This document shows, in pieces, positions 1-64,000 of a DNA stretch of 64,000 bases. How positions within the stretch are numbered: the first letter of the stretch is position 1; every line of letters begins with the position of its first letter. The stretch is from the NCBI GenBank assembly GCA_963762195.1, contig CAVXJX010000012.1:127044-191043 (forward strand), read 5' to 3'. The notes beneath the pieces are model-generated. The model was not told the origin of the DNA and made no database searches. It saw only the letters and a program-made list of their open reading frames with translations. The stretch is from an uncultured Solirubrobacterales bacterium. Lineage in GTDB: Bacteria > Actinomycetota > Thermoleophilia > Solirubrobacterales > JBBDJG01. The translations under genes were made by a program, and so were the position numbers.

Positions 1-298
1 GGAGGCCCTGCCTCCTCGCGGCGCTCGAAGCCAAGCTGCTCCAGGGAGCGTCGCGCCATGTGACGCAGCCAGGCCTCGGTCGCCGGGTCGCTCGCCAGCT
101 CGTAGAGGGGCATGACGCCGCTCTGGTCCCCGAGCTCCCCGAGTGCCTTCGCCGCCGCCCCCTGGACGGCCGGAGCCTCATCGCCCAGCGCTCGGATCAG
201 ATGCCGCGTGGCTCGCGGGTCGTGTGTCTCGCCGAGCGCACGCGCAGCCTCCTCGCGGATCCCGGGGTCATCCTCCGCGAGACGGACTGCAAGCTCTT
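1..298 (-). CDS. HEAT/PBS-lyase-like repeat protein (5' portion; runs off left edge; start codon unresolved)
   Basis: The minus-strand frame is open from ~302 to the window edge. It reads ...LAEDDPGIREEAARALGETHDPRATRHLIRALGDEAPAVQGAAAKALGELGDQSGVMPLYELASDP..., which are tandem HEAT-like repeats. It is absent from the ORF track because there is no stop in the window. No ATG/GTG is present near the 5' end. Confidence 0.4.
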
Positions 299-2157
299 CT
301 ACTTCAGCCGCTTCTCCAACTCCTCGAGCTGCTCGCGTAGCTCCTGCGGCAGGCGGTCGCCGAAGCGGGCGTAGTGCTCGTGGATCGTGGGCAGCTCCTG
401 GCGCATTCCGTCCGGGTCGACACGCAGCAACTCCGCCATGTCCTCGGGGCTAACGTCGAGTCCAGTCGTGTCGATGCCGCCGTCGGCGGGCACGAGCCCG
501 GCCGGCGTCTCGACAGCTTCGGCCGAGCCCTCGCAGCGACGGAAGATCCAGGCCAGCACGCGGCTGTTCTCGCCGAAGCCCGGCCACAGGAACTTCCCCT
601 CCTCGTCCTTGCGGAACCAGTTGACGTGGAAGAGCCTGGGCAGCTTGTCGGTGTTCCCCTCGCGACCGATCCGCAGCCAGTGCGCGAAGTAGTCGCCCAT
701 GTGGTAGCCGCAGAACGGCAGCATCGCGAACGGGTCGTAGCGCAGCTTGCCCGACGTCGCCTGATGCGGCGGCCGTGGTCTCGGACGACATGATCGATCC
801 CATGAAGACGCCGTGCTCCCAGTCGAACGCCTCGCGCACGAGCGGGACGTTCGTCGCGCGGCGCCCGCCGAACAGGATCGCGTCGATCGGCACGCCGGCC
901 GGGTCCTCCCATTCCTCGGCGATCGAGGGACACTGGCCCGCGGGAGTCGTGAAGCGCGCATTCGGATGTGCGGCCGGATGATCGGCGTCCGGCGTCCAGT
1001 CCTCACCGTGCCAGTCGATCAGCGTGCGCCGGCGGCTCCTTCGTCATGCCCTCCCACCAGATGTCACCGTCGTCGGTGCGCGCCGTGTTCGTGAAGATCG
1101 AGCACTTGCGGATCGTTGCCATCGCGTTCGGGTTCGTCTTCTCACCCGTGCCCGGAGCGACTCCGAAGAAACCCGCCTCCGGATTGATCGCGTAGAGGCG
1201 GCCGTCCGGGCCGAACTTCATCCACGCGATGTCGTCGCCGATCGTCTCGACCTTCCACCCCGGCAGTGTCGGGATCAGCATCGCGAGGTTTGTCTTGCCG
1301 CATGCCGACGGGAAGGCACCCGTGACGTACTTCGTGTCGCCTTCCGGCGAGGTGAGCTTCAGGATCAGCATGTGCTCGGCCATCCAGCCTTCGTCGCGCG
1401 CCATGATCGACGCGATCCGCAGCGCAAAGCACTTCTTCCCGAGCAGCGCGTTGCCGCCGTAGCCCGAGCCGTAGGACCAGATCTCGCGGCTCGCCGGGAA
1501 GTGCACGATGTACTTGTTCGTCTCGTCGCACGGCCACGGCACGTCCTCGCGCCCGTCCGCGAGGGGATAGCCGACGGAGTGCAGGCACGGCACGAACTCG
1601 CCGTCCTCGCCGAGCACCTCCAGCGCTCCCTTGCCCATGCGGGTCATGATCCGCATGCTGACCGCGACGTACGCCGAGTCTGTGATCTGCACGCCGATGT
1701 GTGCGATCGGAGAGCCCAGCGGGCCCATGGAGAACGGCACCACGTACATCGTGCGGCCCTGCATCGAGCCGCGGAAGAGGTCCTTGAGCGTCTCGCGCAT
1801 CTCGTCCGGATCGCGCCAGTTGTTGGTCGGGCCGGCGTCGGCCTCGCGCTCGGAGCAGATGAACGTGCGGTCCTCGACACGCGCCACATCGCCCGGATCG
1901 GAGCGGGCGAGATAGGAGCCCGGGCGCTTGGCGTCGGACAACGTCTCGAAGGTGCCCAGATCGACGAGCCGCTGACAGAGCGCGTCGTACTCCTCGCCGG
2001 TGCCGTCGCACCAGTGGATCTCGCTGGGCTGGGTCAGGGCCGCGACCTCCTCCACCCAGGCCTTCAGGCGCGAATTGTTCGTCGGGGCTTCCTGCTGCGT
2101 TGTCGCGGTGCTCTCACTCAAGAAAACAGGCTCCTTTGTTGCTGCTGAGGCGGCCAT
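299..2157 (-). pseudogene. pckG: phosphoenolpyruvate carboxykinase (GTP), two frame breaks
   Basis: Pieces in three frames (1003..2157, 450..893 frame, 299..1006 frame) join into one GTP-PEPCK. Motifs include ...[15 protein letters not shown]..., [32 protein letters not shown] and [26 protein letters not shown]. The breaks at ~1023 and ~750 are each repaired by deleting 1 nt. Confidence 0.9.
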
Positions 2158-2195
2158 TCTGCCGCATACACGTCGTTGATTGCGGAATCGGCGGG

Positions 2196-2717
2196 TCAGT
2201 CGCCGGGTGACCTGCGGGGAACCAGCACCGCGCGACGAAAGGTCGCGACGAGCTCGTTGCGCTGGTTGTAGACGTCGGTCCGAACCTTGACCACGCCCCT
2301 GTCGGGCTTCTTGGAGGTCCTCACCTCGAGTACCTCCGACTCCGCGTACAGGGTGTCCCCATGGAACACGGGTGCCGGGTGCGTCAGCTCCTCTGTGGCG
2401 AGGTTGGCGATCGCCTTGCCCGAGACGTCGGCGACCGACATGCCGAGCGCGAGCGAGTAGACCAGGGGGCCGACCACCACGTTCCTGCCCTGCTGTGACT
2501 GCGCGGCGTACACGTCGTTGAGGTGCAGCGGATGGTGGTTCATCGTGATCAGGCAGAACAGGTGGTCGTCCGCCTCGGTCACTGTCTTGGCCGGCCAGTG
2601 CTTGTAGACGGCGCCCTCCTCGAAGTCCTCGAGGTAGCGACCGTAGGGCCGCGCTCCCGAGGCCTCGCGCGAGGCCTGATCGAACGTCGTGCCCTGCTGC
2701 GTGTCCGTCTCTGCCAC
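2196..2717 (-). CDS. MaoC-family (R)-specific enoyl-CoA hydratase/dehydratase (hot-dog fold)
   Basis: Intact 173-aa ORF with ...[20 protein letters not shown]...[16 protein letters not shown]...[14 protein letters not shown]...GVVKVRT, typical of single-domain MaoC dehydratases. Confidence 0.8.
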
Positions 2718-2721
2718 TGGG

Positions 2722-3153
2722 TTAGAGCCTCCGTTTCTTGATCTTCTGCCGTTGCTCGTGGCGCTCTATGACCTTACCGATGAGCTTCAGGATGTCGTCT
2801 TGCCCGGCGACTCGCACGTATCCGTTCTCGTACGCGTCACGCCAGTGCTGCAGGCGCCCGTCCTTGGCCAGCTCGTTGAAATGCGAGCGCGGCGCGACCA
2901 CCATCACCTTCGCATCGCCGGCCGGATCCTTCTTGATGTCGATCTGCGGGAACTCGACCCGCCACGTCTGCGACTCGCGGCGCGCACGAAGGTCGAGGCG
3001 AATCACCAGACTCAGCTGCTTGAGCGCGGGAAGCTCGTCGAGAAAGCGCCGGGCTCCCTCCTCGATCAATTTCTGCGTGTCCGATGACACAGGGCCGGAA
3101 GGGTATCCGAGCCTCGGCGGACGCCACCGACTCGATCCGGCGATATCCTGCAC
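2722..3153 (-). CDS. hypothetical protein, weakly SCP2/lipid-carrier-like
   Basis: 143-aa ORF with a GTG start at 3153 and an alternative GTG at 3099. It lies 4 nt upstream of the MaoC gene. The C-tail is basic (ERHEQRQKIKKRRL). The family call is only a weak pattern impression. Confidence 0.4.
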   Translation of the reverse strand: MQDIAGSSRWRPPRLGYPSGPVSSDTQKLIEEGARRFLDELPALKQLSLVIRLDLRARRESQTWRVEFPQIDIKKDPAGDAKVMVVAPRSHFNELAKDGRLQHWRDAYENGYVRVAGQDDILKLIGKVIERHEQRQKIKKRRL

Positions 3154-3157
3154 CTAG

Positions 3158-3637
3158 ATGTTCAACAAGGAGAAGCGACAAGAAAAGCGCGAGCGGCGTG
3201 AGACCGTGAAGGCGGAGCTCAAGAGGCAGATCAAACCCCGCGAAACCTACTCGGAGCGTATGGCGGGGAAGGAAAAGAGCGAGCAGCGCAGGCCAACGAA
3301 GCCAGACGCCGGGGCGTCGCCAAGGCGCACCTGACCGCGCTCCACAGCGGGAATCCCAGCAAGGATGTGGTGCAGCTGGGCTCCGACCTGCTCTACCTCC
3401 CGGCGCTCTCGAACCTTCAGTTCCAGATCCAGGACCAGCTGACATCCAGTGAGAAGGTGCTACACTCGCTGGACGGTCTACGGCAAGCACGACAAGGAGT
3501 TCCTGGGAATGGCTCCGACCAACCGCGACGTTCAATTCAGCGGGGTATCGATCAGCTTGCTGACCGACGACGCGGTCACCCAGGAGGTCCACTTCTGGGA
3601 CATGGTGGCCCTGCTGCAGCAGATCCAGGCGCCCTAG
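3158..3637 (+). pseudogene. SnoaL/ester-cyclase-like protein with Lys/Arg/Glu-rich N-terminal segment, frame-broken
   Basis: ATG 3158 opens MFNKEKRQEKRERRETVKAELKRQ... (58 codons). The frame of ORF 3367.. gives ...HLTALHSGNPSKDVVQLGSDLLYLPALSNLQFQIQDQLTSSEKV. ORF 3449..3637 gives YTRWTVYGKHDKEFLGMAPTNRDVQFSGVSISLL...HFWDMVALLQQIQAP*. The break at ~3460 is repaired by deleting 1 nt. The join at ~3290 is uncertain. Confidence 0.45.
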
Positions 3638-3675
3638 AGTTGGGACGACCCGGTCGTGGGCTTACCCACGACCGG

Positions 3676-4885
3676 CTAGATCTTGTGGCGCTCCAGCAGC
3701 TTCTTGCCGATCACCATGCGCTGGATCTCGGAGGTGCCCTCACCGATCAGGAGCAGCGGCGCGTCGCGGTACAGGCGCTCGATCTCGTACTCCTTCGAGT
3801 AGCCGTAGCCACCGTGGATGCGGAAGGAGTCCTCGACGACCTCCTTGCCGGCCTCTGACGCGAAGAGCTTTGCCATGCCGGCCTCGACGTCGGAGCGCTG
3901 GCCCGCATCCTTCATGCGGGCCGCCTTGAAGGTCAGCAGGCGAGCGGCCTCGACCTTCGTCGCCATGTCCGCGAGCTTGAACTGGATCGCCTGGTGCTGG
4001 GCGATCGGCTTGCCGAAGGTCTTGCGCTCCTGGGAGTAGCGCAGCGCCAGCTCGAGCGCGCGCTGGGCGATGCCGACGCCGCGCGCCGCGACGTTCACGC
4101 GCCCGACCTCGAGCGCGTCCATCATCTGGCGGAAACCCTGTCCGAGCCCGGCCTCCTCCCCGCCGAGGATCCGGTCCGGCGAGCAGCGGTAGCCGTCGTA
4201 CACGAGCTCCGTGGACTCGACGCCCTTGTAGCCCATCTTCTTGATCTTGGGCGGGATCACCAGACCGGCGTAGTCCCCTGAGTTCTCGGCCGTCCCCGGC
4301 TCCTTCTCCGTGATGAAGCAGGTCATCCCCTTGTAGGGCGGGTCTGCCTTCGTGTCGTTCTTCATCAGCACGAACACGACGCCGGACAGCAGGCCGTTGG
4401 TGACCCACATCTTCTGGCCGTTCAGGACCCAGGCGTCGCCATCCTTGGTCGCGGTCGCCTTGATGCCCTGCACGTCGGAGCCGACCTCGGGCTCGGAGAG
4501 CGAGAAGGCAGCGCGCAGCTCACCGGTCGCCATCTTCGGCAGGAAGTGCTCCTTCTGCTCGTCGGTCCCGAACTTCATCAGCAGGTAGGAGCCGATGAAG
4601 TGGGTGTTGACGACGCCTGAGATCGAGATCCAGCCGCGCGAGAGCTCCTCGACGATCATCGCGTACGTCGTCAGGTCGAGCCCCATCCCGCCGTACTCCT
4701 CGGGGATCGTGACGCCGAACAGCCCGAGCTCCTTCATCTGCTCCACGATCGGCTCGGGGAACTCGTCCTCGTGGTCGTAGTGCTCGGCGTTCGGGAGGAT
4801 CTCCTTGTCGACGAAGCTGCGCACCATCTCGGTGATCGCGCTTCTGCTCGTCGGTTCTGTCCAGAAGCTCGGGGGCTACGGCCAT
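3676..4885 (-). pseudogene. acyl-CoA dehydrogenase, one 5'-proximal frame break
   Basis: The 383-aa ORF is a typical ACAD (...LSEPEVGSDV...WVTNG...IHGGYGYSKEYEIERLYRDA...). The expected N-terminus [15 protein letters not shown](A)ITEMVRSF is split between the 4885 frame and the 4827 frame. Deleting 1 nt at ~4841 restores it. Confidence 0.85.
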
Positions 4886-4936
4886 CTCGTTGACTCCCTA
4901 ATCGGTTTCGGTGCCAGAAGGATATCCTTCGCCGCC

Positions 4937-5986
4937 ATGCGCAACCCGCGGGACTTCTTCCAGCCCCTCGCCGTCGGCGCGCCGGACCCGATCATCGAGA
5001 TCCCGTTCCGGCCGTCGCGGATGATCCATTTCTTCGACGCCTCCAACGAGAAGATGGCGGCGAAGGTGCCGGACATGGCCAAGCAGGCGGACATCCTGCT
5101 CGGCAACCTCGAGGACGCGGTGCCGGTCGACCGCAAGATCCCGGCACGGGAGGGCCTGATCCGCGTCGGCAAGGCGGTCGACTTCGGCGACACGCAGCTG
5201 TGGACCCGGGTCAACAGCCTCGACAGCCCCTGGGTGCTCGACGACCTCACGCAGCTCGTCACCGAGATCGGCGACAAGCTCGACGTGATCATGATTCCGA
5301 AGGTCGAGGGGCCGTGGGACATCCACTACGTGGACCGGCTGCTCGCGCAGCTCGAGGCCAAGGCCGGCCTCCAGAAGCCGCTCCTGGTCCACGCGATCCT
5401 CGAGACCTCGCTGGGCGTCGTGAACCTCGAGGAGATCGCCACCGCCAGCCCGCGCATGCAGGGCATGAGCTTCGGTCCCGCCGACCTGGCCGCGTCGCGG
5501 CGGATGAAGACGACGCGCGTCGGCGGCGGCCACCCCGGCTACCGCGTGATCGAGGATCCCGACCCGGACAACCCCGACGCGCCGCGCGCGACCGCGCAGC
5601 AGGACCCGTGGCACTACTCGATCGCGCGCATGGTCGACGCATGCACGTCGGCCGGCATCCTGCCCTTCTACGGGCCCTATGGCGACATCAAGGACGTGCA
5701 AGGCTGCGAGACGCAGTTTCGCGCGGCCTTCCTGCTCGGCTGCGTCGGCGCCTGGTCGCTGCACCCGGTCCAGATCGAGATCGCGAAGAAGGTCTTCAGC
5801 CCGCCGGCCGACGAGGTCAAGTTCGCGAAGAAGGTGCTGGAGGCGATCCCCGACGGCGCCGGCGTGCACATGATCGACGGCAAGATGCAGGACGACGCCA
5901 CCTGGAAGCAGTGCAAGGTGATGGTCTCGCTGGCGGAGATGCTTGCGAAGAAGGACCCGGAGCTGGCAGAGGCGTACGAGCTTTGA
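4937..5986 (+). CDS. mcl: L-malyl-CoA/beta-methylmalyl-CoA (citramalyl-CoA) lyase-type HpcH/CitE-family lyase
   Basis: ATG 4937 gives 349 aa: [19 protein letters not shown]...LGNLEDAVP...[14 protein letters not shown]...[21 protein letters not shown]...DPWHY...[10 protein letters not shown]...[14 protein letters not shown]. Length and motifs match the long Mcl type recalled from Chloroflexus/Rhodobacter. The 44 upstream codons of ORF 4805 lack family signal. Confidence 0.8.
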
Positions 5987-7185
5987 GGTTCTTCGAGTAC
6001 GAAGCACGCGAGATCGTCAAGCGCGCCGGGATCCCGGTGACGAAGTACGGCTTCGCCCAGACGGCCGACGAGGCGCGGAAGATCGCCGAGGACATCGGCG
6101 GCCCGACCGTGATCAAGTCCCAGGTTCTGACGGGTGGGCGCATGAAGGCCGGCGGCGTGAAGTTCGCCGACACACCCGATGAGGCGGCCGCGCACGCCGA
6201 GGACATCCTCAAGCTCGAGATCAACGGCCACATGCCGCGCGGCGTGCTCGTCGACCCGAAGGCGCAGCTCAAGCAGGAGTACTACGCCGGTGTCGTGTGG
6301 GACGGCGTCCGCAAGAAGCCCGCGATGCTCTTCAGCGACATGGGCGGCATCGACATCGAGGAGGTCAACGAGCAGCACCCCGATCGCGTCGGGCGCGCGC
6401 ACCTCTCGAACCTGGTCGAGGCCCCGGACTTCCGTGCGAAGGAGGTCATCGCCCAGACCGGCGTGACCGGGCGCCAGCTGACCCGCGCGACTCCGATCCT
6501 GGCGCGCCTGGCGCGCCTGTTCAGCGAATACGACATGACGCTCGCCGAGATCAATCCGCTCGGCGAGCTCGAGGACGGCAGCTTCGTCGCTCTCGACGCG
6601 CACATGGAGATGGAGAACGAGGCACGGCCCCGCCAGAAGGCACTGCTGAAGGAGCTCGGTGTCGGCGACGAGGAGACACGCGAGGCCCGCGAGGCCACCC
6701 CGTTCGAGATCGCCGGTGAGGAGGTCGACGCCATGGACCATCGCGGCGTGGCCGGCAACGTGACGGAGTTCGACGGCAACCTCGGCCTCGTGATCGGCGC
6801 CGGCGGCGGGAGCCTCACCCTGTTCGACGCGGTGCGCAAGTACGGCGGCAAGCCCGCCAACTACTGCGAGATCGGCGGCAACCCGTCCGTCGCCAAGGCA
6901 GCGGGACTCGCGAAGCTCGTGCTCTCGAAGCCCGGCGTGGACAAGATCGCCGTGATGATGAGCATCGTGTCCAACACGCGTGTCGACATCGTCGCGCGCG
7001 GCGTCGTGAAAGCGTGCCTCGAGCTCGGGTTCGATCCTGCGGAGAAGATCGCGATCTTCCGCATCCCCGGCGCGTGGGAGGACGAGGGCTTCAAGATTTT
7101 GGAGAAGTACGGTGTGGAGTACTGCGACCGCTCCGTTTCGATGCACGAAGCGGCGCGGCGGGCTGTGGAGAAGATTCCGGCGTGA
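5983..7185 (+). CDS. ADP-forming acyl-CoA ligase, ATP-grasp beta subunit (ACL/citryl-CoA-synthetase-like rather than canonical SucC)
   Basis: TTG 5983 overlaps the mcl stop (TTGA). Motifs: [18 protein letters not shown]..., [61 protein letters not shown]. The first ~260 codons of ORF 5200..7185 are an out-of-frame shadow of mcl. Confidence 0.8.
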
Positions 7186-7188
7186 GCT

Positions 7189-7232
7189 ACGCGGTTCGCA
7201 GTTACGCAGTTACGCAGTTACGCAGTTCGCAG
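7189..7232. repeat. 8-bp tandem repeat (CGCAGTTA x3 perfect, flanked by degenerate copies) in the inter-subunit spacer
   Basis: The sequence reads acgcggtt cgcagtta cgcagtta cgcagtta cgcagttc gcaggtgc. It lies between the beta-subunit stop (7185) and the alpha-subunit GTG (7244). Confidence 0.85.
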
Positions 7233-7243
7233 GTGCGTGCTTC

Positions 7244-8167
7244 GTGAGCATTCTCATCGATGCGAACACCACCTTCATCGTGCAGGGCATTACTGGGCGT
7301 GAGGCCGTGAACCTCACTCGCGAGTGCCTCGACTACGGTGCGGGGGCGAAGGTCGTGGGCGGGGTCACTCCTGGGCGCAAGGGGCGCGACGTGCACGGCG
7401 TGCCGGTGTTCGACACCGTCGAGCAGGCCGTCGAGCACCACGGTGCGCCGATTCAGGGATCCGTCGTCACGGTCCCCCCCGCCTTCACCAAGGACGCGGT
7501 CTTCGAAGCGCTCGAGCACGGCATCGAGCTGATCGTGATCGTCACGGAGCGAATCCCGCGGCGCGACGTCGCGCAGATGGTGGAGCTCGCATCGCAGAAG
7601 GATGCCCGCATCATCGGCCCCAACTGCCTCGGCGTGATCGTGCCGGACGTGGTCAAGATGGGCGGAATCGGCGGGCCCGCCAAGGACGCGGCCAAGGCCT
7701 ACACGCCAGGATCCGTGGGAGTGATGTCGCGCAGCGGCGGGATGACGACCGAGATCTCGAGCACGCTCACCGCCGCCGGGCTCGGCCAGTCCACGGCCGT
7801 GTCGATCGGCGGCGACGCGATCATCGGCTCCACCTACACCGAGCTGATGCCGCAGTTCGAGGCCGACGAGCAGACGCAGGCAATCGTGATCTACACCGAG
7901 CCGGGCGGACGCATGGAGGCCGAGCTTGCAGAGTACGTGACCGCGACCTCCAGCCGCCTCCCGATCGTCGCGTTCATGGCCGGCAAGTTCATGGACGAGA
8001 TGCCCGGGATGAGCTTCGGGCATGCGGGCACGATCGTCGAGGGCAAGGCCGACACGGCCACCGAGAAGATCGCGCGCCTGCGCGAGGCGGGTATCGCCGT
8101 GGCGGAAGAGATCGCCGAGATCCCCGGCCTCGTGAAGGACCGGCTCGGACAGCAGGTCGCCTCGTGA
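7244..8167 (+). CDS. ADP-forming acyl-CoA ligase, CoA-binding alpha subunit (SucD/ACL family)
   Basis: GTG 7244 gives VSILIDANTTFIVQGITGREA...GGVTPGRKG...IGPNCLGVI...SRSGGMTTE...IGGD...MSFGHAGTIV (phosphohistidine loop). 307 aa. Confidence 0.85.
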   Translation: MSILIDANTTFIVQGITGREAVNLTRECLDYGAGAKVVGGVTPGRKGRDVHGVPVFDTVEQAVEHHGAPIQGSVVTVPPAFTKDAVFEALEHGIELIVIVTERIPRRDVAQMVELASQKDARIIGPNCLGVIVPDVVKMGGIGGPAKDAAKAYTPGSVGVMSRSGGMTTEISSTLTAAGLGQSTAVSIGGDAIIGSTYTELMPQFEADEQTQAIVIYTEPGGRMEAELAEYVTATSSRLPIVAFMAGKFMDEMPGMSFGHAGTIVEGKADTATEKIARLREAGIAVAEEIAEIPGLVKDRLGQQVAS

Positions 8168-8400
8168 GCACCGCCGCGCTCACGTCGCTGTTCATCGACG
8201 TCGAGGTCGACGACGCGGTCGCCAGCGATCCTGAGCTTGCGCGCAAGCTGACCGAGGTGTGCCCGGTGGACATCTATGCGCAGAACGACGACGGGACACT
8301 GAGGATCGTCGAGGAGAACCTCGACGAATGCGTGCTCTGCTACCTGTGCGTGGAAGCCGCGCCCGAGGGGACAGTCCGCATCATCAAGAAATACGAGTAG
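8164..8400 (+). CDS. small ferredoxin-like protein (single Cys cluster motif)
   Basis: GTG 8164 overlaps the alpha-subunit stop (GTGA). 78 aa with ...EVCPVDIY...ECVLCYLCVEAAPEG..., i.e. CxxCxxC plus a remote CP. The rest of ORF 7324..8400 is shadow. Confidence 0.55.
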   Translation: MSTAALTSLFIDVEVDDAVASDPELARKLTEVCPVDIYAQNDDGTLRIVEENLDECVLCYLCVEAAPEGTVRIIKKYE

Positions 8401-8405
8401 CTGCG

Positions 8406-9503
8406 ATGCGCGCGCTCGTGCGTGATGCGATGAGCCGGGACTCCCCGCAGCTGAGGGCCGAGACGAGCGTCGTCGAGGCAGCGGCACTGCTGTGGGCGAA
8501 GGGCTGGATGCCGATCCCCGTGATCGAGACGGATGACCGGGTCGCGGGCGCGCTGTCGAGCAACGACATCGTGCGCGCTGTCGCCCAGAGGCTGGACCTC
8601 GAGCGAACCCCGGTCGGCCGGATCGCCACCACCGAGCTTCCACAGGTCGGACCCGACGACCCCCTCGCGGACGGGGCGGCGGCCATGGCGACGACGGGCC
8701 AGGCGATCGTACTGGTGATCGAGGACTCGCGGCTCGTCGGTGTCCTGACCCACACCGACCTGGAAGGGCGTGAGCTGATCGCTGCGACGCTGGGCCCCGT
8801 GGGTGCGCAGGTGATCACGGAGATCTCGCCCAACGACATCATGTATGCCGGCAGCTGGGGTGCGTACGCATACGCCGGGGTGACCGCGGTGCAGTGCATC
8901 CGCGAGGTGCTCGCCAAGCTCGATCGCCCGGATCCGTCCAGCATCCTCGACCTCCCGTGCGGACACGGACGGGAGCTGCGCTTCCTGCAGGTCGCTTACC
9001 CGGACGCGAGCATGGCGGCTTGCGACATCGACGAGGACGGCGTCGAGTTCTGCGCACGCGTCTTCGGAGCGCATCCGATCGTCTCGCACGAGGATCCGGA
9101 CGAGGTGTCCTTCGACCGGCGCTACGAGCTCGCCTGGTCCGGATCGCTGTTCACTCACCTGTCCGGCGATCGATGGCCAGGGTTCCTCGAGCTGTTCGCG
9201 CGCTCGCTCGTGCCCGGCGGGCTCGTGCTCTTTACAGCGAACGGTTTCCTGCCGGCGGAAATGCTGCGCAACCTTGGGCTCAGCCCCGACGATGTGGACC
9301 GGCTGCTGGACGACTTCAAGCGCACGCACTTCGGGTACGTGGACGTGGGTGACGGCAGCTGGGGCCTCTCGCTCGCGCGGCCGCGCTGGGTGAAGGAGCA
9401 GATCGAACGCTCGCCACTCGAGCTCGTGTCATACGAGCGCGGGGCATGGAAACCGCCGGTTCCCGCTCAGGACGTGCTGGTCTGCACCCTGCCGGCATCG
9501 TGA
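8406..9503 (+). CDS. CBS-pair domain fused to class I SAM-dependent methyltransferase
   Basis: ATG 8406. The N-terminal ~130 aa form two CBS-like units (...VVEAAALLWAKGWMPIPVIE..., ...QAIVLVIEDSRLVGVLTHTDL). The C-terminal part carries ILDLPCGHGRELRFL...DID...LVPGGLVLF, a Rossmann methyltransferase motif I/post-I pattern. Confidence 0.7.
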   Translation: MRALVRDAMSRDSPQLRAETSVVEAAALLWAKGWMPIPVIETDDRVAGALSSNDIVRAVAQRLDLERTPVGRIATTELPQVGPDDPLADGAAAMATTGQAIVLVIEDSRLVGVLTHTDLEGRELIAATLGPVGAQVITEISPNDIMYAGSWGAYAYAGVTAVQCIREVLAKLDRPDPSSILDLPCGHGRELRFLQVAYPDASMAACDIDEDGVEFCARVFGAHPIVSHEDPDEVSFDRRYELAWSGSLFTHLSGDRWPGFLELFARSLVPGGLVLFTANGFLPAEMLRNLGLSPDDVDRLLDDFKRTHFGYVDVGDGSWGLSLARPRWVKEQIERSPLELVSYERGAWKPPVPAQDVLVCTLPAS

Positions 9504-11033
9504 GCCGCTCCGCGGGCGGCTTCAACTTCGTGTTGGACGTAGTCGAGCGTCACGCACGCGAGCGACCCTCCGACGAGGCGCTGCGCGCGATCGCGGCGTG
9601 ACGGCTCCGTGCGCTCCTACACGTATGCGGACGTCGCGCGAAACGCCGCCGAGGCGGCGGCAGGACTCGCGCAGGCCGAAGTGAGCCGCGGCAAGGTCGT
9701 GATGACGCTGATGGGAGCGCGTCCCGAATGGGTCTTTGCGATGCTCGGGGCGTGGCGCCTGGGAGCCGTCGTGCTGCCCTGCTCCGAGCAGTTGCGCGCG
9801 AAGGACATCGCCCTGCGGCTGGAGCGCACCACGCCGGTCGTCGTGCTGGCGGCGGGAGCCGACTTGGCGGAGCTCGAGCGCGCGGCGCACGATGCAGAGC
9901 ACTCGCCTCGTCTGATCGACGTCGATGCCGACGGGCTGCCCTCGGGAGATCTCGTCGGCAATGTTGCCGACACCCAGGCGATCGACGCGGCGCTCGTGAT
10001 CTTCACCTCCGGGACGGCCGGCGAGCCGCGCGGTGTGGTTCACACCCAGGGGTATCTACGCGGACAGTCGGTGCAGGCTCAACACTGGTTGGGGCCGCGC
10101 GCGGGCGAGCTCTCGTGGTGCACCGCCGCGAGCGGATGGTCCAAGTCCGCCCGCAACGCATTCGTCGCGCCGTGGACCGCCGGCGCCGCCTGCCTGCTTC
10201 ACGACGCCCGCTTCGATCCGGAAGAGCGTCTGGCGATCGTCGCCGAGCACGACGTCGCCGTGCTCTGCCAGTCGCCGACCGAGTACCGCATGATCGCCAA
10301 ACGGGCCTCGCTCGCCGCCGGCCGGCCGGCGGCGCTGCGACGTCTCGTGTCCGCCGGCGAACCACTCAACCCGGAGGTGATGCAGGTCTTCCGGTCCGGG
10401 ATGGACCTCGACATCCACGACGGCTACGGGCAGACGGAGACGGGTCAGCTGACGGGCATGCCCACAGGCGAGCGGGTGCGGCCCGGCTCGATGGGCAGGC
10501 CGCTGCCGGGATTCGGCCTCGAGGTCGTCGACCAAGACGGGCGGCCGGCAGACGAAGGTGAGCTGTGCCTCGATCCGCAGAGCGTCCCGACGTTCTTCCG
10601 CGGGTACCTGGGCGAGCCGCCGTTCGCCGATACTCGCTGGCGGACGGGAGATCGGGTGCGGCGCGACCCGGACGGCTTTCTGTGGTTCGAGGGCCGGCTC
10701 GACGACGTGATCCTGTCCGCGGGCTACCGGATCGGCCCCTTCGAGGTCGAGTCCGCACTACTCGAGCACCCGGCGGTCGCGGAGGCGGCGGCCGTGGCGG
10801 CGCCTGATGCCGAGCGCGGCGCGGTGGTCGAGGCGGTCATCGTCCTGCGCCCGGGGAAGACGGGAGACGACCGTCTTGTCCGCGAGTTACAGGAGCACGT
10901 CAAGCAATCAACCGCTCCGTACAAGTACCCGCGCGTCGTGCGATTCGTCGACGAGCTCCCCAAGACACCCAGCGGGAAGATCAAGCGGGCCGAGCTGCGT
11001 CTGCTGAACGGCGAGTCGGATATCGACCGCTAG
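9500..11033 (+). pseudogene. AMP-forming acyl-CoA synthetase (adenylate-forming ligase), one frame break
   Basis: GTG 9500 overlaps the previous stop (GTGA) and gives MSRSAGGFNFVLDVVERHARERPSDEALRAIAA, then TGA. Deleting the t at ~9599 joins it to DGSVRSYTYADV... of ORF 9609..11033. Family motifs: IFTSGTAGEPRGV, DGYGQTETG, PKTPSGKIKR. Confidence 0.85.
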
Positions 11034-11068
11034 GCTTGACGTCCTGTCGGGGTTCCACGGGAGGTTCT

Positions 11069-12467
11069 ATGACAATCGAAAGTCACGGGCACCGTGCCCG
11101 CGCCTGAGATCGACCGTCGCCGCGTGGCGGAGCTCACCGCGCAGCAGCGCGAGCTCTTCGCCGAGCGCACCCCAAACTCCGGCGCGTACTTCGAACGCGC
11201 GCGCAAGGTGATGCCGAAGGGCGTGCCCTCCTCCTTCCAGGAGAACGACCCGTGGCCCGTCTACATCGAGCGCGGCAGCGGCGCGCAGGTCTGGGACGTC
11301 GACGGCAACGAGTACATCGACTTCCACAACGGCTTCGGCGTGATGTGCATCGGTCACGCGAACCCCCAGGTCGCAGAAGCCGTCAAGCGGCGTGTCGAGC
11401 TCGGCACCCACTTCGCCGCGCCGACCGAGGGCTCGATCGGCGTCGCCGAGGAGCTGCGCCGGCGTTTCGGCCTGCCGCAGTGGCGCTTCACGAACTCGGG
11501 CACCGAGTCCACGATGGACGGGATCCACATCGCGCGGGGCGCGACCGGGCGGGACATGATCCTCAAGATCGAGGGCTCCTACCACGGGCACCACGACGCC
11601 GTGATGGTGTCCGTCTACCCCTCGCTCGAGGAGCTCGGCGACCGTGAAGACCCGGTCAGCGTCCCGTACGGCGCGGGATACCCGCGCGCGATCACGGAGC
11701 TCACGCGGTCCGTTCCGTTCAACGATGCGGCAGGCGCTGGCGAGCGTGCTGACGCGGCTCGATGGCCAGGTCGCAGCGCTGATCATGGAGCCCGCCATGA
11801 TGAACATCAACATCGTGCCGCCGATCGACGGCTACCTCGACGGACGTGCGTCGGATCACCGCCGAGCACGGCGTGATCCTGATCTTCGACGAGGTCAAGA
11901 CCGGTGCGACGATCTCGCCGGGCGGTGCGACGCAGCGCTTCGGCGTCAGTCCCGACATGGTGGCGCTCGCGAAGGCCAGCTGCGGCGGGCTTCCCGGCGG
12001 TGCGATCGGCATGACGGATGAGCTTGCGGCGGTCGTCGCGGACGGCACCGTCCACCAGTACGGGACGTTCAACGGCAACCCCCTGGTGATGGCGGCCGCG
12101 CACGCGGCCCTGACGGAGGTCTTGACCGACGCCGCGTACGAGCGCCTCGAGTCCATCAACGACCAGCTGCGCCGCGGCTGCGACGAGATCATCGCCCGGC
12201 ACGGGCTCCCCTGCTACACCGAAGGCATCGGTGCCAAGGGCTGTGTGGTCTTCGCCTCGGAGCCGCTGCGCGAGTACCGCGACTACCTCACGAAGGTCGA
12301 CGACGACCTGTCCACGCTCGCATGGCTCTACCACATGAACCACGGCATCTTCATGACGCCCGGCGTCGAGGAGGAGTGGACGCTCTCGATCGCCCACACG
12401 GAGGACGCACGTGCAGCGCTATCTCGACGCGTTCGAGACGTTTGCCGCAGACCTGATGGGGAACTAG
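11069..12467 (+). pseudogene. class III PLP aminotransferase (glutamate-1-semialdehyde aminomutase-like), four frame breaks
   Basis: RBS GGGAGG plus ATG 11069. The segments ...GNEYIDFHNGFGVMCIGHANP..., ...TNSGTESTMDGIHIARG..., ...ALIMEPAMMNINIV..., ...ILIFDEVKTGATI...(Lys), ...YGTFNGNPL... and ...[19 protein letters not shown] are spread over frames 2>0>1>2>0. Breaks lie at ~11092, ~11730, ~11845 and ~12407, and each is a +1 step. Confidence 0.85.
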
Positions 12468-12477
12468 CCCTAGGGCT

Positions 12478-14477
<2,000 letters not shown>

Positions 14478-14481
<4 letters not shown>

Positions 14482-15230
14482 AGCTCGGCGACCTCGAGGT
14501 CAACCGCATCGGGCTCGGAGCGCGGTTCGTGCAGGACGCCGAGCACGCGGGCCCGCTGCTGCGGCGTGCGCTCGAGCTCGGGGTCAACCTGATCGACACG
14601 GCCGACGTGTACGGCAACAGCGAAAGCGCGATCGCCGGCGCACTGCATCCGTACCCCGAGGGGCTCGTGATCGCGACCAAGGGCGGCCAGACATTGGTTG
14701 ACGGCCAGCCGACCGGCGACGGCAGGCCCGAGTATCTGCGGGAGGCCTGCGAGCGCAGCCTCCAACGCCTACGCGTCGACACCATCGACCTGTACCAGCT
14801 GCACATGCCCGACCCCGAGGTTCCGATCGAGGAGTCGGTTGGCGCGCTCGAGGCGCTGCGCACCGAGGGCAAGATCCGCCACATCGGCGTGTCGAACGTG
14901 TTCGGCGACGCGCTCGAGGCCGCGCTGCGCACCGCGCCCGTCGTGTCGGTGCAGAACCGCTACAGCCTCATGCACCGCGAACGTGACGTCGAGATCGAGA
15001 TCTGCGAGCGCGAGGGAATGGCCTTCATGCCGTGGTGGCCGCTGGCCGGGGGCGAGCTTGCCGTCCTGGGCCCGCAGCGCGCGCTGGCGTGGCTCTTGCT
15101 GCGGTCCCCGGCGATGCTCCCCATCCCGGGGACGGCGTCGATCGAGCACCTCGAGGAGAACGTCGCGGCCGCCGCGACGCGCCTCACCCCGGAGGAAGTC
15201 GCAGAGCTGGAGGCAGCCGCCGCAGGCTGA
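14478..15230 (+). CDS. aldo/keto reductase
   Basis: ATG 14478 overlaps the previous stop (ATGA). Motifs: ...[12 protein letters not shown]...LVIATKGG...[13 protein letters not shown]...IRHIGVSN...[14 protein letters not shown]. 250 aa. Confidence 0.85.
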
Positions 15231-15257
15231 CGAACGGAACTGCCTGACCGCCGCGCT

Positions 15258-15296
15258 GCGCTGACTTTACCCCCTATGAGGGGGAAAACCCAGCAC
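15258..15296. repeat. palindromic intergenic repeat, copy 1 (GCGCTGACTTTACCCCCT-atg-AGGGGGAAAACCCAGCAC)
   Basis: Long imperfect hairpin 28 nt after the AKR stop. It is near-identical in architecture and sequence to 45918..45956. Confidence 0.6.
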
Positions 15297-15315
15297 AACG
15301 CCGCATGGCGGAGCC

Positions 15316-16671
15316 CTACAGGACCGGCAGGTACTTCTCGATCTCCCAGGTGGAGAGCTGCGTGCGGTAGTCGTCCCACTCCTGGCGCTTGATCTCGACG
15401 AAGCGCGTGAACACGTGCTCGCCAAGCGTCTTGAGGATCAGCTCCGACTCCGAGGCGATCTCGATCGCCTCACCGAGCGTCTCGGGCAACTGCTCGATGC
15501 CGAGCTTCTTGCGCTCGTCGGGCGACAGGTGGTACAGGTTCCGCTCCATCGGCTCGGGCAGCTCGTAGCCCTTCTCGATGCCCTCGAGACCCGCCTGCAG
15601 AAGTGCCGAGAAGCACAGGTACGGGATTGCAGGCCGGATCCGGGCTGCGAATCTCGCAGCGCGTCGCCTGCTCCTTGCCGGGGTGGTAGAGCGGCACCCG
15701 GATCAGGGCCGAGCGGTTGCGCCGTGACCACGCGACGTACACCGGCGCCTCGTAACCGGGCACCAGGCGCTTGTAGGAGTTGACCCACTGCGCGAACAGC
15801 GCCGAGATCTCGCGTGCGTGCTTGAGCTGCCCGGCGATGAACGACTTCGCGACATCGGACAGGTAGAACTGGTCGTTCTCGTCATAGAACGCGTTGCGAC
15901 CGCCTCTTGAACAGGGACTGGTGCACGTGCATGCCCGACCCGTTCTCGCCGTACAGCGGCTTTGGCATGAAGGTCGCGTAGAAGCCGTACTTCATCGCGT
16001 ACTCCTTCACGGTGATGCGGTACGTCATGCAGTCGTCGCACATCTTCAGCGCGTCCGCGAAGCGCATGTCGACCTCGTGCTGCGACGGGCCGACCTCGTG
16101 GTGGCAGTACTCGACGTGGATGCCGAGCTGCTCCAGCGCGAGCACCGTCTCGCGGCGCAGGTCCGAGCCGGCGTCGAGCGTCGTGAGGTCGAAGTAGCCG
16201 CCCTTGTCGAGCACCTGCGGCGGGCCGCCGCCGGTCTCGGCGGAGCGGAAGTAGAAGTACTCGAGCTCCGGCCCGATGTAGAAGTCGTCGAAGCCCATCC
16301 CCCGCATGCGCTCGAGCGACCGGCGCATCACCCACCGCGGGTCGCCCTCGTAGGGCTCGCCGCCGGGCACCTGCACGTCGCAGAACATGCGGCCGGTCGC
16401 CTTGTCCTCGGGCCGCCAGGGCAGGATGTCGAATGTGGACGGGTCCGGCATCGCGATCATGTCGGACTCCTCGATCGGGTTGAAGCCGGTGATCGACGAG
16501 CCGTCGAAGCCCATGCCGCCCTCGAAGGCGTCTTCCAGCTCCGGCCCTGTTGATGGAGAAGCTCTTGAGCTGGCCCAGGATGTCGGTGAACCAGAGGCGG
16601 ATGAAGCGGACGTCGCGCTCGTCGCAGATTGCGGCTACGTCCTCAGGCGTCTTGGGGGCTTTCTCTGCCAA
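15316..16671 (-). pseudogene. glnA: glutamine synthetase type I, three frame breaks
   Basis: RBS GGAGGA plus TTG 16671. Motifs: MAEKAPKTPEDV...VRFIRLWFTDILGQLKSFSIN | ELEDAFEGGMGFDGSSI...ELEYFYF...HHEVGPSQHE...NGSGMHVHQSLFK | GRNAFYDE...NSYKRLVPGYEAPVYVAWS.RNRSALIRVP... | YLCFSALLQAGLEGI... Breaks at ~16548, ~15905 and ~15622 are each repaired by deleting 1 nt. Confidence 0.9.
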
Positions 16672-16733
16672 GGGGAACTCCTCCTGCTAGTCGGGTGGGT
16701 CGAGCGCGTAACCCTAGAGATTTTCCCCTGAAG

Positions 16734-17042
16734 CTACGTGCCCGAGAACGGACGTGTGCCGGCCACCTCGTGGATGGCGACCTCCGGCGGCACGGACACG
16801 ACCTCGAGCAGGCCCCGCGCGAACTCCCGCAGGTGCGGCTGGGCGAAGTGGCGGTCGAGCGCCTCGCGGTCGGCCCACTCCTCGACGGCGACGAAGCTCA
16901 GCGGATCCTCGACCGCGGCGAAGAATCCGTACCGCATGCACCCCTCCTCGGCGCGCGAGGCCTCCTGCATCCGCTCGAGCAGCGCAACCAGCTCATCGCG
17001 CTTGTCGGCCTCGCACCGGACCCGGCCGATGACCAGCAGCAC
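16734..17042 (-). CDS. antibiotic-biosynthesis-monooxygenase (ABM/Dabb) domain protein
   Basis: GTG 17042 gives VLLVIGRVRCEADKRDELVALLERMQEASRAEEGCMRYGFFAAVEDPLSFVAVEEWADREALDRHFAQPH... The upstream part of ORF 16734..17465 is shadow. Confidence 0.7.
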   Translation of the reverse strand: MLLVIGRVRCEADKRDELVALLERMQEASRAEEGCMRYGFFAAVEDPLSFVAVEEWADREALDRHFAQPHLREFARGLLEVVSVPPEVAIHEVAGTRPFSGT

Positions 17043-17535
17043 TAGATGACTGGTCCTTGCGCTGCCGGTACTCGTCGAGCCCGGCCCGGGCGGTCTTGCG
17101 AACCGATCCGCGGATGATGGGCGTCCAGCCGAGCAGCATGCCCGGGCAGACCCAGCGCCTGCCGCGTCCACGCGTACAGGTCGAAGTCGTCGACGTGCTC
17201 GGCGATCAGCCCGTCCCGGAAGCGGAAGGACGCGCGGATGTCGTTCGTGGACCGGGCGGCCGGTCCGTGCGAAGGAGTAGTGCGGCGACCCAGTGCGCGG
17301 AACCGCGCTCGTCGTCGGCCTCGTGCTCGAGCAGCTCGATGCGCAGGTCCTCGGCCCGCTCGGTGAGCATGCGCCACATGTCGCCCGGCTCGTCGCCGCG
17401 CAGGTCGCGGAAGACGGGGTCGGAGAACGTCGCGTCGGGCGTGTAGCAGGCCGCCATCGTGGCACCGTCGCGGCGACCGAAGGCGGAATAGAAGCGCTCG
17501 ATCAGCTCTTCGTTGGGGGTGGCCATCCGCGCCAC
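17042..17535 (-). pseudogene. NTF2/SnoaL-like family protein, three frame breaks (3' end uncertain, may extend to ~16993)
   Basis: Segments: MATPNEELIERFYSAFGRRDGATMAACYTPDATFSDPVF...SAHWVA | HYSFARTGRPVH | NDIRASFRFRDGLIAEHVDDFDLYAWTRQALGLPG | MLLGWTPIIRGSV... The frame classes step 0>2>1>0 (each +1) at ~17283, ~17245 and ~17140. Confidence 0.6.
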
Positions 17536-17563
17536 CCTACCGGGATCGGCCCGGCTCAGCCGG

Positions 17564-17864
17564 CTAGCGGAGCCACTCGCAAGCCCATTGGCGCAGCGCG
17601 CCGATGACGGGCTCGAGAGCGCGTCCCTTGGGCGTCAGCTCGTACTCGACTCGCACGGGCGCCCCGTCCCACACGCGGCGGGCCACAAGGCCGGTCGCCT
17701 CGAGCTCCTTGAGCCGCATCGACAGCAACCGGTCCGAGATCTGCGGGATGCCCGGCGGACAGCGCGGAGAACCGCATCGGGCCCGCCAGCAGCGCGTGCA
17801 CGATCGCGCCGGTCCAGCGCTTGCCGAGCATCTCGACGGCCGCGTGGTAGTACGGGACAGACAC
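17564..17864 (-). pseudogene. HxlR-family winged-helix transcriptional regulator, one frame break
   Basis: Reads VSVPYYHAAVEMLGKRWTGAIVHALLAGPMRFSALSAG | IPQISDRLLSMRLKELEATGLVARRVWDGAPVRVEYELTPKGRALEPVIGALRQWACEWLR*. Deleting 1 nt at ~17750 joins the halves. Confidence 0.75.
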
Positions 17865-18001
17865 CCTGAAACGGGACGGGGGGCGCCGCGGATTCGATGT
17901 GGTCCGCGACGCCCCCGGCGTCACCGTTTTGAGGGGAGGGAGAGAGCAACCGGTCCTGCGCCGTCTTGGGTCTGTATCGGCGCCGGATCCGGCATTGATC
18001 G

Positions 18002-18571
18002 CTAGGCGACCTTCTTGAGCGGCTTGACCTCGCGCGAGGTGCCCTCGAGCGGGATCTCACCGGCAAGCGTTACGAGGGACGAGAAGTCCGCGAGCGCAAC
18101 GTGCGCCAGCGCCTCGAGGATCTGCTCGTCCGTCCAGCCTTGCTCACGAGCCTCCTCGTGGAGGTGCACCGGCACCGCCCCGCTGTTCTCGAGCATCGTC
18201 TCGAGGTAGCGCAGCAGCGCGGCTTCGCTTTCGTCACGGGAGTGGAATCGCCGCGCGGAGTCGATCTCGTCCAGATCGAGCCCCACGGCCCTCCCGGCGC
18301 GCGCGTGCACCGCGACGTCGTACTCGGAGCCCCGGTACTCGGCGACCGCAAGCGCGATGCGCTCCTGGGTCGCACCCGGCAGCGTGCCGCGCCGCAGCTC
18401 GGACCGCATCCGGGCATAGCCCCGCAGGGCCGCCGGCGACGAGGCGAGCACTCCGACGAAGTTGTTGAGCTTGCCTGTGCCTGAGAGTGCTCCCTTTAGG
18501 ATCGGGGCGCTCTCGGGCGGAGCGGTGAGCTCGTCGTGGATATCGAACCTGCTGATCTTGGCAGCCATCAC
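18002..18571 (-). CDS. carboxymuconolactone decarboxylase/AhpD-like family protein
   Basis: Intact 189 aa (GTG 18571 or ATG 18568) with ...SPAALRGYARMRSEL..GTLPGATQERIALAVAEYRGSEYDVAVHARAG...ILEALAHVAL..., a CMD-domain pattern. Confidence 0.75.
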   Translation of the reverse strand: MMAAKISRFDIHDELTAPPESAPILKGALSGTGKLNNFVGVLASSPAALRGYARMRSELRRGTLPGATQERIALAVAEYRGSEYDVAVHARAGRAVGLDLDEIDSARRFHSRDESEAALLRYLETMLENSGAVPVHLHEEAREQGWTDEQILEALAHVALADFSSLVTLAGEIPLEGTSREVKPLKKVA

Positions 18572-18712
18572 TTTACTTTCCGATTGAAGCTACAAAAATA
18601 GCTATCTGCTTACTGAAGGTTAGGTAGTTTACAAAACGAAACGGCGAATGCAAACTTCGGCCCTGAAGGCCCGTTTCCTCTCCCTTATACGTAGGTCGAG
18701 CGCGCGTGGATG

Positions 18713-19420
18713 TCAGTGCGTCGAGCGCAGCCGGGCGGTGCTGACCATGCCGAGCTTGCGGGCCGCAGCAGCCGTCAGGTCCCAGGCCACTCCGTGGCGG
18801 AACGGGCCGCGGTCGATCACCGGCACGGTGATGAAGCGCCCGCCGCGGTAGAACGTCACCGGGGTTCCGCAGGGCAGCGACTTGTGGGCGACGCCCAGCG
18901 TCGCCCGGCGCAGGCGCTTGCCGCACGCAGTGCGGTTGCCGTACAGGCCCGGGCCGTACCAGGTCGCGCGCCGATACCGCATGAGCGCGAGCAAGCCGGG
19001 CCTGGTCTGCGGTCCGACGACGCCGTCCGCCGCCAGTCCCGCCTCACGCTGGAAGCGCTTCACGGCGGTGGTGGTGGCGGCGTCGAAGATCCCGGTTGGC
19101 TTCAGAGCCCCGTAGTGGCGGGCCTTGAGAATCGCCTGCAAAGTACGGACATCCGGGCCGGTGCTGCCCTCCTCGAGCACGCGCTCCCCGAGCTCGGCCG
19201 CCGAGGGTGCGCCCACGTCCGGGGCGTCCGCCGCCGGCGACGGGGAACCTGGCGAGCCGCCCGTGTCACCGCGCGAGGTCGTCGCGGCCAGCAGGATCAG
19301 GAAGATCCCGAGCAGCAGCGCCCACGCGGCCACCCTGTCGGGGCGGGAGCGGGCCATCGGATTGTTCGAGACCGTACGTCGGCGCGACGCAGCGCGCTGG
19401 CGCTCGAGGCGTTGGGACAC
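18713..19420 (-). CDS. secreted peptidoglycan-binding (PG_binding_1) + RlpA-like double-psi beta-barrel protein
   Basis: 235 aa with an N-terminal TM/signal (AAWALLLGIFLILLAA). The PG-binding repeat reads GSTGPDVRTLQAILKARHY...TGIFDAATTTAVKRFQREAGLAADGVVGPQT. The DPBB part reads ATWYGPGLYGNRTACG...LGVAHKSLPCGTPVTF...VPVIDRGPF. Confidence 0.8.
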   Translation of the reverse strand: MSQRLERQRAASRRRTVSNNPMARSRPDRVAAWALLLGIFLILLAATTSRGDTGGSPGSPSPAADAPDVGAPSAAELGERVLEEGSTGPDVRTLQAILKARHYGALKPTGIFDAATTTAVKRFQREAGLAADGVVGPQTRPGLLALMRYRRATWYGPGLYGNRTACGKRLRRATLGVAHKSLPCGTPVTFYRGGRFITVPVIDRGPFRHGVAWDLTAAAARKLGMVSTARLRSTH

Positions 19421-19434
19421 GTTCCTCTCTTTCT

Positions 19435-19600
19435 GGCGCTTACGGGGTTAGCTGACGGGCTCGCGCTGAAAGAGCTGCGCTACGCCTGATCGGCCTCAGT
19501 GCCGGCGGCGATTCGCCCCTTCGCGGTCCTGGACGGCAGGACCGCAGTGGTTCCCCCGCTCCTCGACAGCCATCCACATGGCTCGGCCGAGGACTCAGCG
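19435..19600 (-). promoter_or_regulatory. ydaO/yuaA-type c-di-AMP riboswitch in the 5' leader of the RlpA-like gene
   Basis: The minus-strand RNA reads CGCUGAGUCC...GAGCGGGGGAACCAC...GGGGCGAAUCGCC...GCGAGCCCGUCAGCUAACCCCGUAAGCGCC. This matches the conserved blocks recalled for ydaO (CGCUnAAUC, GGGGGAnCCA, GGGGUGAAUC, CCCGnCAGCUAACCUCGUAAGCG). It ends 15 nt before the GTG at 19420. Confidence 0.75.
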
Positions 19601-19712
19601 GTCAGGTCTGTGCTGCGAAGCGCGGCATCTTAGCAAGGTTGACTCGACGAGTCAATCTTGTGTGGAAGGACTCTTGCTCCCGGCCGCGACGGACCGTTGA
19701 AAGGAGGCTCGC

Positions 19713-20066
19713 CTAGGAGCCGGCTTCGAGCCGGCCCTGCTCCTCGGCGGTGCGGTCGGCCCACGGGAACGGCCTCGAGGCGCCCGTCCGGGATCGGCTC
19801 CCCGCTTTCGACGGAGGTGCCGTACGTGCCCTCCTCCAGGCGCTGCTCGGCCCGCTCGATGGCGACGAGCTCCTGCTCCAGACGCGTGATCATGGACTGG
19901 TCGCGCTCGTTCTCGAACAGCTCCGAGCCCGCATCGGCGGTGTGCTGGTCGACACGCGAGAGGTCGTCGTCGCCGTCGCCGCGAGCGGCAGCGCAGCGAG
20001 GCACAGCTCCTCCTGGATTCGCTCGCGTTCTCGTTGCAGCAGCTGTGCGGCTCGGTCTTTGTCCAT
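19713..20066 (-). pseudogene. DksA/TraR-family protein lacking the four zinc-finger cysteines, two frame breaks
   Basis: RBS GGAGG plus ATG 20066. Reads MDKDRAAQLLQRERERIQEEL... | GDGDDDLSRVDQHTADAGSELFENERDQSMITRLEQELVAIERAEQRLEEGTYGTSVESGEPIPDGRLEAVP | WADRTAEEQGRLEAGS*. The break at ~19981 needs 1 nt added; the break at ~19764 needs 1 nt removed. Confidence 0.65.
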
Positions 20067-20125
20067 GCTGAAGAAGGCCTCCTGACAGGCGGCGGGGAAG
20101 GCCGTAAGTTAGCGGCTCGCCTGGT

Positions 20126-22877
<2,752 letters not shown>

Positions 22878-22919
22878 GCGCGAATCGGCTCCTGTGTTGG
22901 GGGTCTAGCCCAACTCTAT

Positions 22920-23792
22920 CTAGGGAACCTTTGCTTCCGAGATCATGCCCTTCGCCACGTGGGGAGGACCGCCGGCGCGGTCGGGAATGAAACAGAGCAG
23001 TGCGTAGCTGCCTGGCGTCAGGTCGACCTCGGTCAGCTGTGCTTCGCCGCCGTCGATGACGGCGGTCTCCTCCGCGTTCTCCTCCGCAATCGGGGGACCC
23101 TTCTCCGACTCGATTTCCCTCTTGACATCGTCGATGGTCGAGCCCGGGTTTATCCGCGAGATGATCAGGTGGTGCCACTGGGCGCCCGCGTTGCGAAACT
23201 CGATCGTGTTCTTGCCCGCCTTCAGGCCGCTCGACGGGGTGAACTGATACTCGGCGGCCGTGATGGTCGCGTCGGCGTCCGGCAGCTTCGCATCGGTCGC
23301 CTCGCCCGTGACCGTGAGCTCCGCGACGGCGCCCTGCCGGTAGTGGGGCTGGACGTCGCGGCCTTCGGGCTCGCCGCTGTCGACGATCACGTATGAGCCG
23401 GGCTCGAGTCGCTGGGTGATCGTCGCGGAGGCTCCGGGTGCAATCGTGCCGACCCCGCCGCGCGCACGGAACCAGTCGGGCGCGGGGACGCCCCGCACGA
23501 CCCCGTCGAACGCCTTCAGCGCGTCCTCGGTCGTGTGATTGCCGTCGATCTCGATGAACTGCGCCTCGTGCTCCAGCTTGCCGGAGTTCTTGAACTCGAT
23601 ATCGACGAGTCCGGCCTCGATCGACTGCGGCGCCTCGAGCCGGTAGCTGTCTTTCGCCGGCTCGGTCGCCACGATGGAGAGCTTCCTGGCCTCGTCGCCA
23701 CCCTCGTCGCCGCCGCACCCGGCCACGAACAGGAGCACCGCCAGGACCGCAAGGGCGGGAGCGAGCACACGGTGTGGGGATCTGGCGACCAT
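22920..23792 (-). CDS. lipoprotein with two cupredoxin-like domains
   Basis: ATG 23792 gives MVARSPHRVLAPALAVLAVLLFVAGC (lipobox). There are two similar ~110-aa domains (...GLVDIEFKNSG...PGSYVIVDS...PH..G... and ...KNTIEFRNAGAQWHHL...PGSYALLCFIPD....PPHVAKGM). The second has H/C/H/M candidate copper ligands. Confidence 0.65.
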   Translation of the reverse strand: MVARSPHRVLAPALAVLAVLLFVAGCGGDEGGDEARKLSIVATEPAKDSYRLEAPQSIEAGLVDIEFKNSGKLEHEAQFIEIDGNHTTEDALKAFDGVVRGVPAPDWFRARGGVGTIAPGASATITQRLEPGSYVIVDSGEPEGRDVQPHYRQGAVAELTVTGEATDAKLPDADATITAAEYQFTPSSGLKAGKNTIEFRNAGAQWHHLIISRINPGSTIDDVKREIESEKGPPIAEENAEETAVIDGGEAQLTEVDLTPGSYALLCFIPDRAGGPPHVAKGMISEAKVP

Positions 23793-23876
23793 CGAAACCT
23801 CCTGTCGCAGTGCGATTGGACCTCGTTTGCGGCTACCCACTTCGGCCGAGGCCGAATCGCCCAATGCGGGAAAGTA

Positions 23877-23902
23877 GAAAAGCCCCGCAAAGCGGGGCTT
23901 TC
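23877..23902 (-). terminator. intrinsic terminator downstream of rnpB
   Basis: The minus-strand RNA forms AGCCCCGC-UUU-GCGGGGCU (8-bp GC stem) followed by UUUCUACUUU. Confidence 0.65.
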
Positions 23903-23905
23903 CCG

Positions 23906-24234
23906 TAGTAGACCTGTAAGCCGGATTCTGTCGTGAGCAACCATCTGTCTGTGCGGCCTACCTGGACCTCAGCGGGCAGCCTCGACGGTCCTGCTTGGCC
24001 TTGCACCGGGTGGGGTTTGCCTCGGCCGCCGTGTCACCACGGCGCCGGTGCGCTCTTACCGCACCATTTCACCCTTACCGGTCACGCCGTTCACGTGTGA
24101 CGGCGCAACTTAGGCGGTGTCGTTTCTGTGGCACTTTCCCGCGGGTTTCCCCGGGTCGGCGCTACCGACCACCCTGCCCTGCGGTGTCCGGACTTTCCTC
24201 GAAGGCTTCACCTCCGCGATTGCTCGGTCTACGA
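23906..24234 (-). ncRNA. rnpB: RNase P RNA, bacterial type A
   Basis: The minus strand contains CGAGGAAAGUCCGGACACC, ACAGAAA, GGUAAGGGUGAAAUGGUGCGGUAAGAGCGCACC, GCAAACCCCACC and ACAGAAUCCGGCUUACAGGUCUAC. P1 pairs GUAGACC (24232..24226) with GGUCUAC (23914..23908). ORFs called here are spurious. Confidence 0.88.
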
Positions 24235-24243
24235 GGGTCAAGT

Positions 24244-25474
24244 CTAGAGACATCGCGCGCCCGGCTCGAGAGCTCTGCCGCCGCCGGCAAGCCGATCACC
24301 ACGCAGAGTGCAGCGCCGCCGGCTAGCGCCAGGCGCATGTGGTCCTCGGTGACGCCGCCCGACAGGGCCGCACCGCCCAGCACCGCGCCGAAGCCGGCGC
24401 CCAGGAGACGCGCGGTGGAGAGGAGCGACGAGACGCGTCCATGCTTGGCCTGCGGCACGGCATTGAGCGCGGCCCGCGAGGCGGGCACGAAGAGCATCCC
24501 GAGCCCGAGCCCGAAGGGCACGAGCGGCGGCAGCGCGCCGATGCCATCGAGCGGAACGCCGGGAATCGCCAGCACGCCGAGCCCGAGACCGGCGAGCCCG
24601 AAGCCCAGCGCCGCGGTGAAGCCCTCGCCGCGGGTATCTACCAGCCGCCCTGCGAACGGCGCGCCGATGGTGACGAGCAAAGCGATCAGCGTGAGCGCCG
24701 CGGCCGCGCCCAGCGCCGAGTAGCCGGACGTACTCTGCAGGTACTGCTGCGCCGATGTAGAACGCGCCGATCATGACGGCGAACGTGAGGGCCGCGACCA
24801 GGGCTGCAGCCGCAACAACCCGCTGGCGCAGTCCCGCCGTATCCGGGCCGGCGTCGACATGCACGTCCGGGACCAGCCGCCACAGCGCCAACGCTGCGGC
24901 GCCGCTCGCGGGAATCAGGAACCACCAGCACGCGCGCCAGTCGATCGCGACCGTCAGCAGGCCGCCCACGACCGGGCCGATCAGGTTCGCGGCACCGGAG
25001 CTCGCTCCCCAGATGCCAAGCGCAGTGCCGCGCCGCTCGGCCGGGAAGCCGGAAACGGCGCCGGCAAGCGATGCCGGGCTGACAAGCCCCGCGCCGACGC
25101 CCTGCACGACGCGCGACGCGACCAGCACCCCGAAGCTCCCTGCCAGCGCGCCGAGCAGCGCCCCGGCGGCGAACACGGCCAAGCCTGCCAGTGCGACGCG
25201 GCGCGAGCCGATGCGGTCGACCAAGGCCCCGCCCGGAAACAACGTGACCGCGTACGCCAGGAAGTAGGCCATGAGCACGTAGGACAGCGCGTGCGAGTCC
25301 GACGTCAAGCTCTTCCCCCACCGACGGCAGCGCGACCGTGACGATCGTGCCGTCCATCTGCAGCAGCGCCGCGGCGCCGGCGCAGGCGGCAAGCCTCAGC
25401 CAGGCATCGCGCGGGATGCCGTCGCCGGCGGAGCCGGGCGAGGCAGCGGGGCGGCCCGAGGACATGCCGGGCAT
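24244..25474 (-). pseudogene. MFS transporter (12-TMS, DHA1-like), at least two frame breaks; 3' end uncertain
   Basis: Segments: ...LLQMDGTIVTVALPSVG | KSLTSDSHALSYVLMAYFLAYAVTLFPGGALVDRIGSRR...QGVGAGLVSPA...FPAERRGTALG... | QQYLQSTSGYSALGAAAALTLIALLVTIGAPFAGRLVD... The breaks at ~25317 (in a C5/G5 run) and ~24752 are both +1. The last frame runs to 24162, into rnpB, so the true stop is probably earlier. Confidence 0.7.
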
Positions 25475-25486
25475 TGTCGCGGAGAG

Positions 25487-25690
25487 TTACTCGAGCGTGC
25501 TGCCGCAGGCGGGGCACTCGGCCGGTGTGCCGAGGTCACCGCCGGTCATCGGCGCGTCGCACACCAGGCACGACACGGCCTGGCCGTGATTGAGCGCGTA
25601 GTCCACCCGGCTGAGCAGGTCGGCCAGCGTGCGCTCCCGCTCGACGTCGAAGAGGCGTGCGTCCACGGCTGTCTCCGTGAGGGTCGTCAT
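25487..25690 (-). CDS. 67-aa zinc-ribbon protein translationally coupled to lexA
   Basis: The ATG overlaps the lexA stop (TGATG). MTTLTETAVDARLFDVERERTLADLLSRVDYALNHGQAVSCLVCDAPMTGGDLGTPAECPACGSTLE carries CxxC...CxxC at its C-terminus. I recognise no family. Confidence 0.55.
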   Translation of the reverse strand: MTTLTETAVDARLFDVERERTLADLLSRVDYALNHGQAVSCLVCDAPMTGGDLGTPAECPACGSTLE

Positions 25691-26307
25691 CAGACCTTCC
25701 TGAAGACTCCCACGACCCGGCCCATGACCTCGACGTCGCGCGAGCGGATCGGCTCCATCGCCGGGTTCTCGGGCTGCAGCCGCACGTGGTCACGCTCGCG
25801 GAAGAACCGCTTGACCGTCGCCTCGTCGCCCAGCAGCGCGACGACGATGTCGCCGTCGCCGGCGGTGTTCTGCGGGCGCACCACTACATAGTCGCCCGCG
25901 AGGATGCCGGCGTCGCGCATGCTCTCGCCGGACACCTGCAGGACGTACTCGCCCTCGTCGCCGCCGGCAACGCTCGGCACCTGCATGTACTCCTCGATGT
26001 TCTCCTCGGCCAGCACGGGCTGGCCCGCCGCGACCCGGCCCACGAGTGGGAGCATGCCCTCGTCCGGCGCCACCGCGCGCTTGGCCTTGTCGAACAGCAG
26101 CTCGATCGCCCGCGGCTTGGTGGGGTCGCGCCGCAGAACCCCGTACTTCTCGAGGTTCGCGAGGTGTGCGTGCACCGTCGAGGACGAGGCGAGGCCAACC
26201 GCCTTGCCGATCTCGCGAACCGTCGGCGGGTATCCGTACTTCGATGCGTACCGCTTGATGAACGTGAAGATCTCCTGCTGGCGCTTCGTCATCTTGAGGT
26301 CAACCAT
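25690..26307 (-). CDS. lexA: LexA repressor (S24 peptidase)
   Basis: RBS AGGAGG plus ATG 26307. Reads MVDLKMTKRQQEIFTFIKRYASKYGYPPTVREIGKAVGLASSSTVHAHLANLEKYGVLRRD...VAAGQP...SGESM...VKRF... It has the Ala-Gly cleavage site and Ser/Lys dyad context. The upstream 63 codons of the ORF are non-coding leader. Confidence 0.92.
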   Translation of the reverse strand: MVDLKMTKRQQEIFTFIKRYASKYGYPPTVREIGKAVGLASSSTVHAHLANLEKYGVLRRDPTKPRAIELLFDKAKRAVAPDEGMLPLVGRVAAGQPVLAEENIEEYMQVPSVAGGDEGEYVLQVSGESMRDAGILAGDYVVVRPQNTAGDGDIVVALLGDEATVKRFFRERDHVRLQPENPAMEPIRSRDVEVMGRVVGVFRKV

Positions 26308-26341
26308 CAGGTGAAATCCTCCTGGGGGCGGGTGAATGTGG

Positions 26342-26355
26342 CGAACACATGTTCG
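26342..26355. promoter_or_regulatory. LexA (SOS/Cheo-type) box CGAACACATGTTCG
   Basis: Perfect palindrome CGAAC-N4-GTTCG, 35 nt upstream of the lexA ATG and between the LigD-Pol stop (26390) and lexA. Confidence 0.8.
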
Positions 26356-26389
26356 TAGAGTAGCCGCCCCCGCGGACGGGTTCAAGCAT

Positions 26390-27442
26390 CTAGGTCTTCC
26401 GATCCCGGTCGCGGCTCGGTTGCACGCGCTTGGGCTCGCCCGGCATCTTCGGGTAGTCGGGCGGGTAAGGCATGTCGCCCTTGCCCTGCCGCTCATACAG
26501 CTCCAGCAGCGGCTCCAGCGAGTGTGTGCGGTCGTCGATCGCCTCGTGCCGATCGCCGACGCGGTCGAAGCGCGCCGGCATCGTCGCGACCGTGAAGTCC
26601 TCGGGCTGCACGTCGCCCAGCTCGTCCCAGGTCACCGGCGCCGACACGGGCGCACCGGGCTTGGGGCGCACGCTGTAGGCCGACGCGATCGTGCGGTCCC
26701 GCGCGTTCTGGTTGTAGTCGACGAAGATTTTCTCGCCGCGCTCCTCCTTCCACCACTTTGTCGTCACCTCACCCGGACGCCGGCGTTCGAGCTCACGCCC
26801 GAAGGCGATCGCAGCGTGGCGCATGTCGGTGAAGGTCCAGCGCGGCTCGGTTCGCACGTAGATGTGAACGCCACGGCCGCCGGAGGTCTTCGGGAAACCG
26901 ACATACCCCAGCTCCTCGAGCAGCTCGCGGGCGGTGGCGGCGACCCGCACGGCATCCGCGAAGTCGGTGCCGGGCTGAGGGTCGAGGTCGAGCCGCAGCT
27001 CGTCGGGATGATCGACGTCGGCGCGTCGCACCGGCCACGGATGGAACGTGATGGTTCCCATCTGCGCCGCCCAGCCGACGACCGCGATCTCGGTCGGGCA
27101 GATCTCGTCGGCCGAGCGCCCGGACGGGAATTGGATGCTCGCGGTCTCTACGTAGTCCGGTGCGCCGCGCGGGATGCGCTTCTGGAAAAACGCGTCCCCC
27201 CCGCCCTTCTCGCGCGTCGATAGGACGATTCCGGGATGCACGCCCTTGGGCCAGCGCTCCAAGGTGGTCGGCCGCTCGCGCAGGGCGCGCATGATCCCCG
27301 GGGCGACGGCGAGGTAGTACTCGACGACCTGGAGCTTCGTGATCGGGTCGCTCCCGTCACTCGGCGGGAAGATCACGCGCTCCGGATTCGTGACCCGGAG
27401 GGATCGTCCGTCTGCGTCGATCTCGATCGCTGGGGACGCCAC
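26390..27442 (-). CDS. stand-alone LigD polymerase/primase domain protein (NHEJ AEP primase-polymerase)
   Basis: Intact 350 aa with ...LRVTNPERVIFP...TKLQVVEYYLAVAP..MLRALRERP..LERWPKGV...FFQK...ITFHPW...PDELRLDLDP...FPKTSGGRGVHIYV...FVDYNQNARDRTIASAYSVRP... Confidence 0.85.
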   Translation of the reverse strand: MASPAIEIDADGRSLRVTNPERVIFPPSDGSDPITKLQVVEYYLAVAPGIMRALRERPTTLERWPKGVHPGIVLSTREKGGGDAFFQKRIPRGAPDYVETASIQFPSGRSADEICPTEIAVVGWAAQMGTITFHPWPVRRADVDHPDELRLDLDPQPGTDFADAVRVAATARELLEELGYVGFPKTSGGRGVHIYVRTEPRWTFTDMRHAAIAFGRELERRRPGEVTTKWWKEERGEKIFVDYNQNARDRTIASAYSVRPKPGAPVSAPVTWDELGDVQPEDFTVATMPARFDRVGDRHEAIDDRTHSLEPLLELYERQGKGDMPYPPDYPKMPGEPKRVQPSRDRDRKT

Positions 27443-27500
27443 GGCCTCGGACGCTACCTATAATCCGCCCGCGATTCCTCGCTCGATCCAGGAGAGGTCC

Positions 27501-27866
27501 ATGATCAGCAAACTCGACTTCGTCGGCATCCCGTCCCAGGACACGGAGCGGTCACGCAGCTTCTACGTCGAGACGCTCGGCCTGCGGGGCGACGACCGCA
27601 CGCCGTCCGAGGTCTGGGCGGGCGAGACGTGCTTCAGCATCTGGGAACCGAAGCGATTCGGGATGGAGTTCGCGCCCCAGAAGAACGCGCATCCTGCCCT
27701 GCACGTGGACGACGTGGCCGCGACGCGCGCAGAGCTGGAGGCGAAGGGCGTGGAGTTCGCCGGCGAGATCCTCGACACCGGGGTCTGCCACATGGCGTTC
27801 TTCACCGATCCCGACGGGAACGACCTGATGCTGCACAGCCGTTACGCGCCCTACGAGTCCGCCTAG
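27501..27866 (+). CDS. VOC/glyoxalase-family protein
   Basis: RBS GGAGAGG plus ATG 27501. Reads MISKLDFVGIPSQDTERSRSFYVETLGL...HPALHVDDVAATRAELEAKGVEF...GVCHMAFFTDPDGNDLMLH. 121 aa. Confidence 0.8.
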   Translation: MISKLDFVGIPSQDTERSRSFYVETLGLRGDDRTPSEVWAGETCFSIWEPKRFGMEFAPQKNAHPALHVDDVAATRAELEAKGVEFAGEILDTGVCHMAFFTDPDGNDLMLHSRYAPYESA

Positions 27867-28324
27867 CGGTGGACGAGGGACAGGAGCACGCCGCAGGCGA
27901 GGCCGTAGGTGCCATGCCCGACGACGCCCCGCACGTGGCTCGCGACGGGATATGAGGTGAACGTCGGCAGGGCCGTGGCCTCGTCGACGATCATCCAGGC
28001 AGCCGTACCGACAGCGAGGCCGGCGGACATCGGCGCCCTTCCCCTGCGCGCGAGCGCATTGGCGATCACGCCGTATGTCATCCCGAGCGTGCGGTGTGCC
28101 GCCACTCCGACTCGTGCTGCCTGGGCGTCCGTCAGGTTCCGGCCGACAGCAGCGCCCATCTGCTTTCCCATCTGCAAGAGCGTGCCGCCCGGTGCCAGCT
28201 CCTCCTCGCGGCGCTTCGACTCCTCGCTCTGGCGCTCGTAGAACCAGGAGGTCGCGGCGTCCATCGTCCGGCTCGCCGCGAAGCCCGCAAGCGCGCCGAC
28301 CCAGATGTTCGCGCCGTCCGCCAT
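27863..28324 (-). CDS. hypothetical membrane protein
   Basis: Intact 153 aa with hydrophobic segments (IWVGALAGFAAS, GLAVGTAAWMIV, TYGLACGVLLSLV). The family is not recognised. Confidence 0.5.
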   Translation of the reverse strand: MADGANIWVGALAGFAASRTMDAATSWFYERQSEESKRREEELAPGGTLLQMGKQMGAAVGRNLTDAQAARVGVAAHRTLGMTYGVIANALARRGRAPMSAGLAVGTAAWMIVDEATALPTFTSYPVASHVRGVVGHGTYGLACGVLLSLVHR

Positions 28325-28385
28325 CGCCGCGGAAGACTAGCGCCGGGCGCAGCGCGGGGTCGCACCTATAATCGACCGCCGACAC

Positions 28386-28471
<86 letters not shown>

Positions 28472-28517
28472 CTGCACGCGAGCGGCTAGGGAAAGAACAG
28501 ACCCCCGGCCGCCTCCC

Positions 28518-28874
28518 TCATAGGCGTGAGGCTACGTTCGCGAGGGCGCCCTTGAGATCCGGGAAGGTCGCGAACCCCTTGTCCAATCCGCTTCGCTCGA
28601 AGGCGGCCCAGACGTAGGCGTTGGGGCGGACGAGGATCAACCTGCCGTTCTGCCCAATGCGGATCAGCGCGCGGAAGAGCACCTGGAGCATCGCGTTGCC
28701 GAGCGACGTCACCCCCCGCAGGTCGAAGATGATCTCGGTCCTACCGGCGTCGAGCGCGGAGACGATCTGCTGCTCGGCGTGCAGGGCCGCCGAGCGGCCG
28801 CACTCGCCGTTCAGCGTCAGAACTTCGATGCCCTTGCCGATCCTGTCGGACGAGAAACCAACGGTCTGGGTCAT
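28518..28874 (-). CDS. STAS-domain protein (anti-sigma-factor antagonist family)
   Basis: Intact 118 aa with ...IEVLTLNGECGRSAALHAEQQIVSALDAGRTEIIFDLRGVTSLGNAMLQVLFRA...ILVRPNAYVWAAFERSGLD... Confidence 0.78.
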   Translation of the reverse strand: MTQTVGFSSDRIGKGIEVLTLNGECGRSAALHAEQQIVSALDAGRTEIIFDLRGVTSLGNAMLQVLFRALIRIGQNGRLILVRPNAYVWAAFERSGLDKGFATFPDLKGALANVASRL

Positions 28875-28968
28875 GGCGACCCCCTTGGCGGCGCTTTGAG
28901 TGAGAATCCGCGGGGGCTATGAAGCGCCTTGACGTAACCGACTCGGTTCTCCCAGGCTAGCAGCGCAG

Positions 28969-30324
28969 ATGTCCTCCACCACCAAACAGCACGACGCGAT
29001 CGTCATCGGCGCCGGCTCCGCGGGCGAGACCTGCGCCGGCGAGCTCGCCTCCGGAGGCATGAAAGTCGCGATCGTGGAGCACGAGCTGGTGGCCGGCGAG
29101 TGCAAGTACTGGGCCTGCATGCCCGCCAAGACGCTGCTTCGTCCGGGCGAGGTGCTCGCAGCGGCACTCAGCACACCCGGTGTGCAGCGGGCGACGCGGC
29201 CCGAGCTCGACGCGAAGCGCATCCTTGCGTGGCGGGACTACATGGTGTCCGACTACGACGACACTGCGAAGGCACGCGCGCTCGAGGAGCAGGGCGTGAC
29301 CGTGGTAAGAGGGTCCGCCCACATCGCCGGCCGCGGCGTGGTCGCGGTGGGCGACGAGCGTCTCGAGAGCGATCGGATCGTGATCGCGACCGGATCGGTT
29401 CCGGCGATACCGCCGATCGAGGGCCTCGCGGAGCTGCCGGGAGTGTGGACGAACCGGGAGGCGATGGGCGCACGCGAGCTTCCGGACCGCCTGCTGATAC
29501 TCGGCGGCGGGCCCGTCGGCGTCGAGATCGGACAGGCCTTTTCGCGCATGGGCGTCTCCGTTGCGCTCGTCGAGCAGTCCGACCGGCTACTGCCCAACGA
29601 GATCGAGGCCGCCGGGCACGCGCTCGGCCGCACGCTGTCGGACGAGGGCATCGAACTGCACCTCGGCGAGTCCGCCGAACATGTCGCAGCGCATGGCGGG
29701 GGTTACGCGCTGACGCTTGGCGACGGCCGCAAGCTCGTCGGGGACAAGCTTCTCGTGGCGACCGGTCGCAAGCCGCGTATGGACGCCCTCGGCCTGGAGT
29801 CCGTCGGCATACATCCACCCGATCAAGGCATTCACGTCGACGAGCGGATGCGGGCCGGCGACGGCATCTGGGCCGTCGGCGACGTCACCGGGATCATGCC
29901 GTTCACGCACGTCGGCGCCTATCAGGCGCGGGTGGCCGCGGCGGACATGCTCGGGCAGCCGGCGCGCGCAGACTACCGTGCGATCCCGCGCGTCATCTTC
30001 ACGGATCCCCAGGTCGCGGCGGTGGGATCGACGGACGGGGAGCACGACGCGACGGTCGACCTGTCCGGGCTTGCACGCAGCGCGACCTACACGCAGGATC
30101 CTTCCGAGTGGCCGGGCTTCCTGACGCTGATCAGCGACGGGCGCAAGCTGACGGGCGCCTGCGCCGTCGGCCCGGAGGCCGGGGAGTGGCTCGGCCAAGC
30201 GACCCTCGCGGTCCGGGCGGAAGTCACGCTGGACGTCATGCGCGACACGATCCAGCCGTTCCCGACCTTCTCCGAGGCCTACCGCAAGGCCCTCGCGGCG
30301 TTGTATGAGAAGCTCTCGCGATGA
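28969..30324 (+). CDS. FAD-dependent pyridine nucleotide-disulfide oxidoreductase (class I, redox-active CxxxxC)
   Basis: Intact 451 aa with DAIVIGAGSAGE (FAD GxGxxG), GECKYWACMPAK (Cys pair), LLILGGGPVGVE (NAD site), GDGIWAVGDV and a C-terminal dimerisation-domain pattern. Confidence 0.85.
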   Translation: MSSTTKQHDAIVIGAGSAGETCAGELASGGMKVAIVEHELVAGECKYWACMPAKTLLRPGEVLAAALSTPGVQRATRPELDAKRILAWRDYMVSDYDDTAKARALEEQGVTVVRGSAHIAGRGVVAVGDERLESDRIVIATGSVPAIPPIEGLAELPGVWTNREAMGARELPDRLLILGGGPVGVEIGQAFSRMGVSVALVEQSDRLLPNEIEAAGHALGRTLSDEGIELHLGESAEHVAAHGGGYALTLGDGRKLVGDKLLVATGRKPRMDALGLESVGIHPPDQGIHVDERMRAGDGIWAVGDVTGIMPFTHVGAYQARVAAADMLGQPARADYRAIPRVIFTDPQVAAVGSTDGEHDATVDLSGLARSATYTQDPSEWPGFLTLISDGRKLTGACAVGPEAGEWLGQATLAVRAEVTLDVMRDTIQPFPTFSEAYRKALAALYEKLSR

Positions 30325-30932
30325 GGACCGTCGTGCTCAACTGCACGCTCAAGCAGTCGCCGGAGACTTCGAACACGGAAGCGCTCGCCCGAGTTGTCAC
30401 CGAGCCGCTCGAACGGGAGGGCGTCGCGATCGACTGGGTTCGAGTGGTGGACCACAATGTCCTGCCTGGGGTTTCTTCGGACGAAGGCGATGGCGACGAC
30501 TGGCCGAGCATCCGCGAAAAGGTCGTGTCCGCGGAGATCTTGGTGATGGCAAGCCCCACGTGGCTCGGCAAGCCGTCGAGTGTCGCGCAGCGGGTCCTCG
30601 AACGCATGGACGCGATGCTGTCCGAGACCGACGACGAAGGTCGCCCGATCGCATACAACCGCGTGGCCGGCGTCGTCGTGACAGGCAACGAGGACGGCGC
30701 TCACCACGTCATCAGTGAGATCGCCGGAGCGCTGATCGACATCGGGTTCACCGTTCCCGGCCAGGCATGGACCTACTGGAACATGGGGCCGGGAGCAGGA
30801 CCGTCCTACCTCGAGTCCGACCACAAGCACGATTGGTCGAAGAGCACCGGGGAAGCAGCCGCGGCGAACCTCGTCGCCGTCGCCCGCGCGCTCGCCGAGC
30901 GGCCGATCCCGAAGCCGCCCAACGCCGGGTAG
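30321..30932 (+). CDS. flavodoxin-like NAD(P)H-dependent FMN reductase family protein
   Basis: The ATG overlaps the previous stop (ATGA). Reads MRTVVLNCTLKQSPETSNTEAL...AEILVMASPTWLGKPSSVAQRVLERMD...VAGVVVTGNEDGAHH... 203 aa. Confidence 0.75.
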   Translation: MRTVVLNCTLKQSPETSNTEALARVVTEPLEREGVAIDWVRVVDHNVLPGVSSDEGDGDDWPSIREKVVSAEILVMASPTWLGKPSSVAQRVLERMDAMLSETDDEGRPIAYNRVAGVVVTGNEDGAHHVISEIAGALIDIGFTVPGQAWTYWNMGPGAGPSYLESDHKHDWSKSTGEAAAANLVAVARALAERPIPKPPNAG

Positions 30933-30980
30933 ACCCGAGGGCCGGCCAGTCGGCCGACCCCTTCCGATCAGTTCGGAGGA

Positions 30981-31613
30981 CTAACCGACGATGAACCCGG
31001 TGCCCTTGACTGCCTTCAGCACCTTCTTCATCGAGGCGGCCTTGTCGAAGTCCGCCGGCGCGGGCGGCTGGCCCACGAGGTTGCGAATCCACGCTGCGTG
31101 ACGGGCCTCGACGGAGTGGATGGACGCGGCCGCCTTCAGCACCACGGTCTGCTTGATCCGATGTACCTGCCCCGCGTACGCGGTGACACCCGTGTCCTCG
31201 AGCACGATCGCCGTTGCCTGGAACTTGGCCTGGTTCGTCACCGTGTCCTTGAAGTCGAAGGTCGGCTTCTTGACCGCCTTGCTCTTCAGGACGCTCTTGA
31301 GGAACGTCACGTGCGCGTTCTCATGGTCGCGTACCGTGGTCGCGAACTGGAGCGTCGGTCCGCTGAGCCCACCCTTGGCCACGGCCTGCGTGTAGAACTC
31401 GGCCTCCAGGTACTCGAGCGTCAACGCGTAGTTCAGGATCGCGACGTCCTGCTTCTTGGACTTCCGCGCCTCGGCGAGCTCGGGGAGCCCGCCGAGCAGC
31501 ACTCCGCCGGCAAGCAGCGTGCCGCCACCGACCGCGGCCTTGCGGAACATGTCAGCGCGCGTTTCGCCCGCACCGTCCGTGTCGACCATCTCTACCGTGA
31601 TGTGATCCGTCAT
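30981..31613 (-). CDS. exported ferritin-like (Ferritin_2-type, di-iron ExxH x2) protein, paralog 1
   Basis: 210 aa with signal-like ...DMFRKAAVGGGTLLAGGVLLGGLPELAEA. The core reads ILNYALTLEYLEAEFY...HENAHV...LEDTGVTAY...SIHSVEARHAA. Confidence 0.75.
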   Translation of the reverse strand: MTDHITVEMVDTDGAGETRADMFRKAAVGGGTLLAGGVLLGGLPELAEARKSKKQDVAILNYALTLEYLEAEFYTQAVAKGGLSGPTLQFATTVRDHENAHVTFLKSVLKSKAVKKPTFDFKDTVTNQAKFQATAIVLEDTGVTAYAGQVHRIKQTVVLKAAASIHSVEARHAAWIRNLVGQPPAPADFDKAASMKKVLKAVKGTGFIVG

Positions 31614-31646
31614 AGCGTGTTTCCTCTCTGTGAGGGCCGCAACTGA

Positions 31647-32414
31647 TTAGCGGCCGCTTGGACTTGAAACTGGTGTCGTCGTGGACGGCGGAACCGCCTT
31701 CGCAGCAATCGCGGCGAGCACGATGCTGGCCTCGTAGAGCACGAGCAGCGGGGCCATCGAGATCAGCATCGTGATCGGGTCCGTGCCGGGGAGCAGCATC
31801 GCGACGATCGCGATTCCGATGACCGCATGCTTTCGTCCGCGGCGCAACTTGCGCGGCGTCGTCAACCCGATGCGCGTCGCTGCCAGCACACCTACCGGGA
31901 TCTGAAACAGGATCCCCAGCGCTCCGAGCGTCATCGCAACGAAGCCGTAGTACTCGCGAGCGCGGATCTGGGTGTTGAACTCGCTGTCGTTGAAGTTGAC
32001 GAGGAAGTCGAGCGCCGCCGGCAGGACAAACAGGTAGCTGAAGACGACGCCCGCGACGAAGAGCACCGGCACCATCGCCAGCAGCGGCACCGCGACTCGC
32101 CGCTGGCCGCGACTGAAGGCCGGCAGCAGGAAGGCGTATGCCTCATAGAGGACCACCGGCAGCGACAGCAGGATCGCGGCGTAGGCCGCAACCGTGATCG
32201 TCGTCATGAACGGCTCGGACACTCCCAGCGTGACGGGCGTGAAATCGCCCGGCAGCGGTGCGTTCAGGAGGTCGAGGATCAGGTGGTTCTGCCAGAAGCA
32301 GAGCCCCAGTGCCACGAGGAACGCCGCGACCGAGATGATCAAACGGCTGCGGAACTCGTCGAGGTGCTCGACCATGGTCAAGCGCTCCTCGTGGGCGATT
32401 GGTGCGCGGAGCAT
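31647..32414 (-). CDS. tatC: twin-arginine translocase subunit TatC
   Basis: Intact 255 aa: ...MVEHLDEFRSRLIISVAAFLV...EPFMTTITVAAYAAILLSLPVVLYEAYAFLLPA...FVLPAALDFL...PGTDPITML... Six-TMS TatC pattern. Confidence 0.9.
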   Translation of the reverse strand: MLRAPIAHEERLTMVEHLDEFRSRLIISVAAFLVALGLCFWQNHLILDLLNAPLPGDFTPVTLGVSEPFMTTITVAAYAAILLSLPVVLYEAYAFLLPAFSRGQRRVAVPLLAMVPVLFVAGVVFSYLFVLPAALDFLVNFNDSEFNTQIRAREYYGFVAMTLGALGILFQIPVGVLAATRIGLTTPRKLRRGRKHAVIGIAIVAMLLPGTDPITMLISMAPLLVLYEASIVLAAIAAKAVPPSTTTPVSSPSGR

Positions 32415-32425
32415 GCGTGGTTGCT

Positions 32426-32674
32426 CTACGAGCCGCTGCGCACTGCTTCACGCGGCGCTGCCGCGGGCACCGGGGATGTCGGCACCGGGGGTGCGACGAC
32501 AGCCGCGATCTGCACCTGGTCGTCGTCGTCTTCCTTGTCGCTGGTCAGCGAGTCCTTGAACTCGCGCATTCCCTTGCCGACAGAACGCCCCATCTCGGGG
32601 AGGCGCTTCGGGCCGAACACGAGCAGTGCGATAACGAGCACTACAACGATTTCGAGTGGTCCTATTCCTGGCAT
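32426..32674 (-). CDS. tatA: twin-arginine translocase subunit TatA/E
   Basis: 82 aa starting MPGIGPLEIVVVLVIALLVFGPKRLPEMGRSVGKGMREFKDSL, followed by an acidic/proline-rich tail. Confidence 0.88.
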   Translation of the reverse strand: MPGIGPLEIVVVLVIALLVFGPKRLPEMGRSVGKGMREFKDSLTSDKEDDDDQVQIAAVVAPPVPTSPVPAAAPREAVRSGS

Positions 32675-32714
32675 GCGATCACCGATCCGTTTCTCTTGTC
32701 ATGTGCGATGGAGG

Positions 32715-33344
32715 TCATGCCCTGATGAGCGGCTTGACCGCGCTCAGCACCTGCTTCATGCGAAGCGTCTTGTCGAACGCGTCCGGGGCGGGAGCCATGC
32801 CGGACTGCTGCCTGACGGCCGCGGCGTGCCGGGCTTCGATCTGCACGATGCTTCCGGCCGCACCGAGCACCTTCGCCGACTTGATCGCGGGGGCCGCGCC
32901 GTTGTAGGCGGACACTCCCGTGTCCTCGAGCGTGACCGCGAGCTTCAGAAAGCTCGCCTCGTCGCTGATCGGAAACGAGAAGCGCGGCGACTTGACGGGC
33001 GTGCCGCCGAGGTCCTTGATCGTGCCGATGAGGGCGTCGACGTGCGCCTGCTCGGCGTCACCGAACTGCTGCGCCATCTTCTTCAGCTCACCGCGCAAGC
33101 CGGCCCTCTTGAGCGCCTTGCCGTAGAAGTCGGCCTCGAGGTATTCGAGGGTGAGCGCGAAGTTGAGGATCTCGACGTCGCCGCCTTCCTGCGCGAACGC
33201 CTGGCCGACGAACGGCGCGACAGTGCTCGCTCCGTAAACTGCACCGGCCGCCAGCGCTCCTTTCAGGATGAACGAGCTGCGACTGATGCCGTCGATCTCC
33301 ACGGTGCCGAGCTCCGGGTCGCTGAGTCGTGATTCGTTGTTCAT
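32715..33344 (-). CDS. exported ferritin-like (di-iron ExxH x2) protein, paralog 2
   Basis: 209 aa with signal-like ...ISRSSFILKGALAAGAVYGASTVAPFVGQAFA. The core reads ILNFALTLEYLEADFY...AEQAHV...LEDTGVSAY...SIVQIEARHAA. Confidence 0.75.
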   Translation of the reverse strand: MNNESRLSDPELGTVEIDGISRSSFILKGALAAGAVYGASTVAPFVGQAFAQEGGDVEILNFALTLEYLEADFYGKALKRAGLRGELKKMAQQFGDAEQAHVDALIGTIKDLGGTPVKSPRFSFPISDEASFLKLAVTLEDTGVSAYNGAAPAIKSAKVLGAAGSIVQIEARHAAAVRQQSGMAPAPDAFDKTLRMKQVLSAVKPLIRA

Positions 33345-33372
33345 GAGTTGCTCCTTCCGGGCGATGGATCGC

Positions 33373-34071
33373 CTAGGCGGTGACGATGAAGGGCTTGACC
33401 TGCTTCAAGACCTCATCGGCGGTTGCGGGCAGGGCGAATGGACCGTCGGGTGAGACGTTCTTCTTGATCGCGGCATTCAGGGCCGCTGCGTGGCGTGCTT
33501 CGACTGAGTGGATCGAAAGCGCGGCGGCAAGGACTTCCTTGCTCTTGATGTTGGCCGCCTGGCCGAGGTATGCGGAGGCGCCCAGGTTCTCGACGGTCGC
33601 CGCCAGGTCGAGGATCGCCGCCTGGTTCTCGAGCGGGAACTTCGACTGCGGCTTCTTCGCCGGCGTGCCGCCGAGCTTCTTGACGGTCGCCTCGAGCGCG
33701 TCCACGTGCTCCTGCTCGTGTTCGCCGAAGGTCTTTGCGACCTCCAGGATGCTGCCCTTGAGCATGCCGCTGGCCGCAGCGTCGCGGTAGAAGTCGGCCT
33801 CGAGATACTCGAGCGTCAGCGCGTAGTTGAGGATTCCCAGATCTCCCTTTCCAAACTGGCTTGTGCCGGAGTCCGTGGGCTGCTTCTCAGACTGCGTGGC
33901 AGTTGTGTCCTTGTTGTCGTCCCCGCACGCCGCGAGGAAGATGCCGAACGCGCTGGCCGCGCCCGTGCCTCCGACCATTGCAAGGAAACGCTTGCGCGAA
34001 GAGGGGTCGCGAGCGAGTCTCTCCATCGCGACCGGCTGTTGTTCGCTGCGCTCCGTCGTTGGATCAGTCAT
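33373..34071 (-). CDS. exported ferritin-like (di-iron ExxH x2) lipoprotein, paralog 3
   Basis: RBS AAGGGAG plus ATG 34071. The signal reads ...SSRKRFLAMVGGTGAASAFGIFLAAC (lipobox). The core reads ILNYALTLEYLEADFY...HEQEHV...VENLGASAY...SIHSVEARHAA. Confidence 0.75.
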   Translation of the reverse strand: MTDPTTERSEQQPVAMERLARDPSSRKRFLAMVGGTGAASAFGIFLAACGDDNKDTTATQSEKQPTDSGTSQFGKGDLGILNYALTLEYLEADFYRDAAASGMLKGSILEVAKTFGEHEQEHVDALEATVKKLGGTPAKKPQSKFPLENQAAILDLAATVENLGASAYLGQAANIKSKEVLAAALSIHSVEARHAAALNAAIKKNVSPDGPFALPATADEVLKQVKPFIVTA

Positions 34072-34294
34072 TGCTGTCTCCCTTCTCGGCGGCCACCTGG
34101 TAACGGCGGCCGGGTCTGCTGCGAGGTGTTTGGACACATACGGATCGCAGCGATTGCGGATCACCGCAATGTCGGCCTGGGAGACAAATGTTTGGGTTTA
34201 ACGCCGTAGTTCCGCGAGTCCAGGGGCTGACCCTTGGAAGGTTTCGAGGGCCGAATCTGGGTATCCGGCGGGAAGTCGATTTTCAGGAGGGGTT

Positions 34295-35483
34295 ATGAAG
34301 GCAGTTGCGTGGCACGGAACCCATGACGTGCGGGTGGACACCGTTCCGGATCCTGCGATCGAGAGCCCGACCGACGCGATCGTGCGAATCACGTCCACGG
34401 GAATCTGCGGATCGGACCTACACCTCTACGAGGTTCTCGGGCCGTTCATCGACGCCGGCGACATCCTGGGACACGAGCCCATGGGGATCGTCGAGGAGAC
34501 AGGGTCGGAGGTCACGCACATCGCTCCCGGCGACCGTGTCGTCATCCCGTTCAACATCTCCTGCGGGCACTGCTACACCTGTGACAAGGGGCTGCAGTCG
34601 CAGTGTGAGACGACGCAGGTACGCCAGCAGGACACCGGTGCGGCGCTGCTCGGCTACACCAAGCTCTACGGGCAGGTTCCCGGCGGCCAGGCCGAGTACC
34701 TGCGGGTTCCGCAGGCACATTACGGCCCCATCAAAGTCCCGGAAGGCCCGCCCGATGACCGGTTCGTCTACCTGTCGGACGTCCTGCCCACGGCCTGGCA
34801 GGCGGTCGAGTACGCCGACGTCCCGGACGGCGAGACCGTCCTGGTGCTCGGCCTCGGGCCGATCGGGGAGATGTCGACCCGCGTCGCCCAGCATCGCGGC
34901 GCCGGACAGGTAATCGGCGTGGACCTCGTGCCCGAGCGCCTGGAGCGGGCCAGATTGCACGGCGTGGAGACGCTCGACATCGAGGCGCACGACGACCTCC
35001 CCGCAGTCGTGCGCGAGATGACCGGCGGCCGCGGACCGATCTCCGTCATCGACGCCGTCGGCATGGAGGCGCATGGGTCACCCATCGGCAAGTTCGCCCA
35101 CAGGATCGCCGGGATGCTGCCGGACGCCGTGGCCCGCAAGATGATCGAGACCGCCGGCATCGACCGCCTCGCGGCGCTGCACATGGCGATCGAGCTGGTT
35201 CAACGGGGCGGCAACGTCTCGCTGTCCGGCGTCTACGGCGGCGCGGCAAGTCCGATGCCGCTGCTCCAGATGTTCGACAAGCAGATCAACCTGCGCATGG
35301 GACAGGCCAACGTCAAGCGCTGGATCCCCGAGATCCTGCCGCTGCTGTCCGGTGACGAGGATCCCGCTCGGAGTCGACGGCTTCGCGACGCACCGGCTGC
35401 CTCTGGACGATGCTCCCCACGCTTACGAGATCTTCCAGAAGAAACAGGATGGGGCGTTCAAGGTCCTGCTCCAGCCCGCGTAG
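34295..35483 (+). pseudogene. zinc-dependent alcohol/formaldehyde dehydrogenase family (MDR), one 3'-proximal frame break
   Basis: RBS AGGAGG plus ATG 34295. Motifs: MKAVAWHG...TGICGSDLHLY...GHEPMGIVEE...CGHCYTCDKGLQSQC...LGLGPIGEM... Deleting the g at ~35366 restores ...LSGDEDPLGVDGFATHRLPLDDAPHAYEIFQKKQDGAFKVLLQPA* with the stop at 35481..35483. Confidence 0.85.
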
Positions 35484-35664
35484 CGAAAAGTTCATCGTCG
35501 ATCACAGCCCCTTAACGCCAGCGGCCGGCAACGGGTAGAGGATCCGGGACGCGATCGCTGATCATCGCCGTCTCGGCGTGACAGGGGATGATCGCCAGGC
35601 CGCAGCGGCCCGGCGTTCCACGGGGAGGCGCGCCGGGCCGCCCGCCTCACTCGGCTGCACTCGA

Positions 35665-36123
35665 TCACGCGCACTGGCTTTCCTTTCGCTCGATCGCGTT
35701 CACCTTGTCCAGCCGGCGCTGGTGTCGCTCCTCCCCGGTGAACGACGCGGCCGCGAACGCGCGCAGGATGTCGCCGGCCAGCGCAGGGCCGATGACGCGC
35801 GCTCCCAGGCACAGCACGTTGACGTCGTCGTGCTCGACGGCCTGGTGCGCCGTGTAGGTGTCGGTCACGGTGGCGGCGCGGATCCCAGCCATCTTGGTCG
35901 CCGCCACCGCGACACCCGCGCCCGAGCCGCACACGAGGACTCCGCGTTCGGCTGCACCGCCGCGCACGGCCTCGCCGACGTCGACGGCCACGTCTGGATA
36001 GTCGACCGGTTCGGCCGAATGGGTGCCGAGGTCGATCACCTCGTGGCCTTCGTCCCGCAGCACGTCGAGCACCGTTTCCTTCAGCGGGAAGCCGGCGTGG
36101 TCGAAGCCGCAGGCGATCTTCAT
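35665..36123 (-). CDS. rpiB: ribose-5-phosphate isomerase B
   Basis: Intact 152 aa: MKIACGFDHAGFPLKETVLDVLRDEGHEVIDLG...GVLVCGSGAGVAVAATKMAGIRAA...AVEHDDVNVLCLGARVIG... Confidence 0.9.
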   Translation of the reverse strand: MKIACGFDHAGFPLKETVLDVLRDEGHEVIDLGTHSAEPVDYPDVAVDVGEAVRGGAAERGVLVCGSGAGVAVAATKMAGIRAATVTDTYTAHQAVEHDDVNVLCLGARVIGPALAGDILRAFAAASFTGEERHQRRLDKVNAIERKESQCA

Positions 36124-36809
36124 TGCCTCGACCCACTCGGAAGCAGCGCAGCCGCGGCCGCGTCCGTCAAGACGGTCAGCGTCCCACTCGCCGGGGCAAC
36201 GAGGCTCGCAGGCGCGTTGCGATCGGGCTCACCCGCGAACGAGCGCGCCACGGCCTCGGCCTTGCCGGTGCCCGTCACCAGAAAGAGGACTGCCCGTGCC
36301 GCATTGATCACCGGCAGCGTGATGGTCACGCGCGGCACCAGCGGTTCCATGCCTGCGTGCTCCACCCCCACCACGGAGCGGCGGTGCTCGTCCAGTGCCG
36401 GATCGTTCGGGAACAGCGACGCGCAGTGGGCATCGGGGCCGAGCCCCAGCAGCACGAGGTCGAACCTCGTCACCTCCGCGGCGAGCGCGCGCTCGTACGC
36501 GTCGGCGCCCGGGTGCGGACCGCGCTCCCCTTCCATGCGCCGCACCGCAGGCTGCTCCCCGGGCAGGCGATCGAGCAACGCGGCGCGCACCATCCCGTAG
36601 TTGGAGAGCTCGTCGTCGGGCGGCACGCAGCGCTCGTCGCCGAACCACAACGTGCAACGGGTCCAGTCGACGTCCATGGTCGCCAGCAGCTCGTACGCCG
36701 CGCGCGGAGTGGAGCCACCCGTCAGCGCGATGTGCCCGCCGTCGCTGATTGCTGCCGCAAGGCGGTCAGCGGCCACCGCGGCGGGATCGTCCACCACGAG
36801 CCGGTTCAT
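36120..36809 (-). CDS. pgl: 6-phosphogluconolactonase
   Basis: ATG 36809 overlaps the opcA stop (ATGA). Reads MNRLVVDDPAAVAADRLAAAISDGGHIALTGGSTPRAAYELLA...WFGDERCVPPDD..SNY...FDLVLLGLGPDAHCASLFP... 229 aa. Confidence 0.85.
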   Translation of the reverse strand: MNRLVVDDPAAVAADRLAAAISDGGHIALTGGSTPRAAYELLATMDVDWTRCTLWFGDERCVPPDDELSNYGMVRAALLDRLPGEQPAVRRMEGERGPHPGADAYERALAAEVTRFDLVLLGLGPDAHCASLFPNDPALDEHRRSVVGVEHAGMEPLVPRVTITLPVINAARAVLFLVTGTGKAEAVARSFAGEPDRNAPASLVAPASGTLTVLTDAAAAALLPSGSRQ

Positions 36810-37750
36810 GACGGGAGCATCGCGCGAGCGGCGGCCACCGCGGGCCGGTAGGTCGGATCGCGCAGCAGCGCCTGCCGCACACCCTCGCCGAGGATGCCGC
36901 TCTCGCCACGCGAGGCTCCGAGCACCGTCCACGCCGACTCGCCCCGCGCGGGCGTTGTGCGGCGTGCCGCGAGCCCGCCGGGAGCGCGGTCGAGCGAGAT
37001 CGACATTCCCTCGCTCGTCTCGAGCGTCAATCCGGCAAGGCCGGGGACATCAAGCGCGGTGGCCGGCTCGAGCGTGATCTGCACATCGCCGCCCTTCGCA
37101 TGCGCATCGCCGGCCAGCACCCCATCGCCGTCACCGGCGAGCACCTCCGGCGTCCATCCCAGGCGCGAGGCAAGCCAGCCGACCAGCAGCAGGGCCGCCA
37201 CCGCCGAGTCCGCACCGTGGCGCACCCTGACCGCGCTGATGTGCCGGAGCTCCGCCCGCCACTCCGAAGGGTCGAACGTGAATGCGACCCGCTCACGCCA
37301 CGGCGTGCTGCGCAGCCACGCCAGGTCGACCACATACACGCGCTCGGCCAGCTCGCTCACGCGGGCAAGCGACGTGGCGATGTCGGGCTCCTCCGTCGAG
37401 TCGACCAGCACCACATCGGCGAGCCTGAGCAGCGCGTCGACCGCCTCGGGATAGCCGTGGGGCGCCCACACCACCGTCGAGAGGCCACTCACGAGCAACG
37501 GATCCACGATCGCGTCGAGATGTGCCAGCTGCTCGGGGGCGAGGTCGAGCGTGACGTGTTCCCGGTCGCTGTTCTCGCCGCGGGGCTGCTCGGACCCCAC
37601 GCTGCAGATGATGGTGAACGACGGGTGGTAACGACCCACCCGTGCGAGCCTGTCCTCCACCTCCGCTCGGCGGTCGCGGTCGACGACCGCGACCATGTTG
37701 AGCACTCGTGCCGATCCGCCGGCTTCCATCAGACTTCCATCAGAGGCCAC
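36806..37750 (-). CDS. opcA: glucose-6-phosphate dehydrogenase assembly protein OpcA (N-terminus short/uncertain)
   Basis: Reads ...GGSARVLNMVAVVDRDRRAEVEDRLARVGRYHPSFTIICS...STVVWAPHGYPEAVDALLRLADVVLVDS...DLAWLRSTPWRE... The candidate GTG 37750 overlaps the zwf 3' end by 11 nt; an alternative ATG is at 37729. The upstream part of the ORF to 37918 is shadow. Confidence 0.72.
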   Translation of the reverse strand: MASDGSLMEAGGSARVLNMVAVVDRDRRAEVEDRLARVGRYHPSFTIICSVGSEQPRGENSDREHVTLDLAPEQLAHLDAIVDPLLVSGLSTVVWAPHGYPEAVDALLRLADVVLVDSTEEPDIATSLARVSELAERVYVVDLAWLRSTPWRERVAFTFDPSEWRAELRHISAVRVRHGADSAVAALLLVGWLASRLGWTPEVLAGDGDGVLAGDAHAKGGDVQITLEPATALDVPGLAGLTLETSEGMSISLDRAPGGLAARRTTPARGESAWTVLGASRGESGILGEGVRQALLRDPTYRPAVAAARAMLPS

Positions 37751-39287
37751 GCCATTTCGCCGGCGCGTCCAGCAGCGCGTCCGCCTCGGATGGTCCCGCC
37801 GACCCGGCGGCATAGACAGGCAGCGGCCCGGGCGTGGCGGACCAGGCCTTGAGGATCGGGTCGCAGATCTCCCAGAACGCGCGCACCTCGTCCTCGCGCG
37901 TGAACAAGCTCGCGTCACCGCGCATCGCGTCGAGGATCAGGCGTTCATAGGCTTCGGGCGACTCCGACAGGAAGCTCGTTCCATAGCGGAACTCCATGTT
38001 CACCGGGCGGATGCGCATGCGCGGGCCGGGGATCTTCGCCCCCAGCGAGAGCGACACGCCTTCGTCGGGCTGGACCGTGAGCACGAGCTGGTTCGGCTGC
38101 ACGCCGACGGAGCCAGCCTGCTGGAAGGCCAGATGCGGCACCGGCTTGAGCGTCACGGCGATCTCGGTGACGCGGCGCGCGAGGCGCTTGCCCGTGCGCA
38201 GGTAGAAGGGCACGCCGGCCCAGCGCCAGTTGGAGACCTCCAGCCGCAGCGCGGCATAGGTCTCGGTGGTCGAAGTGCCGGGGACTCCGTCCTCCTCGAG
38301 GTAGCCGGGACATACTTCCCCACCCGACACGCCGGGACCGTACTGGGCGCGCACCGACATGCCGGGCACCTCCTCCTCGGCCGGCGCCCTGATCGCCTGG
38401 GCGACCTTCACCTTCTCGTCGCGCAGCTTGTCGGCGGTGAAGGCCGACGGCGGCTCCATGCAGAGCAGCGTCAGCAGCTGGAGCATGTGGTTCTGGACCA
38501 AGTCGCGCAGGGCGCCGGAACCGTCGTAGTACTCGGCCCGCGTCCCGATCCCGATGTCCTCGGCCGCGGTGATCTGGACGGAGTCGATGTAGTTGCGGTT
38601 CCAGACCGGCTCGAACATGGCGTTCGCAAACCTGAACGCCAGCAGGTTCTGCACCGTCTCCTTGCCGAGATAGTGGTCGATGCGGTAGACCTGCCGTTCG
38701 TCGAAGACACCGAGGACCGTGCGGTTCAGGGCGCGCGCGGAAGCGAGGTCGTAGCCGAACGGCTTCTCGATCACGACGCGCACCGCACAACCCTTCTTGC
38801 GGTGCAGGCGAGCAGCGCCCAGTGCCTTCACGATCACGGGAAAGAACTCAGGCGCGGTCGAGAGGTAGAAGACGCGGTTGAACTCCACCCCGGCGTCGCT
38901 GTCGAACTCTTCGACCGCGTGCGTGAGCCGTTCGTATCCGTCCGGGTCGTCGAACGAACCCGGGACGTAGCGCGCCTGGCGCAGCAGCGCGTCGAGCACC
39001 TGCGGGTCCGGGCGCCGGCGGGAGTAATGCTCGATGGACTCGCTCACCTTCTGCCGGAAGACGTCGTCCCCGAGGTCGCGCCGCGAGAAACCGATCAGGT
39101 TGAAACGCTCCGGCAGCGAGCCCTCGTGCGCGAGGTTGTAGATGGCGGGAAACAGCTTACGCAGAGCGAGGTCGCCGGTTGCACCGAAGATGACGAGGGT
39201 CGTGGGATGGACCGGCAGGCGCTCGAGACCCTCCACCAGCGGGTTCTCCTTTTGCCCGGTCCGGCGCTGCTCGGCGACGGTCGCCAC
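37740..39287 (-). CDS. zwf: glucose-6-phosphate 1-dehydrogenase
   Basis: Intact 515 aa: ...LVIFGATGDLALRKLFPAIYNL...RIDHYLGKETVQNLLAFRFAN...IQITAAEDIGIGTRAEYYD..GALRDLVQNHMLQLL... Confidence 0.93.
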   Translation of the reverse strand: MATVAEQRRTGQKENPLVEGLERLPVHPTTLVIFGATGDLALRKLFPAIYNLAHEGSLPERFNLIGFSRRDLGDDVFRQKVSESIEHYSRRRPDPQVLDALLRQARYVPGSFDDPDGYERLTHAVEEFDSDAGVEFNRVFYLSTAPEFFPVIVKALGAARLHRKKGCAVRVVIEKPFGYDLASARALNRTVLGVFDERQVYRIDHYLGKETVQNLLAFRFANAMFEPVWNRNYIDSVQITAAEDIGIGTRAEYYDGSGALRDLVQNHMLQLLTLLCMEPPSAFTADKLRDEKVKVAQAIRAPAEEEVPGMSVRAQYGPGVSGGEVCPGYLEEDGVPGTSTTETYAALRLEVSNWRWAGVPFYLRTGKRLARRVTEIAVTLKPVPHLAFQQAGSVGVQPNQLVLTVQPDEGVSLSLGAKIPGPRMRIRPVNMEFRYGTSFLSESPEAYERLILDAMRGDASLFTREDEVRAFWEICDPILKAWSATPGPLPVYAAGSAGPSEADALLDAPAKWRGL

Positions 39288-40193
39288 TTATTCCGCTTTC
39301 TTGACCGCGTGGCCGCCGAACTGGTTCCGCAGCGCTGCGAGGACCTTCGCTCCGTACGACTCGTCCTGCCGCGACGCGAACCGTGCCATCAGCGACAGCG
39401 TGATCACCGGCGCCGGGACCGACTTGTCGATCGCGTCGAACACCGTCCAGCGGCCTTCACCGGAGTCGTCCACGTAGCCGCGCAACCCGGCGAGGTCGTT
39501 GCCCTCCTCCTCGAACGCGCGCTCCGCGAGCTCGCACAGCCACGACCGCACGACCGACCCCTGGTTCCACAGGTGGGCGATCGACTGCAAGTCGAGGTCA
39601 TAGTCGGATGCGTGCATCAGCTCGAAGCCCTCGGCGTAGGCCTGCATGAGCCCGTACTCCACCCCGTTGTGCACCATCTTCACGTAGTGGCCTGCGCCGC
39701 TTGCGCCCATGTGCCCCCAGCCGTCCGTCGGCGCGAGCGCGTCGAGCACCGGGGCCAGGCGTGCAATCGCGTCGTCGCTGCCGCCGACCATCATGCAGTA
39801 GCCGACCTCCAGGCCCCAGACGCCGCCACTGGTGCCCACGTCCACGAACTCGATCCCGCGCTCGCCCGCCAGCGCCGCCCGCTCCTTCGAGTCGGTCCAC
39901 TTCGAGTTGCCGCCGTCGACGATCAAGTCACCCTTGTCGAGCAGCTCGAGCAGCGCCTCGAACGTCTGCTGTGTCGGCTCCCCCGCGGGGATCATCATCC
40001 ACACGTGCCGTGGAGGCTTCAGCTTCGCCACCACGTCCGCAAGTGACTCCGCCGCCGCGGCGCCGTGCCCCGCGGCCTCCTGCACCGCCGCATCTGCCGG
40101 GTCCCACGCCACGACCTCGTGATCGGAGTCGCGCAGGATCCGGTGCACCATGTTCCCCCCCATGCGCCCCAGTCCGATGAAGCCGACCTGCAT
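39288..40193 (-). CDS. gnd: 6-phosphogluconate dehydrogenase, short decarboxylating (YqeC/Gnd-like ~300 aa) form
   Basis: ATG 40193 overlaps the tkt stop (TGATG). Reads [20 protein letters not shown]...DGGNSKWTDS...FVDVGTSGGVWGLEVGYCMMVGG...GAGHYVKMVHNGVEYGLMQAYAEG... Only the last 301 codons of the 962-aa ORF are real. Confidence 0.88.
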   Translation of the reverse strand: MQVGFIGLGRMGGNMVHRILRDSDHEVVAWDPADAAVQEAAGHGAAAAESLADVVAKLKPPRHVWMMIPAGEPTQQTFEALLELLDKGDLIVDGGNSKWTDSKERAALAGERGIEFVDVGTSGGVWGLEVGYCMMVGGSDDAIARLAPVLDALAPTDGWGHMGASGAGHYVKMVHNGVEYGLMQAYAEGFELMHASDYDLDLQSIAHLWNQGSVVRSWLCELAERAFEEEGNDLAGLRGYVDDSGEGRWTVFDAIDKSVPAPVITLSLMARFASRQDESYGAKVLAALRNQFGGHAVKKAE

Positions 40194-42214
40194 CAGCCGC
40201 CGACCCGCTTCAACACCGCCCGTGCCCGCGCCGCGACGTTCTCGGGCGTGAAACCGAAATGCTCGTAGAGGTCCGGCTGCGGAGCCGACGCGCCAAAGCC
40301 CTCCATCCCGAGGATGTCGCCGTCGTCTCCGACCCAGTGGTCCCAGCCCAGCGGCGACGCAGCCTCGACCGCGAGGCGCGCGCGGCACGCCGGCGGCAGT
40401 ATCGAGTCGCGATACGCCGCGTCCTGCGCGGCGAAGCGATCGAGACACGGCGCGCTCACCAAGCGTGCGCCGATGCCGTCGGCCTCCAGCAGGTCCACGG
40501 CTGCGTTGCAGACGTGGACCTCGGAGCCCGTGGCGATCAGGATCACCTCCGGCGGCGCACCCTCCCCGGTCTCGCGCAGCGTGTAGGCGCCGCGGGCGAT
40601 CGCGTCGTCCGGCACCTCCGCCGGGTCCCACGTCGGCAGCCCCTGCCGGCTCAGCGCCATCGCGGTCGGCGTCTCTGTCTGCGCGAGCGCGAACCGCCAC
40701 GCGAGCGCCGTCTCGTTCGCGTCCGCGGGTCGCACGACGTCCACGTTCGGTGTCGCACGCAGGGACGCGAGCTGCTCGATCGGCTGGTGCGTCGGCCCGT
40801 CCTCTCCCAAGCCGATGGAGTCGTGCGTGAACACGAATATGGACGGGAGCCGCATCAGCGCCGCGAGTCGGATCGCCGCCTTCATGTAGTCCGAGAAGAT
40901 CAGGAAGGTGGCGCCGTAACCACGCATGTAGTGCAGCGTGAGGCCGTTGACGATCGCGCCCATGCCGTGCTCGCGGATGCCGAAGTGCAGGTTGCGGCCG
41001 GAGTAGTCGCCCGCGCCGACGCTGCCGGCGCCCTCGATCAGCGTGAGCGTCGAGGGAGCGAGGTCCGCGGAGCCGCCGACCAGCTCGGGCACGCGGCTCG
41101 CCCACTGGATCACGGTCTGCGAGGCCTTGCGCGTCGCGATTTTCTCGCCGGCCTCGAAGCGGGGCACCTCGGCGTCCCAGCCCTCGGGGAGCCCGCGCGC
41201 GACGATGCGCTCGAACTCGGCCAGGCGCTGCGGATGCGCTTCGCGGTAGGCGGCGGCGCGCTCGGACCACTCGGCGACGAGCTGCTCGCCGCGCTCGACA
41301 CTGGCGCGGAAGTGCGCGAGTGCGGCCTCGGGCACCTCGAACTGCTTGTCCTCGGGCCAGCCGTAGACGCGCTTGGTCAGCCGCACCTCCTCCTCGCCGA
41401 GCGGCGAGCCGTGTGCCTCCCCGGTGTCCTGCTTGTTCGGGCTGCCGGTCGCGATGTGGGTCCTGACGATGATCAGCGACGGCTTGTCCTCGACGTCGAT
41501 CGCGGCGCGTGTCGCCGCCTCGATGTCGTCGAGCTCGAGGCGCTCCCCGAGGTTCTGCACGTGCCAGCCGTAGGCCTCGTAGCGGCGGCCGACGTCCTCG
41601 GAGAACGCCGCGCTCGTGTCGCCCTCGATCGAGATGTGGTTGTCGTCGTAGAAGGCGATCAGGCGGCCGAGTCTGAGATGCCCCGCGATCGACGATGCCT
41701 CCGCGGCCACGCCCTCCTGCATGTCGCCGTCGCTTGCGATCGTGAAGGTGCGGTGGTCGACAAGCTGGTGATCGCCGTCGTTGAAGCGGGCCGCGAGCAT
41801 GCGCTCGGCCAGCGCCATGCCCACGGACATGGAGATCCCCTGTCCGAGCGGCCCCGTGGTCGCCTCGATACCGGCGGCGTGCCCGTACTCGGGATGCCCG
41901 GCCGCCGGGCTGCCGAGCTGGCGGAAGCTCTTGAGGTCGTCGAGCGTGAGGCCGTACCCGGTCAGGTAGAGCATCGAGTAGAGCAGCATCGACGCGTGCC
42001 CCGCCGACAGCACGAAACGATCCCGGTCCGGCCAGTCCGGGTGGCTCGGGCTGTGGCGCATGATGCGCGTGTAGAGCACGTGCGCGACCGGCGCCAGGGC
42101 CATCGGCGTGCCCGGGTGCCCGGAGTTCGCGCGCTGGACCGCGTCCATCGCGAGCGTCCGGATGGTGTTCACGCACAGCGTGTCGAGCGCGCGGGAGTCG
42201 GTGACCGTGCTCAC
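40193..42214 (-). CDS. tkt: transketolase
   Basis: GTG 42214 gives [42 protein letters not shown]...[14 protein letters not shown]...GHPE...TTGPLGQGI...[10 protein letters not shown]...[11 protein letters not shown]...[16 protein letters not shown]... 673 aa, intact. Confidence 0.93.
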
Positions 42215-42230
42215 CCGCGGGATCCTACGA

Positions 42231-43184
42231 CTAGGCGAGGCGTGGGCGCAGCTCGCTCTCCCACATCTGGAAAAAGGGCTCCGGCTCGCCGACCTGCACG
42301 ACCGCGACGCGGTCGAAGCCCGCGTCGGTCCACTTGCGGATGGCCTCCGCGTGCCGCTCGGGATCGGGTCCGCAGGGGATGTTCTCAGCCACGTCCTCCT
42401 CGCGGACATGAGCGGTGGCCGCCTCGAAGTTGATCGGGTTGGGCAGCTCCGCCATGACCTTCCACCCCGGCGCCGAGAAGCGAAAGCGCTCATGCGCCAC
42501 GCGGCGCGCCTGCGCCTCGTCGTCGTCCACGCAGACCGCGATCTGACCGAACTTCGGCTTCCCGCCTCCCGCTGTCTGGTCGAACGACTGCGTCAGCTTG
42601 GAGCTTGGCTCCACGGCCACCATGCCTCCGCCGGCCTGCGCGGCGAGTGCGAGCGACTTGGCGCCGCTGACCGCGACATGGATCGGAGGCGGCTCGTCAG
42701 GCAGCGTGAAGACGCGCGCGTTGTGCACCGTGTAGTGCTTGCCATCGTGCGAGTGGTAACCGCCGGTCCAGAGGGCTTGCATCACGTCGATCGCCTCGGC
42801 CAGCATCTCGTGGCGCACGTGCGCGGGAGGCCAACCGTGCCCGACGACGTGCTCGTTCAAGTTCTCGCCCGCGCCCAGGCCGAGGTGAAAACGGCCGTTG
42901 CTCATCGCGGCGACCGTGGCGGCCTTCTGGGCGACGATCGCGGGGTGGTAGCGGATCGTCGGGCAGGTGACGAACGAGACGAGGTCGACCCGCTCGGTTT
43001 TCACGGCGAGCCCACCGAGGACGCTCCACGCGTAAGGGCTGTGGTCATGCGAGTAGAGCCACGGATGGAAATGGTCGGAGATCGTGAGGAAGTCGAACCC
43101 CGCCGCTTCCGCTCGCTGGGCCTGCTCGATCAGCTCCTGCGGGCCGTACAACTCGCACATCAGGCTGTAGCCGTACCGCGCCAT
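42231..43184 (-). CDS. LLM-class F420-dependent oxidoreductase (G6PD-related subfamily by pattern)
   Basis: Intact 317 aa: [42 protein letters not shown]...[15 protein letters not shown]...[16 protein letters not shown]... It lies 17 nt upstream of tkt. Confidence 0.75.
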
Positions 43185-43224
43185 GTGAGGCGACTACCCG
43201 CCGGTGGAGGAGTCTATGCGCGGC

Positions 43225-44208
43225 TCAGTGCCGCTCTTCGCAATCCATCACACGGTCGCTTGCATCGACGAACGCGACATCGTGTCCCGGCCCGCAGTCG
43301 ACCCGGTCGGTTCCAGGCCCGCTGACGATCCGGTCGTTCCCGCTGTTGCCCCAGATCTGGTCGTCACCCGCCCCGCCGTCGATCGTGTCGTCGCCGCTCG
43401 TGTTCGGAAGCCGGTCGCCCCAGATCACGTCGTCGCCGTCCTTGCCGTTCAGTGTGTCGTTCCCGGCCATCCCGAGGAGCTTGTCGTTCTTCCGGGTTCC
43501 GTTCAGCGTGTGCCGCCCGGGCCTGCTGAAGCGGGTGACGCCCTCGTCCGGATCGCGGGGCGGCGGGTGCGCCTCGATCACCCGTTCGCAGTCGCTCTTG
43601 TCGATGTGGCTGTCGGAGATCCCGCCTCTCCTGCTGTACGGATCGATGTAGAGCACGTCATTTCCGGGACCGCAGTCCGCCAGGCCTTCCGCGCCGCGAT
43701 CGTTGGAGTGCAGCACGTCGTCTCCGGGGCCGCCGAAGAGACGGTCCTTACCGGAGTCGCCCGAGAGGTCGTCGTCCCCCGCCCCGCCCATGAGAGTGTC
43801 CGTGCCCGATCCGCCGTAGAGCTTGTCGTTGCCCTCGTCGCCGTACAGGCGGTCGCCCGCCTCGTTGGCGTACAGCTGGTCGTGACCGGTGCCGCCTCTC
43901 ACCTCGTCGCGGCCGAAGCCCCCGATGGCGAGATCGTCGCCCGGGCCGCCGTGCAGGAGCTCGTCGCCGGTGTCGCCGTCGAGCTTGTCGTTCCCGCCGT
44001 TGCCGAAGAGGCGGTCATGACCTGTGCCACCGTTGATGGTGTCGTCGCCGCCTTCGCCGAAGATCGTGTCCGCCGAGCGCCCGCCGTGAATGGTGTTGTC
44101 GCGGCTGTTAGCGGATATCCGGTCGGGGCCCGGCGTGCCCGCATATGCCGTCGCAATGCCGGCGACGAGCGAAATGGCGAGGATGGCTACGAACCTTGTG
44201 GTGATCAT
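43225..44208 (-). CDS. secreted calcium-binding protein with RTX-type GGxGxD nonapeptide repeats
   Basis: ATG 44208 gives MITTRFVAILAISLVAGIATAYA (Sec-type signal). About 13 consecutive nonapeptides follow (...GEGGDDTINGGTGHDRLFGNGGNDKLDGDTGDELLHGGPGDD...), then a second block (GMAGNDTLNGKDGDDVIWG...GGAGDDQIWGNSGNDRI). Confidence 0.78.
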   Translation of the reverse strand: MITTRFVAILAISLVAGIATAYAGTPGPDRISANSRDNTIHGGRSADTIFGEGGDDTINGGTGHDRLFGNGGNDKLDGDTGDELLHGGPGDDLAIGGFGRDEVRGGTGHDQLYANEAGDRLYGDEGNDKLYGGSGTDTLMGGAGDDDLSGDSGKDRLFGGPGDDVLHSNDRGAEGLADCGPGNDVLYIDPYSRRGGISDSHIDKSDCERVIEAHPPPRDPDEGVTRFSRPGRHTLNGTRKNDKLLGMAGNDTLNGKDGDDVIWGDRLPNTSGDDTIDGGAGDDQIWGNSGNDRIVSGPGTDRVDCGPGHDVAFVDASDRVMDCEERH

Positions 44209-44246
44209 CACAGACCGGTGTTCCGGCTCTCGTATCCTCAATCGGA

Positions 44247-45137
44247 ATGTCTGCCATCGAACTGAAGGCAGTCGTCAAGCGGTTCGGTGAGATCACCGCC
44301 GTGGACGGGCTGGACCTCGAGGTGCCGCGCGGCATCTGCCTCGGCCTGCTCGGCCCCAACGGCGCCGGGAAGTCGACGACCATGCGGCTGCTCACGGGCC
44401 AGGCGGTCGCCGACTCGGGCGAACTGCGTGTGCTCGGCTACGAGCTGCCGCGCGAGGCGAAGGCCGCGCGCGCCGAGATGGGCGTCGTGCCCCAGCTCGA
44501 CAACCTCGACATCGACGTGACGGTCGAGGACAACCTCGCCGTGTTCGCACGTCTTTACCGCGTCAAGGACGTCCGGGCCGCGGTCGAGCGCGGGCTCGCG
44601 CTCTCCCGCCTGACCGCTCGCCGCCGCGACGAGGTCGACAAGCTCTCGGGCGGGATGCGGCGGCGGTTGCTCCTCGCCCGCGGGCTCCTGCACGAGCCGC
44701 AGCTGATGCTCCTCGACGAGCCGACCGTCGGCCTCGACCCGCAGATCCGCACCGAGCTGTGGTCGCTGATCGACGGGCTGCGCACCCGCGGAACCACGAT
44801 CCTCATGTCCACGCACTACATAGAGGAGGCCCAGCGGCTCGCCGACGAGGTGGCCGTCATGGCCCACGGCAAGATCATCGCGCGGGGCAAGCCCGGCGAT
44901 CTGATCGCGGAGTACGCGGGCCGCGAGACGGCTGAGGTCTATGCGCCGCCGGACCGCCTCGCCGAGGTGCAGGCGAACGCCGAGGCGCACGGCCTGCGGG
45001 TCCGCCCGGCGGGTCCCGCGATCGCCATCATGGGCGCCGAGAACGCGACGGATGGCGCCGTGCCGCCGGACGCGGTCAGGCGCGCCGCCTCGCTCGAGGA
45101 CGTGTTCGTGCTGCTCACCGGAGCGGAGGCCGAATGA
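44247..45137 (+). CDS. ABC transporter ATP-binding protein (DrrA/NodI-like)
   Basis: Intact 296 aa with Walker A GLLGPNGAGKSTT, signature LSGGMRRRL and Walker B LMLLDEPT. Confidence 0.88.
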   Translation: MSAIELKAVVKRFGEITAVDGLDLEVPRGICLGLLGPNGAGKSTTMRLLTGQAVADSGELRVLGYELPREAKAARAEMGVVPQLDNLDIDVTVEDNLAVFARLYRVKDVRAAVERGLALSRLTARRRDEVDKLSGGMRRRLLLARGLLHEPQLMLLDEPTVGLDPQIRTELWSLIDGLRTRGTTILMSTHYIEEAQRLADEVAVMAHGKIIARGKPGDLIAEYAGRETAEVYAPPDRLAEVQANAEAHGLRVRPAGPAIAIMGAENATDGAVPPDAVRRAASLEDVFVLLTGAEAE

Positions 45138-45901
45138 GACGGCTGGAGCCGGCTGCGATCGGCGGCGTGATGAGCCGCGAGGTGGCGAACTTCCGCACGT
45201 TCTGGAAGGCGACGACGTTCTCGAGCGTGCTCGAGCCGATCATCTACCTGCTCGCCTTCGGCGTCGGGCTCGGCTCGACGATCGTCGACCAGGTGGACGG
45301 GCTCGATTACATCGAGTTCGTCGGCACGGGCATGGTCGCGACGGCGGTGATCTTCTCCAGCGCGCTGCCCGCGATGTTCGGCACATTCGTCAAGCACCGC
45401 TTCCAGAACACCTACGACGCGATCCTCGCGGCTCCGGTCGACGTCGAGGAGCTGGTCACCGCGGAGGCGCTGTGGATCGGGATCCGCTCGGGCTTCTACG
45501 GCTGCTTCCCACTGCTCGTCGCGATCGCCTTCGGGCTCGACCCCACGCCGGGGATGCTGCTCGTTCCGCTGTTCTGCTTCGTGACGGCGCTTGCCTTTGC
45601 GGCTTTCGGCATCGCGGTAGCAGGCACGGTCCAGAAGATCGACCAGTTCAGCTACGTGACCACCCTGTTCGTCACGCCCCTGTTCCTCGTGGCAGGCACG
45701 TTCTTCCCGATCGACCAACTGCCCCAGGGCCTGCAGGTCGCGGCGAACCTCAATCCGCTCTATCACCTCGTGGAGCTGGTCCGCCACGCTTGCTTCGGGT
45801 TCGAAGCGACGGACCCGCTGCGGCTGCTCGCGCTGATGGCGCTCGCCGTCGGCCTGTGGCGCCTCGCGGTGCGGCAGCTGACCGCGCGCCTGATCGACTA
45901 G
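45134..45901 (+). CDS. ABC-2 type transporter permease (DrrB/NodJ-like)
   Basis: The ATG overlaps the previous stop (ATGA). 255 aa, ~6 TMS, ...FRTFWKATTFSSVLEPIIYLLAFGVGLG... Confidence 0.8.
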   Translation: MRRLEPAAIGGVMSREVANFRTFWKATTFSSVLEPIIYLLAFGVGLGSTIVDQVDGLDYIEFVGTGMVATAVIFSSALPAMFGTFVKHRFQNTYDAILAAPVDVEELVTAEALWIGIRSGFYGCFPLLVAIAFGLDPTPGMLLVPLFCFVTALAFAAFGIAVAGTVQKIDQFSYVTTLFVTPLFLVAGTFFPIDQLPQGLQVAANLNPLYHLVELVRHACFGFEATDPLRLLALMALAVGLWRLAVRQLTARLID

Positions 45902-45917
45902 CTCGGGCGCAGCCGCT

Positions 45918-45956
45918 GTGCTGACTTCTCCCCCCACCAGGGGGGAAAGCCAGCAC
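45918..45956. repeat. palindromic intergenic repeat, copy 2 (GTGCTGACTTCTCCCCCC-acca-GGGGGGAAAGCCAGCAC)
   Basis: ~17-bp imperfect hairpin 17 nt after the permease stop and 35 nt before fdhA. It shares GCTGACTT..CCCCC..GGGGGAAA..CCAGCAC with 15258..15296. Confidence 0.6.
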
Positions 45957-45990
45957 GGTGACTCGTTGCCGGGGGTGGCAGGATACGCCG

Positions 45991-48900
45991 ATGTCGCGCC
46001 CTCGCTCCTTCGAACGCGTGCGGAGAATCCCGCTCTTCGGGCGGGCGCTGGACTGGGGCATGGGGCCGAGCGCCGTCTCCCCCACCACCGCTGCCGCGGG
46101 CGCGCGCATCGCCGGGCTGAAGGTCACCGAGTCCGTGTGCCCGTACTGCGCGGTGGGGTGCGGGCAGCTCGTCTACACGCGCGGTGGCGAGCTGGTCGAC
46201 ATCGAAGGCAACCCGCGCTCGCCGATCAACCAGGGAACGCTGTGCCCCAAGGGGAGCGCGTCGCGCCAGCTCGTGCAGCAGCCGGGACGCCTGACGAAGG
46301 TGCGCTACCGGCGCCCGGGCGGCACGGAGTGGGAAGAGCTGGAGCTCGAGCAGGCCATGGACATGATCGCCGCGCGGGTGATCGCGTCGCGGGAGGCCGG
46401 CTGGCAGGACACCGAGCGCCACGGCTGGCGGGTGGACCGCACCCTCGGCTTCGCCCACCTCGGAGGGGCGACGCTCGACAACGAGGAGAACTACCTCATC
46501 AAGAAGCTGTTCACGGCGATGGGCGCGGTGCAGATCGAAAACCAGGCGCGCATATGACACAGCTCCACGGTCCCCGGTCTGGGGACCTCGTTCGGGCGCG
46601 GCGGCGCCACCACGTTCCAGCAGGACCTGCAGCACGCGGACTGCATCCTGATCGAGGGCTCGGCGATGGCGGAGGCTCATCCCGTCGGCTTCCGCTGGGT
46701 GATGAAGGCCAAGGAGCGCGGCGCGCACATCATCCATGTCGACCCGCGCTTTTCGCGAACCAGCCAGCTCGCCGATCGGCACGTGGCGATCCGCGCGGGA
46801 ACCGACATCGCGTTCCTTGGCGGCCTGATCCGTCACGTGCTGGAGAGCGAGTCGTACTTCCGCGAGTACGTCGTCAACTACACGAACGCGCCGACGATCA
46901 TCAACGAGCGCTACCGGGATGCCGAGGACCTCGGCGGCATCTTCTCCGGCTTCGATCCCGAGACCGGGACATACGACCGGTCGACCTGGGGCTACGAGGG
47001 AGGTGAGATGCCCTCGGCCGCAGGGGTCAGGGAGCACTCGGCGCAGGCGTTCGAGGACACGACCGGCGCCGGCATGCTCGTCGGCGAGGTGCCGCGCGAC
47101 GACACGCTGCAGCACCCGCGCTGCGTGTTCCAGATCCTGCGCCGCCACTTCAGCCGCTACACGCCCGAGACGGTCGAGCGCATCTGCGGCATCTCGCAGG
47201 ACGACTTCCACGCCGTGGCCGCGGCGCTGATCGCGAACTCCGGGCGCGAGCGCACGACTGCCTTCTGCTACGCGCTGGGCTGGACCCAGCACGCAGACGG
47301 GGCGCAGATGATCCGCACCGCCGCGATCCTGCAACTGCTGCTCGGCAACATCGGCCGGCCCGGCGGCGGAATCCTCGCACTGCGCGGGCACGCCTCGATC
47401 CAGGGCTCGACTGACATCCCGACGCTCTACGACCTGCTGCCCGGGTACCTGCACATGCCGCGCGCCGGCGAGCAGGAGCTCGACCTCGAGACCTACATCG
47501 CGACCGGCGGCTCCGACCGCGGCTGGTGGTCGGCGTTCGACAACTACATCGTGTCGCTGCTCAAGGCATGGTTCGGGGATGCGGCGACGCCGGCCAACGA
47601 CTTCGGCTTCGCGGCGATCCCCCGCATCAGCGGCAACCACTCGCATTTCGCGACGATGATGCGCATGCTCGACGGCGGCGTCGAGGGCTTCTTCGTGATG
47701 GGGCAGAACCCGGCGGTCGGGTCCCAGCACGCGGGGCTGCACCGCCGTGCGCTCGCCAAGCTGAGGTGGCTCGTCGTCCGCGACCTGGCCGAGATCGAGA
47801 CCGCGACGTTCTGGCGCGACTCGCCGGAGGTGCAGTCCGGCGAGCTGCGCCCGGAGGACATCGACACGGAAGTGTTCCTGATGCCTGCCGCCGCGCACGT
47901 GGAGAAGGAGGGCTGCTTCACGAACACTCAGCGGCTCGTCCAGTTCCGCGACAAGGCGCTCGAACCGCCGGGAGACGCGCGCTCGGAGCTGTGGTTCATG
48001 CACCACCTGGCCAAGCGCGTGCGCGCGCATTACGCCGGATCGACGCAGGCGCGCGACTGGCCGCTGGTGAACCTGCGCTGGGATTACCCGGAGCACGGCG
48101 CGACGCGCGAGCCCGACGTGGAGGCGGTGATGAAGGAGATCAACGGCTACGACGTTGCGACCGGGCGGCCGCTGTCGCTGTTCAGCGAGCTGCGCGCCGA
48201 CGGCTCCACCGCCTGCGGCTGCTGGATCTACTCCGGCATCTTCGCCGACGGCGTCAACCAGGCCAGGCGGCGCGAGCCGGGCGACCCGGACAAGGAGGGC
48301 GGCCACGTCTCACCGGAGTGGGCGTGGGCCTGGCCGGCGAACCGCCGCACGCTCTACAACCGCGCGTCCGCCGATCCGGCCGGGCGCCCGTGGAGCGAAA
48401 GAAAGAAGTACCTGTGGTGGGACGCCGCGAATGCGCGCTGGACCGGCTACGACGTCCCCGACTTCCCGGCCGACAAGCCGCCGGACTATCGCGCGCCGGC
48501 CGACGCCACGGGGATGGACGCGATCAGCGGGGACGACCCGTTCATCATGATGGCCGACGGGCGCGCGTGGCTGTTCGCGCCCAGCGGCCTGCTCGACGGC
48601 CCGCTGCCGACGCACTACGAACCGGTCGAGTCGCCGGTCCACAACCTTCTGTACCCGCAGATCGATGCGGACCCGGCGGCAATCCGCTGGCGGCGCCCGG
48701 AGAACCCGGTGCACGCCGTCGAGGACCCGCGCTACCCGGTCGTGGCGACGACCTTCCGGCTGACCGAGCAGCACACCGCCGGGGGCATGAGCCGCAAGGT
48801 CCCGTGGCTGGGCGAACTGCAGCCCGAGATGTTCGCGGAGATCGACCCCGTCCTTGCCCGCGCGCGCGGCATCAGCGACGGCGACTGGATGACGATCGAG

Positions 48901-49233
48901 ACCGAGCGCGCCGAGATCGAGGCCCGCGCCCAGGTGACCGAGCGCATGCGGCCGCTGCGCATCGACGGCCGGCGCGTGCACCAGATCGGCCTGCCGTGGC
49001 ACTGGGGCTACTCGACGCCGTACCCGGGCGACTCGGCAAACGACCTCACCGCGATCACCGGCGATCCCAACGTCTCGATCCAGGAGTCGAAGGCGTTCAC
49101 GTGCGATGTGCGTGCCGGGCGGCGCCGCGGGTCGTCGACCGAGCGCCTGCGAGGCGCCGCCGCGCCGCACCCCCCGGTGGCACCGAACCAGGACGACCCG
49201 CCGGCCGAAAACCCTCAGGAGGCGGGCCGGTGA
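45991..49233 (+). CDS. fdhA: formate dehydrogenase alpha subunit, molybdopterin enzyme with in-frame UGA selenocysteine at 46555..46557
   Basis: ORFs 45958..46557 and 46666..49233 are in the same frame. Reading through the TGA gives ...IENQARI-U-HSSTVPGLGTSFGRGGATTFQQDLQHADCILIEGSAMAEAHPVGFRW..., the conserved FdnG/FdhA Sec context. An N-terminal CPYCAVGCG Fe-S motif is present. The start at ATG 45991 is tentative. Confidence 0.88.
46569..46587 (+). promoter_or_regulatory. SECIS hairpin (GGUCCCC-GGUCU-GGGGACC) 11 nt downstream of the UGA
   Basis: Perfect 7-bp stem with apical loop GGUCU, the same loop core recalled for the E. coli fdhF SECIS. Confidence 0.72.
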
Positions 49234-50147
49234 CCGAGCTTGCCGTGCACCGGGTCGGCGCGCAGCGGATGGGCTTCTTCACCGACACGACCGTGTGCAT
49301 CGGCTGCAAGGCCTGCGAGGTCGCATGCAAGCAGTGGAACGACCTGCCTGCCGACGGGCCGAAGTCGCGCAAGGGCGGCTCATACGACCACACCGGCGAG
49401 CTGTCCGCGTCGACCTGGCGCCACGTCCGGTTCCTGGAGCTGCTCGAGCCATCAGAGGAGCGCCGCGCCCAGGCCGCCGAGGCACTCGCCGCCGGTGAAG
49501 GCGGAGCGGCTCCCACGCTTCCCGCGGACGAAACGTTCGACGTCGCGCAGGCAGTTGCCGACATGGATCGCTGGATCTTCATGTCCGACGTGTGCAAGCA
49601 CTGCACGAACGCCGGCTGCCTCGACGCGTGCCCGACCGGCGCGCTGATCCGCACCGAGCACCACACCGTCGTGCTGCAGGCCGACGTGTGCAACGGGTGT
49701 GGTTACTGCATCCCGGCATGCCCGTTCGGAGTCGTCGACCGCGACCACATCGACGGCCGGGCCGGCAAGTGCACGCTCTGCTACGACCGGCTGCAGGACG
49801 GGCTCGAGCCCGCGTGCGCGAAGGCATGCCCGACGGACTCGATCCAGTTCGGCCCCTACGACGAGCTCGTCGCGGTCGCCGAGCGGCGGGTGGCCGCACT
49901 GCACGAGCGCGGCGAGCAGGGCGCGTACCTGTACGGCGCCGGGGACGAGCCGGACGACGAGCTCGCCGGCGGGCTCGGTGCGTTCTTCCTGCTGACCGAG
50001 CCGCCGGAGCGCTTCGGCCTCCCGGCCAATGCCGAGTCACCCGTGCAGGAGAACGTCGTCCCCGCGACCGTCGCGGCGCTCGGCGCCGGGTTGCTGGCGG
50101 CAGCCGGCGCCGTGGTCGCGTTCGCGAGCGCCCGGAGGCGCCCGTGA
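49230..50147 (+). CDS. fdhB: formate dehydrogenase iron-sulfur (beta) subunit, 4x[4Fe-4S], C-terminal TM anchor
   Basis: GTG 49230 overlaps the fdhA stop (GTGA). Motifs: ...CIGCKACEVACKQWN..., CKHCTNAGCLDACP, CNGCGYCIPACP, CTLCYDRL...ACAKACP. The C-terminal helix reads VVPATVAALGAGLLAAAGAVVAFA. Confidence 0.88.
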   Translation: MTELAVHRVGAQRMGFFTDTTVCIGCKACEVACKQWNDLPADGPKSRKGGSYDHTGELSASTWRHVRFLELLEPSEERRAQAAEALAAGEGGAAPTLPADETFDVAQAVADMDRWIFMSDVCKHCTNAGCLDACPTGALIRTEHHTVVLQADVCNGCGYCIPACPFGVVDRDHIDGRAGKCTLCYDRLQDGLEPACAKACPTDSIQFGPYDELVAVAERRVAALHERGEQGAYLYGAGDEPDDELAGGLGAFFLLTEPPERFGLPANAESPVQENVVPATVAALGAGLLAAAGAVVAFASARRRP

Positions 50148-51348
50148 GCAAGCGGCGCGACATGACCCCGGCGACCGGCTCGCGCGGGGAGCCGGCTCGT
50201 GGCGCGCGGCGGTCGAGGGCGAGGACGTCGCACTCGCGCGCCCGCGTTCGGCGACGCGCGCGAGTCGTTCCTCTACGGGCCCGACACGCGCTACAGCGGC
50301 GCGGAGCCGCAGCCGGGCCAGGTCGCCGCGGCAAATCGCCGGATGCGCAGCGAGCGCGGCCGGCCGACCTGCGCGGGCCGTTCCTGAAGGCGCCCGTGTG
50401 GACCTGGGAGGTCCGGCTGTACTTCTGGCTCGGCGGTGTCGCGTCGGGATCGGCGTTCGTCGCGCTGGCCGCCGACCTGGCGGGCGACGAGCGCTCGGCC
50501 GCAGTCGCGCGCAAGGTCGCGCTCGCCGCCGTCGTGCCGGCACCGGCGCTGCTGATCTCCGACCTCGGCCGCCCGGCGCGCTTCCTCAACATGCTGCGCG
50601 TCTTCAAGCCGCGGTCGCCGATGAGCCTCGGCGCCTGGTGTCTGGCCGCGTTCAGCTCGGTCGGCGCGGCGGCCGTCGGCGCCGACCTGCTCGGGCGGCG
50701 TCGCACCGCGCGGAGCCTGGGCGCGGTCAACGCGCTGCTCGGCGGCTACCTCGGTTCCTACGCCGGCGTTCTGCTCGCAGCGACCGCCGTGCCGGTGTGG
50801 GCCCGCAGCCGCATCTTCCTCGGGCCGATCTTCGTCGCGACCGCGACGGCGACGGGCGCGGCCGCGACGCGGCTCGCGCTGACCGCGACGGGCCAGGCCG
50901 AGGACCATCCGACGCGCATCGCGCTCGCCCGCCTGGAGACCGCCGCGATCCTGACCGAGCTGGCGCTGTCGGCGGTGAACGAGCGCCGGCTCGGCCGCGT
51001 GGGCGACGCGTTGTCCGAGGGCGCGGCGGGCCGGCAGTTTGCCACCGCGAAGGGACTCGTCGGCGGCGGCCTTGCGCTCGGGCTGGTCGGCGGGCGGCCG
51101 CCGGGCGCAACGTGACCGGCGTCCTCTACCTCGCCGGCGGGCTGGCGTTCCGGATCGCCTGGGTCGAAGCGGGCAGGGCATCCGCCCGCGACGACGAGGC
51201 CGTCGCGCTCACGGCGCGCGGCCCGCAGCAGCGCAAGGCCGCCGACAATCGCCCGTCACGGGTACCCGCTCGTGCGCCCCTACGCGTTTGGAGCCGCACG
51301 ATCGGCCGGGCGAGCCTCGCGGTGGAGCGGTTGCTGCGACGACCTTGA
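50144..51348 (+). pseudogene. NrfD/PsrC-like membrane anchor subunit, frame-broken (N-terminus unresolved)
   Basis: GTG 50144 overlaps the fdhB stop. The core reads ...LRGPFLKAPVWTWEVRLYFWLGGVASGSAFVALAA...RFLNMLRVFKPRSPMSLGAW.... The typical C-terminus VTGVLYLAGGLAFRIAWVEAGRASARDDEAV lies in another frame, and the break at ~51095 needs 1 nt added. The first ~80 codons are Arg-rich in every frame and could not be resolved. Confidence 0.65.
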
Positions 51349-51420
51349 GGCGGTCGTGACCCGGGTGGCGCGGATTTTGCTCGCCGTAGGCGCAAAACCC
51401 GCGCCACCTTGATCGTGGCG

Positions 51421-52921
51421 CTAGGCGGCCTCGGAGTACGCCGGCTCCAGCGCCAGCTCCTGCTCGGGCTCCTCCTCGACCGCCGTGACCGCCGCGGGCT
51501 CGAGCACCGTCACCGCGATGACGATCGCCGCCGCCACCAGGCCCGCGGCGACGCCGAAGGCGAGGTGGAAGCCGCCGGTCAGCGCAGCGGCGTTCGAGGC
51601 GCCGCCGTCGAGCAGGGTCCCGGTGCGGCTCGTCGCGAGCGTCGCCAGCACGGCAAGACCGATCGCCCCGCCGACCTGCATGCTCGTGTTGACGAGGCCG
51701 GATGCCAGCCCGGAGTCGCTCTGCGTCGCGCCCGACATGGCGAGCGTCGCCATCGCCGGGAACGCGATTCCCGCGCCCAGGCCGAGCAGGACCATCACCG
51801 GCAGGACGTCGGCGACGTAGCTGCCGTCCACCGGCGCCTGCGTGAAGAGCAGGAGCCCGGCGACGATCAGGAGGAGGCTGGGAACCAGGGTCGTCCGGGC
51901 GCCGAACCGCATCATGAGGCGGGCGGAGAACCCGAGCGACAGCGCCCCGATGAGGACGGCGACCGGAAGGAACGCGAGCCCGATCTCGAGGGCGTCGTAG
52001 CCCAGGACGTCCTGCAGGTACAGGGTGCCGAGGAAGAACATGCCGAACATCCCGGCGACCATCAGCATCTGCACCACGTTGGCGCCCGAGACGTTGCGCG
52101 AGCGGAAGATCCGCAGCGGCATGAGCGGGTTGGCCGTGCGCGCCTGGCGCACGACGAACCCGGCCAGCAGCGCGAGCGACACCGCGCCGAAGCCGAGCGT
52201 GCGCGCCGGACGTCCAGCCGTAGTCGCCGACCTCGAGGATCGTGTAGACGCCGAGCATCAGGGCCGTCGTGACCAACAGCGCCCCGAGCACGTCGGCGCC
52301 ACGGCCGAGCCCGATGCCCTTGTCGTCTTCGACAAGCCGCAGCGCAAGCACCGCGGTGGCGATGCCGATCGGCAGGTTCACGAAGAAGATCCAGTGCCAG
52401 TTGAGGGCCTCGGTCAGCACGCCGCCCGCCAGCAGCCCGATCGAAGCGCCGGCCGCCGCGATGAAGCTGTAGACGCCGATCGCCTTCGCCTGCTCCCCCG
52501 GCTCGGGGAACATCGTCACGATCATCCCGAGGATCACCGCGGACGTCATTGCACCACCGACCCCCTGCAGGAACCGCGCGCCGATCAGCATGCCCTCGGT
52601 CTGGGCCAGGCCGCAGAACAGCGACGCCGCGGTGAAGATCGTCAGGCCCGCCATGAACATGCGCCGGCGGCCGATCAGGTCGCCGATGCGCCCGGCCAGC
52701 AGCAGCAGGCCGCCGAACGCGATCAGGTAGGCGTTCACCACCCACGCGAGGTTCGCCTGCGAGAAGCCGAGATCGCTCTGGATCGCCGGCAGCGCGACGT
52801 TCACGATCGCCGAGTCCAGGATGATCATGAGGAATCCGGCGCACAGCACGTAGAGGGCGAGCCAGCGCGCCCGCTCGCCGCGGTCCACCGAGGGTTGAAG
52901 CGTTGCGACGGTCCCGCTCAT
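51421..52921 (-). pseudogene. MFS transporter, 14-TMS DHA2/EmrB-QacA type, one frame break
   Basis: ATG 52921 gives MSGTVATLQPS...WLALYVLCAGFLMIILDSAIVNVALPAIQSDLGFS...AGRIGDLIGRRR... | RTLGFGAVSLALLAGFVVRQARTANPLMPLRIFRSRN... Deleting 1 nt at ~52205 joins the halves. Confidence 0.82.
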
Positions 52922-53196
52922 CGGGCTGCCCGGGGCGGGATCGAGGGAAGAGCGAACCGTGAGATCTTCCGGCGGGGGTGGTGCAGGGCTCCGCGGGCGT
53001 GCCGGCTGGAGAGGTCGTGGATGTACTGGGCTGTGATCGCAGCCGCCCCCCGCTGCGCGCGCTGCGCCTGCGGGGAGTCGGCCTGCCTGGGTGTCGGTGC
53101 GTGGTCCATGGGATACCTCGGTGCAGAGCGTTGTACGATGGTTGTCGTACGGTAGCACTTGTACGACGATCATCGTACAATTGGCTCTGTAAAGCG

Positions 53197-53527
53197 ATGC
53201 CGACCCAGACGACCACCGAGATCCCCCACCCCACTCGCGCCGAGCTCGAGCTCGGCGCCGTGCTGCATGCGCTCAGCGATCCGGTGCGCCTGAAGATCGT
53301 CGCCGCGCTGGCCCGCGCCGAGGACGGGCCGCCGCAGACCTGCGGGAGCTTCGACGTACCCGTATCGAAGTCAACGTGCACCCATCACTTCAAGGTGCTC
53401 CGGGAGGCAGGCGTGATCCGCCAGGAGCCCGAGGGCACCACGCGCCTGAACACGCCTGCGGCGCGACGACCTCGACGCGCGGTTCCCGGGCCTGCTCGAG
53501 ACGATCCTGCAGTCCGCCCCGGCTTAG
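53197..53527 (+). pseudogene. ArsR/SmtB-family HTH regulator, one frame break; divergent from the MFS gene
   Basis: Reads MPTQTTTEIPHPTRAELELGAVLHALSDPVRLKIVAALA...CTHHFKVLREAGVIRQEPEGTTRLNT | LRRDDLDARFPGLLETILQSAPA*. Deleting the c at ~53455 restores the frame. Confidence 0.75.
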
Positions 53528-53875
53528 GTGGGTCGCGAACCGTTGGTAGGTCACTTGACTTAAGTGCGGTTGAGATGCACACGGGAGGACGCCAGCAAAT
53601 CGGCGACGGCGGCACTAGATGACAGTCAGACACTCGAGAGCACGCGGTCAGCAGCAGGTTGCAGTGGATGCCTGAAGGAAGTGGGATCTGGGGAGTGAAG
53701 TGGAGCACGCTTCGGCGGCAGCATTCACCTCGGCCGCGGGAACTGAGCCTCGTGCCGCGCGTCCCGGCGCGTGCTTTGCCGACATCCCCTGCTCGGTGGG
53801 TGCGGGAACGTGAGATCGTCCGCTCGAGCTACGAGCGCGCAGTGTCAACGAGACTTGAAAGAAACGCTCCGGCAC

Positions 53876-54502
53876 ATGCAGACCGAGCTGCCCAGCCTCT
53901 ACGCGTCGACGCCGCATCCACTGCCGTTCGCTCCGTCCCTATACATCCGTTCCTTCCTGTTGCGGCGCGATCGGGGCAACCTGCTGGTGTACGGCGCTCC
54001 GGCGACCGACGCCGACGTGCGGGCGATGGCTGACCTCGGCGGCGTTTCCCGCCACTACCTGAATCACCGCCACGAGGCCTCGTTCGCGAGTCCCGCGATC
54101 GCCGCGCAGTTCGGTGCGCCGCTCGTGGTGCACGAACGCGAGCGCGCATCGGTCGCTGAGACGCTGGCGGTCGCGGAGACCTTCTCCGCGCGCTCGACGC
54201 TCGATGACGACTTCGAGATGATCCCCATCCCGGGACACACGAGCGGCGCCACGGCCTACCTGTGGGACAGCGGCGAGCACCGCCTCCTGTTCACCGGCGA
54301 CACGGTCATGCTCGACGAGGGCGAGTGGGCCACAGCCGTGCTCGAGTCGAGCGATCGCGCGCTTTACATGAAAAGCCTCGAAATCATCCGCGACCTGGAC
54401 TTCGACGTACTGGTTCCGTGGGCGGCGAGCAACGGACAGCCGTTCTACGCCCTCGCCGACGGGGCCGATACCCGGCGCCGTATCGACGCGTTGCTGGCCT
54501 AA
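53876..54502 (+). CDS. MBL-fold metallo-hydrolase
   Basis: ATG 53876 gives ...[13 protein letters not shown]...[32 protein letters not shown]... The HxHxxx / H / D pattern is partly degenerate. 208 aa. Confidence 0.7.
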
Positions 54503-55179
54503 CCCGGCAGGGCCGAGTCATGGCCGGGGGTGACCAGACCGCTCTCGTAGCCGAAGATCACGGCGTGCACGCGGTCGCGCAGGTGGAGCTTCATCAGGAT
54601 GCGCTTGACATGAGTCTTGACCGTCGACTCCTCGATCACGAGCCGGTCCGCGATCTCGCGGTTGCTCAGTCCGAGGGCGACCAGCTCGAGCACGTCGCGC
54701 TCGCGCGGCGTGAGCTCCTCCAGCTGCTCCGACGACGGCTGGGCCCGGTCGAGGCGATGGGCCATCCGGTTGATCACGCGGCGCGTCACCGACGGTGACA
54801 GCAGCGCCTCGCCGGCCGCGACGGTGTGGATCGCGGCGATCAGGTCCTCGGGGCTGGTCCGCTTGAGGAGGAAGCCCGAAGCGCCGGCGCTGAGCGAACC
54901 GAAGATGTAGTCGTCCTCCTCGAACGTCGTCAGCACGAGCACCTTCACCGACGGGTCCGTCGACAGTATCTGCTGCGTCGCGGAGATCCCGTCGAGGCGC
55001 GGCATGCGCACGTCCATCAGCACGACGTCGGGAGCAAGCGCGCCGACTCGCTCGACCGCTTCGAGCCCGTCCGTCGCCTCACCGACCACCTCGACGGTCT
55101 CGTCGCTGGACAGCACGGCCCGCAGGCCGGCGCGCATCAGGTCGTCGTCGTCGACGAGCAACACGCGCACAGCCGTCAT
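54499..55179 (-). CDS. NarL/FixJ-family response regulator (REC + LuxR HTH)
   Basis: Intact 226 aa: [15 protein letters not shown]...[15 protein letters not shown]...[40 protein letters not shown]. Confidence 0.9.
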
Positions 55180-56423
55180 GCAGGCTCGCCCCTGTAGGGC
55201 AGCAGGGCCCGCACGACGAAAACGCCGTCCTCTCCCCGCGCATCCAGAGTGCCGCCGAGCAGGGTTGCCCGCTCCCGCATGCCGACGATGCCGTGCCCCC
55301 CACCACCGTGCGAAGACCCGCCCCCGGGCAGCATCTCGAGCAGCGGGACCTTGTCGCCGTCAGGACGCAGCGTGTTCGTGACGCTGACCTCGAGCGCGCG
55401 GGGGCCGTAGTGCACGACGATGTCGGCGCTGCCGCTGCCGTGACGCACCGCGTTCGTCAGCGCTTCCTGGACGATCCGGTACGCGGCCCGGTCGACGTCG
55501 GCGGGAAGGGGCTGCTCCTCGCCCTCGACGTGGGTGGTGACCGGCCGGCCGGCCGTGCGCTGGTGTTCGACGAGCGTCTCGATGTCACGCAGCCCGGGCA
55601 GCGGAGAGGCTCCCTCGTCTGCCGGGCCGTGCTCGCGCAGGTGGCGCACGAGGCGATCGATCTCCTCGATCGTGCTGCGCGCGATCTGCTCGATCGTCTC
55701 GAGCGCGGAACGCGAGCGCGGCGGATCGCGGTCGCGCAGCAGCCGGGCGGCGCCCGCCTCGACGAGGACCACGTTCATCGCGTGTCCGACGGAGTCGTGG
55801 AGCTCACGGGCGATCCGCGTGCGCTCTTCGGCGGCGGCGAGGCGGCGGTCGCGCTCGGCCTCGCGCTCGACCTGCTGCACGCGCTGCTCGAGCTCGGCGA
55901 TCCGCTCGCGTCGCAGGCGCGTCCGGTCACCGGCGAACCAAACGGCGAGCCAGAAGGCCGCCGCCGCGAGGAGCTCGGCGAGCGGGAAGCTGTCGTCGAC
56001 CGCGACGAAGGCGCCGGCCGTAGCGACGAAGGCGATCCCCACGAGCACCGTCGCCGCCCGCGGCGTGAGGGCCTCCCGCTCGCCCGCGGCCGCGAGCGAG
56101 AAGACGGCGATCAGCGGCAGGTTGCTGAACTCGCCCGGATAACGCAGCAGGAGGATCGGCACGACCGCCGCCACCGTCAGCACCAGCACGAGTGAGGGCG
56201 CGACGCGGCGAAACGCGAGCGGAATGCAGGCGAGCGCGAGCAGGACGACGCCGAGCGCATCGCCGTCGCGCGTGGCTTCCGGCGGCGGCCCGAGCCCCTC
56301 GCCGAGCAGGATCACGACACCGAACGCGAACACGAGGCACGCGACGGCGACGTCGATCAGGCGGTCCCTCTTCGAGAGGCGCTCCGCGTTCAGGGTCCAA
56401 GCGGCTACGAGCGTCGAGTTCAC
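55176..56423 (-). CDS. sensor histidine kinase (HisKA_3 + HATPase_c), membrane-bound
   Basis: Intact 415 aa with ~5 N-terminal TMS. The H-box reads [17 protein letters not shown]. The ATPase blocks are [10 protein letters not shown] and [13 protein letters not shown]. Its stop overlaps the RR start (ATGA). Confidence 0.85.
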
Positions 56424-56537
56424 CTCACCGTCCCCGCCCGAAGGTACCCGACGGCCGCGGTGACCGCGTCCTCCCGCGGAATGATCGACGTACCCCTGTG
56501 GGAGGAGTTACCCTGCCATTCTTCTTACAGTCTTTCC

Positions 56538-56937
56538 ATGCCCACATGGGAAGACGTGGTGGAGATCGGCACCGGATTCCCGGGAGTCGAGACGTCGCAC
56601 GTCCTACGGCACCCCGGCGCTGAAGGTGAAGGGCAAGCTCATGTGCCGGCTGCGCACCGACCCCGACGCGCTCGTGGTGCGAGTGCTCGACCTCGCCGAT
56701 GCCGCGAGGCGCTGCTGCAGGGCAGCCCCGAGGTGTTCTTCACGACCCCGCACTACGACGGCTATCCCTACGTGCTGGTGCGGCTCGAGGCGGTGGACCG
56801 GGTCCAGCTGCGCCGAGCTGCTGGAGGACGCCTGGCGGATCCGCGCCCCCAAGCGCCTCGTCGCCGAATACGAAAGACCGTCAGGCAAACTGATCCGCCA
56901 ACCACGACAGTCAGGAGCGCGACATGGCAACACGTAA
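56538..56937 (+). pseudogene. MmcQ/YjbR-family protein, three frame breaks
   Basis: Segments: MPTWEDVVEIGTGFPGVETS | TSYGTPALKVKGKLMCRLRTDPDALVVRVLDLAD | EALLQGSPEVFFTTPHYDGYPYVLVRLEAVDRVQL | AELLEDAWRIRAPKRLVAEY... Breaks lie at ~56598 (+1), ~56704 (-1) and ~56811 (+1). The 3' end is uncertain. Confidence 0.6.
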
Positions 56938-57355
56938 CGGCAGCGCCGAGTGGCGCGGCGACCTCAAGGGCGGCGAGGGTGACCTCACCGTCGGCGACGG
57001 CGTCTTCAAGGGCGCGTACTCGTTCTCGTCCCGGTTCGAGGAGGGCGAGGGCACGAATCCGGAGGAGCTGATCGCCGCCGCGCACGCGGCCTGCTTCTCG
57101 ATGGCGCTCGCGAACGTCATGGCCGAGCACGGGCACCCCGCCGAGTCGGTGCGCACGGTCGCCAAGGTGCATCTGCGCCAGACCGACGCCGGGCCGACGA
57201 TCCAGCGCATCGACCTGGAGACGGAAGGCCGCGTGCCCGGGATCGACCAGGCCCACTTCGCCGAGCACGCCGAGGAGGCGAAGCAGGGCTGTCCGGTCTC
57301 GCGCGCGCTCGCGGGCGTCGAGGAGATCAACCTGACGGCGACCCTCGTGACCTGA
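56924..57355 (+). CDS. osmC: OsmC-family peroxiredoxin
   Basis: Intact 143 aa: MATRNGSAEWRGDLKGGEGDLTVGDGVFKGAYSFSSRFEEGEGTNPEELIAAAHAACFSMAL...AKQGCPVSRAL. The two conserved Cys are present. Confidence 0.88.
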   Translation: MATRNGSAEWRGDLKGGEGDLTVGDGVFKGAYSFSSRFEEGEGTNPEELIAAAHAACFSMALANVMAEHGHPAESVRTVAKVHLRQTDAGPTIQRIDLETEGRVPGIDQAHFAEHAEEAKQGCPVSRALAGVEEINLTATLVT

Positions 57356-57369
57356 GAGCGTGCTCCCAC

Positions 57370-57385
57370 GGGGGGGGGGGGGGGG
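57370..57385. repeat. G16 homopolymer tract
   Basis: Direct count: g at 57370 through 57385. The tract begins 15 nt after the OsmC stop. Confidence 0.95.
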
Positions 57386-57729
57386 CCTGGACGCTCAGTG
57401 GCTATGTATCGCTTGCTGCGAAAGCGTAAGCGTAGGGCCAGAACGAGGCGGGCGATTCGATGAGGTGCGGACCTGCAAACCAAGGTAACGCACCTTCTCA
57501 CCCTCGCGGATGCTTCACGCAAGGCGATGCGGAAGCTGCGCGCCCAGTCCGCAATCAGCTGAACTTTGCGTGGACCGCCGCCTCGACATCGAAGAACGTG
57601 GGACTGCGCCGCCAGCGGTCGCAGAAGGCGACGATCCCCGCTTCCCATACGGCACGCGGTAGCTTCGAAAACGATCGGAGTAACGACCCGTGGCTCTGCG
57701 CTCGAGCTCAATGGTCGCTAGTCACCTGG

Positions 57730-58470
57730 CTAGTCCAGGTCGCGGGCGCGCAACAGTCCGGCGCTCACGACAAACGTGACGCCGATCCACGCCAGCATCG
57801 CGAGGGCCGCGAGGCCCGGCGCGAGGAAGTCCTCGTCGAATCCGGAATCGCTCGAGGGATCGTCGGCCGCCGCGCTGGGCAGCGAGCCGATCGGCCCGAA
57901 CCGGCCCACGTCTGGAGCGAGCCCGGCGACAGTGGGCTCGATCGCGAGGCCGATCACGAGCACGCCCACGATGGCGACGGCCTGGTTTCGCACGAGCGCA
58001 CCGATGGTCACGCCAAATGCACCGAGCAAGAGCGCGGGAATGGCATTGCGCCCAACCTGGACGGCAAGCTCACCGGCCTCGGGCACCGGCAGGTCGCGCA
58101 CCGAGAGGATCGTGAGGCCCACGATCGCGATGACGATGGAGATCACCAGCGACATCACGACGCCCGCTGCAGCGAACGCAACGGTCTTGGCGGCGAGGAA
58201 CCGCAGCCGGTCGGGAGCGGCGAGCAAAGAGCTCGTGATCGTGCGGTGACGCCACTCGCCGCTGATGCCGATGACCGCGAGCAGCAGGATGAAGAGGCTG
58301 CTCGTGTCGGCGGTGAACACGTCGACGAGCACGTCTTCCTCGCTGGGCTCGGTCAGTACGCTCACCAGCACGGTCAGCAACACCGACGTGGCGAGCGCCA
58401 CCGCGGTGAGCGCGATGAAGGTGCGCGTCGTGCGCAGCTTCAGCAGCTCCGCCTGCAGCAGTGCCCTCAC
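57730..58470 (-). CDS. ABC-2 family transporter permease
   Basis: Intact 246 aa, 6 TMS: MRALLQAELLKLRTTRTFIALTAVALATSVLL...ISGEWRHRTITSSLLAAP.R..FLAAK... Confidence 0.75.
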   Translation of the reverse strand: MRALLQAELLKLRTTRTFIALTAVALATSVLLTVLVSVLTEPSEEDVLVDVFTADTSSLFILLLAVIGISGEWRHRTITSSLLAAPDRLRFLAAKTVAFAAAGVVMSLVISIVIAIVGLTILSVRDLPVPEAGELAVQVGRNAIPALLLGAFGVTIGALVRNQAVAIVGVLVIGLAIEPTVAGLAPDVGRFGPIGSLPSAAADDPSSDSGFDEDFLAPGLAALAMLAWIGVTFVVSAGLLRARDLD

Positions 58471-59360
58471 GACTGATCCTCCGTGAGCTCCAGGAATGCG
58501 TCCTCCAGCGACCGGGACACAACGCCGAGCTCGGACAGCACGACGCGGTGCTCGGCCGCGACCTCGCCCACCGCCTCCGGCGCGACGCCGCGCACGAGGA
58601 GGACACCCTCGCCGTCTGGCTCCACGGCGATGCCCCGGTCGCGGAGCAGCCCCGTCAGCCCCTCGGCATCGCGGGCGCGCACGCGTGTGACAGGCCCGTC
58701 GCCGCCGCCGAGCACGCGCTCGAGCGGACCGCTCTCGCGGAGCCGGCCGTGGGCGATCACGACGACGTCGTCGGCACTGAGCGCGACCTCCGACAGCAGA
58801 TGGCTCGACACCAGGACCGCCCGCCCGCGCCCCGCCTGCGCGCGCAGGAGGTCCCGGATCCAGCGGATGCCGGGCGGGTCGAGGCCGTTCGCGGGCTCGT
58901 CGAGGATCAGCACCTCCGGATCGCCGAGCAGTGCCACCGCGATCGCCAGGCGCTGGCGCATCCCCATCGAATAGCCGCGCACGCGGCGGTCTGCCGCATG
59001 CGCGAGGTCCACCTGGTCGAGCACCTCCTGCACCCGGCTCGCCGGGTGGCGACCCGCTGCGGCCAGCACGCGCAGGTGGTTGCGGCCGCTGCGCCCCGGA
59101 TGAAAGCTCGCGTCCTCGAGCACCGCGCCGACGTGGGCGCTCGGGTGCGGCAGGTCCTCGTAGCGACGCCCGTCGAAGCTGCCGGCGCCCGTGTCGGCGT
59201 GGATCAGGCCCAGCAACATCCGCAGCGTCGTGCTCTTGCCCGCGCCGTTCGGACCGAGGAAGCCGGTGACCCGGCCCGCCTCGACGGTGAACGACAGGTC
59301 GTCGACGGCCTGGACCGAGCCAAAGCGCTTGCTCACCCCGTCGATCTCGATCGCCGTCAT
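58467..59360 (-). CDS. ABC transporter ATP-binding protein
   Basis: Intact 297 aa with Walker A GFLGPNGAGKSTT, signature YSMGMRQRL and Walker B ILILDEPANGLD. Its stop overlaps the permease start (GTGA). Confidence 0.88.
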   Translation of the reverse strand: MTAIEIDGVSKRFGSVQAVDDLSFTVEAGRVTGFLGPNGAGKSTTLRMLLGLIHADTGAGSFDGRRYEDLPHPSAHVGAVLEDASFHPGRSGRNHLRVLAAAGRHPASRVQEVLDQVDLAHAADRRVRGYSMGMRQRLAIAVALLGDPEVLILDEPANGLDPPGIRWIRDLLRAQAGRGRAVLVSSHLLSEVALSADDVVVIAHGRLRESGPLERVLGGGDGPVTRVRARDAEGLTGLLRDRGIAVEPDGEGVLLVRGVAPEAVGEVAAEHRVVLSELGVVSRSLEDAFLELTEDQS

Positions 59361-59464
59361 GGACGCAAGATGGTAGGGAGTGTGAGCTTCATCTCTGAAC
59401 CGTTGTAGCCGACGGCCGCAGCCCGTACCTTTCCAGGCTGCTCATTTCCCGAAGGAGGTAGTTC

Positions 59465-61624
59465 TTGTCCGCGCTCACCCGTTGGGTCCTTGCTCACAAG
59501 CGCACCGTCGTGATCAGCTGGATCGTGCTCTTCATCGCCGGCGTGATGGCCGCCGGGCCGGCCACGGACGCGCTCGATCCGGAGTTCTCGGTCCCCGACA
59601 AGGAGGGCTGGGAGACCAACGTGGAGATCTCCAAGCACTACAGCGGCACGGGCGGGAACACGGTGCCCCTGGTTCCGGTGGTCACGCTGCCGCAGGGCAA
59701 GACGGTGGACTCCCCCGGCGTGCGAGCGGACCTCGTGCGGATGGACCGGCGCCTGGAGGAAACGCTCCCGGATTCCCGCCTCGCCTCGTATGCGTCCACC
59801 GGCGACCGGACCTTCGTCTCCGATGACGGCCGCACGACCTTCGCGGTCGTCTATCCGCAGCCCGACCCCGACTCGTTCTTCGGGGAGAACCCGCGCGCCG
59901 AGAAGGCCGCGAGTGCGGCGCTGCGAGATGCGACCGTCGGTGGCGCGCCGGTCCACCTGACGGGATTCGACGCTTTGATGGAGGACTCGGGCGCCGACAA
60001 CGAGGGACCGGGCGTGCTGATCGAGGCGCTGATCGGCGGCGTCGGCGCGCTCCTGGTGCTGACCTTCGTGTTCGCCTCCTTCCTGGCCGTGATCCCGATC
60101 GTGATGGCGGCCGTGTCGATCATGACCACGTTCCTGCTGCTGCTGGTACTGACCGAGCTGACCAGCGTCTCGCCGATCGTGCAGTTCCTGATCGCGCTGA
60201 TCGGCCTCGGGGTCGCGATCGATTACGCGCTGATCGTCGTGTCGCGCTGGCGTGAGGAGCGCGCGCACGGTGCGAGCGGCGAGGCGGCGGTGCAGCGCGC
60301 GATGGAGACCGCCGGTCGCGCGGTCATCTTCAGCGGCATCACGGTCGCGATCGGGCTGTTCGCGTTGATCGCGCTGCCCTTGCCGTTCCTGCGCTCGATG
60401 GGTTACGGCGGACTGCTGATCCCGCTGGTCTCGACGCTGGTCGCGATCACCCTGCTGCCCGTCGTGCTGGCCAAGTTCGGGCAGCGGCTCGACTGGCCCC
60501 ACCGGCGCACCGACGACAAGGCGAGTCGCGCCTGGACGCGCTGGGCAGAGGGCGTCGCGCGGCACCGCTGGCTCGCGGCCGGCGCGGGAATGGCGGTGAT
60601 CCTGGCGCTCGTGTTCGCCGCGACAGACCTGCAGCTGGGGTCCTCCGACGCCGACACGGTCGCCAAGTCCGGCGACGCCAAGGACGGCCTCGTGGCACTG
60701 GAGAAGGCCGGCATCGGAGAGGGGTCGATACTCCCCCACGAGATCCTGATCGAGGGCGACACCGACCCGCGGAAGGTGGCCGCGGACCTGCGCCAGGTCG
60801 ACGGAATCCACGGCGCCGTGGCGCCCGAGTCGGGTGACTGGCGCCGCGGCGGCACCGCGCTCGTGGAGGCGATCCAGATCCCCGACAGCGGATCCGCCGA
60901 GGGCGAGTCCACGCTCGAAGCTGTGCGCGAAACGGCGCACGCGGCCGGTCCCGACGTTCGCGTCGGCGGCCAGCCGGCCTCCAACGCCGACTTCATCGAC
61001 GCCGTCTACGGCAGCTTCCCGCTGATGATCGCGCTGATCACGATCACGACGTTCATCCTGCTCGCGCGCGCGTTCCGCTCGTTGCTGCTGCCGCTGAAGG
61101 CGATCGTGCTCAACATCCTCAGCGTCGCGGCGGCCTGGGGCGTGCTCGTACTGGTCTGGCAGCACGGCTACGGCTCCGAGGCACTCTTCGGCATCGAGGC
61201 GACGGGCTCGATCCCATCCTGGATGCCGCTGATGATCTTCGCGTTCCTGTTCGGCCTTTCGATGGACTACGAGGTGTTCATCCTGTCGCGCATGCGCGAG
61301 GAGTACGACCGCACCGGCTCGACCGAGACGGCCGTGATCCGGGGCATCGCCCGCACCGGGCGGCTGGTCACGAGCGCGGCGCTGATCCTGTTCCTGGCCT
61401 TCACCGCGATGGCGTCGGGCCCAGGCACCGACCTGAAGATGATGGCCACCGGCCTCGCCGCCGGGATCCTGCTCGACGCAACAGTGATCCGAGCGCTGAT
61501 CGTCCCGGCGGTGATCTCGCTGATGGGCCGGTGGAACTGGTGGCTGCCGGAATTCCCGGCGCGGTTGCTGCGCGTCGAGCCGTCGCTGCCGCCCGGGTTC
61601 GCGGGCGCCAAGACGGAGGCCTGA
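59465..61624 (+). CDS. MMPL-family (RND superfamily) transporter
   Basis: RBS GGAGG plus TTG 59465. 719 aa with two 6-TMS bundles (...IALIGLGVAIDYALIVVSRWREE... and ...FLFGLSMDYEVFILSRMREEY...) and two extracytoplasmic loops. Confidence 0.85.
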   Translation: MSALTRWVLAHKRTVVISWIVLFIAGVMAAGPATDALDPEFSVPDKEGWETNVEISKHYSGTGGNTVPLVPVVTLPQGKTVDSPGVRADLVRMDRRLEETLPDSRLASYASTGDRTFVSDDGRTTFAVVYPQPDPDSFFGENPRAEKAASAALRDATVGGAPVHLTGFDALMEDSGADNEGPGVLIEALIGGVGALLVLTFVFASFLAVIPIVMAAVSIMTTFLLLLVLTELTSVSPIVQFLIALIGLGVAIDYALIVVSRWREERAHGASGEAAVQRAMETAGRAVIFSGITVAIGLFALIALPLPFLRSMGYGGLLIPLVSTLVAITLLPVVLAKFGQRLDWPHRRTDDKASRAWTRWAEGVARHRWLAAGAGMAVILALVFAATDLQLGSSDADTVAKSGDAKDGLVALEKAGIGEGSILPHEILIEGDTDPRKVAADLRQVDGIHGAVAPESGDWRRGGTALVEAIQIPDSGSAEGESTLEAVRETAHAAGPDVRVGGQPASNADFIDAVYGSFPLMIALITITTFILLARAFRSLLLPLKAIVLNILSVAAAWGVLVLVWQHGYGSEALFGIEATGSIPSWMPLMIFAFLFGLSMDYEVFILSRMREEYDRTGSTETAVIRGIARTGRLVTSAALILFLAFTAMASGPGTDLKMMATGLAAGILLDATVIRALIVPAVISLMGRWNWWLPEFPARLLRVEPSLPPGFAGAKTEA

Positions 61625-61626
61625 GC

Positions 61627-62094
61627 ATGCGCCGCGTCAACATCGCCTCCCCCGCGTTCGAGTACAACGACAGCGACCCGCCCGGGTTCCGGTCCGGAAG
61701 AATGCGACTCGCCCCGGACCTTGGCTCGTCGCAGCTCGGGGCGAGCGTCTACGAGCTGCCTCCCGGTCAGGCGATCTGCCCGTACCACTACGAGCACACG
61801 GAGGAGGAGTGGCTGCTGGTCCTCGAGGGACGCCCGACCGTCCGCCATCCCGAGGGCACCGAGCAGCTCGAGCCGTGGGACACGGTGTGCTTTCCCAACG
61901 GGCCGGAGGGCGCCCACCGCGTCGGCAACGACACCGGCGAGACGGTGCGCGTGCTCATGTTCTCCACCGTGGAGTACCCCGCGGTGACGGTGTATCCCGA
62001 CAGCGACAAGATCGGGGTCTGGACTCGCGACAAGCGCGACGACCTGATGACAACGCGCTCCAGTGCGGTCGACTACTGGCACGGTGAGACTTGA
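61627..62094 (+). CDS. cupin-domain protein
   Basis: ATG 61627 gives ...GASVYELPPGQAICPYHYEHTEEEWLLVLEGRPTVRHPEG...FPNGPEGAHRVGNDTGETVRVLMFS... 155 aa. Confidence 0.75.
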   Translation: MRRVNIASPAFEYNDSDPPGFRSGRMRLAPDLGSSQLGASVYELPPGQAICPYHYEHTEEEWLLVLEGRPTVRHPEGTEQLEPWDTVCFPNGPEGAHRVGNDTGETVRVLMFSTVEYPAVTVYPDSDKIGVWTRDKRDDLMTTRSSAVDYWHGET

Positions 62095-62663
62095 GCAAGT
62101 CGCAGTACTACTGCGCGGCCTCCCTCGACGGATACATCGCCGAGTCGGACGACACGCTCGAGTGGCTGATGAAGTACGAGGGCAGCTTCGAGGGCGAGGG
62201 TGTCGAGCCGGGGAAGGGCTCCTTCCAGCGCTTCTACGACGGCGTCGGCGCGCTGGTCATGGGATCGGCCACCTACGAGTTCGTCCTCGCCCACGAGGCC
62301 GCAGGTGGCGAATGGCCGTACAAGGGCAAGCCGACGTGGATCCTGACCTCCCGCGACCTACGCCGGCTCGAGGGTGACGGCGTCGACATCAGGTTCGCCG
62401 CCGCCGCCGTCGCCGATCTCTACGACGAGATGATCGGGGCCGCCGGCGAGCGCGATTTGTGGGTTGTCGGCGGCGGCAACGTCGCCTCCCAGTTCGCCGA
62501 CCAGGGCCTGCTCGACGAGGTCATCGTGACGGTCGTTCCCGTCGTGCTCGGCGAGGGCAAGCCGCTGTTCGATCGCCGCGTCCCTGGCGGCGCGATGCAG
62601 CTCGCTGGAACCCGCACGTTCGACACCGGCATGGTCGAGCTGCGCTACGAGCTCAAGCGGTAG
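62091..62663 (+). CDS. dihydrofolate-reductase-like (RibD C-terminal domain) family protein
   Basis: TTG 62091 overlaps the cupin stop (TTGA). Reads ...YYCAASLDGYIAESDDTLEWL...GALVMGSATYEF...LWVVGGGNVASQFADQGLLDEVIVTVVPVVLGEGKPLF... 190 aa. Confidence 0.8.
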   Translation: MSKSQYYCAASLDGYIAESDDTLEWLMKYEGSFEGEGVEPGKGSFQRFYDGVGALVMGSATYEFVLAHEAAGGEWPYKGKPTWILTSRDLRRLEGDGVDIRFAAAAVADLYDEMIGAAGERDLWVVGGGNVASQFADQGLLDEVIVTVVPVVLGEGKPLFDRRVPGGAMQLAGTRTFDTGMVELRYELKR

Positions 62664-63585
62664 CGCCCACCGGCAGCTCGAACGACACGCCGGTGAGCTC
62701 CTCGGAGACCTGCCACAGGCGCCGCGCGGCGGCCTCGTCGCGGGCCGCGCTGCTCGACCCGACCCGTTCGGGGTATCCGCGCTGCTCGGCGATCCCGTCG
62801 GGACCGATGTACTGGCCGCCCTCGGCGGCCGGGTTGGTGGCGGCGTAGAGCTGCGACAGCACGCCGACCTCGACGCTCTGCGCCACGAGGCGGTTCGTCA
62901 CCACCATCACCAGCCGGTCCACCATCGGTGCCGCGGCCTTCTGCAGGTTCGTCGCGGAGTACCCGGGGTGCGCGCCGATGCTCCGGATCCGGGACCCGGC
63001 GCCGCGCAGGCGGCGATCCAGCTCGAAGGCGAACATCAGGTTCGCGAGCTTCGACTGTCCGTAGGCACGCCAGCGGTTGTAGCGACGCTTGCTCTGCAGG
63101 TCGTCGAACTTGATCCGGCCCATGCGATGCGCCCCGCTGCTGACCGTGACGACGCGAGCGCCGTCGTGCTCCATCGCCCCGATCAGGAGGGCGGTGAGGG
63201 CGAAGTGGCCGAGGTGGTTGGTGCCGAATTGGAGCTCGAACCCGTCTGCCGTCTCGCGGCGCGGCGGCGCCATCACGCCGGCGTTGTTGACGAGGATGTC
63301 GATGCGCCCGTGCTCGCCGCGGACCCACTCGGCAAAGGCCCGCACCGAATCCAGGCTGGCCAGGTCGAGCGTCGCCACCTCGATCCTCGCGGTCGGGTCA
63401 CCGACCCGTATCTCCGTGGCAGCCGCCGCACCCTTGGCCGTGTCGCGACACGCGAGCACGACCTGCGCGCCCTTGCGGGCAAGCTCGCGCGTCGTCTCGA
63501 GCCCGAGGCCGCTGTTGCCCCCGGTGACGACGGCAATCCGCCCGCTCTGGTCAGGAATCTGGTCGCTCGTCCACTTCGCGCTCAT
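62653..63585 (-). CDS. short-chain dehydrogenase/reductase (SDR, retinol-dehydrogenase-like)
   Basis: Intact 310 aa with VVTGGNSGLGLE (TGxxxGxG), LVNNAG, and the catalytic S...YGQSK (YxxxK). Confidence 0.88.
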   Translation of the reverse strand: MSAKWTSDQIPDQSGRIAVVTGGNSGLGLETTRELARKGAQVVLACRDTAKGAAAATEIRVGDPTARIEVATLDLASLDSVRAFAEWVRGEHGRIDILVNNAGVMAPPRRETADGFELQFGTNHLGHFALTALLIGAMEHDGARVVTVSSGAHRMGRIKFDDLQSKRRYNRWRAYGQSKLANLMFAFELDRRLRGAGSRIRSIGAHPGYSATNLQKAAAPMVDRLVMVVTNRLVAQSVEVGVLSQLYAATNPAAEGGQYIGPDGIAEQRGYPERVGSSSAARDEAAARRLWQVSEELTGVSFELPVGATA

Positions 63586-63656
63586 GCCGGCTCCTCGCTC
63601 GCTTGCTTTGGCGCGGACCCTACTCCCGTCCGATCAGGGGTGCACCATGGCGACGC

Positions 63657-64000
63657 ATGCTGAAGGCTCCTCGGACCGGCACCGTCATCGTCGGACTGCT
63701 CGCGTCGACACTCGTCGTCTTCGCCGGCGCCATCCCGGCCACGGCCAAGACGACCAGCTTTCGGACGCCTTCGCGGAACATCTACTGCCTCTACTCCACG
63801 AGCGGGCAGTCAGGCGCCTTCATACGTTGCGACGTGCTGTCGCTGAACGACGTCGGCTTCGTGCTGGAGCGACGCAAGCGAGCGCGGCGAGTCAAGATCA
63901 CCGACACCGTCACTGACCCGCGGAAGGCGCGTGACCTCGCCTATGGGACGTCGCGGCGATTCGGGTCGTTCCGGTGCATCTCGCGAACGAGCGGTCTGAC
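63657..64000 (+). CDS. secreted hypothetical protein (5' part; runs off right edge)
   Basis: ATG 63657 gives MLKAPRTGTVIVGLLASTLVVFAGAIPATAKTTSFRTPSRNIYCLYSTSGQSGAFIRCDVLSLND... The frame is open to the window end with a signal-peptide-like N-terminus. It is not in the ORF track because there is no stop in the window. Confidence 0.45.
   Translation, partial: MLKAPRTGTVIVGLLASTLVVFAGAIPATAKTTSFRTPSRNIYCLYSTSGQSGAFIRCDVLSLNDVGFVLERRKRARRVKITDTVTDPRKARDLAYGTSRRFGSFRCISRTSGL

Follow-up and report, generated by a model that had tools for sequence, protein, structure and literature searches.

Many conserved genes interrupted by frameshifts are found in Mycobacterium leprae and in recently host-restricted bacteria, and the locus described here is like them in this respect. 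However, true decay such as that of M. leprae brings nonsense mutations, deletions of many sizes and a deletional bias, none of which is seen here, and it also brings a loss of codon bias and breaks that are common within a lineage, neither of which is seen here. Real bacterial pseudogenes in general are said to show this deletional bias, a finding credited to Mira, Ochman and Moran in 2001. The locus also resembles low-coverage Nanopore/Flye metagenome assemblies, in which indels of 1 to 2 nt split conserved genes into false pseudogenes and in which these indels are clustered, are private to each assembly and are absent from the short-read contigs of relatives. Flye-style contig names in sister records are a further point of likeness. 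One Nanopore-only pipeline for soil metagenome-assembled genomes (MAGs), consisting of Flye in meta mode and one round of Medaka, yielded many Solirubrobacterales MAGs with contig_N names, and coverage-linked Nanopore errors were reported in the same work (PMC12313526).

Frame breaks in 16 genes

The window, which is the whole 64-kb stretch of DNA that we analyzed, comes from a soil actinobacterium, on a Solirubrobacterales-like NCBI/ENA contig of 304.7 kb. A six-frame codon-usage Viterbi scan gave 20 same-strand frame switches away from stop codons; the other 15 Viterbi switches have a stop at the junction and mark normal gene boundaries. Frameshift-aware protein-to-DNA alignment to intact orthologues, together with nucleotide alignment to L085 (an independent ENA contig about 95% identical to the window over 48.4 to 62.7 kb), raised the total to 35 frame breaks in 16 of the roughly 60 genes. 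They comprise 28 insertions of one base, 3 of two bases and 4 deletions of one base, which is 31 insertion events versus 4 deletions, every one of them 1 to 2 nt long. An earlier note on this DNA had reported about 30 breaks, mostly 1-nt insertions, in about 16 genes; its gene number and its predominant type agree with ours, while its break count was slightly low. Our tblastn matches of the locus open reading frames were filtered, and without composition correction spurious high-GC matches dominated. The same aligner detected no frameshifts in 19 control genes of the window (4,532 residues, 13.6 kb) and therefore does not invent breaks. The positions listed below may be off by a few bases unless the L085 alignment fixes them exactly.

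302..2121, minus strand: pckG (GTP PEP carboxykinase); extra single bases near 1020 and 752
3158..3634, plus strand: SnoaL-type polyketide-cyclase-like gene; extra base near 3472, putative deletion-type switch at ~3284 (Viterbi)
3679..4885, minus strand: acyl-CoA dehydrogenase (ACAD); extra base near 4840, severing the first ~15 codons
9521..11030, plus strand: acyl-CoA synthetase (AMP-binding); extra base at 9599
11091..12461, plus strand: class-III aminotransferase; extra bases at 11730, 11842 and 12407
15319..16671, minus strand: glnA (type I glutamine synthetase); extra bases at 16545, 15905 and 15625
16740..17526, minus strand: SnoaL_2/ABM fusion gene; extra bases at 17283 and 17147, missing base near 17071
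17567..17995, minus strand: HxlR-type regulator; extra bases at 17947, 17856 and 17756
19719..20066, minus strand: DksA/TraR-like zinc-finger protein; extra bases at 20003, 19990 and 19767
20132..22877, minus strand: acnA (aconitate hydratase); extra base near 21617
24204..25414, minus strand: MFS transporter (24-25 kb); extra bases at 25303 and 24750
34295..35480, plus strand: Zn-dependent alcohol dehydrogenase (ADH); extra base at 35363
50144..51345, plus strand: NrfD-like membrane subunit; missing bases at 50198 and 50239, two extra bases each at ~50355-50361 and ~51098-51101
51424..52921, minus strand: MFS transporter (52 kb); extra base at 52204-52208
53197..53518, plus strand: ArsR-family regulator; extra base at 53454-53455
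56538..56894, plus strand: YjbR-family protein; extra bases at 56598, 56701 (2 nt), 56811-56813 and 56877

After repair, the proteins are full length and 73 to 97% identical to intact orthologues, their Pfam matches run unbroken across the junctions in HMM searches (e.g., MFS_1 3-347/347), and the Viterbi scan shows strong codon usage on both sides of every junction. For PckG, 606/606 residues align to P0174 with 92% identity and two 1-nt insertions, and the repaired protein matches PEPCK_GTP 1-357/357 in one stretch. For GlnA, 450/450 residues align to P0001 with 95% identity and three 1-nt insertions (Gln-synt_C 2-344/344 once repaired). AcnA aligns over 914/914 residues with 83% identity and one 1-nt insertion, the repair of which extends its Aconitase match from 11-317 to 11-463/463, and the ADH aligns over 395/395 residues to the JGI L088 ADH with 95% identity, also with one 1-nt insertion. 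Residues 5-497 of L083 ACS500 align to the acyl-CoA synthetase with one 1-nt insertion (repaired AMP-binding match, 2-384/384), and the ACAD orthologues L003, L007 and L008 (74 to 79% identity) align over a single 1-nt insertion at 4837-4840. The aminotransferase passes through frames 3, 1, 2 and 3; it is 83% identical to an intact 465-amino-acid JGI protein, and repair joins its Aminotran_3 match into one stretch. The DksA-like protein aligns over 113/115 residues to an L083 protein (73% identity), and the three HxlR sites are identical with two references, L081 (88% identity) and L083 (68% identity). The break positions in the SnoaL_2/ABM gene are probable assignments of lower confidence, the reference L081 being itself error-prone. 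In the cyclase-like gene, the SnoaL match (53-126/126) covers the junction at 3472; no reading frame yielded the N-terminal half of this domain, and the switch at ~3284 is a candidate. The proposal in the earlier note to add one base at ~3290 coincides with this switch, which is a putative one seen by the Viterbi scan.

Gene by gene, some of the earlier counts change. We find three breaks rather than four in the aminotransferase, three rather than one in the HxlR gene, three rather than two in the DksA-like gene and four rather than three in the YjbR gene; the "1 or more" given for the NrfD-like gene amounts to four. The base thought to be missing at ~19981 in the DksA-like gene is better explained by two 1-nt insertions 13 nt apart, and those at ~51095 and ~56704 by 2-nt insertions. 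A five-base run near 25317 had been singled out as a homopolymer exception, but this G5 run keeps the length that it has in relatives, the extra base being ~14 nt downstream.

The coding sequence under the breaks is undamaged. As had been claimed, there are no premature stops (0 in-frame stops when the broken genes were aligned protein to DNA, over 5,340 residues), nor were nonsense substitutions or larger indels seen in the broken genes of the window; codon bias is kept, and identity is high after repairs of 1 to 2 nt. Real, recent pseudogenisation in a decaying lineage would account for the presence of so many breaks, in 16 genes, in the deposited sequence. However, the 31:4 insertion bias is opposite to the deletional bias of bacterial pseudogenes, the repaired proteins are 92 to 97% identical to intact close orthologues, and genes of core metabolism are struck repeatedly, with three breaks in glnA, two in pckG and one in acnA. 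The bias toward 1-nt insertions, the lack of stops and the undiminished codon usage therefore argue against real decay, which we regard as very unlikely.

Intact genes in relatives and private breaks in sister contigs

L085 is intact at all 10 window breaks in the 50- to 57-kb region, and the extra bases of the window sit exactly at the predicted junctions in the nucleotide alignment. Once repaired, the NrfD-like and YjbR proteins are each 93% identical to their intact L085 counterparts (400 and 116 amino acids, respectively). The 52-kb MFS transporter aligns over 499/499 residues to the intact L085 protein with 97% identity and carries one extra C in the nucleotide alignment; in the ArsR gene, the L085 protein of which is intact (109 amino acids), one extra C splits a GGG run. 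The reverse is also found: the MMPL gene is intact in the window and has 6 to 7 private extra-base events in L085, and the RibD_C gene is intact in the window while L085 is without bases that the window has. That a contig 95% identical to the window has these genes intact, and has different breaks of its own, is a further point against pseudogenisation. This check against near-identical sequence covers 10 of the 35 breaks, and the others were checked through orthologues with 68 to 95% protein identity. We found no assembly closer than about 95% identity. A search of metagenome contigs with the acyl-CoA synthetase returned no short-read contig of the same species (best match, 83%), and a search of genome contigs with the DUF255/thioredoxin protein returned no close reference (relatives at ≤63%, with partial synteny).

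These comparisons also bear on programmed recoding, in which ribosomal frameshifting or transcriptional slippage would allow the broken genes to be expressed. The 35 sites have no common slippery motif, up to four of them fall in one gene, every relative has its orthologue in a single open frame at each of these positions, and the sites are not conserved even in L085. We consider recoding to be extremely improbable.

The nearest ENA relatives bear contig_NNNNN names, which is the Flye style. We aligned four ENA sister contigs (L081, L082, L086 and L087) from the neighbouring accessions ERZ25039541, ERZ25039536 and ERZ25039504 to the intact proteins that JGI contigs encode in the corresponding syntenic cluster. 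Their one-base insertion/deletion ratios are 25:2, 28:2, 22:2 and 74:16 (149 versus 22 in total), and protein-to-DNA alignment shows no stops in any of the four. At the nucleotide level, isolated 1-nt insertions and deletions relative to L083 number 43:6 in L082 and 31:5 in L086. All sister contigs with Flye-style names bear this signature, and the JGI contigs that cover the gene cluster are intact and free of it; a JGI-to-JGI control (L084 versus L083) has 0 indels in 12.3 kb. Decay would be expected to leave breaks common to close relatives, but the positions differ between the window, L085 and the sister contigs, and the sister contigs mostly differ from each other as well, a few hot spots aside. 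Nanopore errors are usually described as homopolymer deletions, as in a passage of PMC9262707. In contrast, insertions dominate here by far, and in L082 and L086, the only two sister contigs alignable base by base, about 75% of the added bases have no identical neighbouring base and so lie outside homopolymers.

Probable consensus error and the clustering of breaks

Based on the intact genes of relatives, the insertion bias, the absence of stops and the kept codon usage, we conclude that the frame breaks are very probably consensus errors of a long-read metagenome assembly and that the "pseudogenes" are false, which bears out the preference of the earlier note for a poor consensus over gene decay. 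The genes are predicted, from these sequence comparisons, to be intact in the organism itself. The evidence suggests Nanopore reads that were put together with Flye, received little polishing and were too few in places. The consensus caller would then leave spurious single bases, now and then a pair of them or a one-base gap, at a rate of about 2 per kb where read support is poor and not at all where it is good. Gene callers accordingly break about 16 genes of the window into fragments and out-of-frame tails. The Nanopore platform is presumed, and the evidence that ties the source record to any project or platform (contig naming, neighbouring ERZ accessions and taxonomy) is circumstantial. The ERZ250395xx accessions may belong to the Microflora Danica long-read project; the accession occurs in no paper text searched.

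The breaks are clustered, as the earlier note had stated, rather than uniformly spread. Their dispersion index in 4-kb bins is 2.41 versus 0.95 in simulation (P about 0.002), and the median spacing is 539 nt versus 1,255 nt (P about 0.00015). From 25.4 to 50.1 kb there is a single break, that in the ADH gene at 35363, versus 13.8 expected (P = 1.5e-5). The intervals 25.4-35.3, 35.5-50.1 and 57-64 kb are free of breaks. Low local read depth is the probable cause of this clustering. A different kind of artefact, in which co-occurring strains of ~95% identity are merged and the polisher leaves indels where they differ, would explain clustering by a means other than low depth. Divergence between the window and L085 is a mosaic, from 100% identity down to about 92% per 500 nt, and the window indels in the 50- to 57-kb region all fall in bins of about 96.4% identity or less, with none in the bins of 97.4 to 100%; related strains also clearly co-occur in the samples. 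However, strain-specific segments covered by fewer reads would be expected to give this correlation too, and the extra bases are mostly away from obvious strain indels. We therefore view collapsed strains as a possible but rather doubtful source of the errors. Under consensus error at low depth, such segments may recruit fewer reads than segments common to the co-occurring strains.

Consequences for annotation and recurrent break sites

The breaks are an artefact without biological novelty, and their value is solely that of an annotation warning. As had been anticipated, the deposited gene calls of the source contig already include the fragments, among them a 210-amino-acid piece of GlnA and a 262-amino-acid piece of the 24-25 kb MFS transporter. 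In stretches of poor support, the public record thus shows about 16 genes per 64 kb, including glnA, acnA and pckG, as falsely fragmented, and their pieces have already entered protein databases. Work built on such MAGs, be it pseudogene counting, metabolic reconstruction or protein clustering, will be distorted, and homopolymer-focused quality checks would miss clustered single-base insertions outside homopolymers.

A few break sites recur between contigs. GlnA is broken at residue ~347 in the window, L086 and L087, and AcnA at residues 383-387 and 437-440 in L081, L082 and L087. Recurrence of a few sites across sister contigs fits systematic error, and real frameshift variants shared in the population are a less likely explanation. 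There is a slim chance that these sites mark a sequence- or modification-specific basecalling error that could bring to light a DNA-modification motif of this uncultured lineage of Solirubrobacterales. No convincing sequence motif was found at the insertion sites of the window or of L082 and L086. Identical insertion contexts do occur in L082 and L086, for example, ATGCGC[G]CTTCGG, with the inserted base in brackets.

Frame breaks in the window and in its deposited gene calls

The real genes of the window have a third-position G+C of ~0.9, so their reading frame is easily tracked. A codon-usage Viterbi model with six frames and a non-coding state, run on the window, made 35 direct same-strand frame switches, 15 of which fall on a stop codon and simply mark the border between two genes, while the other 20 lie away from stop codons. 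When the pieces were joined, they gave single end-to-end Pfam matches spanning the junctions for PEPCK_GTP (1-357 of 357) and Gln-synt_C (2-344 of 344), and the Aconitase match, which is 11-317 before repair (removal or addition of bases to restore the frame), is 11-463 of 463 after it. Joining also gave matches across junctions to two MFS_1 domains, Aminotran_3, AMP-binding and SnoaL (53-126 of 126).

Events were totaled from a purpose-written frameshift-aware protein-to-DNA aligner, with intact orthologues from related contigs as queries, and from nucleotide alignment to L085, an independent, ~95% identical ENA contig. Across 16 genes this yields 35 events, namely 31 insertions (28 of one base and 3 of two) and 4 single-base deletions; the deletion near 3284 is putative. 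The frameshift-aware alignment contains no in-frame stop codons across 5,340 aligned residues, and 19 control genes from the window, 4,532 residues in all, showed no frameshift with the same aligner. The frame breaks described in the earlier note (~30 in ~16 genes) are thus confirmed by the Viterbi model, the aligner and the L085 alignment. Its coordinates hold to within a few bases, except in acnA and at the MFS junction near 25317, where the aligner puts the events ~14 to 20 nt from the stated sites. The note undercounts slightly in HxlR, DksA, NrfD and YjbR, and in the aminotransferase it has one break too many. The break near 25317 had been read as a homopolymer exception, but the G5 run there is equally long in relatives. 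Programmed frameshifting is excluded, since no motif is common to the sites and at every site there are intact orthologues in a single frame.

The window's ORFs are, by exact protein look-ups, the deposited gene calls of one 304,700-bp NCBI/ENA contig, and among them are pieces of glnA (210 aa) and of an MFS transporter (262 aa), along with an ADH (Zn-dependent alcohol dehydrogenase) whose C-terminal tail is wrong. Because these fragments are themselves on record, the frame breaks belong to the deposited sequence and annotation. The G+C content is 64 to 76% per 2-kb bin (typically ~69%), with a local drop to 64% at 2000-4000, especially 3150-3420. The ORF preceding the SnoaL-like cyclase fragment is rich in Lys, Arg and Glu and differs from the rest of the window, and the N-terminal half of the SnoaL domain of the cyclase-like gene was not found in any frame. 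The window has one tRNA gene (tRNA-Leu). A conserved DUF255/thioredoxin protein places it in the Solirubrobacterales (Thermoleophilia), with only ~63% protein identity to the best species-representative genomes.

Intact and fragmented relatives

Repaired GlnA used as a query retrieved intact 450-aa proteins of 92 to 95% identity on contigs that are syntenic with window positions 6-26 kb in reverse orientation. In three JGI contigs (L083, L084 and L088), all genes are intact: MFS transporter (419 aa), AcnA (914), DksA (115), HxlR (145), GlnA (450), aminotransferase (465), acyl-CoA synthetase (500) and ADH (395). An IS481-family transposase adjoins the ADH gene in L088 (6544-7512). Four related contigs come from ENA, under neighboring analysis accessions:

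L081 and L082, ERZ25039541, ENA, contig_N name
L086, ERZ25039536, ENA, contig_N name
L087, ERZ25039504, ENA, contig_N name

The gene calls of these four are visibly fragmented. Against the intact JGI proteins, their one-base insertion/deletion counts are 25:2, 28:2, 22:2 and 74:16, with no stops, while a JGI-to-JGI control alignment has no one-base indels. At the nucleotide level, isolated 1-nt insertions and deletions relative to L083 number 43:6 in L082 and 31:5 in L086, and about three-quarters of the inserted bases have no identical neighboring base, which exactly matches the odd signature first noticed in the window, insertions mostly outside homopolymers.

Break positions mostly differ among the four ENA contigs. 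Some recur: GlnA residue ~347 in the window (near 15625), L086 and L087; AcnA residues 383-387 and 437-440 in L081, L082 and L087; and Trx residue 291 and SucD residue 154 in L082 and L086. The latter two contigs also share an identical insertion context, ATGCGC[G]CTTCGG, and a near-identical one, ATCACG[C]GCCGG. This recurrence in independent contigs suggests systematic error hot spots.

Reciprocal indels in a near-identical contig

L085 (ERZ25039550 contig_94583, 11.2 kb) encodes a 297-aa ABC ATPase identical to that of the window and aligns at ~95% identity to 48.4-53.5 and 56.5-62.7 kb. NrfD (400 aa), the MFS transporter (499), ArsR (109) and YjbR (116) are intact in L085, and relative to it bases are added or missing in the window exactly where junctions were predicted in these genes. 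L085 in turn has private indels: 6 or 7 events add bases to its MMPL gene, and its RibD_C gene lacks two bases. Both genes are whole and full length in the window. The two are independent assemblies, and in each, genes that the other has whole are interrupted by private insertions, mostly of one base. Assembly error predicts this reciprocal pattern and gene decay does not.

Real pseudogenization of the broken genes is disfavored by this pattern and on several other grounds. Real bacterial pseudogenes are reported to have a deletional bias (Mira, Ochman and Moran 2001), whereas the bias here is toward insertions; there are neither stop codons nor larger indels, codon bias is still intact, and glnA, acnA and pckG are struck repeatedly. 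The assembly-error interpretation of the earlier note is therefore supported, and the frame breaks are no biological feature. Their value is as a caution: false fragments are already in the public record and in protein databases, and errors of this type would slip past homopolymer-centered checks.

Between ArsR and YjbR, ~3 kb of the window (53528-56535) is absent from L085; it holds at least three genes, one of them encoding a histidine kinase (HisKA_3/HATPase_c, minus strand, 55176-56423), and is a strain-level insertion or deletion. A non-coding G16 homopolymer at 57370-57385 is 12 Gs shorter in L085 (a 12-base alignment gap), within a poorly aligned stretch (57.35-57.73 kb), and could be a further consensus artifact or a real variable tract.

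Clustering and cause of the breaks

Compared with 35 events placed randomly into coding positions, the breaks are clustered. The dispersion index in 4-kb bins is 2.41, against a random mean of 0.95 (P ~0.002), the median spacing is 539 nt rather than 1,255 nt (P ~0.00015), and 25.4-50.1 kb contains 1 event where 13.8 are expected (P = 1.5e-5). Genes in clean stretches, among them tkt, zwf/opcA/pgl, fdhA and the MMPL gene, have full-length domain matches.

The breaks most likely arose when the consensus was called from too few long reads. A Nanopore-only pipeline for soil MAGs, which ran Flye in meta mode and a single Medaka round, yielded many Solirubrobacterales MAGs with contig_N names, and its authors noted coverage-linked Nanopore errors (PMC12313526), and we infer that the source contig of the window is also Nanopore derived. 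Local read depth may underlie the clustering. Identity to L085 is a mosaic, from 100% down to ~92% per 500 nt, with the window's indels in the more divergent bins, which would fit strain-specific segments recruiting fewer reads; strain collapse during polishing fits equally. Substitution identity is 99 to 100% at 58.0-60.0 kb and 92 to 96% at 50.0-53.5 and 56.5-57.5 kb, and the mosaic across 48400-62700 is consistent with recombination among strains that co-occur.

The fdhA-like molybdopterin oxidoreductase gene (45925-49230, plus strand) is in one frame, with a single in-frame TGA at 46555-46557 (Q-A-R-I-[TGA]-H-S-S-T-V). Molybdop_Fe4S4 lies upstream of this codon and Molybdopterin and Molydop_binding lie downstream; judged from sequence, it looks like a putative selenocysteine codon rather than a defect.

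Follow-up and report, generated by a model that had tools for sequence, protein, structure and literature searches.

Among the genes of an uncultured Solirubrobacterales soil bacterium, an Mcl-type acyl-CoA lyase gene is followed by genes for a two-subunit acid-CoA ligase and a small ferredoxin-like protein, raising the question of which acid the ligase activates and whether the lyase splits the product. In the following, the window refers to the whole stretch of 64,000 nt that was analysed.

Gene content of the locus

The plus-strand genes mcl (4937–5986; 349 aa), ligB (5983–7185; 400 aa), ligA (7244–8167; 307 aa) and a gene for a 78-aa ferredoxin-fold protein (8164–8400) form one operon (4937–8400). 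All genes named in the original prediction were located at, or a few bases from, the positions it had assigned to them, and both gene overlaps it described were found in the sequence. At 5981–5986 (cTTTGA), the TTG start codon of ligB (5983–5985) overlaps the mcl stop codon TGA (5984–5986), and at 8164–8167 (GTGA), the GTG start of the ferredoxin-like gene (8164–8166) overlaps the ligA stop codon TGA (8165–8167), coupling the two translationally. ligA itself starts with GTG at 7244, preceded by a 58-bp spacer.

Upstream of the operon, the minus strand encodes an acyl-CoA dehydrogenase (ACAD; 3676–4885, ~404 aa), a small, weakly SCP2-like protein (2722–3093), a single-domain MaoC hydratase (2196–2717, 173 aa) and a GTP-dependent PEP carboxykinase (PEPCK; 299–2157); this gene set had been predicted, but its order is corrected here. 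The ACAD start codon ATG at 4885 is not in frame with the gene body, which affects the first ~13 codons. Using the related locus L093 in tblastn searches, the SCP2-like gene was delimited to 123 instead of 143 aa, with a weak SCP2 assignment (Pfam, 17 bits vs. a cut-off of 21.3; profile search of the PDB, SCP2-like-2, E = 0.0014). The intact PEPCK of L093 (Pfam PEPCK_N/PEPCK_GTP) matched the window in three frames, indicating two frameshifts in the present copy.

Mcl harbors a Pfam HpcH_HpaI domain (96.7 bits) and aligned over its full length to the MCL structures 4L7Z/4L80 of C. aurantiacus (519.7 bits) and to 6KIN (510.7 bits) in a PDB search, sharing 66% identity with C. aurantiacus MCL over 342 aligned residues. 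The Chloroflexus enzyme is a trifunctional malyl-/β-methylmalyl-/citramalyl-CoA lyase characterised by biochemistry and structure, and lyases of this type both form and cleave malyl-CoA (PMC3832036). Mcl was hence annotated as an MCLC (C. aurantiacus-type) L-malyl-CoA/β-methylmalyl-CoA/(S)-citramalyl-CoA lyase; the enzyme it resembles is known for these CoA esters and not for citryl-CoA. The MaoC protein exceeded the Pfam cut-offs for MaoC_dehydratas (63.6 bits) and MC_hydratase (59.3 bits) and matched Chloroflexus Mch (4E3E; 91.7 bits) and β-methylmalyl-CoA dehydratase (8HGN; 91.5 bits) in the PDB, while scoring 121 bits against NCBIfam RipB_Ich (cut-off 340). It thus resembles one half of mesaconyl-CoA hydratase (Mch) and is also related to itaconyl-CoA hydratase (RipB/Ich).

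A ligase clade apart from SucC

Pfam matches to ATP-grasp_2 (169.7 bits) and, weakly, to Citrate_bind and Citrate_synth_N identified LigB as the ATP-grasp (β/large) subunit of an NDP-forming acyl-CoA synthetase, and the domains CoA_binding, Ligase_CoA and Succ_CoA_lig marked LigA as the CoA-binding/phosphohistidine (α/small) subunit. The catalytic histidine of LigA lies within FGHAGT, whose GHAG aligns to MGHAGA of succinyl-CoA synthetase (SCS) α. In the PDB, LigB best matched T. aquaticus SCSβ (194.8 bits), followed by CcsA of H. thermophilus (159.6 bits), and LigA matched archaeal SCSα (233.9 bits) and CcsB (188.1 bits). Neither subunit reached the curated NCBIfam cut-offs for SucC (LigB, 259 bits vs. 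370) or SucD (LigA, 285 bits vs. 336). Databases name the LigB family differently: it is a succinyl-CoA synthetase at JGI, and a citryl-CoA synthetase large subunit under KEGG-style labels.

The LigB motif reported in the original prediction, [20 protein letters not shown]...[13 protein letters not shown], is exact. It differs from canonical SucC representatives (NGAGL(A/V)M...PANFLDxGGGA), whereas its glycine loops are of the type found in CcsA/AclB (GGGGS/GGGAS...GGNP/SGDP), so the proposed resemblance of the substrate-side loops to citryl-CoA synthetase (CCS) and ATP-citrate lyase (ACL) holds in the motif alignment. The LigB clade carries the signature GxxGLxIGxGGxSLT / [11 protein letters not shown] / NV(V/L)(S/N)NTR, and every one of the succinate-side loops NGAG, GGGA and FGGI is replaced in it. 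At the position of VRRGGP in the Ccs/Acl clade, its members have FR(I/V/L)PG. The second arginine of VRRGGP, common to CcsA, AclB and seven related representatives, is absent from the whole LigB clade; Sun et al. in 2010 reportedly linked this residue to the third carboxylate of citrate.

In the tree, the LigB clade was monophyletic in 96/100 bootstraps and split from the 21 SucC comparison sequences in 100/100, never grouping with them. It also stands apart from the Ccs/Acl clade, itself supported in 93/100. With both subunits below the curated cut-offs and a clade of its own, the ligase is not an orthodox SucCD within the range of sequences compared, as had been surmised. Canonical sucCD genes, named so by PGAP, are present in Thermoleophilia metagenome-assembled genomes (MAGs), with no ferredoxin gene after them.

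Synteny within and beyond Solirubrobacterales

The arrangement is no chance juxtaposition, being found again at 80 loci in genomes and at 35 closely related loci in metagenomes. The 80 genome loci all stem from Solirubrobacterales, so that common descent may account for part of their synteny. mcl was found upstream of the ligase genes in 54 of 56 genome loci, at a distance of ≤150 bp in 17. The proposed coupling of lyase and ligase therefore stands with respect to gene order, but often not contiguity: in 28 of the 54 genomes, mcl and ligB were >1.5 kb apart and separated by unrelated genes, e.g. an Rrf2 regulator and an ABC transporter, or other regulators and an aminotransferase. The ferredoxin gene followed ligA in 69/69 genome loci, and the two overlapped by 4 nt or 1 nt in 67/78. 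Further upstream, maoC was divergent from mcl in 45/58 genomes and PEPCK adjoined maoC in 41/80 genome loci, with many of the remaining loci offering too little flank. Among Solirubrobacterales, the mcl-ligase-ferredoxin neighbourhood is thus kept. In line with the suspicion that this arrangement was new, no description of it was found in the literature searched.

Among the metagenome loci, the ferredoxin gene was present in 23/23 members of the close group and in 12/14 of the middle group, where Mcl- or CitE-type lyases were encoded nearby. In the distant loci, by contrast, a ferredoxin-like gene was found in two of ten and missing in eight, implying that the ligase as such does not require an Fe-S protein. 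The predicted triad of lyase, ligase and Fe-S protein is hence a conserved feature of Solirubrobacterales, but not universal in the wider clade.

A CitE-type lyase gene lay directly 3′ of ligA in 7 of 13 loci of the distant group. Individual cassettes read ligB-ligA-fdx followed by proteins above the NCBIfam citryl-CoA lyase cut-offs (L081, L087), class I fumarase/mesaconase-type genes and then ligB-ligA-fdx-citE (L085), citE-ligB-ligA-fdx (L088), ligB-ligA-fdx-citE (L089), or ligB-ligA-fdx beside a full-length Mch/Ich-like hydratase (L090). The L087 cassette is divergent from genes for methylaspartate mutase and methylaspartate ammonia-lyase, enzymes that together lead to mesaconate. A marine Dehalococcoidia member encodes ligB without cassette partners, among housekeeping genes. 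The operonic association with CoA-ester lyases in distant relatives makes a ‘thiokinase plus lyase’ module the general theme.

The 78-aa protein contains four cysteines (C33, with proline next, C56, C59 and C62) that are invariant in its relatives. Its Pfam matches to Fer4/Fer4_9 were weak; relatives in L087 and L088 retain eight cysteines and score above the Fer4 cut-offs. Foldseek assigned the AF2 model (pLDDT 79.8) to the ferredoxin fold, with the Fe-S domain of RNAP subunit D as the top match. The best reading is an accessory protein with a single predicted [4Fe-4S] site, which would be made in step with LigA and may form a physical complex with the ligase. As the chemistry proposed below has no electron-requiring step, electron transfer is a less likely function than structural support, tethering or redox sensing.

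Candidate substrates and competing routes

We favor, with a probability of roughly 60%, a reversible thiokinase that uses ATP to activate a C4/C5 (hydroxy)dicarboxylate and feeds Mcl, with MaoC as hydratase and an Fe-S accessory. LigBA would be an acid-CoA ligase of two subunits that works through a phosphohistidine and forms ADP (GDP), paralogous to succinyl-CoA synthetase and related to citryl-CoA synthetase. The acid it converts to a thioester is most likely a C4/C5 dicarboxylate, and not succinate or citrate. From gene neighbours and sequence motifs, we infer (S)-citramalate, mesaconate, itaconate and (S)-malate as candidates. The Chloroflexus-type Mcl would cleave the resulting CoA ester, directly or once hydrated by the divergently encoded MaoC, to acetyl-CoA and pyruvate (C5 route), propionyl-CoA and glyoxylate (β-methylmalyl route), or acetyl-CoA and glyoxylate (malate route). 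Flux may run in this direction; as the LigBA and Mcl reactions are both reversible, the pair could also join acetyl-CoA and glyoxylate, with ATP being regained when malate is released.

A narrow malate thiokinase/malyl-CoA lyase, with LigBA interconverting (S)-malate and (S)-malyl-CoA, and Mcl malyl-CoA and acetyl-CoA plus glyoxylate, is a special case of this reading that competes with its C5-dicarboxylate version, and a tentative possibility. Physiologically, it might provide serine-cycle-like cleavage, or an ATP-conserving malate synthase substitute giving the neighbouring PEPCK oxaloacetate. The formation and cleavage of malyl-CoA by this type of lyase, the persistence of PEPCK beside maoC-mcl in Solirubrobacterales loci with enough flank, and the missing citrate-type arginine are consistent with it, and the known serine-cycle arrangement likewise places an SCS-like ligase together with malyl-CoA lyase. 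However, LigB scored only 187.6 bits against the NCBIfam malate-CoA ligase β model (cut-off 604), below its SucC score, the conserved MaoC hydratase would have no role in a malate-only route, and the neighbours in distant relatives are methylaspartate mutase/ammonia-lyase, class I fumarase/mesaconase and Mch-like genes, not C1/glycolate genes.

It is rather unlikely that the ligase is a divergent housekeeping SucCD of the TCA cycle, adjacent to mcl and maoC by coincidence, with the ferredoxin serving a 2-oxoglutarate:ferredoxin oxidoreductase encoded elsewhere. Although SCS subunits were the top PDB and NCBIfam matches, JGI annotates the family accordingly, the Dehalococcoidia homologue sits among housekeeping genes and mcl is often several kb distant, this reading conflicts with the sub-cut-off scores of both subunits against the equivalog models, the replacement of all three succinate-side loops, the invariable split from SucC, the orthodox sucCD of Thermoleophilia MAGs, and the lyase genes adjoining the ligase across very distant clade members.

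The full closed pathway, as originally envisaged, likewise appears improbable. In it, LigBA would activate a saturated dicarboxylate, e.g. methylsuccinate or succinate, for successive oxidation, hydration and cleavage by ACAD, MaoC and Mcl. The four enzyme classes do lie within 6 kb here, and ACAD, which contains all four ACAD Pfam domains, has P. denitrificans methylsuccinyl-CoA dehydrogenase (MCD) as its second-best PDB match (302.6 bits), sharing an insertion of ~10 residues and the equivalent of Arg-421. Yet the best match was the generic FadE3 of M. smegmatis (395.5 bits), and Arg-421 is the only one retained of the three carboxylate-binding arginines of MCD: Thr stands in place of Arg-252, whose mutation inactivates MCD (PMC5798300), and Lys in place of Arg-376. 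Moreover, the ACAD gene travels with its constant partner, the SCP2-like (lipid-binding type) gene, and this pair is linked to the cassette only loosely, occurring ≤8 kb away in 27/80 genomes, in varying orientation and at differing positions, downstream of the ferredoxin gene in 21 loci and between maoC and mcl in five; ACAD of this type was found in none of the distant ligase-lyase contexts examined.

A split ATP-citrate lyase analogue, in which a true citryl-CoA synthetase and a CitE-family lyase replacing Ccl would convert citrate via citryl-CoA to acetyl-CoA and oxaloacetate, is very improbable since the whole LigB clade lacks the second arginine of VRRGGP and stands apart from Ccs/Acl, and the lyase is 66% identical to an enzyme for malyl-/methylmalyl-/citramalyl-CoA, despite CCS/ACL-like glycine loops, CcsA as second PDB match, the citryl-CoA lyase scores in L081 and L087 and the KEGG-style label.

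The observation behind the original prediction is thus confirmed and its interpretation partly supported. Modules of the ‘thiokinase plus CoA-ester lyase’ kind make up a widespread family, as yet uncharacterised, of which the operon is a member. Soil Thermoleophilia carry the cassette very commonly, and its probable function is to activate a C4/C5 dicarboxylic acid and split it.

Organisation of the cassette and its surroundings

Four plus-strand genes make up the cassette: mcl (4937–5986), encoding a 349-aa lyase of the HpcH/CitE superfamily; ligB (5983–7185) and ligA (7244–8167), encoding the ATP-grasp subunit (400 aa) and the CoA-binding subunit (307 aa) of a putative NDP-forming acid-CoA ligase, LigBA; and fdx (8164–8400), encoding a small Cys-containing protein of 78 aa. 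Both gene overlaps in the original prediction were confirmed, with TTG and TGA sharing bases at 5983–5986 and GTG and TGA at 8164–8167. Going away from mcl on the minus strand are an acyl-CoA dehydrogenase gene (ACAD, 3676–4885), a gene for a weakly SCP2-like protein of 123 aa (2722–3093), one for a single-domain MaoC hydratase (2196–2717) and a GTP-PEPCK gene spread over three frames (299–2157). The remainder of the window holds housekeeping and pentose-phosphate genes. Among the window genes examined, there was no CoA-transferase, second sucCD, mct or meh, and an Rfam search of positions 1–12000 returned zero structured RNAs.

The G+C content was 64–76% per 2-kb block (66–72% in most), and the nearest relatives, among the matches listed, were metagenome-assembled genomes of Solirubrobacterales, Thermoleophilaceae and Conexibacter. 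Disrupted genes were located at 299–2157 (−), 4845–4885 (−; the opening codons of the ACAD, out of frame), 11094–12400 (+), 15316–16514 (−) and 20126–21529 (−); a class III aminotransferase was broken into two ORFs, and glutamine synthetase and aconitase were seen only as fragments. Fragmentation of so many genes suggests indel errors of long-read assembly rather than pseudogenes or biology.

Several further features were observed in the window. The 58-bp spacer between ligB and ligA contains 5.9 copies of the octamer TACGCAGT (7188–7232), which occurs at this single site in the window and was not found in 95 related loci; in close relatives, ligB and ligA abut or overlap. The ~590-bp gap between the ACAD and SCP2-like genes (3090–3676) was considered as a repeat or mobile element, which was ruled out, as the space is occupied by a frameshifted, SnoaL/ester-cyclase-like gene remnant at 3150–3640 (+). 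Its translation, from which the family was read by eye, ends in ...GKHDKEFLGMAPTNRDVQFSGVSISLLTDDAVTQEVHFWDMVALLQQIQAP, and the remnant is common only to the window and its nearest relative, L001 (72% nucleotide identity). Five nucleotides past the fdx stop codon starts a CBS-domain pair fused to a SAM-dependent methyltransferase (8406–9503, +), found in the window and L001 only, so that it has probably joined the operon recently. It is followed by an AMP-forming acyl-CoA synthetase (9609–11033, +), whose top NCBIfam match was the branched short-chain acyl-CoA synthetase MbcS (411 bits vs. a cut-off of 850); homologues of ≥50% identity lie downstream of the cassette in ~15 of 80 genome loci, often past the ACAD/SCP2 pair. 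Farther away, a 338-aa protein (43225–44241, −) gave eight matches to RTX calcium-binding nonapeptide repeats (176.7 bits), which seems unusual in an actinobacterial genome.

Enzyme classes of the encoded proteins

A PDB search aligned residues 5–348 of Mcl to residues 6–347 of 4L7Z (519.7 bits), so that both the N-terminal end and the C-terminal lid domain are covered, and the Roseiflexus orthologue of the Chloroflexus lyase matched end-to-end (510.7 bits). Mcl is 66% identical to the trifunctional malyl-CoA/β-methylmalyl-CoA/(S)-citramalyl-CoA lyase of Chloroflexus aurantiacus (crystal structures 4L7Z/4L80), while Rhodobacter/Methylobacterium-type (MCLR) enzymes scored 209 and 199 bits, and CitE, CLYBL and RipC at most 85 bits. 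This pattern places Mcl in the MCLC cluster of malyl-CoA lyases defined by Zarzycki and Kerfeld (PMC3832036).

The neighbouring MaoC protein scored above the Pfam cut-offs for the MaoC and mesaconyl-CoA-hydratase models and matched one half of Chloroflexus mesaconyl-CoA hydratase (Mch; 4E3E, 8HGN) with ~92 bits. Its top NCBIfam match was the itaconyl-CoA hydratase RipB/Ich (121.3 vs. a cut-off of 340 bits), and Mcl scored 130.2 against the RipC/Ccl cut-off of 375. Mcl and MaoC are both predicted to be competent for C5 substrates. [quoted passage not shown] The SCP2-like protein remained below the Pfam cut-off (17.4 vs. 21.3 bits); 4 of its 16 homologues matched weakly, a PDB profile search gave SCP2-like-2 at E=0.0014, and a single-sequence AF2 model reached a pLDDT of 45.

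Domain content (Pfam ATP-grasp_2 in LigB at 169.7 bits; CoA_binding, Ligase_CoA and Succ_CoA_lig likewise found in the ligase) and the phosphohistidine motif GHAG, retained in LigA as FGHAGT aligned with MGHAGA of SCSα, assign LigBA to the NDP-forming acyl-CoA synthetase superfamily. Within that superfamily, it fell below every NCBIfam cut-off compared: LigB scored 259.2 bits against the SucC equivalog NF001913 (cut-off 370) and 187.6 against the malate-CoA ligase β model NF010647 (cut-off 604), and LigA 285.4 against the SucD equivalog NF004230 (cut-off 336). The best PDB matches of LigB were Thermus aquaticus SCSβ (194.8 bits) and CcsA, the large subunit of citryl-CoA synthetase (CCS) of Hydrogenobacter thermophilus (159.6), followed by E. 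coli SucC (143) and Chlorobium AclB (74); that of LigA was an archaeal SCSα (233.9).

An exhaustive search across 1.84 billion cluster representatives retrieved full-length LigB relatives graded at 78, 66, 52 and ~42% identity, below which sequences of 34–37% identity carried canonical SucC motifs. The window LigB and 17 representatives have three motifs in common, G-x-(L/I/V)-(G/A/S)-L-x-(I/M)-G-x-G-G-x-S-L, (P/A)(A/F)(N/D)Y(C/S)E(I/V)GGNP and N(V/I)(V/L/Y)(S/N)N(T/S)(R/Q), the last reading SIVSNTR in the window. In T. aquaticus SCS and in nine representatives of SucC, the loops instead read NGAGL(A/V)M, PANFLDxGGGA and FGGI(T/S)R (FGGITRCD), none of which was found in the window LigB by alignment. 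Aligned with CcsA (6HXQ_B) and AclB (6HXJ_A), whose loops read GGGGS/GGGAS, GGNP/SGDP and ANNT/ANFT, LigB has the CCS/ACL-type loops GGGxS, (G/S)G(N/D)P and N(N/F)T. In a neighbour-joining tree (100 bootstraps; references CcsA, AclB and Thermus SCS; SucC set of 21 sequences), the LigB clade appeared in 96/100 replicates, the Ccs/Acl clade in 93/100 and a split between the LigB clade and the SucC set in 100/100; LigB, SucC, Ccs/Acl and 'YTExGGNP' clades were distinguished, the branching order among them not being settled. The suspicion that the ligase is not an orthodox SucCD was thus borne out by sub-cut-off scores, replaced loops and, in the phylogeny run for the β subunit, a position in a clade of its own outside SucC.

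One position sets the clade apart from citrate-converting relatives. The motif VRR(G/A/N)G(P/Q), with its second Arg, was present in 9/9 Ccs/Acl sequences, and this Arg was absent from 18/18 LigB-clade representatives, which read FR(I/V/L)PG or R(S/T)(A/S)G (FRIPGA in the window) and in this resemble R(L/V)xGT of SucC. We take the second Arg of VRR(G/N/A)GP to be the equivalent of Arg-379 of human ACLY. This residue reportedly contacts a citrate carboxylate, as Sun et al. are said to have found in 2010. If that role is correct, the absence of the Arg would point to a dicarboxylate, not citrate, as the substrate of the LigB clade.

Orthodox enzymes do occur in the class. P0252, which has canonical SucC motifs and is 35% identical to LigB, represents a family named 'ADP-forming succinate--CoA ligase subunit beta [Thermoleophilia bacterium]' or Miltoncostaeaceae at NCBI; at one such Thermoleophilia locus, sucC and sucD adjoin methylmalonyl-CoA mutase and propionyl-CoA carboxylase genes, with neither a ferredoxin nor a lyase gene present. 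Canonical sucC was not found in any related locus collected before that one, and two contigs of the same length (31,443 bp), one with canonical sucC and the other with ligB, turned out to be distinct. The presence of an orthodox SCS in the class suggests that the cassette may be a paralogous second system.

Conservation, lyase partners and the ferredoxin-like protein

At least 584 species-representative genomes contained the cassette in a genome scan, and its ligase was also among thousands of metagenome proteins. The best 80 of these ≥584 loci, used for synteny, were all from Solirubrobacterales/Thermoleophilia, with LigB 81–95% identical to that of the window. Among them, fdx followed ligA in 69/69 assessable loci and mcl was encoded upstream in the same orientation in 54/56 (within 150 bp in 17, within 1.5 kb in 9 and farther away in 28), so that the predicted conservation of the mcl-ligase-ferredoxin triad held in relatives. 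The overlap of the ligA stop with the fdx start measured 4 nt in 54/78 loci and 1 nt in 13/78. Still within the best 80 loci, maoC was divergent from mcl in 45/58, and PEPCK lay beyond maoC wherever the flank was long enough. The ACAD/SCP2 pair was placed downstream of fdx in 21 loci and, like in the window, between maoC and mcl in five. Its variable position, together with the loss of most of the Arg triad, renders ACAD membership in the module doubtful, and with it the originally proposed closed chemistry of dehydrogenation, hydration and cleavage, as the gene pair is mobile and one of three carboxylate-binding residues is kept.

The interval between mcl and ligB was considered as a site of conserved pathway genes, which was rejected because the inserts vary by genome and look unrelated. 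Many Solirubrobacterales genomes have an insert of ~4.3 kb here (L058, 3616–8000; L014, 2584–7753), comprising in L058 an Rrf2-family regulator and a sulfate/molybdate-type ABC transporter (an ATPase with TOBE domain and two permeases) and in L014 LuxR-AAA and SARP regulators and a class V aminotransferase; another insert type encodes a small exported protein.

Among more distant relatives, we inspected representatives with LigB of 41–52% identity. In L081 and L087, ligB-ligA-fdx (73 and 75 aa, respectively) precedes ccl, the products of which scored above the NCBIfam cut-offs for citryl-CoA lyase; the L087 operon is divergent from the genes of two mesaconate-forming enzymes, glutamate (methylaspartate) mutase and methylaspartate ammonia-lyase. 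A citE gene takes the place of ccl after fdx in L085 (69 aa), where class I fumarase/mesaconase-type α and β genes come first, and in L089 (82 aa), precedes ligB-ligA-fdx in L088 and lies 4 kb upstream in L086, which is devoid of fdx. L090 encodes a full-length Mch/Ich-like hydratase near ligB-ligA-fdx, and a marine Dehalococcoidia member has ligB alone amid housekeeping genes. Scanning metagenomes with aligned distant members added 80 loci, binned by LigB identity to the window. At ≥74% identity (35 loci), fdx followed ligA in 23/23 and Mcl was encoded in 21 loci; at 60–73% (32 loci), the corresponding figures were 12/14 for fdx, with Mcl-type lyases in 7 and CitE-like lyases in 7; and below 60% (13 loci), fdx followed ligA in 2/10 and a CitE-type gene stood right behind ligA in 7. 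Across these groups, the steady partner of the ligase clade is thus a CoA-ester C–C lyase, drawn from three families. All assessable loci of the window's group have the ferredoxin-like gene; in the next group it is frequent, and farther out it is patchy.

Two side observations concern gene order in these loci. In L100, L108, L117 and L144 (metagenome; LigB 65–68% identical), ligA is found 0.9–6 kb downstream of ligB, and genes have accordingly been inserted between the subunit genes. In L095 (clade B), a 'YTExGGNP'-clade ligase is part of a one-strand run of genes (6387–14619) encoding glycolate-oxidase-like FAD/Fe-S proteins, an OTCase-like protein, an amidohydrolase, methylaspartate ammonia-lyase and a single-chain ACD-type NDP-forming acyl-CoA synthetase, then a small Fer4 protein. 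It may be more generally the case that a small ferredoxin follows an NDP-forming acyl-CoA synthetase.

The 78-aa protein itself scored below the Pfam cut-offs (Fer4 17.3 vs. 21.1, Fer4_9 17.4 vs. 27 bits). The Cys of its CxxCxxC motif with a distal CP (C56-x2-C59-x2-C62 and C33-P34) are conserved without exception across five divergent homologues; of 72 close copies, 70 contain exactly four Cys residues. The AF2 model (pLDDT 79.8) adopts a ferredoxin fold and retrieved ferredoxin domains only in Foldseek, with the Fe-S domain of archaeal RNA polymerase subunit D as the best, if weak, match (E=2.8e-3, TM 0.60), followed by FwdG, PsaC and Pyrococcus ferredoxin with weak E-values and TM ~0.6. The model and the Cys pattern together predict one [4Fe-4S] site. 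The homologues in L087 and L088 still have the full eight Cys of a ferredoxin with two clusters and score above the Fer4 cut-offs (L087: Fer4 43, Fer4_7 39.2 bits), and those in L085 and L090 have five, indicating that the family descended from a 2×[4Fe-4S] ferredoxin with the loss of one site. Given that the chemistry involves no redox step, that translational coupling is tight and that in four contexts the gene separates ligA from the lyase gene, we infer that the protein might be a structural or regulatory subunit.

Candidate substrates and relation to described systems

The best-supported reading of the cassette is a thiokinase-lyase module for a C4/C5 dicarboxylate. LigBA would make, or reversibly consume, the CoA ester of this acid, Mcl would split or form that ester, and MaoC would act as the hydratase if the acid is unsaturated. 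Genomic context points to branched C5 acids (citramalate, mesaconate, itaconate), given the methylaspartate-pathway genes at L087, the mesaconase-type fumarase at L085 and Mch/Ich-type hydratases at L090 and in the window. Activation of itaconate by enzymes of the succinyl-CoA synthetase type is established biochemistry. As in the Ict-Ich-Ccl (RipABC) pathway, a MaoC-type hydratase and a CitE-superfamily lyase, here with RipB/Ich and RipC/Ccl as top NCBIfam matches, would lead to acetyl-CoA and pyruvate; however, both scores are far under cut-off, the lyase is of the MCLC type, and an ATP-dependent ligase replaces the family III CoA-transferase (RipA/Ict), which was not found among the window genes examined. 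The glyoxylate half of the Chloroflexus 3-hydroxypropionate bi-cycle (Mcl, Mch, Mct, Meh, SmtAB) resembles the module in its lyase and in the Mch half matched by MaoC, but Mct, Meh and SmtAB were not found among the window genes examined, the hydratase is single-domain, and activation by a thiokinase is proposed. Partial gene sets of this bi-cycle in Actinobacteriota have been ascribed to organic acid assimilation (PMC9802188).

Malate is a serious alternative. In MtkAB and MclA of serine-cycle methylotrophs, an SCS-like ligase is likewise genetically linked to a malyl-CoA lyase. Malate is a plausible substrate of the window ligase, too, either in an Mtk-like route or, in reverse, in an ATP-conserving malate synthase feeding PEPCK. 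Unlike that system, the window has an MCLC instead of an MCLR lyase, a ligase β score of 187.6 of the 604 required, an added Fe-S protein and no C1-pathway genes near the cassette.

A true CCS acting on citrate is less likely. In CcsAB and Ccl of H. thermophilus (6HXQ), too, a two-subunit NDP-forming ligase is served by a separate lyase that cleaves its product; the LigB loops GGGxS, GGNP and NNT(R)(I/V)D match, and two members of the LigB clade (L081, L087) precede citryl-CoA lyase proteins. LigB is, however, only 33% identical to its counterpart and belongs to another clade, in which the second Arg of VRRGGP is absent, and the window lyase is of the CitE/MCL superfamily, while Ccl has a citrate-synthase fold. 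Moreover, we know of no extra ferredoxin-fold gene for CcsAB. Of the originally proposed split ATP-citrate-lyase analogue, the resemblance in loops therefore stands, whereas citrate as substrate has become less likely with the missing Arg. Housekeeping succinyl-CoA synthesis, too, is less likely: fold, subunit organisation, phosphohistidine motif and the best PDB matches of both subunits are those of SucCD, but LigB is 35–37% identical to SucC, scores under the cut-off in a separate clade with the NGAGLAM, GGGA and FGGITRCD loops replaced, and is accompanied by lyases, and the class has an orthodox SCS, the canonical Thermoleophilia sucCD being free of ferredoxin and lyase neighbours.

The literature search, as far as it reached, agrees with the original claim that the arrangement had not been described. 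It returned no account of this ligase clade or its pairing with Mcl, CitE or Ccl lyases, no ferredoxin-like subunit of any NDP-forming acyl-CoA synthetase, no citramalyl-CoA synthetase and no link between Thermoleophilia and these enzymes; for itaconate-, mesaconate- or citramalate-CoA ligases, it yielded only 'malyl-CoA synthetase' in engineering papers and a speculative Arcobacter genome note.

We also considered a more far-reaching reading, which we regard as unlikely, in which ligB-ligA-fdx encodes a three-subunit thiokinase with a degenerate one-cluster ferredoxin as stoichiometric subunit. The latter would tether the ligase to the lyase encoded next to it, as an ACL-like channelling complex of separate parts, or make the enzyme sensitive to redox state or O2. 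The clade would then comprise non-citrate 'CCS/CCL-type' systems for C4/C5 hydroxy-dicarboxylates, in which one lyase partner has been exchanged for another of non-homologous fold (citrate-synthase-type Ccl, CitE, MCL), and could provide the abundant soil Thermoleophilia with an ATP-conserving malate/citramalate synthase-thiokinase route. If true, this would bear on the evolutionary assembly of ATP-citrate lyase.

By sequence, LigB and its relatives constitute a clade of the SCS/CCS/ACL superfamily that is new and widespread, has an unusual accessory protein and is served by interchangeable lyases. Few actinobacteria are as common in soil as Thermoleophilia/Solirubrobacterales, and current annotations as 'succinyl-CoA synthetase', 'ATP-grasp domain protein', 'acetate-CoA ligase family' or 'citryl-CoA synthetase' can lead metabolic reconstructions to predict the TCA or reverse TCA cycle too often. 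Should the cassette encode a C4/C5 dicarboxylate thiokinase feeding Mcl, it would represent an ATP-dependent alternative to the CoA-transferases of itaconate, methylaspartate and 3-hydroxypropionate metabolism and a natural counterpart of engineered malate-thiokinase/malyl-CoA-lyase shunts. It would also add an Fe-S accessory subunit, to our knowledge without precedent, to this enzyme superfamily, and reveal non-citrate relatives of CCS/CCL relevant to the origin of ATP-citrate lyase.

Follow-up and report, generated by a model that had tools for sequence, protein, structure and literature searches.

Results

A c-di-AMP riboswitch precedes an RlpA-like gene

The window (the whole 64-kb stretch of DNA analyzed here) derives from an uncultured Solirubrobacterales bacterium, a soil actinobacterium. 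Its minus strand carries an intact open reading frame (18713-19420, GTG start at 19420) for a 235-aa protein with PG_binding_1 and DPBB_1 domains, and the gap upstream of this gene measures ~295 nt (19421-19715), the stop codon of the upstream gene lying at ~19716. An earlier reading of the letters (hereinafter designated the sequence-only reading) had given the gap 290 nt and held that it is not empty; the gap is indeed occupied, and the length is adjusted here. A promoter, a riboswitch aptamer and the GTG of the PG_binding_1 and DPBB_1 gene all lie on the same strand, which gives the aptamer a cis 5'-leader location.

A scan of the entire window with Infernal and Rfam 15 at gathering thresholds returned only one riboswitch match, to the c-di-AMP (ydaO/yuaA leader) family RF00379, at 19422-19610 of the minus strand. 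The match spans the full model (positions 1-134 of 134) and scores 73.4 bits with an E value of 4e-15, almost twice the gathering score of 38, in agreement with the ydaO/yuaA class proposed by the sequence-only reading. The four blocks typical of the class that it had listed on the minus strand upstream of the RlpA-like gene are all present: CGCTGAGTCC (19600-19591), GAGCGGGGGAACCA (19561-19548), GGGGCGAATC (19519-19510) and GAGCCCGTCAGCTAACCCCGTAAGCG (19462-19437). The outer CGCU and AGCG pair as P1 in the way it had suggested (19600-19597 with 19440-19437) and enclose the aptamer core (19437-19600). The extent assigned to the element, 19435-19600, holds for this core and not for the limits, with the 3' strand of a pseudoknot located at 19433-19427. 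Nor does the element end 15 nt before the ribosome-binding site (RBS), as had been supposed: the gap between P1 and the GTG is 16 nt long (19436-19421) and holds both the Shine-Dalgarno (SD) sequence and the pseudoknot strand.

The core blocks CGCUGA, GCGGGGGA, GGGGCGAAUC, GUAG, CGAGCCCGUCAGCUAACC and CGnAAGCG, compared as sequence blocks, are identical to those of the 4QLM RNA. The structures 4QLM and 4QLN contain a 108-nt RNA crystallized with two c-di-AMP molecules, the sequence of which is given in PMC5393176. The window RNA is almost certainly a genuine member of RF00379, and judging from family membership and the identical core its ligand is very probably c-di-AMP.

Helices P1-P7 form in the window and covary in related loci

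When the Rfam consensus structure is mapped onto the window, the pairs of P1-P7 are all canonical with the sole exception of an A.A in P4. P2 is formed by UCCUCG/CGAGGA (19593-19588/19565-19560), P3 by GCGGGG/CCCCGU (19559-19554/19447-19442), P5 by GGG/CCC (19518-19516/19459-19457), P6 by CGCC/GGCG (19510-19507/19486-19483) and P7 by GCGC/GCGC (19480-19477/19466-19463), all on the minus strand. At its base, P4 has a closing C-G pair followed by the A.A mismatch, and its extended stem (19545-19537/19531-19523) is a 9-bp extension, GCGGUCCUG/CAGGACCGC. The insertions relative to the Rfam consensus are well-paired hairpin extensions at the tips of P2 (AGCCAU/AUGGCU), P4 and P6 (CGGC/GCCG), tips that are variable in the family.

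We aligned the window element and 36 related elements with plain MAFFT, with no fitting to the structure. On this unfitted alignment of 37 loci, 87.9% of the cells are paired, compared with 36.6-54.6% in slid controls in which the 3' partners were moved by 1-3 columns. Both sides change in 33 of 55 pairs, and none of 500 shuffles reached the observed pairing values. P2 (98% of cells paired) and P6 (90%) show both-side changes in all of their pairs, 6/6 and 4/4, respectively. Compensatory changes are found in 2/4 pairs of P1 (95%), and both-side changes in 1/6 pairs of P3 (98%) and 1/4 pairs of P7 (100%); P5 is paired in 100% of cells and invariant. The ability to form the pseudo-twofold fold, on which the class assignment of the sequence-only reading depended, is supported by the formation of P1-P7 in the window and by the covariation in 37 loci.

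Unconstrained minimum-free-energy folding of the leader gave a z score of -1.10, which is uninformative as a significance test. An anti-aptamer pairing between the conserved leader CUUCGC (~19619-19614) and the P4 3'-side GCGAAG was considered and rejected by eye, because three related loci (L004, L005 and L007) alter one side without compensation.

A covarying pseudoknot strand overlaps the ribosome-binding site

In the loop of P7, the strand CUCUUUC (19474-19468) covaries with the 3' tail of the aptamer, where its partner GAAAGAG (19433-19427) ends 6 nt before the GTG. The duplex energy of this pseudoknot is -9.5 kcal/mol, and its topology matches that of the crystallized RNA, which contains the equivalent pseudoknot CUCCUUCG:CGAAGGAG in the sequence that PMC5393176 provides. 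The pseudoknot does not figure in the sequence-only reading. The SD-like sequence GAGAGGA (19429-19423, with the core GAGG at 19427-19424) shares 3 nt with the pseudoknot 3' strand in the window; occlusion of the remaining SD bases would rely on proximity alone. With the nested aptamer helices enforced and the pseudoknot left out, the tail strand is 71% unpaired and therefore available to ribosomes unless docked.

The pairing CUCUUUC:GAAAGAG is the majority form, present in 37 of 81 riboswitch instances. Seven loci carry the variant UCAUC:GAUGA, and further matched loop:tail variants are CGUUCG:CGAACG, CUCGUUC:GAACGAG, UCGUC:GACGA, UUCAC:GUGAA, CUUUCUCU:GGAGAAAG, CUCUCUU:GAGAGAG and ACUCA:UGAGU; in 9 of the 81 instances, a convincing loop-tail pairing is missing. 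Counting Watson-Crick pairs only and taking one representative per distinct loop (n=38), own tails give a mean helix of 5.21, compared with 3.59 for swapped and 3.60 for shuffled tails, and the observed mean was reached by none of 2000 tail permutations. In the MAFFT alignment, 86% pairing is seen in the columns of the pseudoknot in spite of register noise, and 6/6 pairs change on both sides. A contiguous-helix statistic that tolerates G.U pairs was also tried and set aside in favor of the Watson-Crick-only measure, the permutations and the set of loop variants that contain purines; it does not discriminate (means of 5.68 for own, 4.69 for swapped and 4.68 for shuffled tails), since a loop made of pyrimidines can pair with nearly every purine-rich tail.

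The position of the start codon relative to the pseudoknot strand was determined, with heuristic start calls, for the 71 instances in which the pseudoknot has 5 bp or more. The start codon follows the strand by 0-13 nt in 56, overlaps it in 11 and follows it by 14-36 nt in 4. The window shares the arrangement GAAAGAGAGGAAC-GTG with loci L001-L009, L011 and L052. No terminator-like site (hairpin plus U-tract) was found in 18500-19900, and a terminator or other separate platform has no room because the P1-to-GTG gap is so short.

The regulated gene encodes a putative membrane-anchored lytic transglycosylase

The 235-aa product begins with an Arg-rich tail and then a transmembrane anchor. Both domains that the sequence-only reading had named in the downstream protein are matched in Pfam, PG_binding_1 at aa 87-140 (E value 1.5e-17) and DPBB_1 at aa 152-227 (E value 1.3e-12; 48.2 bits vs a gathering score of 28.8). 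Among PDB entries, the DPBB part best matches P. aeruginosa PA4485 (4avr, E value 1.3e-9), with the DRGP motif aligned, and the residues that make up this motif (D203-R204-G205-P206) are invariant in 17 homologs. A SPOR domain was not found in the product by Pfam, PG_binding_1 being present instead; nor was a lipobox found, the N-terminus having the Arg-rich tail and transmembrane helix in its place. Because the SPOR domain and the lipobox are missing, the protein would be RlpA-like in its catalytic domain only. The domain content suggests a putative membrane-anchored, peptidoglycan-binding RlpA-like DPBB lytic transglycosylase.

In the public annotation, the identical protein begins at an internal ATG and has 214 aa. 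The real start is the GTG at 19420 rather than this ATG, because the 21 N-terminal residues before the internal ATG are conserved as protein among homologs and the GTG is preceded by GAGAGGAAC. This correction of the start codon is not part of the sequence-only reading.

A σ70-like promoter and a conserved palindrome lie upstream of the aptamer

A σ70-like promoter (19627-19655, minus strand) comprises the -35 hexamer TTGACT (19655-19650), a 17-nt spacer and an extended -10 element, TGcTAAGAT, in which the TG extension accompanies the hexamer TAAGAT (19632-19627). It is the only promoter-like site in 18500-19900, where shuffles predict 0.0, and it is conserved in loci L001-L007 and L011. The predicted transcription start at ~19620 corresponds to a 5' leader of roughly 200 nt.

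Overlapping the -35 hexamer is an inverted repeat, TTGACT-N5-AGTCAA (19639-19655), with 1 match in the 64-kb window and 0 in 100 shuffles. The orthologous loci L001-L007 and L011 contain it with an N4 spacer, once per locus and at the same promoter position, and a sister clade has TAGTTAGAACTAACT at the position of the palindrome. We regard the palindrome as a candidate operator for some transcription factor. The sequence-only reading contains neither the promoter nor its conserved palindrome.

Indel errors are common in the assembly of the host: two frame changes set the upstream DksA/TraR-like gene apart from intact orthologs, the aconitase gene has a frame change near 21,700, and glnA is spread across three frames. 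Because indel errors are this frequent, single-base details may be artifacts, among them the A.A in P4 and the additional G by which the palindrome spacer is 5 instead of 4 nt long.

The riboswitch-DPBB pairing recurs across Thermoleophilia

Relatives with PG_binding_1 and DPBB_1 number in the thousands and come mostly from soil metagenomes, the named ones being Solirubrobacterales. A scan with one genome per species gave 457 encoding stretches, and the best 80 of these 457 were used as related loci; almost all of the 80 belong to metagenome-assembled genomes of Solirubrobacterales and other Thermoleophilia. In 76 of these best 80 loci, an RF00379 match at or above the gathering score immediately precedes the homologous gene. 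Among the four loci that lack such a match, L024 is devoid of upstream sequence, L061 carries the motif yet gives no match at the gathering score, and in L036 and L048 the motif was not found upstream of the homolog. Three loci (L042, L045 and L046) have a second RF00379 copy, located before a neighboring gene of ~680 aa with a Beta_helix domain. Among the same best 80 of 457, the ORFs after the riboswitches contain DPBB_1 in 71 and PG_binding_1 in 44 cases. The link between the ydaO-class element and the RlpA-like gene, drawn by the sequence-only reading for the window, is upheld by these Thermoleophilia loci. The riboswitch-DPBB pairing is an old and conserved feature of Thermoleophilia, because it recurs with such regularity both in the upstream matches and in the domains of the downstream ORFs.

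DisA is common in Actinomycetota. A diadenylate cyclase (DAC) motif of the GTRHR(A/S)A type was not found in any frame of the 64-kb window, and the search for it in the related loci gave only a spurious out-of-frame match.

Discussion

Probable translational repression by pseudoknot docking

The window element is probably best explained as a ydaO-class riboswitch that acts as a translational OFF switch through docking of its pseudoknot at the RBS. Transcription from the σ70-like promoter would produce the leader, in which the aptamer would adopt the pseudo-twofold P1-P7 architecture. Binding of c-di-AMP would stabilize the compact fold together with the pairing of P7 loop and tail, and the docked pseudoknot would keep the RBS-proximal strand bound to the aptamer and prevent 30S binding. 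At low c-di-AMP, the tail would be free and the lytic cell-wall enzyme would be made. With a pseudoknot on the SD sequence and neither a terminator nor space for one, a translational OFF switch is the most likely outcome; the overlap of the pseudoknot with the RBS is the likely regulatory link. Both the direction (OFF) and the regulated step (translation) are inferred, and we consider it reasonably likely that translation is the primary step. The literature contains similar proposals: in one review, ydaO is classed with riboswitches in which docking hides the RBS (PMC10907184), and RBS blocking has been named the likely mode in S. coelicolor (PMC8079986).

The main rival keeps the same aptamer and places the regulated step in transcription, through non-canonical or Rho-dependent termination, or in mRNA stability. 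It draws on S. coelicolor rpfA, for which PMC9960051 and PMC10117811 describe lower transcript levels and, although a canonical terminator is lacking, in vitro termination that depends on c-di-AMP. Translational repression also commonly exposes mRNA to Rho and RNases, such that a secondary effect at the transcript level is likely anyway. Against attenuation at the window locus stand the lack of any terminator-like hairpin with a U-tract in 18500-19900, the absence of space for a separate platform both here and in related loci, where start codons follow the pseudoknot by 0-13 nt, and the fact that the helix in contact with the RBS is precisely the covarying one. We consider this reading unlikely; attenuation or altered stability might act as an additional layer, but it has no sequence basis at this locus. 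The opposite direction of control, in which ligand binding would free the RBS from an alternative pairing and turn expression ON, gains some color from a small predicted hairpin between GAGG and CCUC in codons 5-6, the SD sequence being 43% unpaired when the aptamer is enforced without the pseudoknot. An ON switch is nonetheless extremely unlikely: the ligand-bound crystal structure includes the pseudoknot (PMC5393176), which directly engages the RBS-proximal strand, and the characterized members are all OFF switches (PMC9960051).

Other riboswitch classes include variants with altered specificity, and a ydaO-class fold might likewise sense another ligand, such as ATP or another adenine nucleotide, or represent a specificity variant. 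Initially the class was described as an ATP sensor (Watson and Fedor 2012, cited in PMC5575661). This is very unlikely for the window RNA, in which all core blocks are identical to those of the RNA crystallized with two c-di-AMP molecules and the RF00379 score is typical of the family; for the class, AMP binding is weak and the primary ligand was found to be c-di-AMP (PMC5575661). The error-prone assembly and the long insertions in P2, P4 and P6 relative to the Rfam consensus could also point to a decayed, non-functional relic or to chance resemblance in G+C-rich DNA. The E value of the match, its position upstream of the orthologous gene in 76/80 loci with compensatory changes that preserve the helices, and the well-paired nature of the insertions themselves leave this reading a negligible likelihood, and conservation together with covariation effectively refutes it.

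Comparison with known systems

The window riboswitch has the aptamer of RF00379, of which B. subtilis ydaO/kimA is the prototype: P1-P7, a P7 loop that pairs with the 3' tail as a pseudoknot, and identical conserved core blocks. In the prototype, an intrinsic terminator lies downstream and the target is a K+ transporter (PMC9960051), whereas the window riboswitch lacks a terminator, has its start codon 6 nt past the pseudoknot and precedes a gene for a cell-wall enzyme. The C. glutamicum nlpC (cg2402) riboswitch is also actinobacterial, located before a cell-wall hydrolase gene and devoid of a canonical terminator; repression there is most likely translational, and a pseudoknot with the RBS has been hypothesized (Reich et al. 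2023, PMC9960051). The C. glutamicum target differs in being an NlpC/P60 peptidase in a seven-gene operon (PMC9960051), and the CTCC:GGAG pairing proposed for it is a hypothesis without comparative support, whereas loop-tail covariation over ~70 loci is available here. S. coelicolor rpfA is another actinobacterial OFF switch without a canonical terminator before the gene of a secreted glycan-cleaving enzyme, as described in PMC10117811; according to the same source, its target is an Rpf (lysozyme-like plus LysM) and transcription attenuation has been reported (St-Onge et al. 2015, 2017). The docking-type preQ1-III and cobalamin env8 riboswitches also pair an aptamer loop with a strand that is adjacent to or includes the RBS, with the ligand favoring docking (PMC10907184), but their folds and ligands are unrelated, making the likeness a mechanistic analogy and not homology.

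The product of the regulated gene resembles proteins of the RlpA/PA4485 type in a DPBB_1 domain with conserved DRGP and D-L-(S/T) motifs. Gram-negative RlpA is a lipoprotein with SPOR, whereas the window product, a putative enzyme, has an N-terminal transmembrane anchor and PG_binding_1.

The occurrence of this riboswitch class before cell-wall hydrolase genes in actinobacteria, which the sequence-only reading had taken as known, is documented (PMC10117811, PMC8079986, PMC9960051). S. coelicolor has 7 c-di-AMP riboswitches before genes of secreted cell-wall hydrolases, and S. venezuelae and S. lividans have 6 each (PMC10117811, PMC8079986). The searchable literature, a scope distinct from the gene lists of Block 2010 and Nelson 2013, contains no co-mention of a ydaO/c-di-AMP riboswitch with RlpA or DPBB, and no co-mention of Solirubrobacter with c-di-AMP. 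We do not claim the RlpA-like DPBB target as a new type.

Significance

That actinobacterial c-di-AMP riboswitches precede cell-wall hydrolase genes is already known, and RBS occlusion has been proposed for them. The window riboswitch is one more ordinary case of a familiar element, which would not surprise a riboswitch specialist and which routine Rfam annotation would find. ORF-based pipelines miss such a non-coding element; its correct annotation is added here, and the start codon of the downstream gene is corrected. The finding puts a putative lytic transglycosylase of an uncultured Solirubrobacterales bacterium under second-messenger control and extends the link between c-di-AMP and cell-wall hydrolases in Actinobacteria to the deep-branching class Thermoleophilia.

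What the analysis adds is modest and lies in the mechanism: covariation identifies the helix that touches the RBS as the aptamer's own pseudoknot. The comparative support for the pseudoknot/RBS mechanism is useful but unsurprising. A pseudoknot on the RBS offers a simple, testable account of terminator-less actinobacterial c-di-AMP riboswitches.

Looking at Thermoleophilia as a whole, we lean slightly towards the view that these riboswitches have no separate expression platform, that pseudoknot docking constitutes the whole of the regulation, and that the RlpA-like DPBB protein is a core c-di-AMP target. If this is true, the pseudoknot 3' strand would double as or abut the RBS, with the start codon 0-13 nt downstream, across Thermoleophilia, and at least seven independent compensatory loop/tail variants would support the translational mechanism so far hypothesized for the terminator-less actinobacterial c-di-AMP riboswitches. 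Co-regulation by a factor that binds the conserved -35 palindrome would be possible, and the RlpA-like DPBB transglycosylase would be the cell-wall enzyme at the core of c-di-AMP control in this little-studied lineage.

Start site and surroundings of the riboswitch-controlled gene

The public gene call for the product of the riboswitch-controlled gene (protein record P0001) places translation initiation at an internal ATG at position 19357, giving a protein of 214 aa. We favour the GTG at 19420, which gives 235 aa and an ORF spanning 18713-19420 on the minus strand, as the start codon because the 21 upstream residues are conserved and an SD sequence is present. A carboxymuconolactone decarboxylase (CMD) family gene (18002-18571, minus strand) lies 141 nt downstream on the same strand; a scan of 18500-19900 revealed no terminator-like site between the two genes, and their co-transcription is possible.

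Upstream, the window carries a bacterial class A RNase P RNA (23901-24235, minus strand; 226.9 bits) and a tRNA-Leu with anticodon GAG (28386-28472, plus strand). Many of the related loci (L numbers; the best 80 of 457 encoding stretches) have RNase P RNA on the strand of the riboswitch and 50-1400 nt upstream of it; those listed are L014, L020, L021, L025, L026, L030, L033, L035, L038, L040, L041, L043, L047, L049-L051 and L053. A tRNA often lies further upstream of the RNase P RNA in these loci, and the synteny is therefore conserved. In the lineage of the window, the aconitase gene, a putative lipoprotein gene and the DksA-like gene intervene between the RNase P RNA and the riboswitch.

Frameshifts in neighboring genes

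The DksA/TraR-like gene upstream of the riboswitch (19716-20070, minus strand), whose zinc-finger region contains no cysteines (YGTSVESGEPIPDGRLEAVPW), displays two frame switches in the window, whereas it is unbroken in L001, L002, L004-L006 and L011; an assembly indel error is the most likely origin of these switches. The aconitase gene (20109-22877, minus strand) occupies two reading frames with a switch near 21680-21710, and its N-terminal and C-terminal parts are otherwise both intact; the split probably reflects an indel error and not a pseudogene. The glutamine synthetase (glnA-like) gene (15316-16671, minus strand) is spread across three reading frames and must therefore contain at least two frameshifts within ~1.3 kb. 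Many further neighboring stop-to-stop segments overlap in differing frames, which suggests that indel errors are widespread across the window.

Variation among riboswitch instances

Convincing pairing between the P7 loop and the 3′ tail is absent in nine of the 81 riboswitch instances compared (L018, L022, L054, L056, L066, L076, L077, L079 and L080), among which L018, L076 and L079 are examples with very short P7 loops. Three loci harbor a second RF00379 copy (L042:336-478, L045:414-556 and L046:531-673; 81-89.5 bits), which stands before a gene of ~680 aa with a Beta_helix domain. This gene is located directly upstream of the riboswitch-DPBB unit, and the three loci therefore contain two predicted riboswitch-controlled genes in tandem.

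A palindrome at the riboswitch promoter

The riboswitch promoter has a perfect inverted repeat, TTGACT-N5-AGTCAA (19639-19655), that overlaps its -35 hexamer. The repeat occurs once in the window and in one copy per locus, with a spacer of N4 in L001-L007 and L011 compared with N5 in the window. Members of a sister clade (L008-L010, L012, L013 and L052) carry another palindrome, TAGTTAGAACTAACT, at the equivalent promoter position. The -35 inverted repeat looks like a candidate operator for a transcription factor and, if it is one, would add a second layer of control on the riboswitch-controlled gene.

Follow-up and report, generated by a model that had tools for sequence, protein, structure and literature searches.

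A tatA–tatC pair lies within a cluster of three Ferritin_2 genes

We analyzed a 64,000-nucleotide stretch of DNA (the window) from a soil actinobacterium of the Solirubrobacterales, in which the genes for TatA and TatC and three Ferritin_2 genes, here called F1, F2 and F3, form one tight minus-strand cluster of five genes. The original prediction had described five consecutive minus-strand genes, and all five open reading frames are present:

33373..34071, minus strand: F3, Ferritin_2 lipoprotein, 232 aa (Pfam PF13668, E 3.4e-41)
32715..33344, minus strand: F2, soluble Ferritin_2 partner, 209 aa (Pfam PF13668, E 7.5e-44)
32426..32674, minus strand: tatA, 82 aa (PF02416, E 1e-19; TIGR01411, 68.7 bits with the cut-off at 53.9)
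31647..32414, minus strand: tatC, 255 aa (TIGR00945, 176 bits with the cut-off at 132.7)
30981..31613, minus strand: F1, third Ferritin_2 paralogue, 210 aa (Pfam PF13668, E 6.4e-47)

F1, F2 and F3 each cover the PF13668 model in full, bearing out their earlier assignment to Ferritin_2. A ribosome-binding site (AAGGGAG) precedes the F3 ATG at 34071, intergenic gaps within the cluster are 11–40 nt, and no convincing terminator was found between the five genes, which probably constitute an operon.

F1, F2 and F3 are four-helix-bundle proteins with predicted two-metal sites

F1 and F3 are each 43% identical to F2 in a three-way alignment (41–43% in a larger one), and this alignment contains the shared paralogue motifs that had been named from the sequence. 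A Glu / ExxH / Glu / ExxH set is unchanged across 56 aligned family members; the metal ligands are E88/E91, E119/H122, E161 and E191/H194 in F3, E67/E70, E98/H101, E140 and E170/H173 in F2, and E67/E70, E98/H101, E139 and E169/H172 in F1. An AF2 model of F2 (pLDDT 85.6) gave RvFeMP-1 as its top Foldseek match, in agreement with the PDB sequence match to the same protein (E 2e-15). As Ferritin_2 proteins of the DRB0118 / RvFeMP type, all three paralogues have a four-helix-bundle fold and would bind two metals.

Both of these relatives are metallophosphatases (PMC11616004), and the earlier description of the family as one of unknown function is therefore outdated. Neither the proposed di-iron center nor the suggested role in desiccation is supported by the analysis; the one relative of known structure contained Zn/Mg and functions as a phosphatase. 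As to metal identity and enzyme activity, F1, F2 and F3 would most likely act outside the cell as metal-dependent hydrolases (phosphatases) or redox enzymes in envelope stress tolerance.

The signal peptides of all three proteins lack the second arginine

The N-terminal signals of the three proteins are built as follows:

F3, residues 1–48: motif S25-R-K-R-F-L-A-M (33976-33999), lipobox L-A-A-C49
F2, residues 1–51: motif S21-R-S-S-F-I-L-K (33261-33284), Gly/Ala-rich h-region, A49-F-A51|Q
F1, residues 1–49: motif T18-R-A-D-M-F-R-K (31539-31562), h-region AAVGGGTLLAGGVLLGGL, A47-E-A49|R

All three share [ST]-R-x-x-F-hydrophobic, followed by a weakly hydrophobic h-region and then by AxA or a lipobox, and an RR pair is absent from each. 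The claim that their Tat motifs are degenerate holds in this respect, but the F1 site is TRAD and not RK as had been proposed. R24-K25 was rejected as the site of the Tat arginine of F1, an orthologue (L012) having KK there while keeping TR, and the F1 orthologues in L002, L003, L139 and L012 retain DTR(A/L)D(L/F)F(R/K)K. The conserved arginine of F1 is R19, in register with SR in F2 and F3; RR is thus replaced by RA in F1, RS in F2 and RK in F3.

None of 120 F2 orthologues carries RR in its signal: all have a single arginine. F3 relatives fall into an RR and an RK group (SRRKF or SRKRF, plus a lipobox), with SRRKF or SRRRF at the same aligned position in the F3 orthologues of other lineages. 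Some F1 relatives also carry RR at the aligned position.

TatC carries glutamine at the position of Glu103

Aligned with E. coli TatC (9dzz), the window TatC has Gln104 (codon 32103-32105, in FSRGQRR) as its equivalent of E. coli Glu103, and it retains the equivalent of Glu15 as E20. In E. coli, the second arginine of a Tat signal forms a salt bridge with TatC E103, and the first contacts E15 and F94 (PMC13323110). E. coli TatC is crippled by E103G, E103K and E103A; across all domains of life this residue hardly varies (PMC5539426).

Gln occupies this position in 9 of 9 window-clade sequences and, as a separate lineage in the TatC tree, in L061 and L063. Among about 165 related TatCs, it occurs in these two independent lineages, both with known gene context, and in one further TatC whose context is unknown. 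Where the context is known, Gln is restricted to Ferritin_2-linked tatC, with all seven such loci adjoining Ferritin_2 genes, and the Glu103 column is the sole one with a residue that is common to both Gln lineages and missing from 153 Glu-type TatCs.

The original prediction had suggested that this translocase may tolerate single-Arg signals. The Gln, which it had missed, points in the same direction, but single-Arg F2 proteins also lie beside TatCs that keep Glu (L007, L009, L010 and L055), and in L055 an RK-type F3 accompanies a Glu-type TatC. Gln is therefore not needed for R-x cargo. In our preferred reading, Gln104 and the R-x signals would be functionally linked: the co-encoded TatC has lost the carboxylate matching the second arginine (Glu103 to Gln), so that signal binding would rest on the Phe pocket and on the first arginine together with Glu15/Phe94. 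A formate dehydrogenase alpha subunit encoded in the window has an N-terminal RR pair, and the window TatC, if it is the sole TatC, must therefore still accept RR.

Association of Ferritin_2 genes with tatAC is recurrent but optional

The cluster is kept in L001, L002, L003, L139 and a 13-kb contig with P0001/P0271, whose TatCs are 77–95% identical. Adjacency of Ferritin_2 and tatAC was found in at least four further arrangements, namely tatA-tatC-F3-F2-cupredoxin (L061, L063), F3-F2-tatA-tatC (L055), F3-F2-cupredoxin-tatA (L116, L121), divergent F2/F3 and tatAC (L007, L009, L010) and F1-like-tatA-tatC (L012). Retention in close relatives and recurrent adjacency, set against a background in which canonical tatAC loci totaling about 0.5 Mb contained no Ferritin_2 gene, support the proposed co-evolved export module, but the arrangement is not general, as tatAC was near F3-F2 in 0 of 13 loci with full 8-kb flanks. 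Roughly 33 of 43 Solirubrobacterales tatAC loci follow a Rieske/cytochrome b (qcr) operon and have no Ferritin_2 gene nearby, and the same was seen at 6 of 6 E-type TatC loci looked up. Since most F3-F2 pairs lie away from tatAC and most of the order keeps tatAC near qcr, the clustering with tatAC is optional. F3-F2 itself is a conserved unit: at 43 of 43 loci, F2 is the next gene downstream of F3. The F1 of L001 is truncated, and the phrase "three dedicated cargo paralogs" overstated its case.

As a whole, the best explanation, to which we give about an even chance, is one transcription unit in which TatA and TatC would serve three cargo proteins of their own, with R-x signals and a matching Gln-type TatC. 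We regard it as rather unlikely that a housekeeping tatAC instead lies among the cargo genes by chance, the single tatAC having moved from its Rieske/cytochrome b site into a Ferritin_2 cluster and Gln104 being near-neutral. Any Thermoleophilia Tat system would then handle the R-x signals, or F3, whose motif is the strongest, would carry F2 and F1 out with it, and the neighborhood would reflect co-regulation at most. The window-clade TatC is consistent with such an origin, being a nested sister to ordinary Glu-type TatCs (67–74% identity, modest branch) with a tatC GC3 like that of the adjoining genes, and a GTDB scan found no second tatC for any genome with Ferritin_2-linked tatAC. The single-Arg F2 is universal and therefore cannot depend on Gln, and one TatC with Ala at position 103 lies in an ordinary, canonical tatA-tatC context, which, like the RK cargo of L055, favors this account. 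It is opposed by the loss of a near-invariant residue at least twice independently, both times in the tatC of a Ferritin_2/cupredoxin cluster and in 0 of about 150 other TatCs of known or canonical type, and by an adjacency found in about six gene orders. Hitch-hiking on F3 would fit the invariable F3-F2 pairing and the dimers of relatives (PMC11616004), but the F2 signal and AxA site are highly conserved, for which a pure hitch-hiker would have no need.

The signals point to probable Tat export of folded proteins

The signals bear the marks of Tat-derived rather than plain Sec signals, as had been predicted: RR occurs in aligned F3 orthologues, S/T at −1, F at +3 and a hydrophobic residue at +4 are kept, F25 and other positions of the F2 signal show conservation of 90% or more, and the h-regions are weak. 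Their maximum 12-residue GRAVY is 1.3–1.9, as weak as that of E. coli SufI, whereas OmpA, DsbA and the Sec-type signals of cupredoxin lipoproteins from the same loci reach 2.5–3.2. Export by Sec (and Lgt/Lsp), with ordinary Sec or lipoprotein signals and a tatAC position irrelevant to the route, appears improbable. The missing RR would lead rule-based Tat predictors requiring it to reject F1, F2 and F3, the cupredoxins adjoining in related loci are clearly Sec-type lipoproteins, and eukaryotic PF13668 proteins have ordinary secretory signals (PMC11616004). However, the h-regions of F1, F2 and F3 are far below the Sec signals of the same loci in hydrophobicity (1.3–1.9, as opposed to 2.6–3.2), the n-regions are long (18–25 residues) and conserved, the S/T-R-x-x-F-hydrophobic pattern is in register with canonical SRRxF relatives, and many c-regions carry basic residues of the Sec-avoidance type (48 of 119 F2 orthologues). 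We see little chance that the first 50 residues of F2 and F1 form an uncleaved functional part (for example a helix at the membrane, or a segment for chaperone binding or auto-inhibition) of cytoplasmic or N-terminally anchored proteins. Conservation is unusually strong along the whole region (at least 90% in F2 at L12, G19, R22, F25, A30, G34, Y37, G38, P44, F45, A49 and A51), residues 10–51 are helical in AF2 (pLDDT 74–82) and the n-region is acidic and conserved (PELxxVE in F2, DxDGAxxE in most F1 relatives, just DTDGAGE in the window F1), but AxA closes an uncharged stretch of usual signal length, a lipobox occupies the equivalent site of F3, and Deinococcus, plant and tardigrade family members are secreted proteins whose signals were left off for expression.

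Judged from these signals, export of F1, F2 and F3 would be Tat-dependent. Of the Tat consensus, they keep the first arginine, the Phe and a weakly hydrophobic h-region but have lost the second arginine (RK, RS, RA). The three proteins probably fold and load metals in the cytoplasm, and Tat would then export the folded forms. F3 would become a lipid-anchored surface protein and F2 its soluble partner, possibly as a heterodimer, an idea based on the constant adjacency of their genes and on the dimeric state of characterized relatives (PMC11616004). F1 would be an accessory paralogue.

Comparison with known systems

Actinobacteria and haloarchaea have Tat-dependent lipoproteins, and Tat export of cyanobacterial MncA secures the right metal, cytoplasmic folding and metal loading being the usual rationale. 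F3 similarly joins a Tat-like motif to a lipobox; a point of difference is that its motif in the window clade is RK.

Signals of the Tat type that function, or might function, with an incomplete RR pair are represented by Salmonella TtrB, with a natural KR signal (Hinsley et al. 2001, as cited in PMC7317946), and by E. coli, in which a single arginine can suffice and TatC E103 changes can be bypassed, as with the hydrophobic SufI suppressors (Huang and Palmer 2017, PMC5539426). Exceptions known from nature are single proteins in which a basic pair persists, whereas here R precedes S, G, Q or A throughout entire subfamilies. The hydrophobic compensation of the E. coli suppressors (PMC5539426) is absent, because the F2 h-region is no more hydrophobic than that of SufI, and the receptor change in the window clade is natural, unlike the engineered changes in E. 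coli TatC.

In fold and family (PF13668), the window proteins resemble RvFeMP-1 (PDB 8KCE/8W9K), Deinococcus radiodurans DRB0118, plant PCC13-62 and fungal Rds1, and like these relatives they have an N-terminal export signal. They are ~33% identical to RvFeMP-1 and keep its M1 ligands Glu and ExxH, have Gly at its Asp135 position as does the phosphatase DRB0118, and belong to "clade 2" because they have no IgG-like domain. Compared with the Zn/Mg site of the RvFeMP-1 crystal, their full Glu/ExxH/Glu/ExxH set is nearer to di-iron or di-manganese carboxylate proteins. Unlike the RvFeMP-1/DRB0118 group, the window has a lipoprotein and soluble pair and a third paralogue, with predicted activity, and its signals are Tat-like, in contrast to the Sec signals of eukaryotic PF13668 proteins.

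Cargo genes adjoining tatC have served earlier to nominate substrates (PMC3827258). The window cluster resembles Bacillus subtilis phoD-tatAd-tatCd, and tatAy-tatCy with EfeB/QcrA/YkuE, in that a minimal TatA-TatC is clustered with a metal-dependent exported enzyme cargo, which in the window is a predicted one. It differs from phoD-tatAd-tatCd in having three Ferritin_2 paralogues instead of PhoD, cargo signals without the second arginine that the RR signal of PhoD contains, Gln at the Glu103 position of TatC and no evident Pho-type regulation. On the sequence evidence, the cluster would be a cargo-linked Tat system of the phoD-tatAdCd kind, in which naturally degenerate signals meet a matching receptor change and export of the three cargo proteins is predicted.

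The cluster and its genomic setting

The cluster at 30981-34071 comprises five consecutive minus-strand ORFs with intergenic gaps of 11-40 nt and no convincing terminator between them, and the ATG at 34071 that opens the first has a good ribosome-binding site, AAGGGAG, upstream. The genes, with F1, F2 and F3 denoting the three Ferritin_2 paralogues, are as follows.

33373-34071, minus strand, F3, Ferritin_2 lipoprotein
32715-33344, minus strand, F2, soluble Ferritin_2 partner
32426-32674, minus strand, tatA
31647-32414, minus strand, tatC
30981-31613, minus strand, F1, third Ferritin_2 copy

The tatA and tatC products score above the curated cut-offs of TIGR01411 (TatA) and TIGR00945 (TatC, 176.3 bits versus 132.7), and the three paralogues match the full Pfam model PF13668 (Ferritin_2) with 159.6 (F1), 149.7 (F2) and 141 bits (F3) against a cut-off of 24.7 (E 3e-41 to 6e-47). 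The source organism is an uncultured member of the Solirubrobacterales (Thermoleophilia), and the nearest genome locus is L003 (L-numbers denote loci of relatives from GTDB or metagenomes, P-numbers database proteins), whose TatC is 89% identical. The cluster and the neighbouring genes have equal GC3; there is thus no sign of recent transfer, and horizontal acquisition was rejected on composition. Assemblies that also carry the cluster are JBBRDT01, GCA_038326655.1, ERZ25039516 and GCA_030155925.1. The region is flanked by a pentose-phosphate cluster with overlapping gene ends (35665-39287, minus strand; rpiB confirmed by Pfam, and pgl, opcA and zwf named from reading the translations only) and by a stand-alone LigD primase-polymerase gene (26390-27442, minus strand), an ordinary chromosomal context.

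F1 is the least stable member of the cluster. Its orthologue in L001 (12178-12468) is reduced to 96 aa that cover the domain's C-terminal half and looks like a decayed gene; in L002, F1 lies upstream on the opposite strand beside a Pyr_redox_2 gene. A gene of the same Pyr_redox_2 family is also found near F1 in the window (28969-30324).

The Ferritin_2 signals retain a single arginine

We then analyzed the N-termini of the three paralogues, which share a common plan: a long n-region, the motif [S/T]-R-x-x-F/M-hydrophobic, a Gly/Ala-rich uncharged stretch, and either an AxA site (AEA|R in F1, AFA|Q in F2) or a lipobox (LAAC in F3, Cys49). The two consecutive arginines of the canonical Tat signal S/T-R-R-x-F-L-K are absent, being replaced by RA in F1, RS in F2 and RK in F3, and the rest of the consensus (S/T at -1, Phe at +3, a hydrophobic residue at +4) is kept in TRADMF, SRSSFI and SRKRFL. 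Homologues that do carry RR have SRRKFM, SRRRFL or HSRRAFL in register with these motifs. For F1, the original prediction had placed the twin position at R24-K25; this assignment is wrong, since the orthologue alignment puts the conserved Arg at R19 (TRAD) and one orthologue has KK at R24-K25 while retaining TR.

The loss of the second Arg is most complete in F2. Among 120 orthologue clusters (≥63% identity), the residue following the Arg is Ser (48), Gly (50), Gln (16), Ala, His or Glu, and neither RR nor RK occurs in any of the 120. The F2 N-terminus as a whole is also unusually conserved, with R22 invariant and F25, Y37, P44, F45, A49 and A51 each conserved at ≥90%. Relatives of F3 carry canonical SRR(K/R)F or SRK(R/K)F, the 32 diverse lipobox-bearing representatives dividing into 16 RR, 12 RK, 2 RA, 1 RS and 1 without the motif; both the RR and the RK type were also present among 62 locus-derived F3 sequences. 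Relatives of F1 mostly have D-T-R-A-D-F-F-R-K, with RR at the aligned position in 5 of 28 (e.g., HSRRAFL).

The maximal 12-residue GRAVY values of the three window signals are 1.89, 1.33 and 1.78, compared with 1.75 for SufI, 2.52 for OmpA and 2.57 for DsbA, and with 2.6-3.2 for Sec-type cupredoxin lipoprotein signals from the same loci. In E. coli, a single Arg is enough only if the h-region is made more hydrophobic (PMC5539426), and such compensation is absent from the window signals. An NCBIfam search with E up to 10 returned no Tat-signal match for these signals, nor for canonical RR controls. Judged from their sequences, the signals appear to descend from Tat signals and to have degenerated by losing the second Arg in particular, and they do not look Sec-like.

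AlphaFold assigns two helices to residues 10-51 of F2 (33192-33317; pLDDT 74-82). Orthologues of F2 conserve an acidic n-region, PELxxVE-x-G, and relatives of F1 conserve a different one, DxDGAxxE. For a signal peptide, such n-region conservation is out of the ordinary, and it might point to a chaperone-binding site. In our literature search, nothing was found on Ferritin_2 proteins as proven Tat substrates.

The adjacent TatC lacks Glu103

Cryo-EM published in 2026 showed that the first Arg of the motif contacts Glu15 and Phe94 of TatC, and that the second forms a salt bridge with Glu103 (PMC13323110), a residue almost completely invariant across all domains of life (PMC5539426); E. coli TatC is disabled by E103G, E103K and E103A. 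The window TatC is a six-helix homologue of E. coli TatC (9dzz, E 6e-32) that keeps Glu15 (E20 in the window protein) and the aligned Phe94, with Gln104 replacing Glu103. A search for literature on TatC E103Q found nothing.

In an alignment of 168 TatC sequences (164 distinct TatCs once locus/protein duplicates are removed), position 103 is Glu in 152 and Gln in 12, the latter being nine sequences of the window clade plus L061, L063 and P0315. The nine, at least 77% identical, include five locus-derived copies and the database counterparts P0271-P0275. A neighbour-joining tree resolved the Gln-type TatCs into three separate lineages (the window clade, L061/L063 and P0315) and nested the window clade beside its sister group, ordinary Glu-type TatCs that share 67-74% identity with it. 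At position 103, and at no other column, the two Gln lineages whose context is known have in common a residue that none of the 153 Glu-type sequences carries. All seven Gln-type loci of known context (the window, L001, L002, L003, L139, L061 and L063) adjoin Ferritin_2, and six of the seven also have an adjacent cupredoxin gene. The nearest Glu-type TatCs all lie in the ordinary context of the order, Rieske/cytochrome b ... dcd-tatA-tatC.

A strict rule pairing RK cargo with Gln-type TatC was ruled out by L055, in which an RK-type F3 stands beside a Glu-type TatC. F2 is without the second Arg everywhere, including lineages whose adjacent TatC retains Glu. Moreover, a single metagenomic TatC (P0354; L140 294-1058) has Ala at Glu103 and Gln at Arg104 (PAFSPTAQRLA) in an ordinary context of tatA, tatC and downstream gene, a counter-example to restriction to Ferritin_2 that reflects either genuine variation or misassembly. 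Thus, Gln at this position is neither necessary for cargo with a single-Arg signal nor wholly confined to Ferritin_2 clusters.

Linkage of tatAC to Ferritin_2 is a recurrent minority state

We surveyed relatives in two ways. Among 43 TatC-anchored loci from GTDB species representatives, tatA and tatC are adjacent wherever both are covered, and Ferritin_2 lies within 8 kb of tatC only in L003, L012 and the divergent L007, L009 and L010. A second survey, anchored on F2, took in 80 loci from metagenomes, of which 43 span ≥4 kb. In every one of these 43, F3 is the gene immediately upstream of F2. Across the survey, tatA or tatAC appears only in L061, L063, L116, L121 and the 3.7-kb L055, with a lone tatA 4.6 kb away in L077. 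None of the 13 F2-anchored loci with full 8-kb flanks contains tatAC. These results indicate that the core unit is the F3-F2 pair of lipoprotein and soluble protein. The physical clustering that the original prediction took as the sign of a co-evolved export module does recur, the linkage having originated or been reshuffled in some six gene orders, but it is a minority state among relatives.

F3-F2 usually neighbours genes that encode an ECF sigma factor together with a zf-HC2/RskA-type anti-sigma factor (20 loci), as well as a gene for a DtxR/IdeR-family repressor; in some loci a small blue-copper lipoprotein gene is a further neighbour. In L066, L069, L070, L089 and L100 (F2 at about 8001-8630), the sigma and anti-sigma genes follow immediately downstream and the repressor a few genes further on. 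A pair of lipoprotein and secreted paralogue beside sigK/rskA-like genes recalls mycobacterial mpt83/mpt70. Three close relatives carry a cupredoxin lipoprotein gene between F2 and tatA.

L001 10669-10995, cupredoxin lipoprotein gene
L002 10667-11005, cupredoxin lipoprotein gene
L003 7410-7694, cupredoxin lipoprotein gene

The same interval of the window (32675-32714) is a 40-nt gap with no cupredoxin gene, and since the closest relatives have the gene there, the window has lost it. The signals of the relatives' cupredoxins are of the Sec lipoprotein type, short and very hydrophobic, and have no RR. Cupredoxin genes also lie beside F3-F2 in L046, L058, L061, L063, L116, L121 and L139, with a contig-edge fragment in L073.

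The standard Solirubrobacterales tatA-tatC site, seen in L127, L129, L131, L133, L134, L135 and about 33 GTDB loci, has the order aminotransferase, Rieske, cytochrome b, cytochrome b/c, UbiE, polyprenyl synthase, small gene, dcd, tatA, tatC and a conserved gene encoding a 250-270-aa protein without a Pfam match. The Rieske protein, a classic Tat cargo, carries TRRKVF in this block; as tatA-tatC stands at the block's end, the translocase normally follows its classic cargo. No Ferritin_2 gene was found in ~0.5 Mb of such canonical tatAC loci, and the linkage of tatAC to Ferritin_2 is therefore far above chance. A rival reading is that the window holds a plain housekeeping tatAC that is a mere neighbour of the Ferritin_2 genes; we regard this as possible but less likely than a unit of cargo and translocase.

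A possible conventional cargo and a possible second Tat system

A motif scan of the ordinary window ORFs found no RR-type signals. The window does contain an actinobacterial-type selenocysteine formate dehydrogenase operon, with the following features.

45991-51115, plus strand, selenocysteine formate dehydrogenase operon
46558-46560, in-frame TGA of the alpha subunit (ENQARI*HSSTV), at the usual selenocysteine position
49230-50147, plus strand, 4Fe-4S beta subunit
about 50180-51115, plus strand, NrfD-like membrane subunit

The alpha subunit matches NF041513, and the 890-aa stretch downstream of the TGA scores 1416 bits on its own, versus a cut-off of 1400. Its N-terminus, MSRPRSFERVRRIPLF, contains an RR pair, found by eye, which makes the subunit a possible conventional Tat cargo of this genome. 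If the Gln104 TatC is the sole TatC, it must still accept RR on this account.

No second tatAC is present in the 64-kb window. A scan of GTDB with TatC, which recovers only a fraction of tatC genes, yielded a single locus for each relevant genome, that of L003 included. Cytochrome b matches sourced from NCBI (P0335, P0452, P0417 and P0375) come from assemblies other than those of L001, L002 and L003. We consider it improbable that Ferritin_2-linked tatAC is a second, cargo-dedicated translocase beside an ordinary qcr-dcd tatAC, with a receptor site that co-evolved with its cargo at least twice independently; under such co-evolution, the cargo family would have lost the second Arg and TatC the Glu that binds it. 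If true, this would be the first natural matched change of a Tat signal motif and the TatC recognition site, and would provide an orthogonal 'single-arginine' export channel.

Cargo family and predicted function

F2 shares 43% identity with the other paralogues in a three-way alignment (41-43% in a larger one), and the shared motifs quoted in the original prediction are present in the alignments. The AlphaFold (AF2) model of F2 (pLDDT 85.6) has four long helices forming a four-helix bundle, and its top Foldseek matches in the PDB are 8w9k and 8kce, both of the tardigrade protein RvFeMP-1 (~33% identity), also matched by phmmer (E 2e-15). A Glu/ExxH/Glu/ExxH ligand set on the four helices is invariant across 56 aligned family members, comprising E67, E98/H101, E140 and E170/H173 in F2 with equivalents in F1 and F3; among these, E67 and E98/H101 align with the M1 ligands of RvFeMP-1, Glu51 and Glu90/His93. 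Two to six tandem Ferritin_2 domains occur in P0121 (1273 aa) and in many 430-650-aa representatives, which is consistent with the domains working as dimers or pairs.

The family had been described as of unknown function, a statement now outdated: RvFeMP-1 and DRB0118 of D. radiodurans have been characterised as phosphatases that dephosphorylate sugar phosphates and nucleotides, damaged ones included, at low rates and with the physiological metal unresolved (PMC11616004). The RvFeMP-1 structure has a Zn/Mg dinuclear site, and DRB0118 knockout reduces desiccation survival (PMC11616004). RvFeMP-1, the sole solved relative, shows its highest activity with Ni or Co when metal is added back after stripping with EDTA. 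Its Asp135, required for the phosphatase activity (PMC11616004), is Gly in all three paralogues (LEDTG, LEDTG and VENLG); DRB0118 has the same replacement (Gly194) and is a phosphatase nonetheless (PMC11616004). Like DRB0118, the window proteins also are without an IgG-like domain and have a second Glu on helix 1.

By analogy, phosphatase, as the family's best-documented activity, would be the first candidate for the cargo, with redox chemistry as the alternative. From its sequence, the full ligand set would equally fit a di-iron or di-manganese redox site, and the recurrent cupredoxin neighbour hints at electron transfer. We commit only to a predicted exported pair of two-metal enzymes that would act at the cell surface. 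The pairing of lipoprotein and soluble protein, in relatives often with a cupredoxin, ECF sigma/anti-sigma genes and a DtxR-type regulator, suggests an envelope stress or metal-related role, and ties the poorly understood Ferritin_2 or 'desiccation-related' family to a defined bacterial context.

Relation to known Tat systems

We give an even chance to the reading of the cluster as a unit of cargo and translocase that relies on relaxed Tat recognition. The twin Arg and TatC Glu103 count as nearly invariant hallmark features of Tat transport. The reason for their requirement is debated, one view being that they mainly keep weakly hydrophobic signals off Sec. Three features of the present data bear on this debate: a large natural family with Tat-type signals, a single invariant Arg and no compensating hydrophobicity; natural TatC variants without Glu103; and the position of those variants beside that cargo. 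Together, single-Arg cargo and Gln-type TatC are ready-made, evolution-tested material for signal/receptor swaps, and could yield an orthogonal pair of export tag and translocase for biotechnology.

The only known natural Tat signals without one Arg are isolated examples, such as TtrB (cited in PMC7317946). New here are a cargo family that has one invariant Arg throughout, TatCs that have naturally lost Glu103, and the coupling of these two in the genome; our literature search found no paper describing such a cargo family or natural Glu103 loss. Among known systems the nearest parallel is phoD-tatAd-tatCd of B. subtilis, in which a minimal Tat system is encoded together with a metal enzyme that is its cargo (PMC3827258), and in the window, as in the TatAdCd type, the cargo genes are clustered with tatA-tatC.
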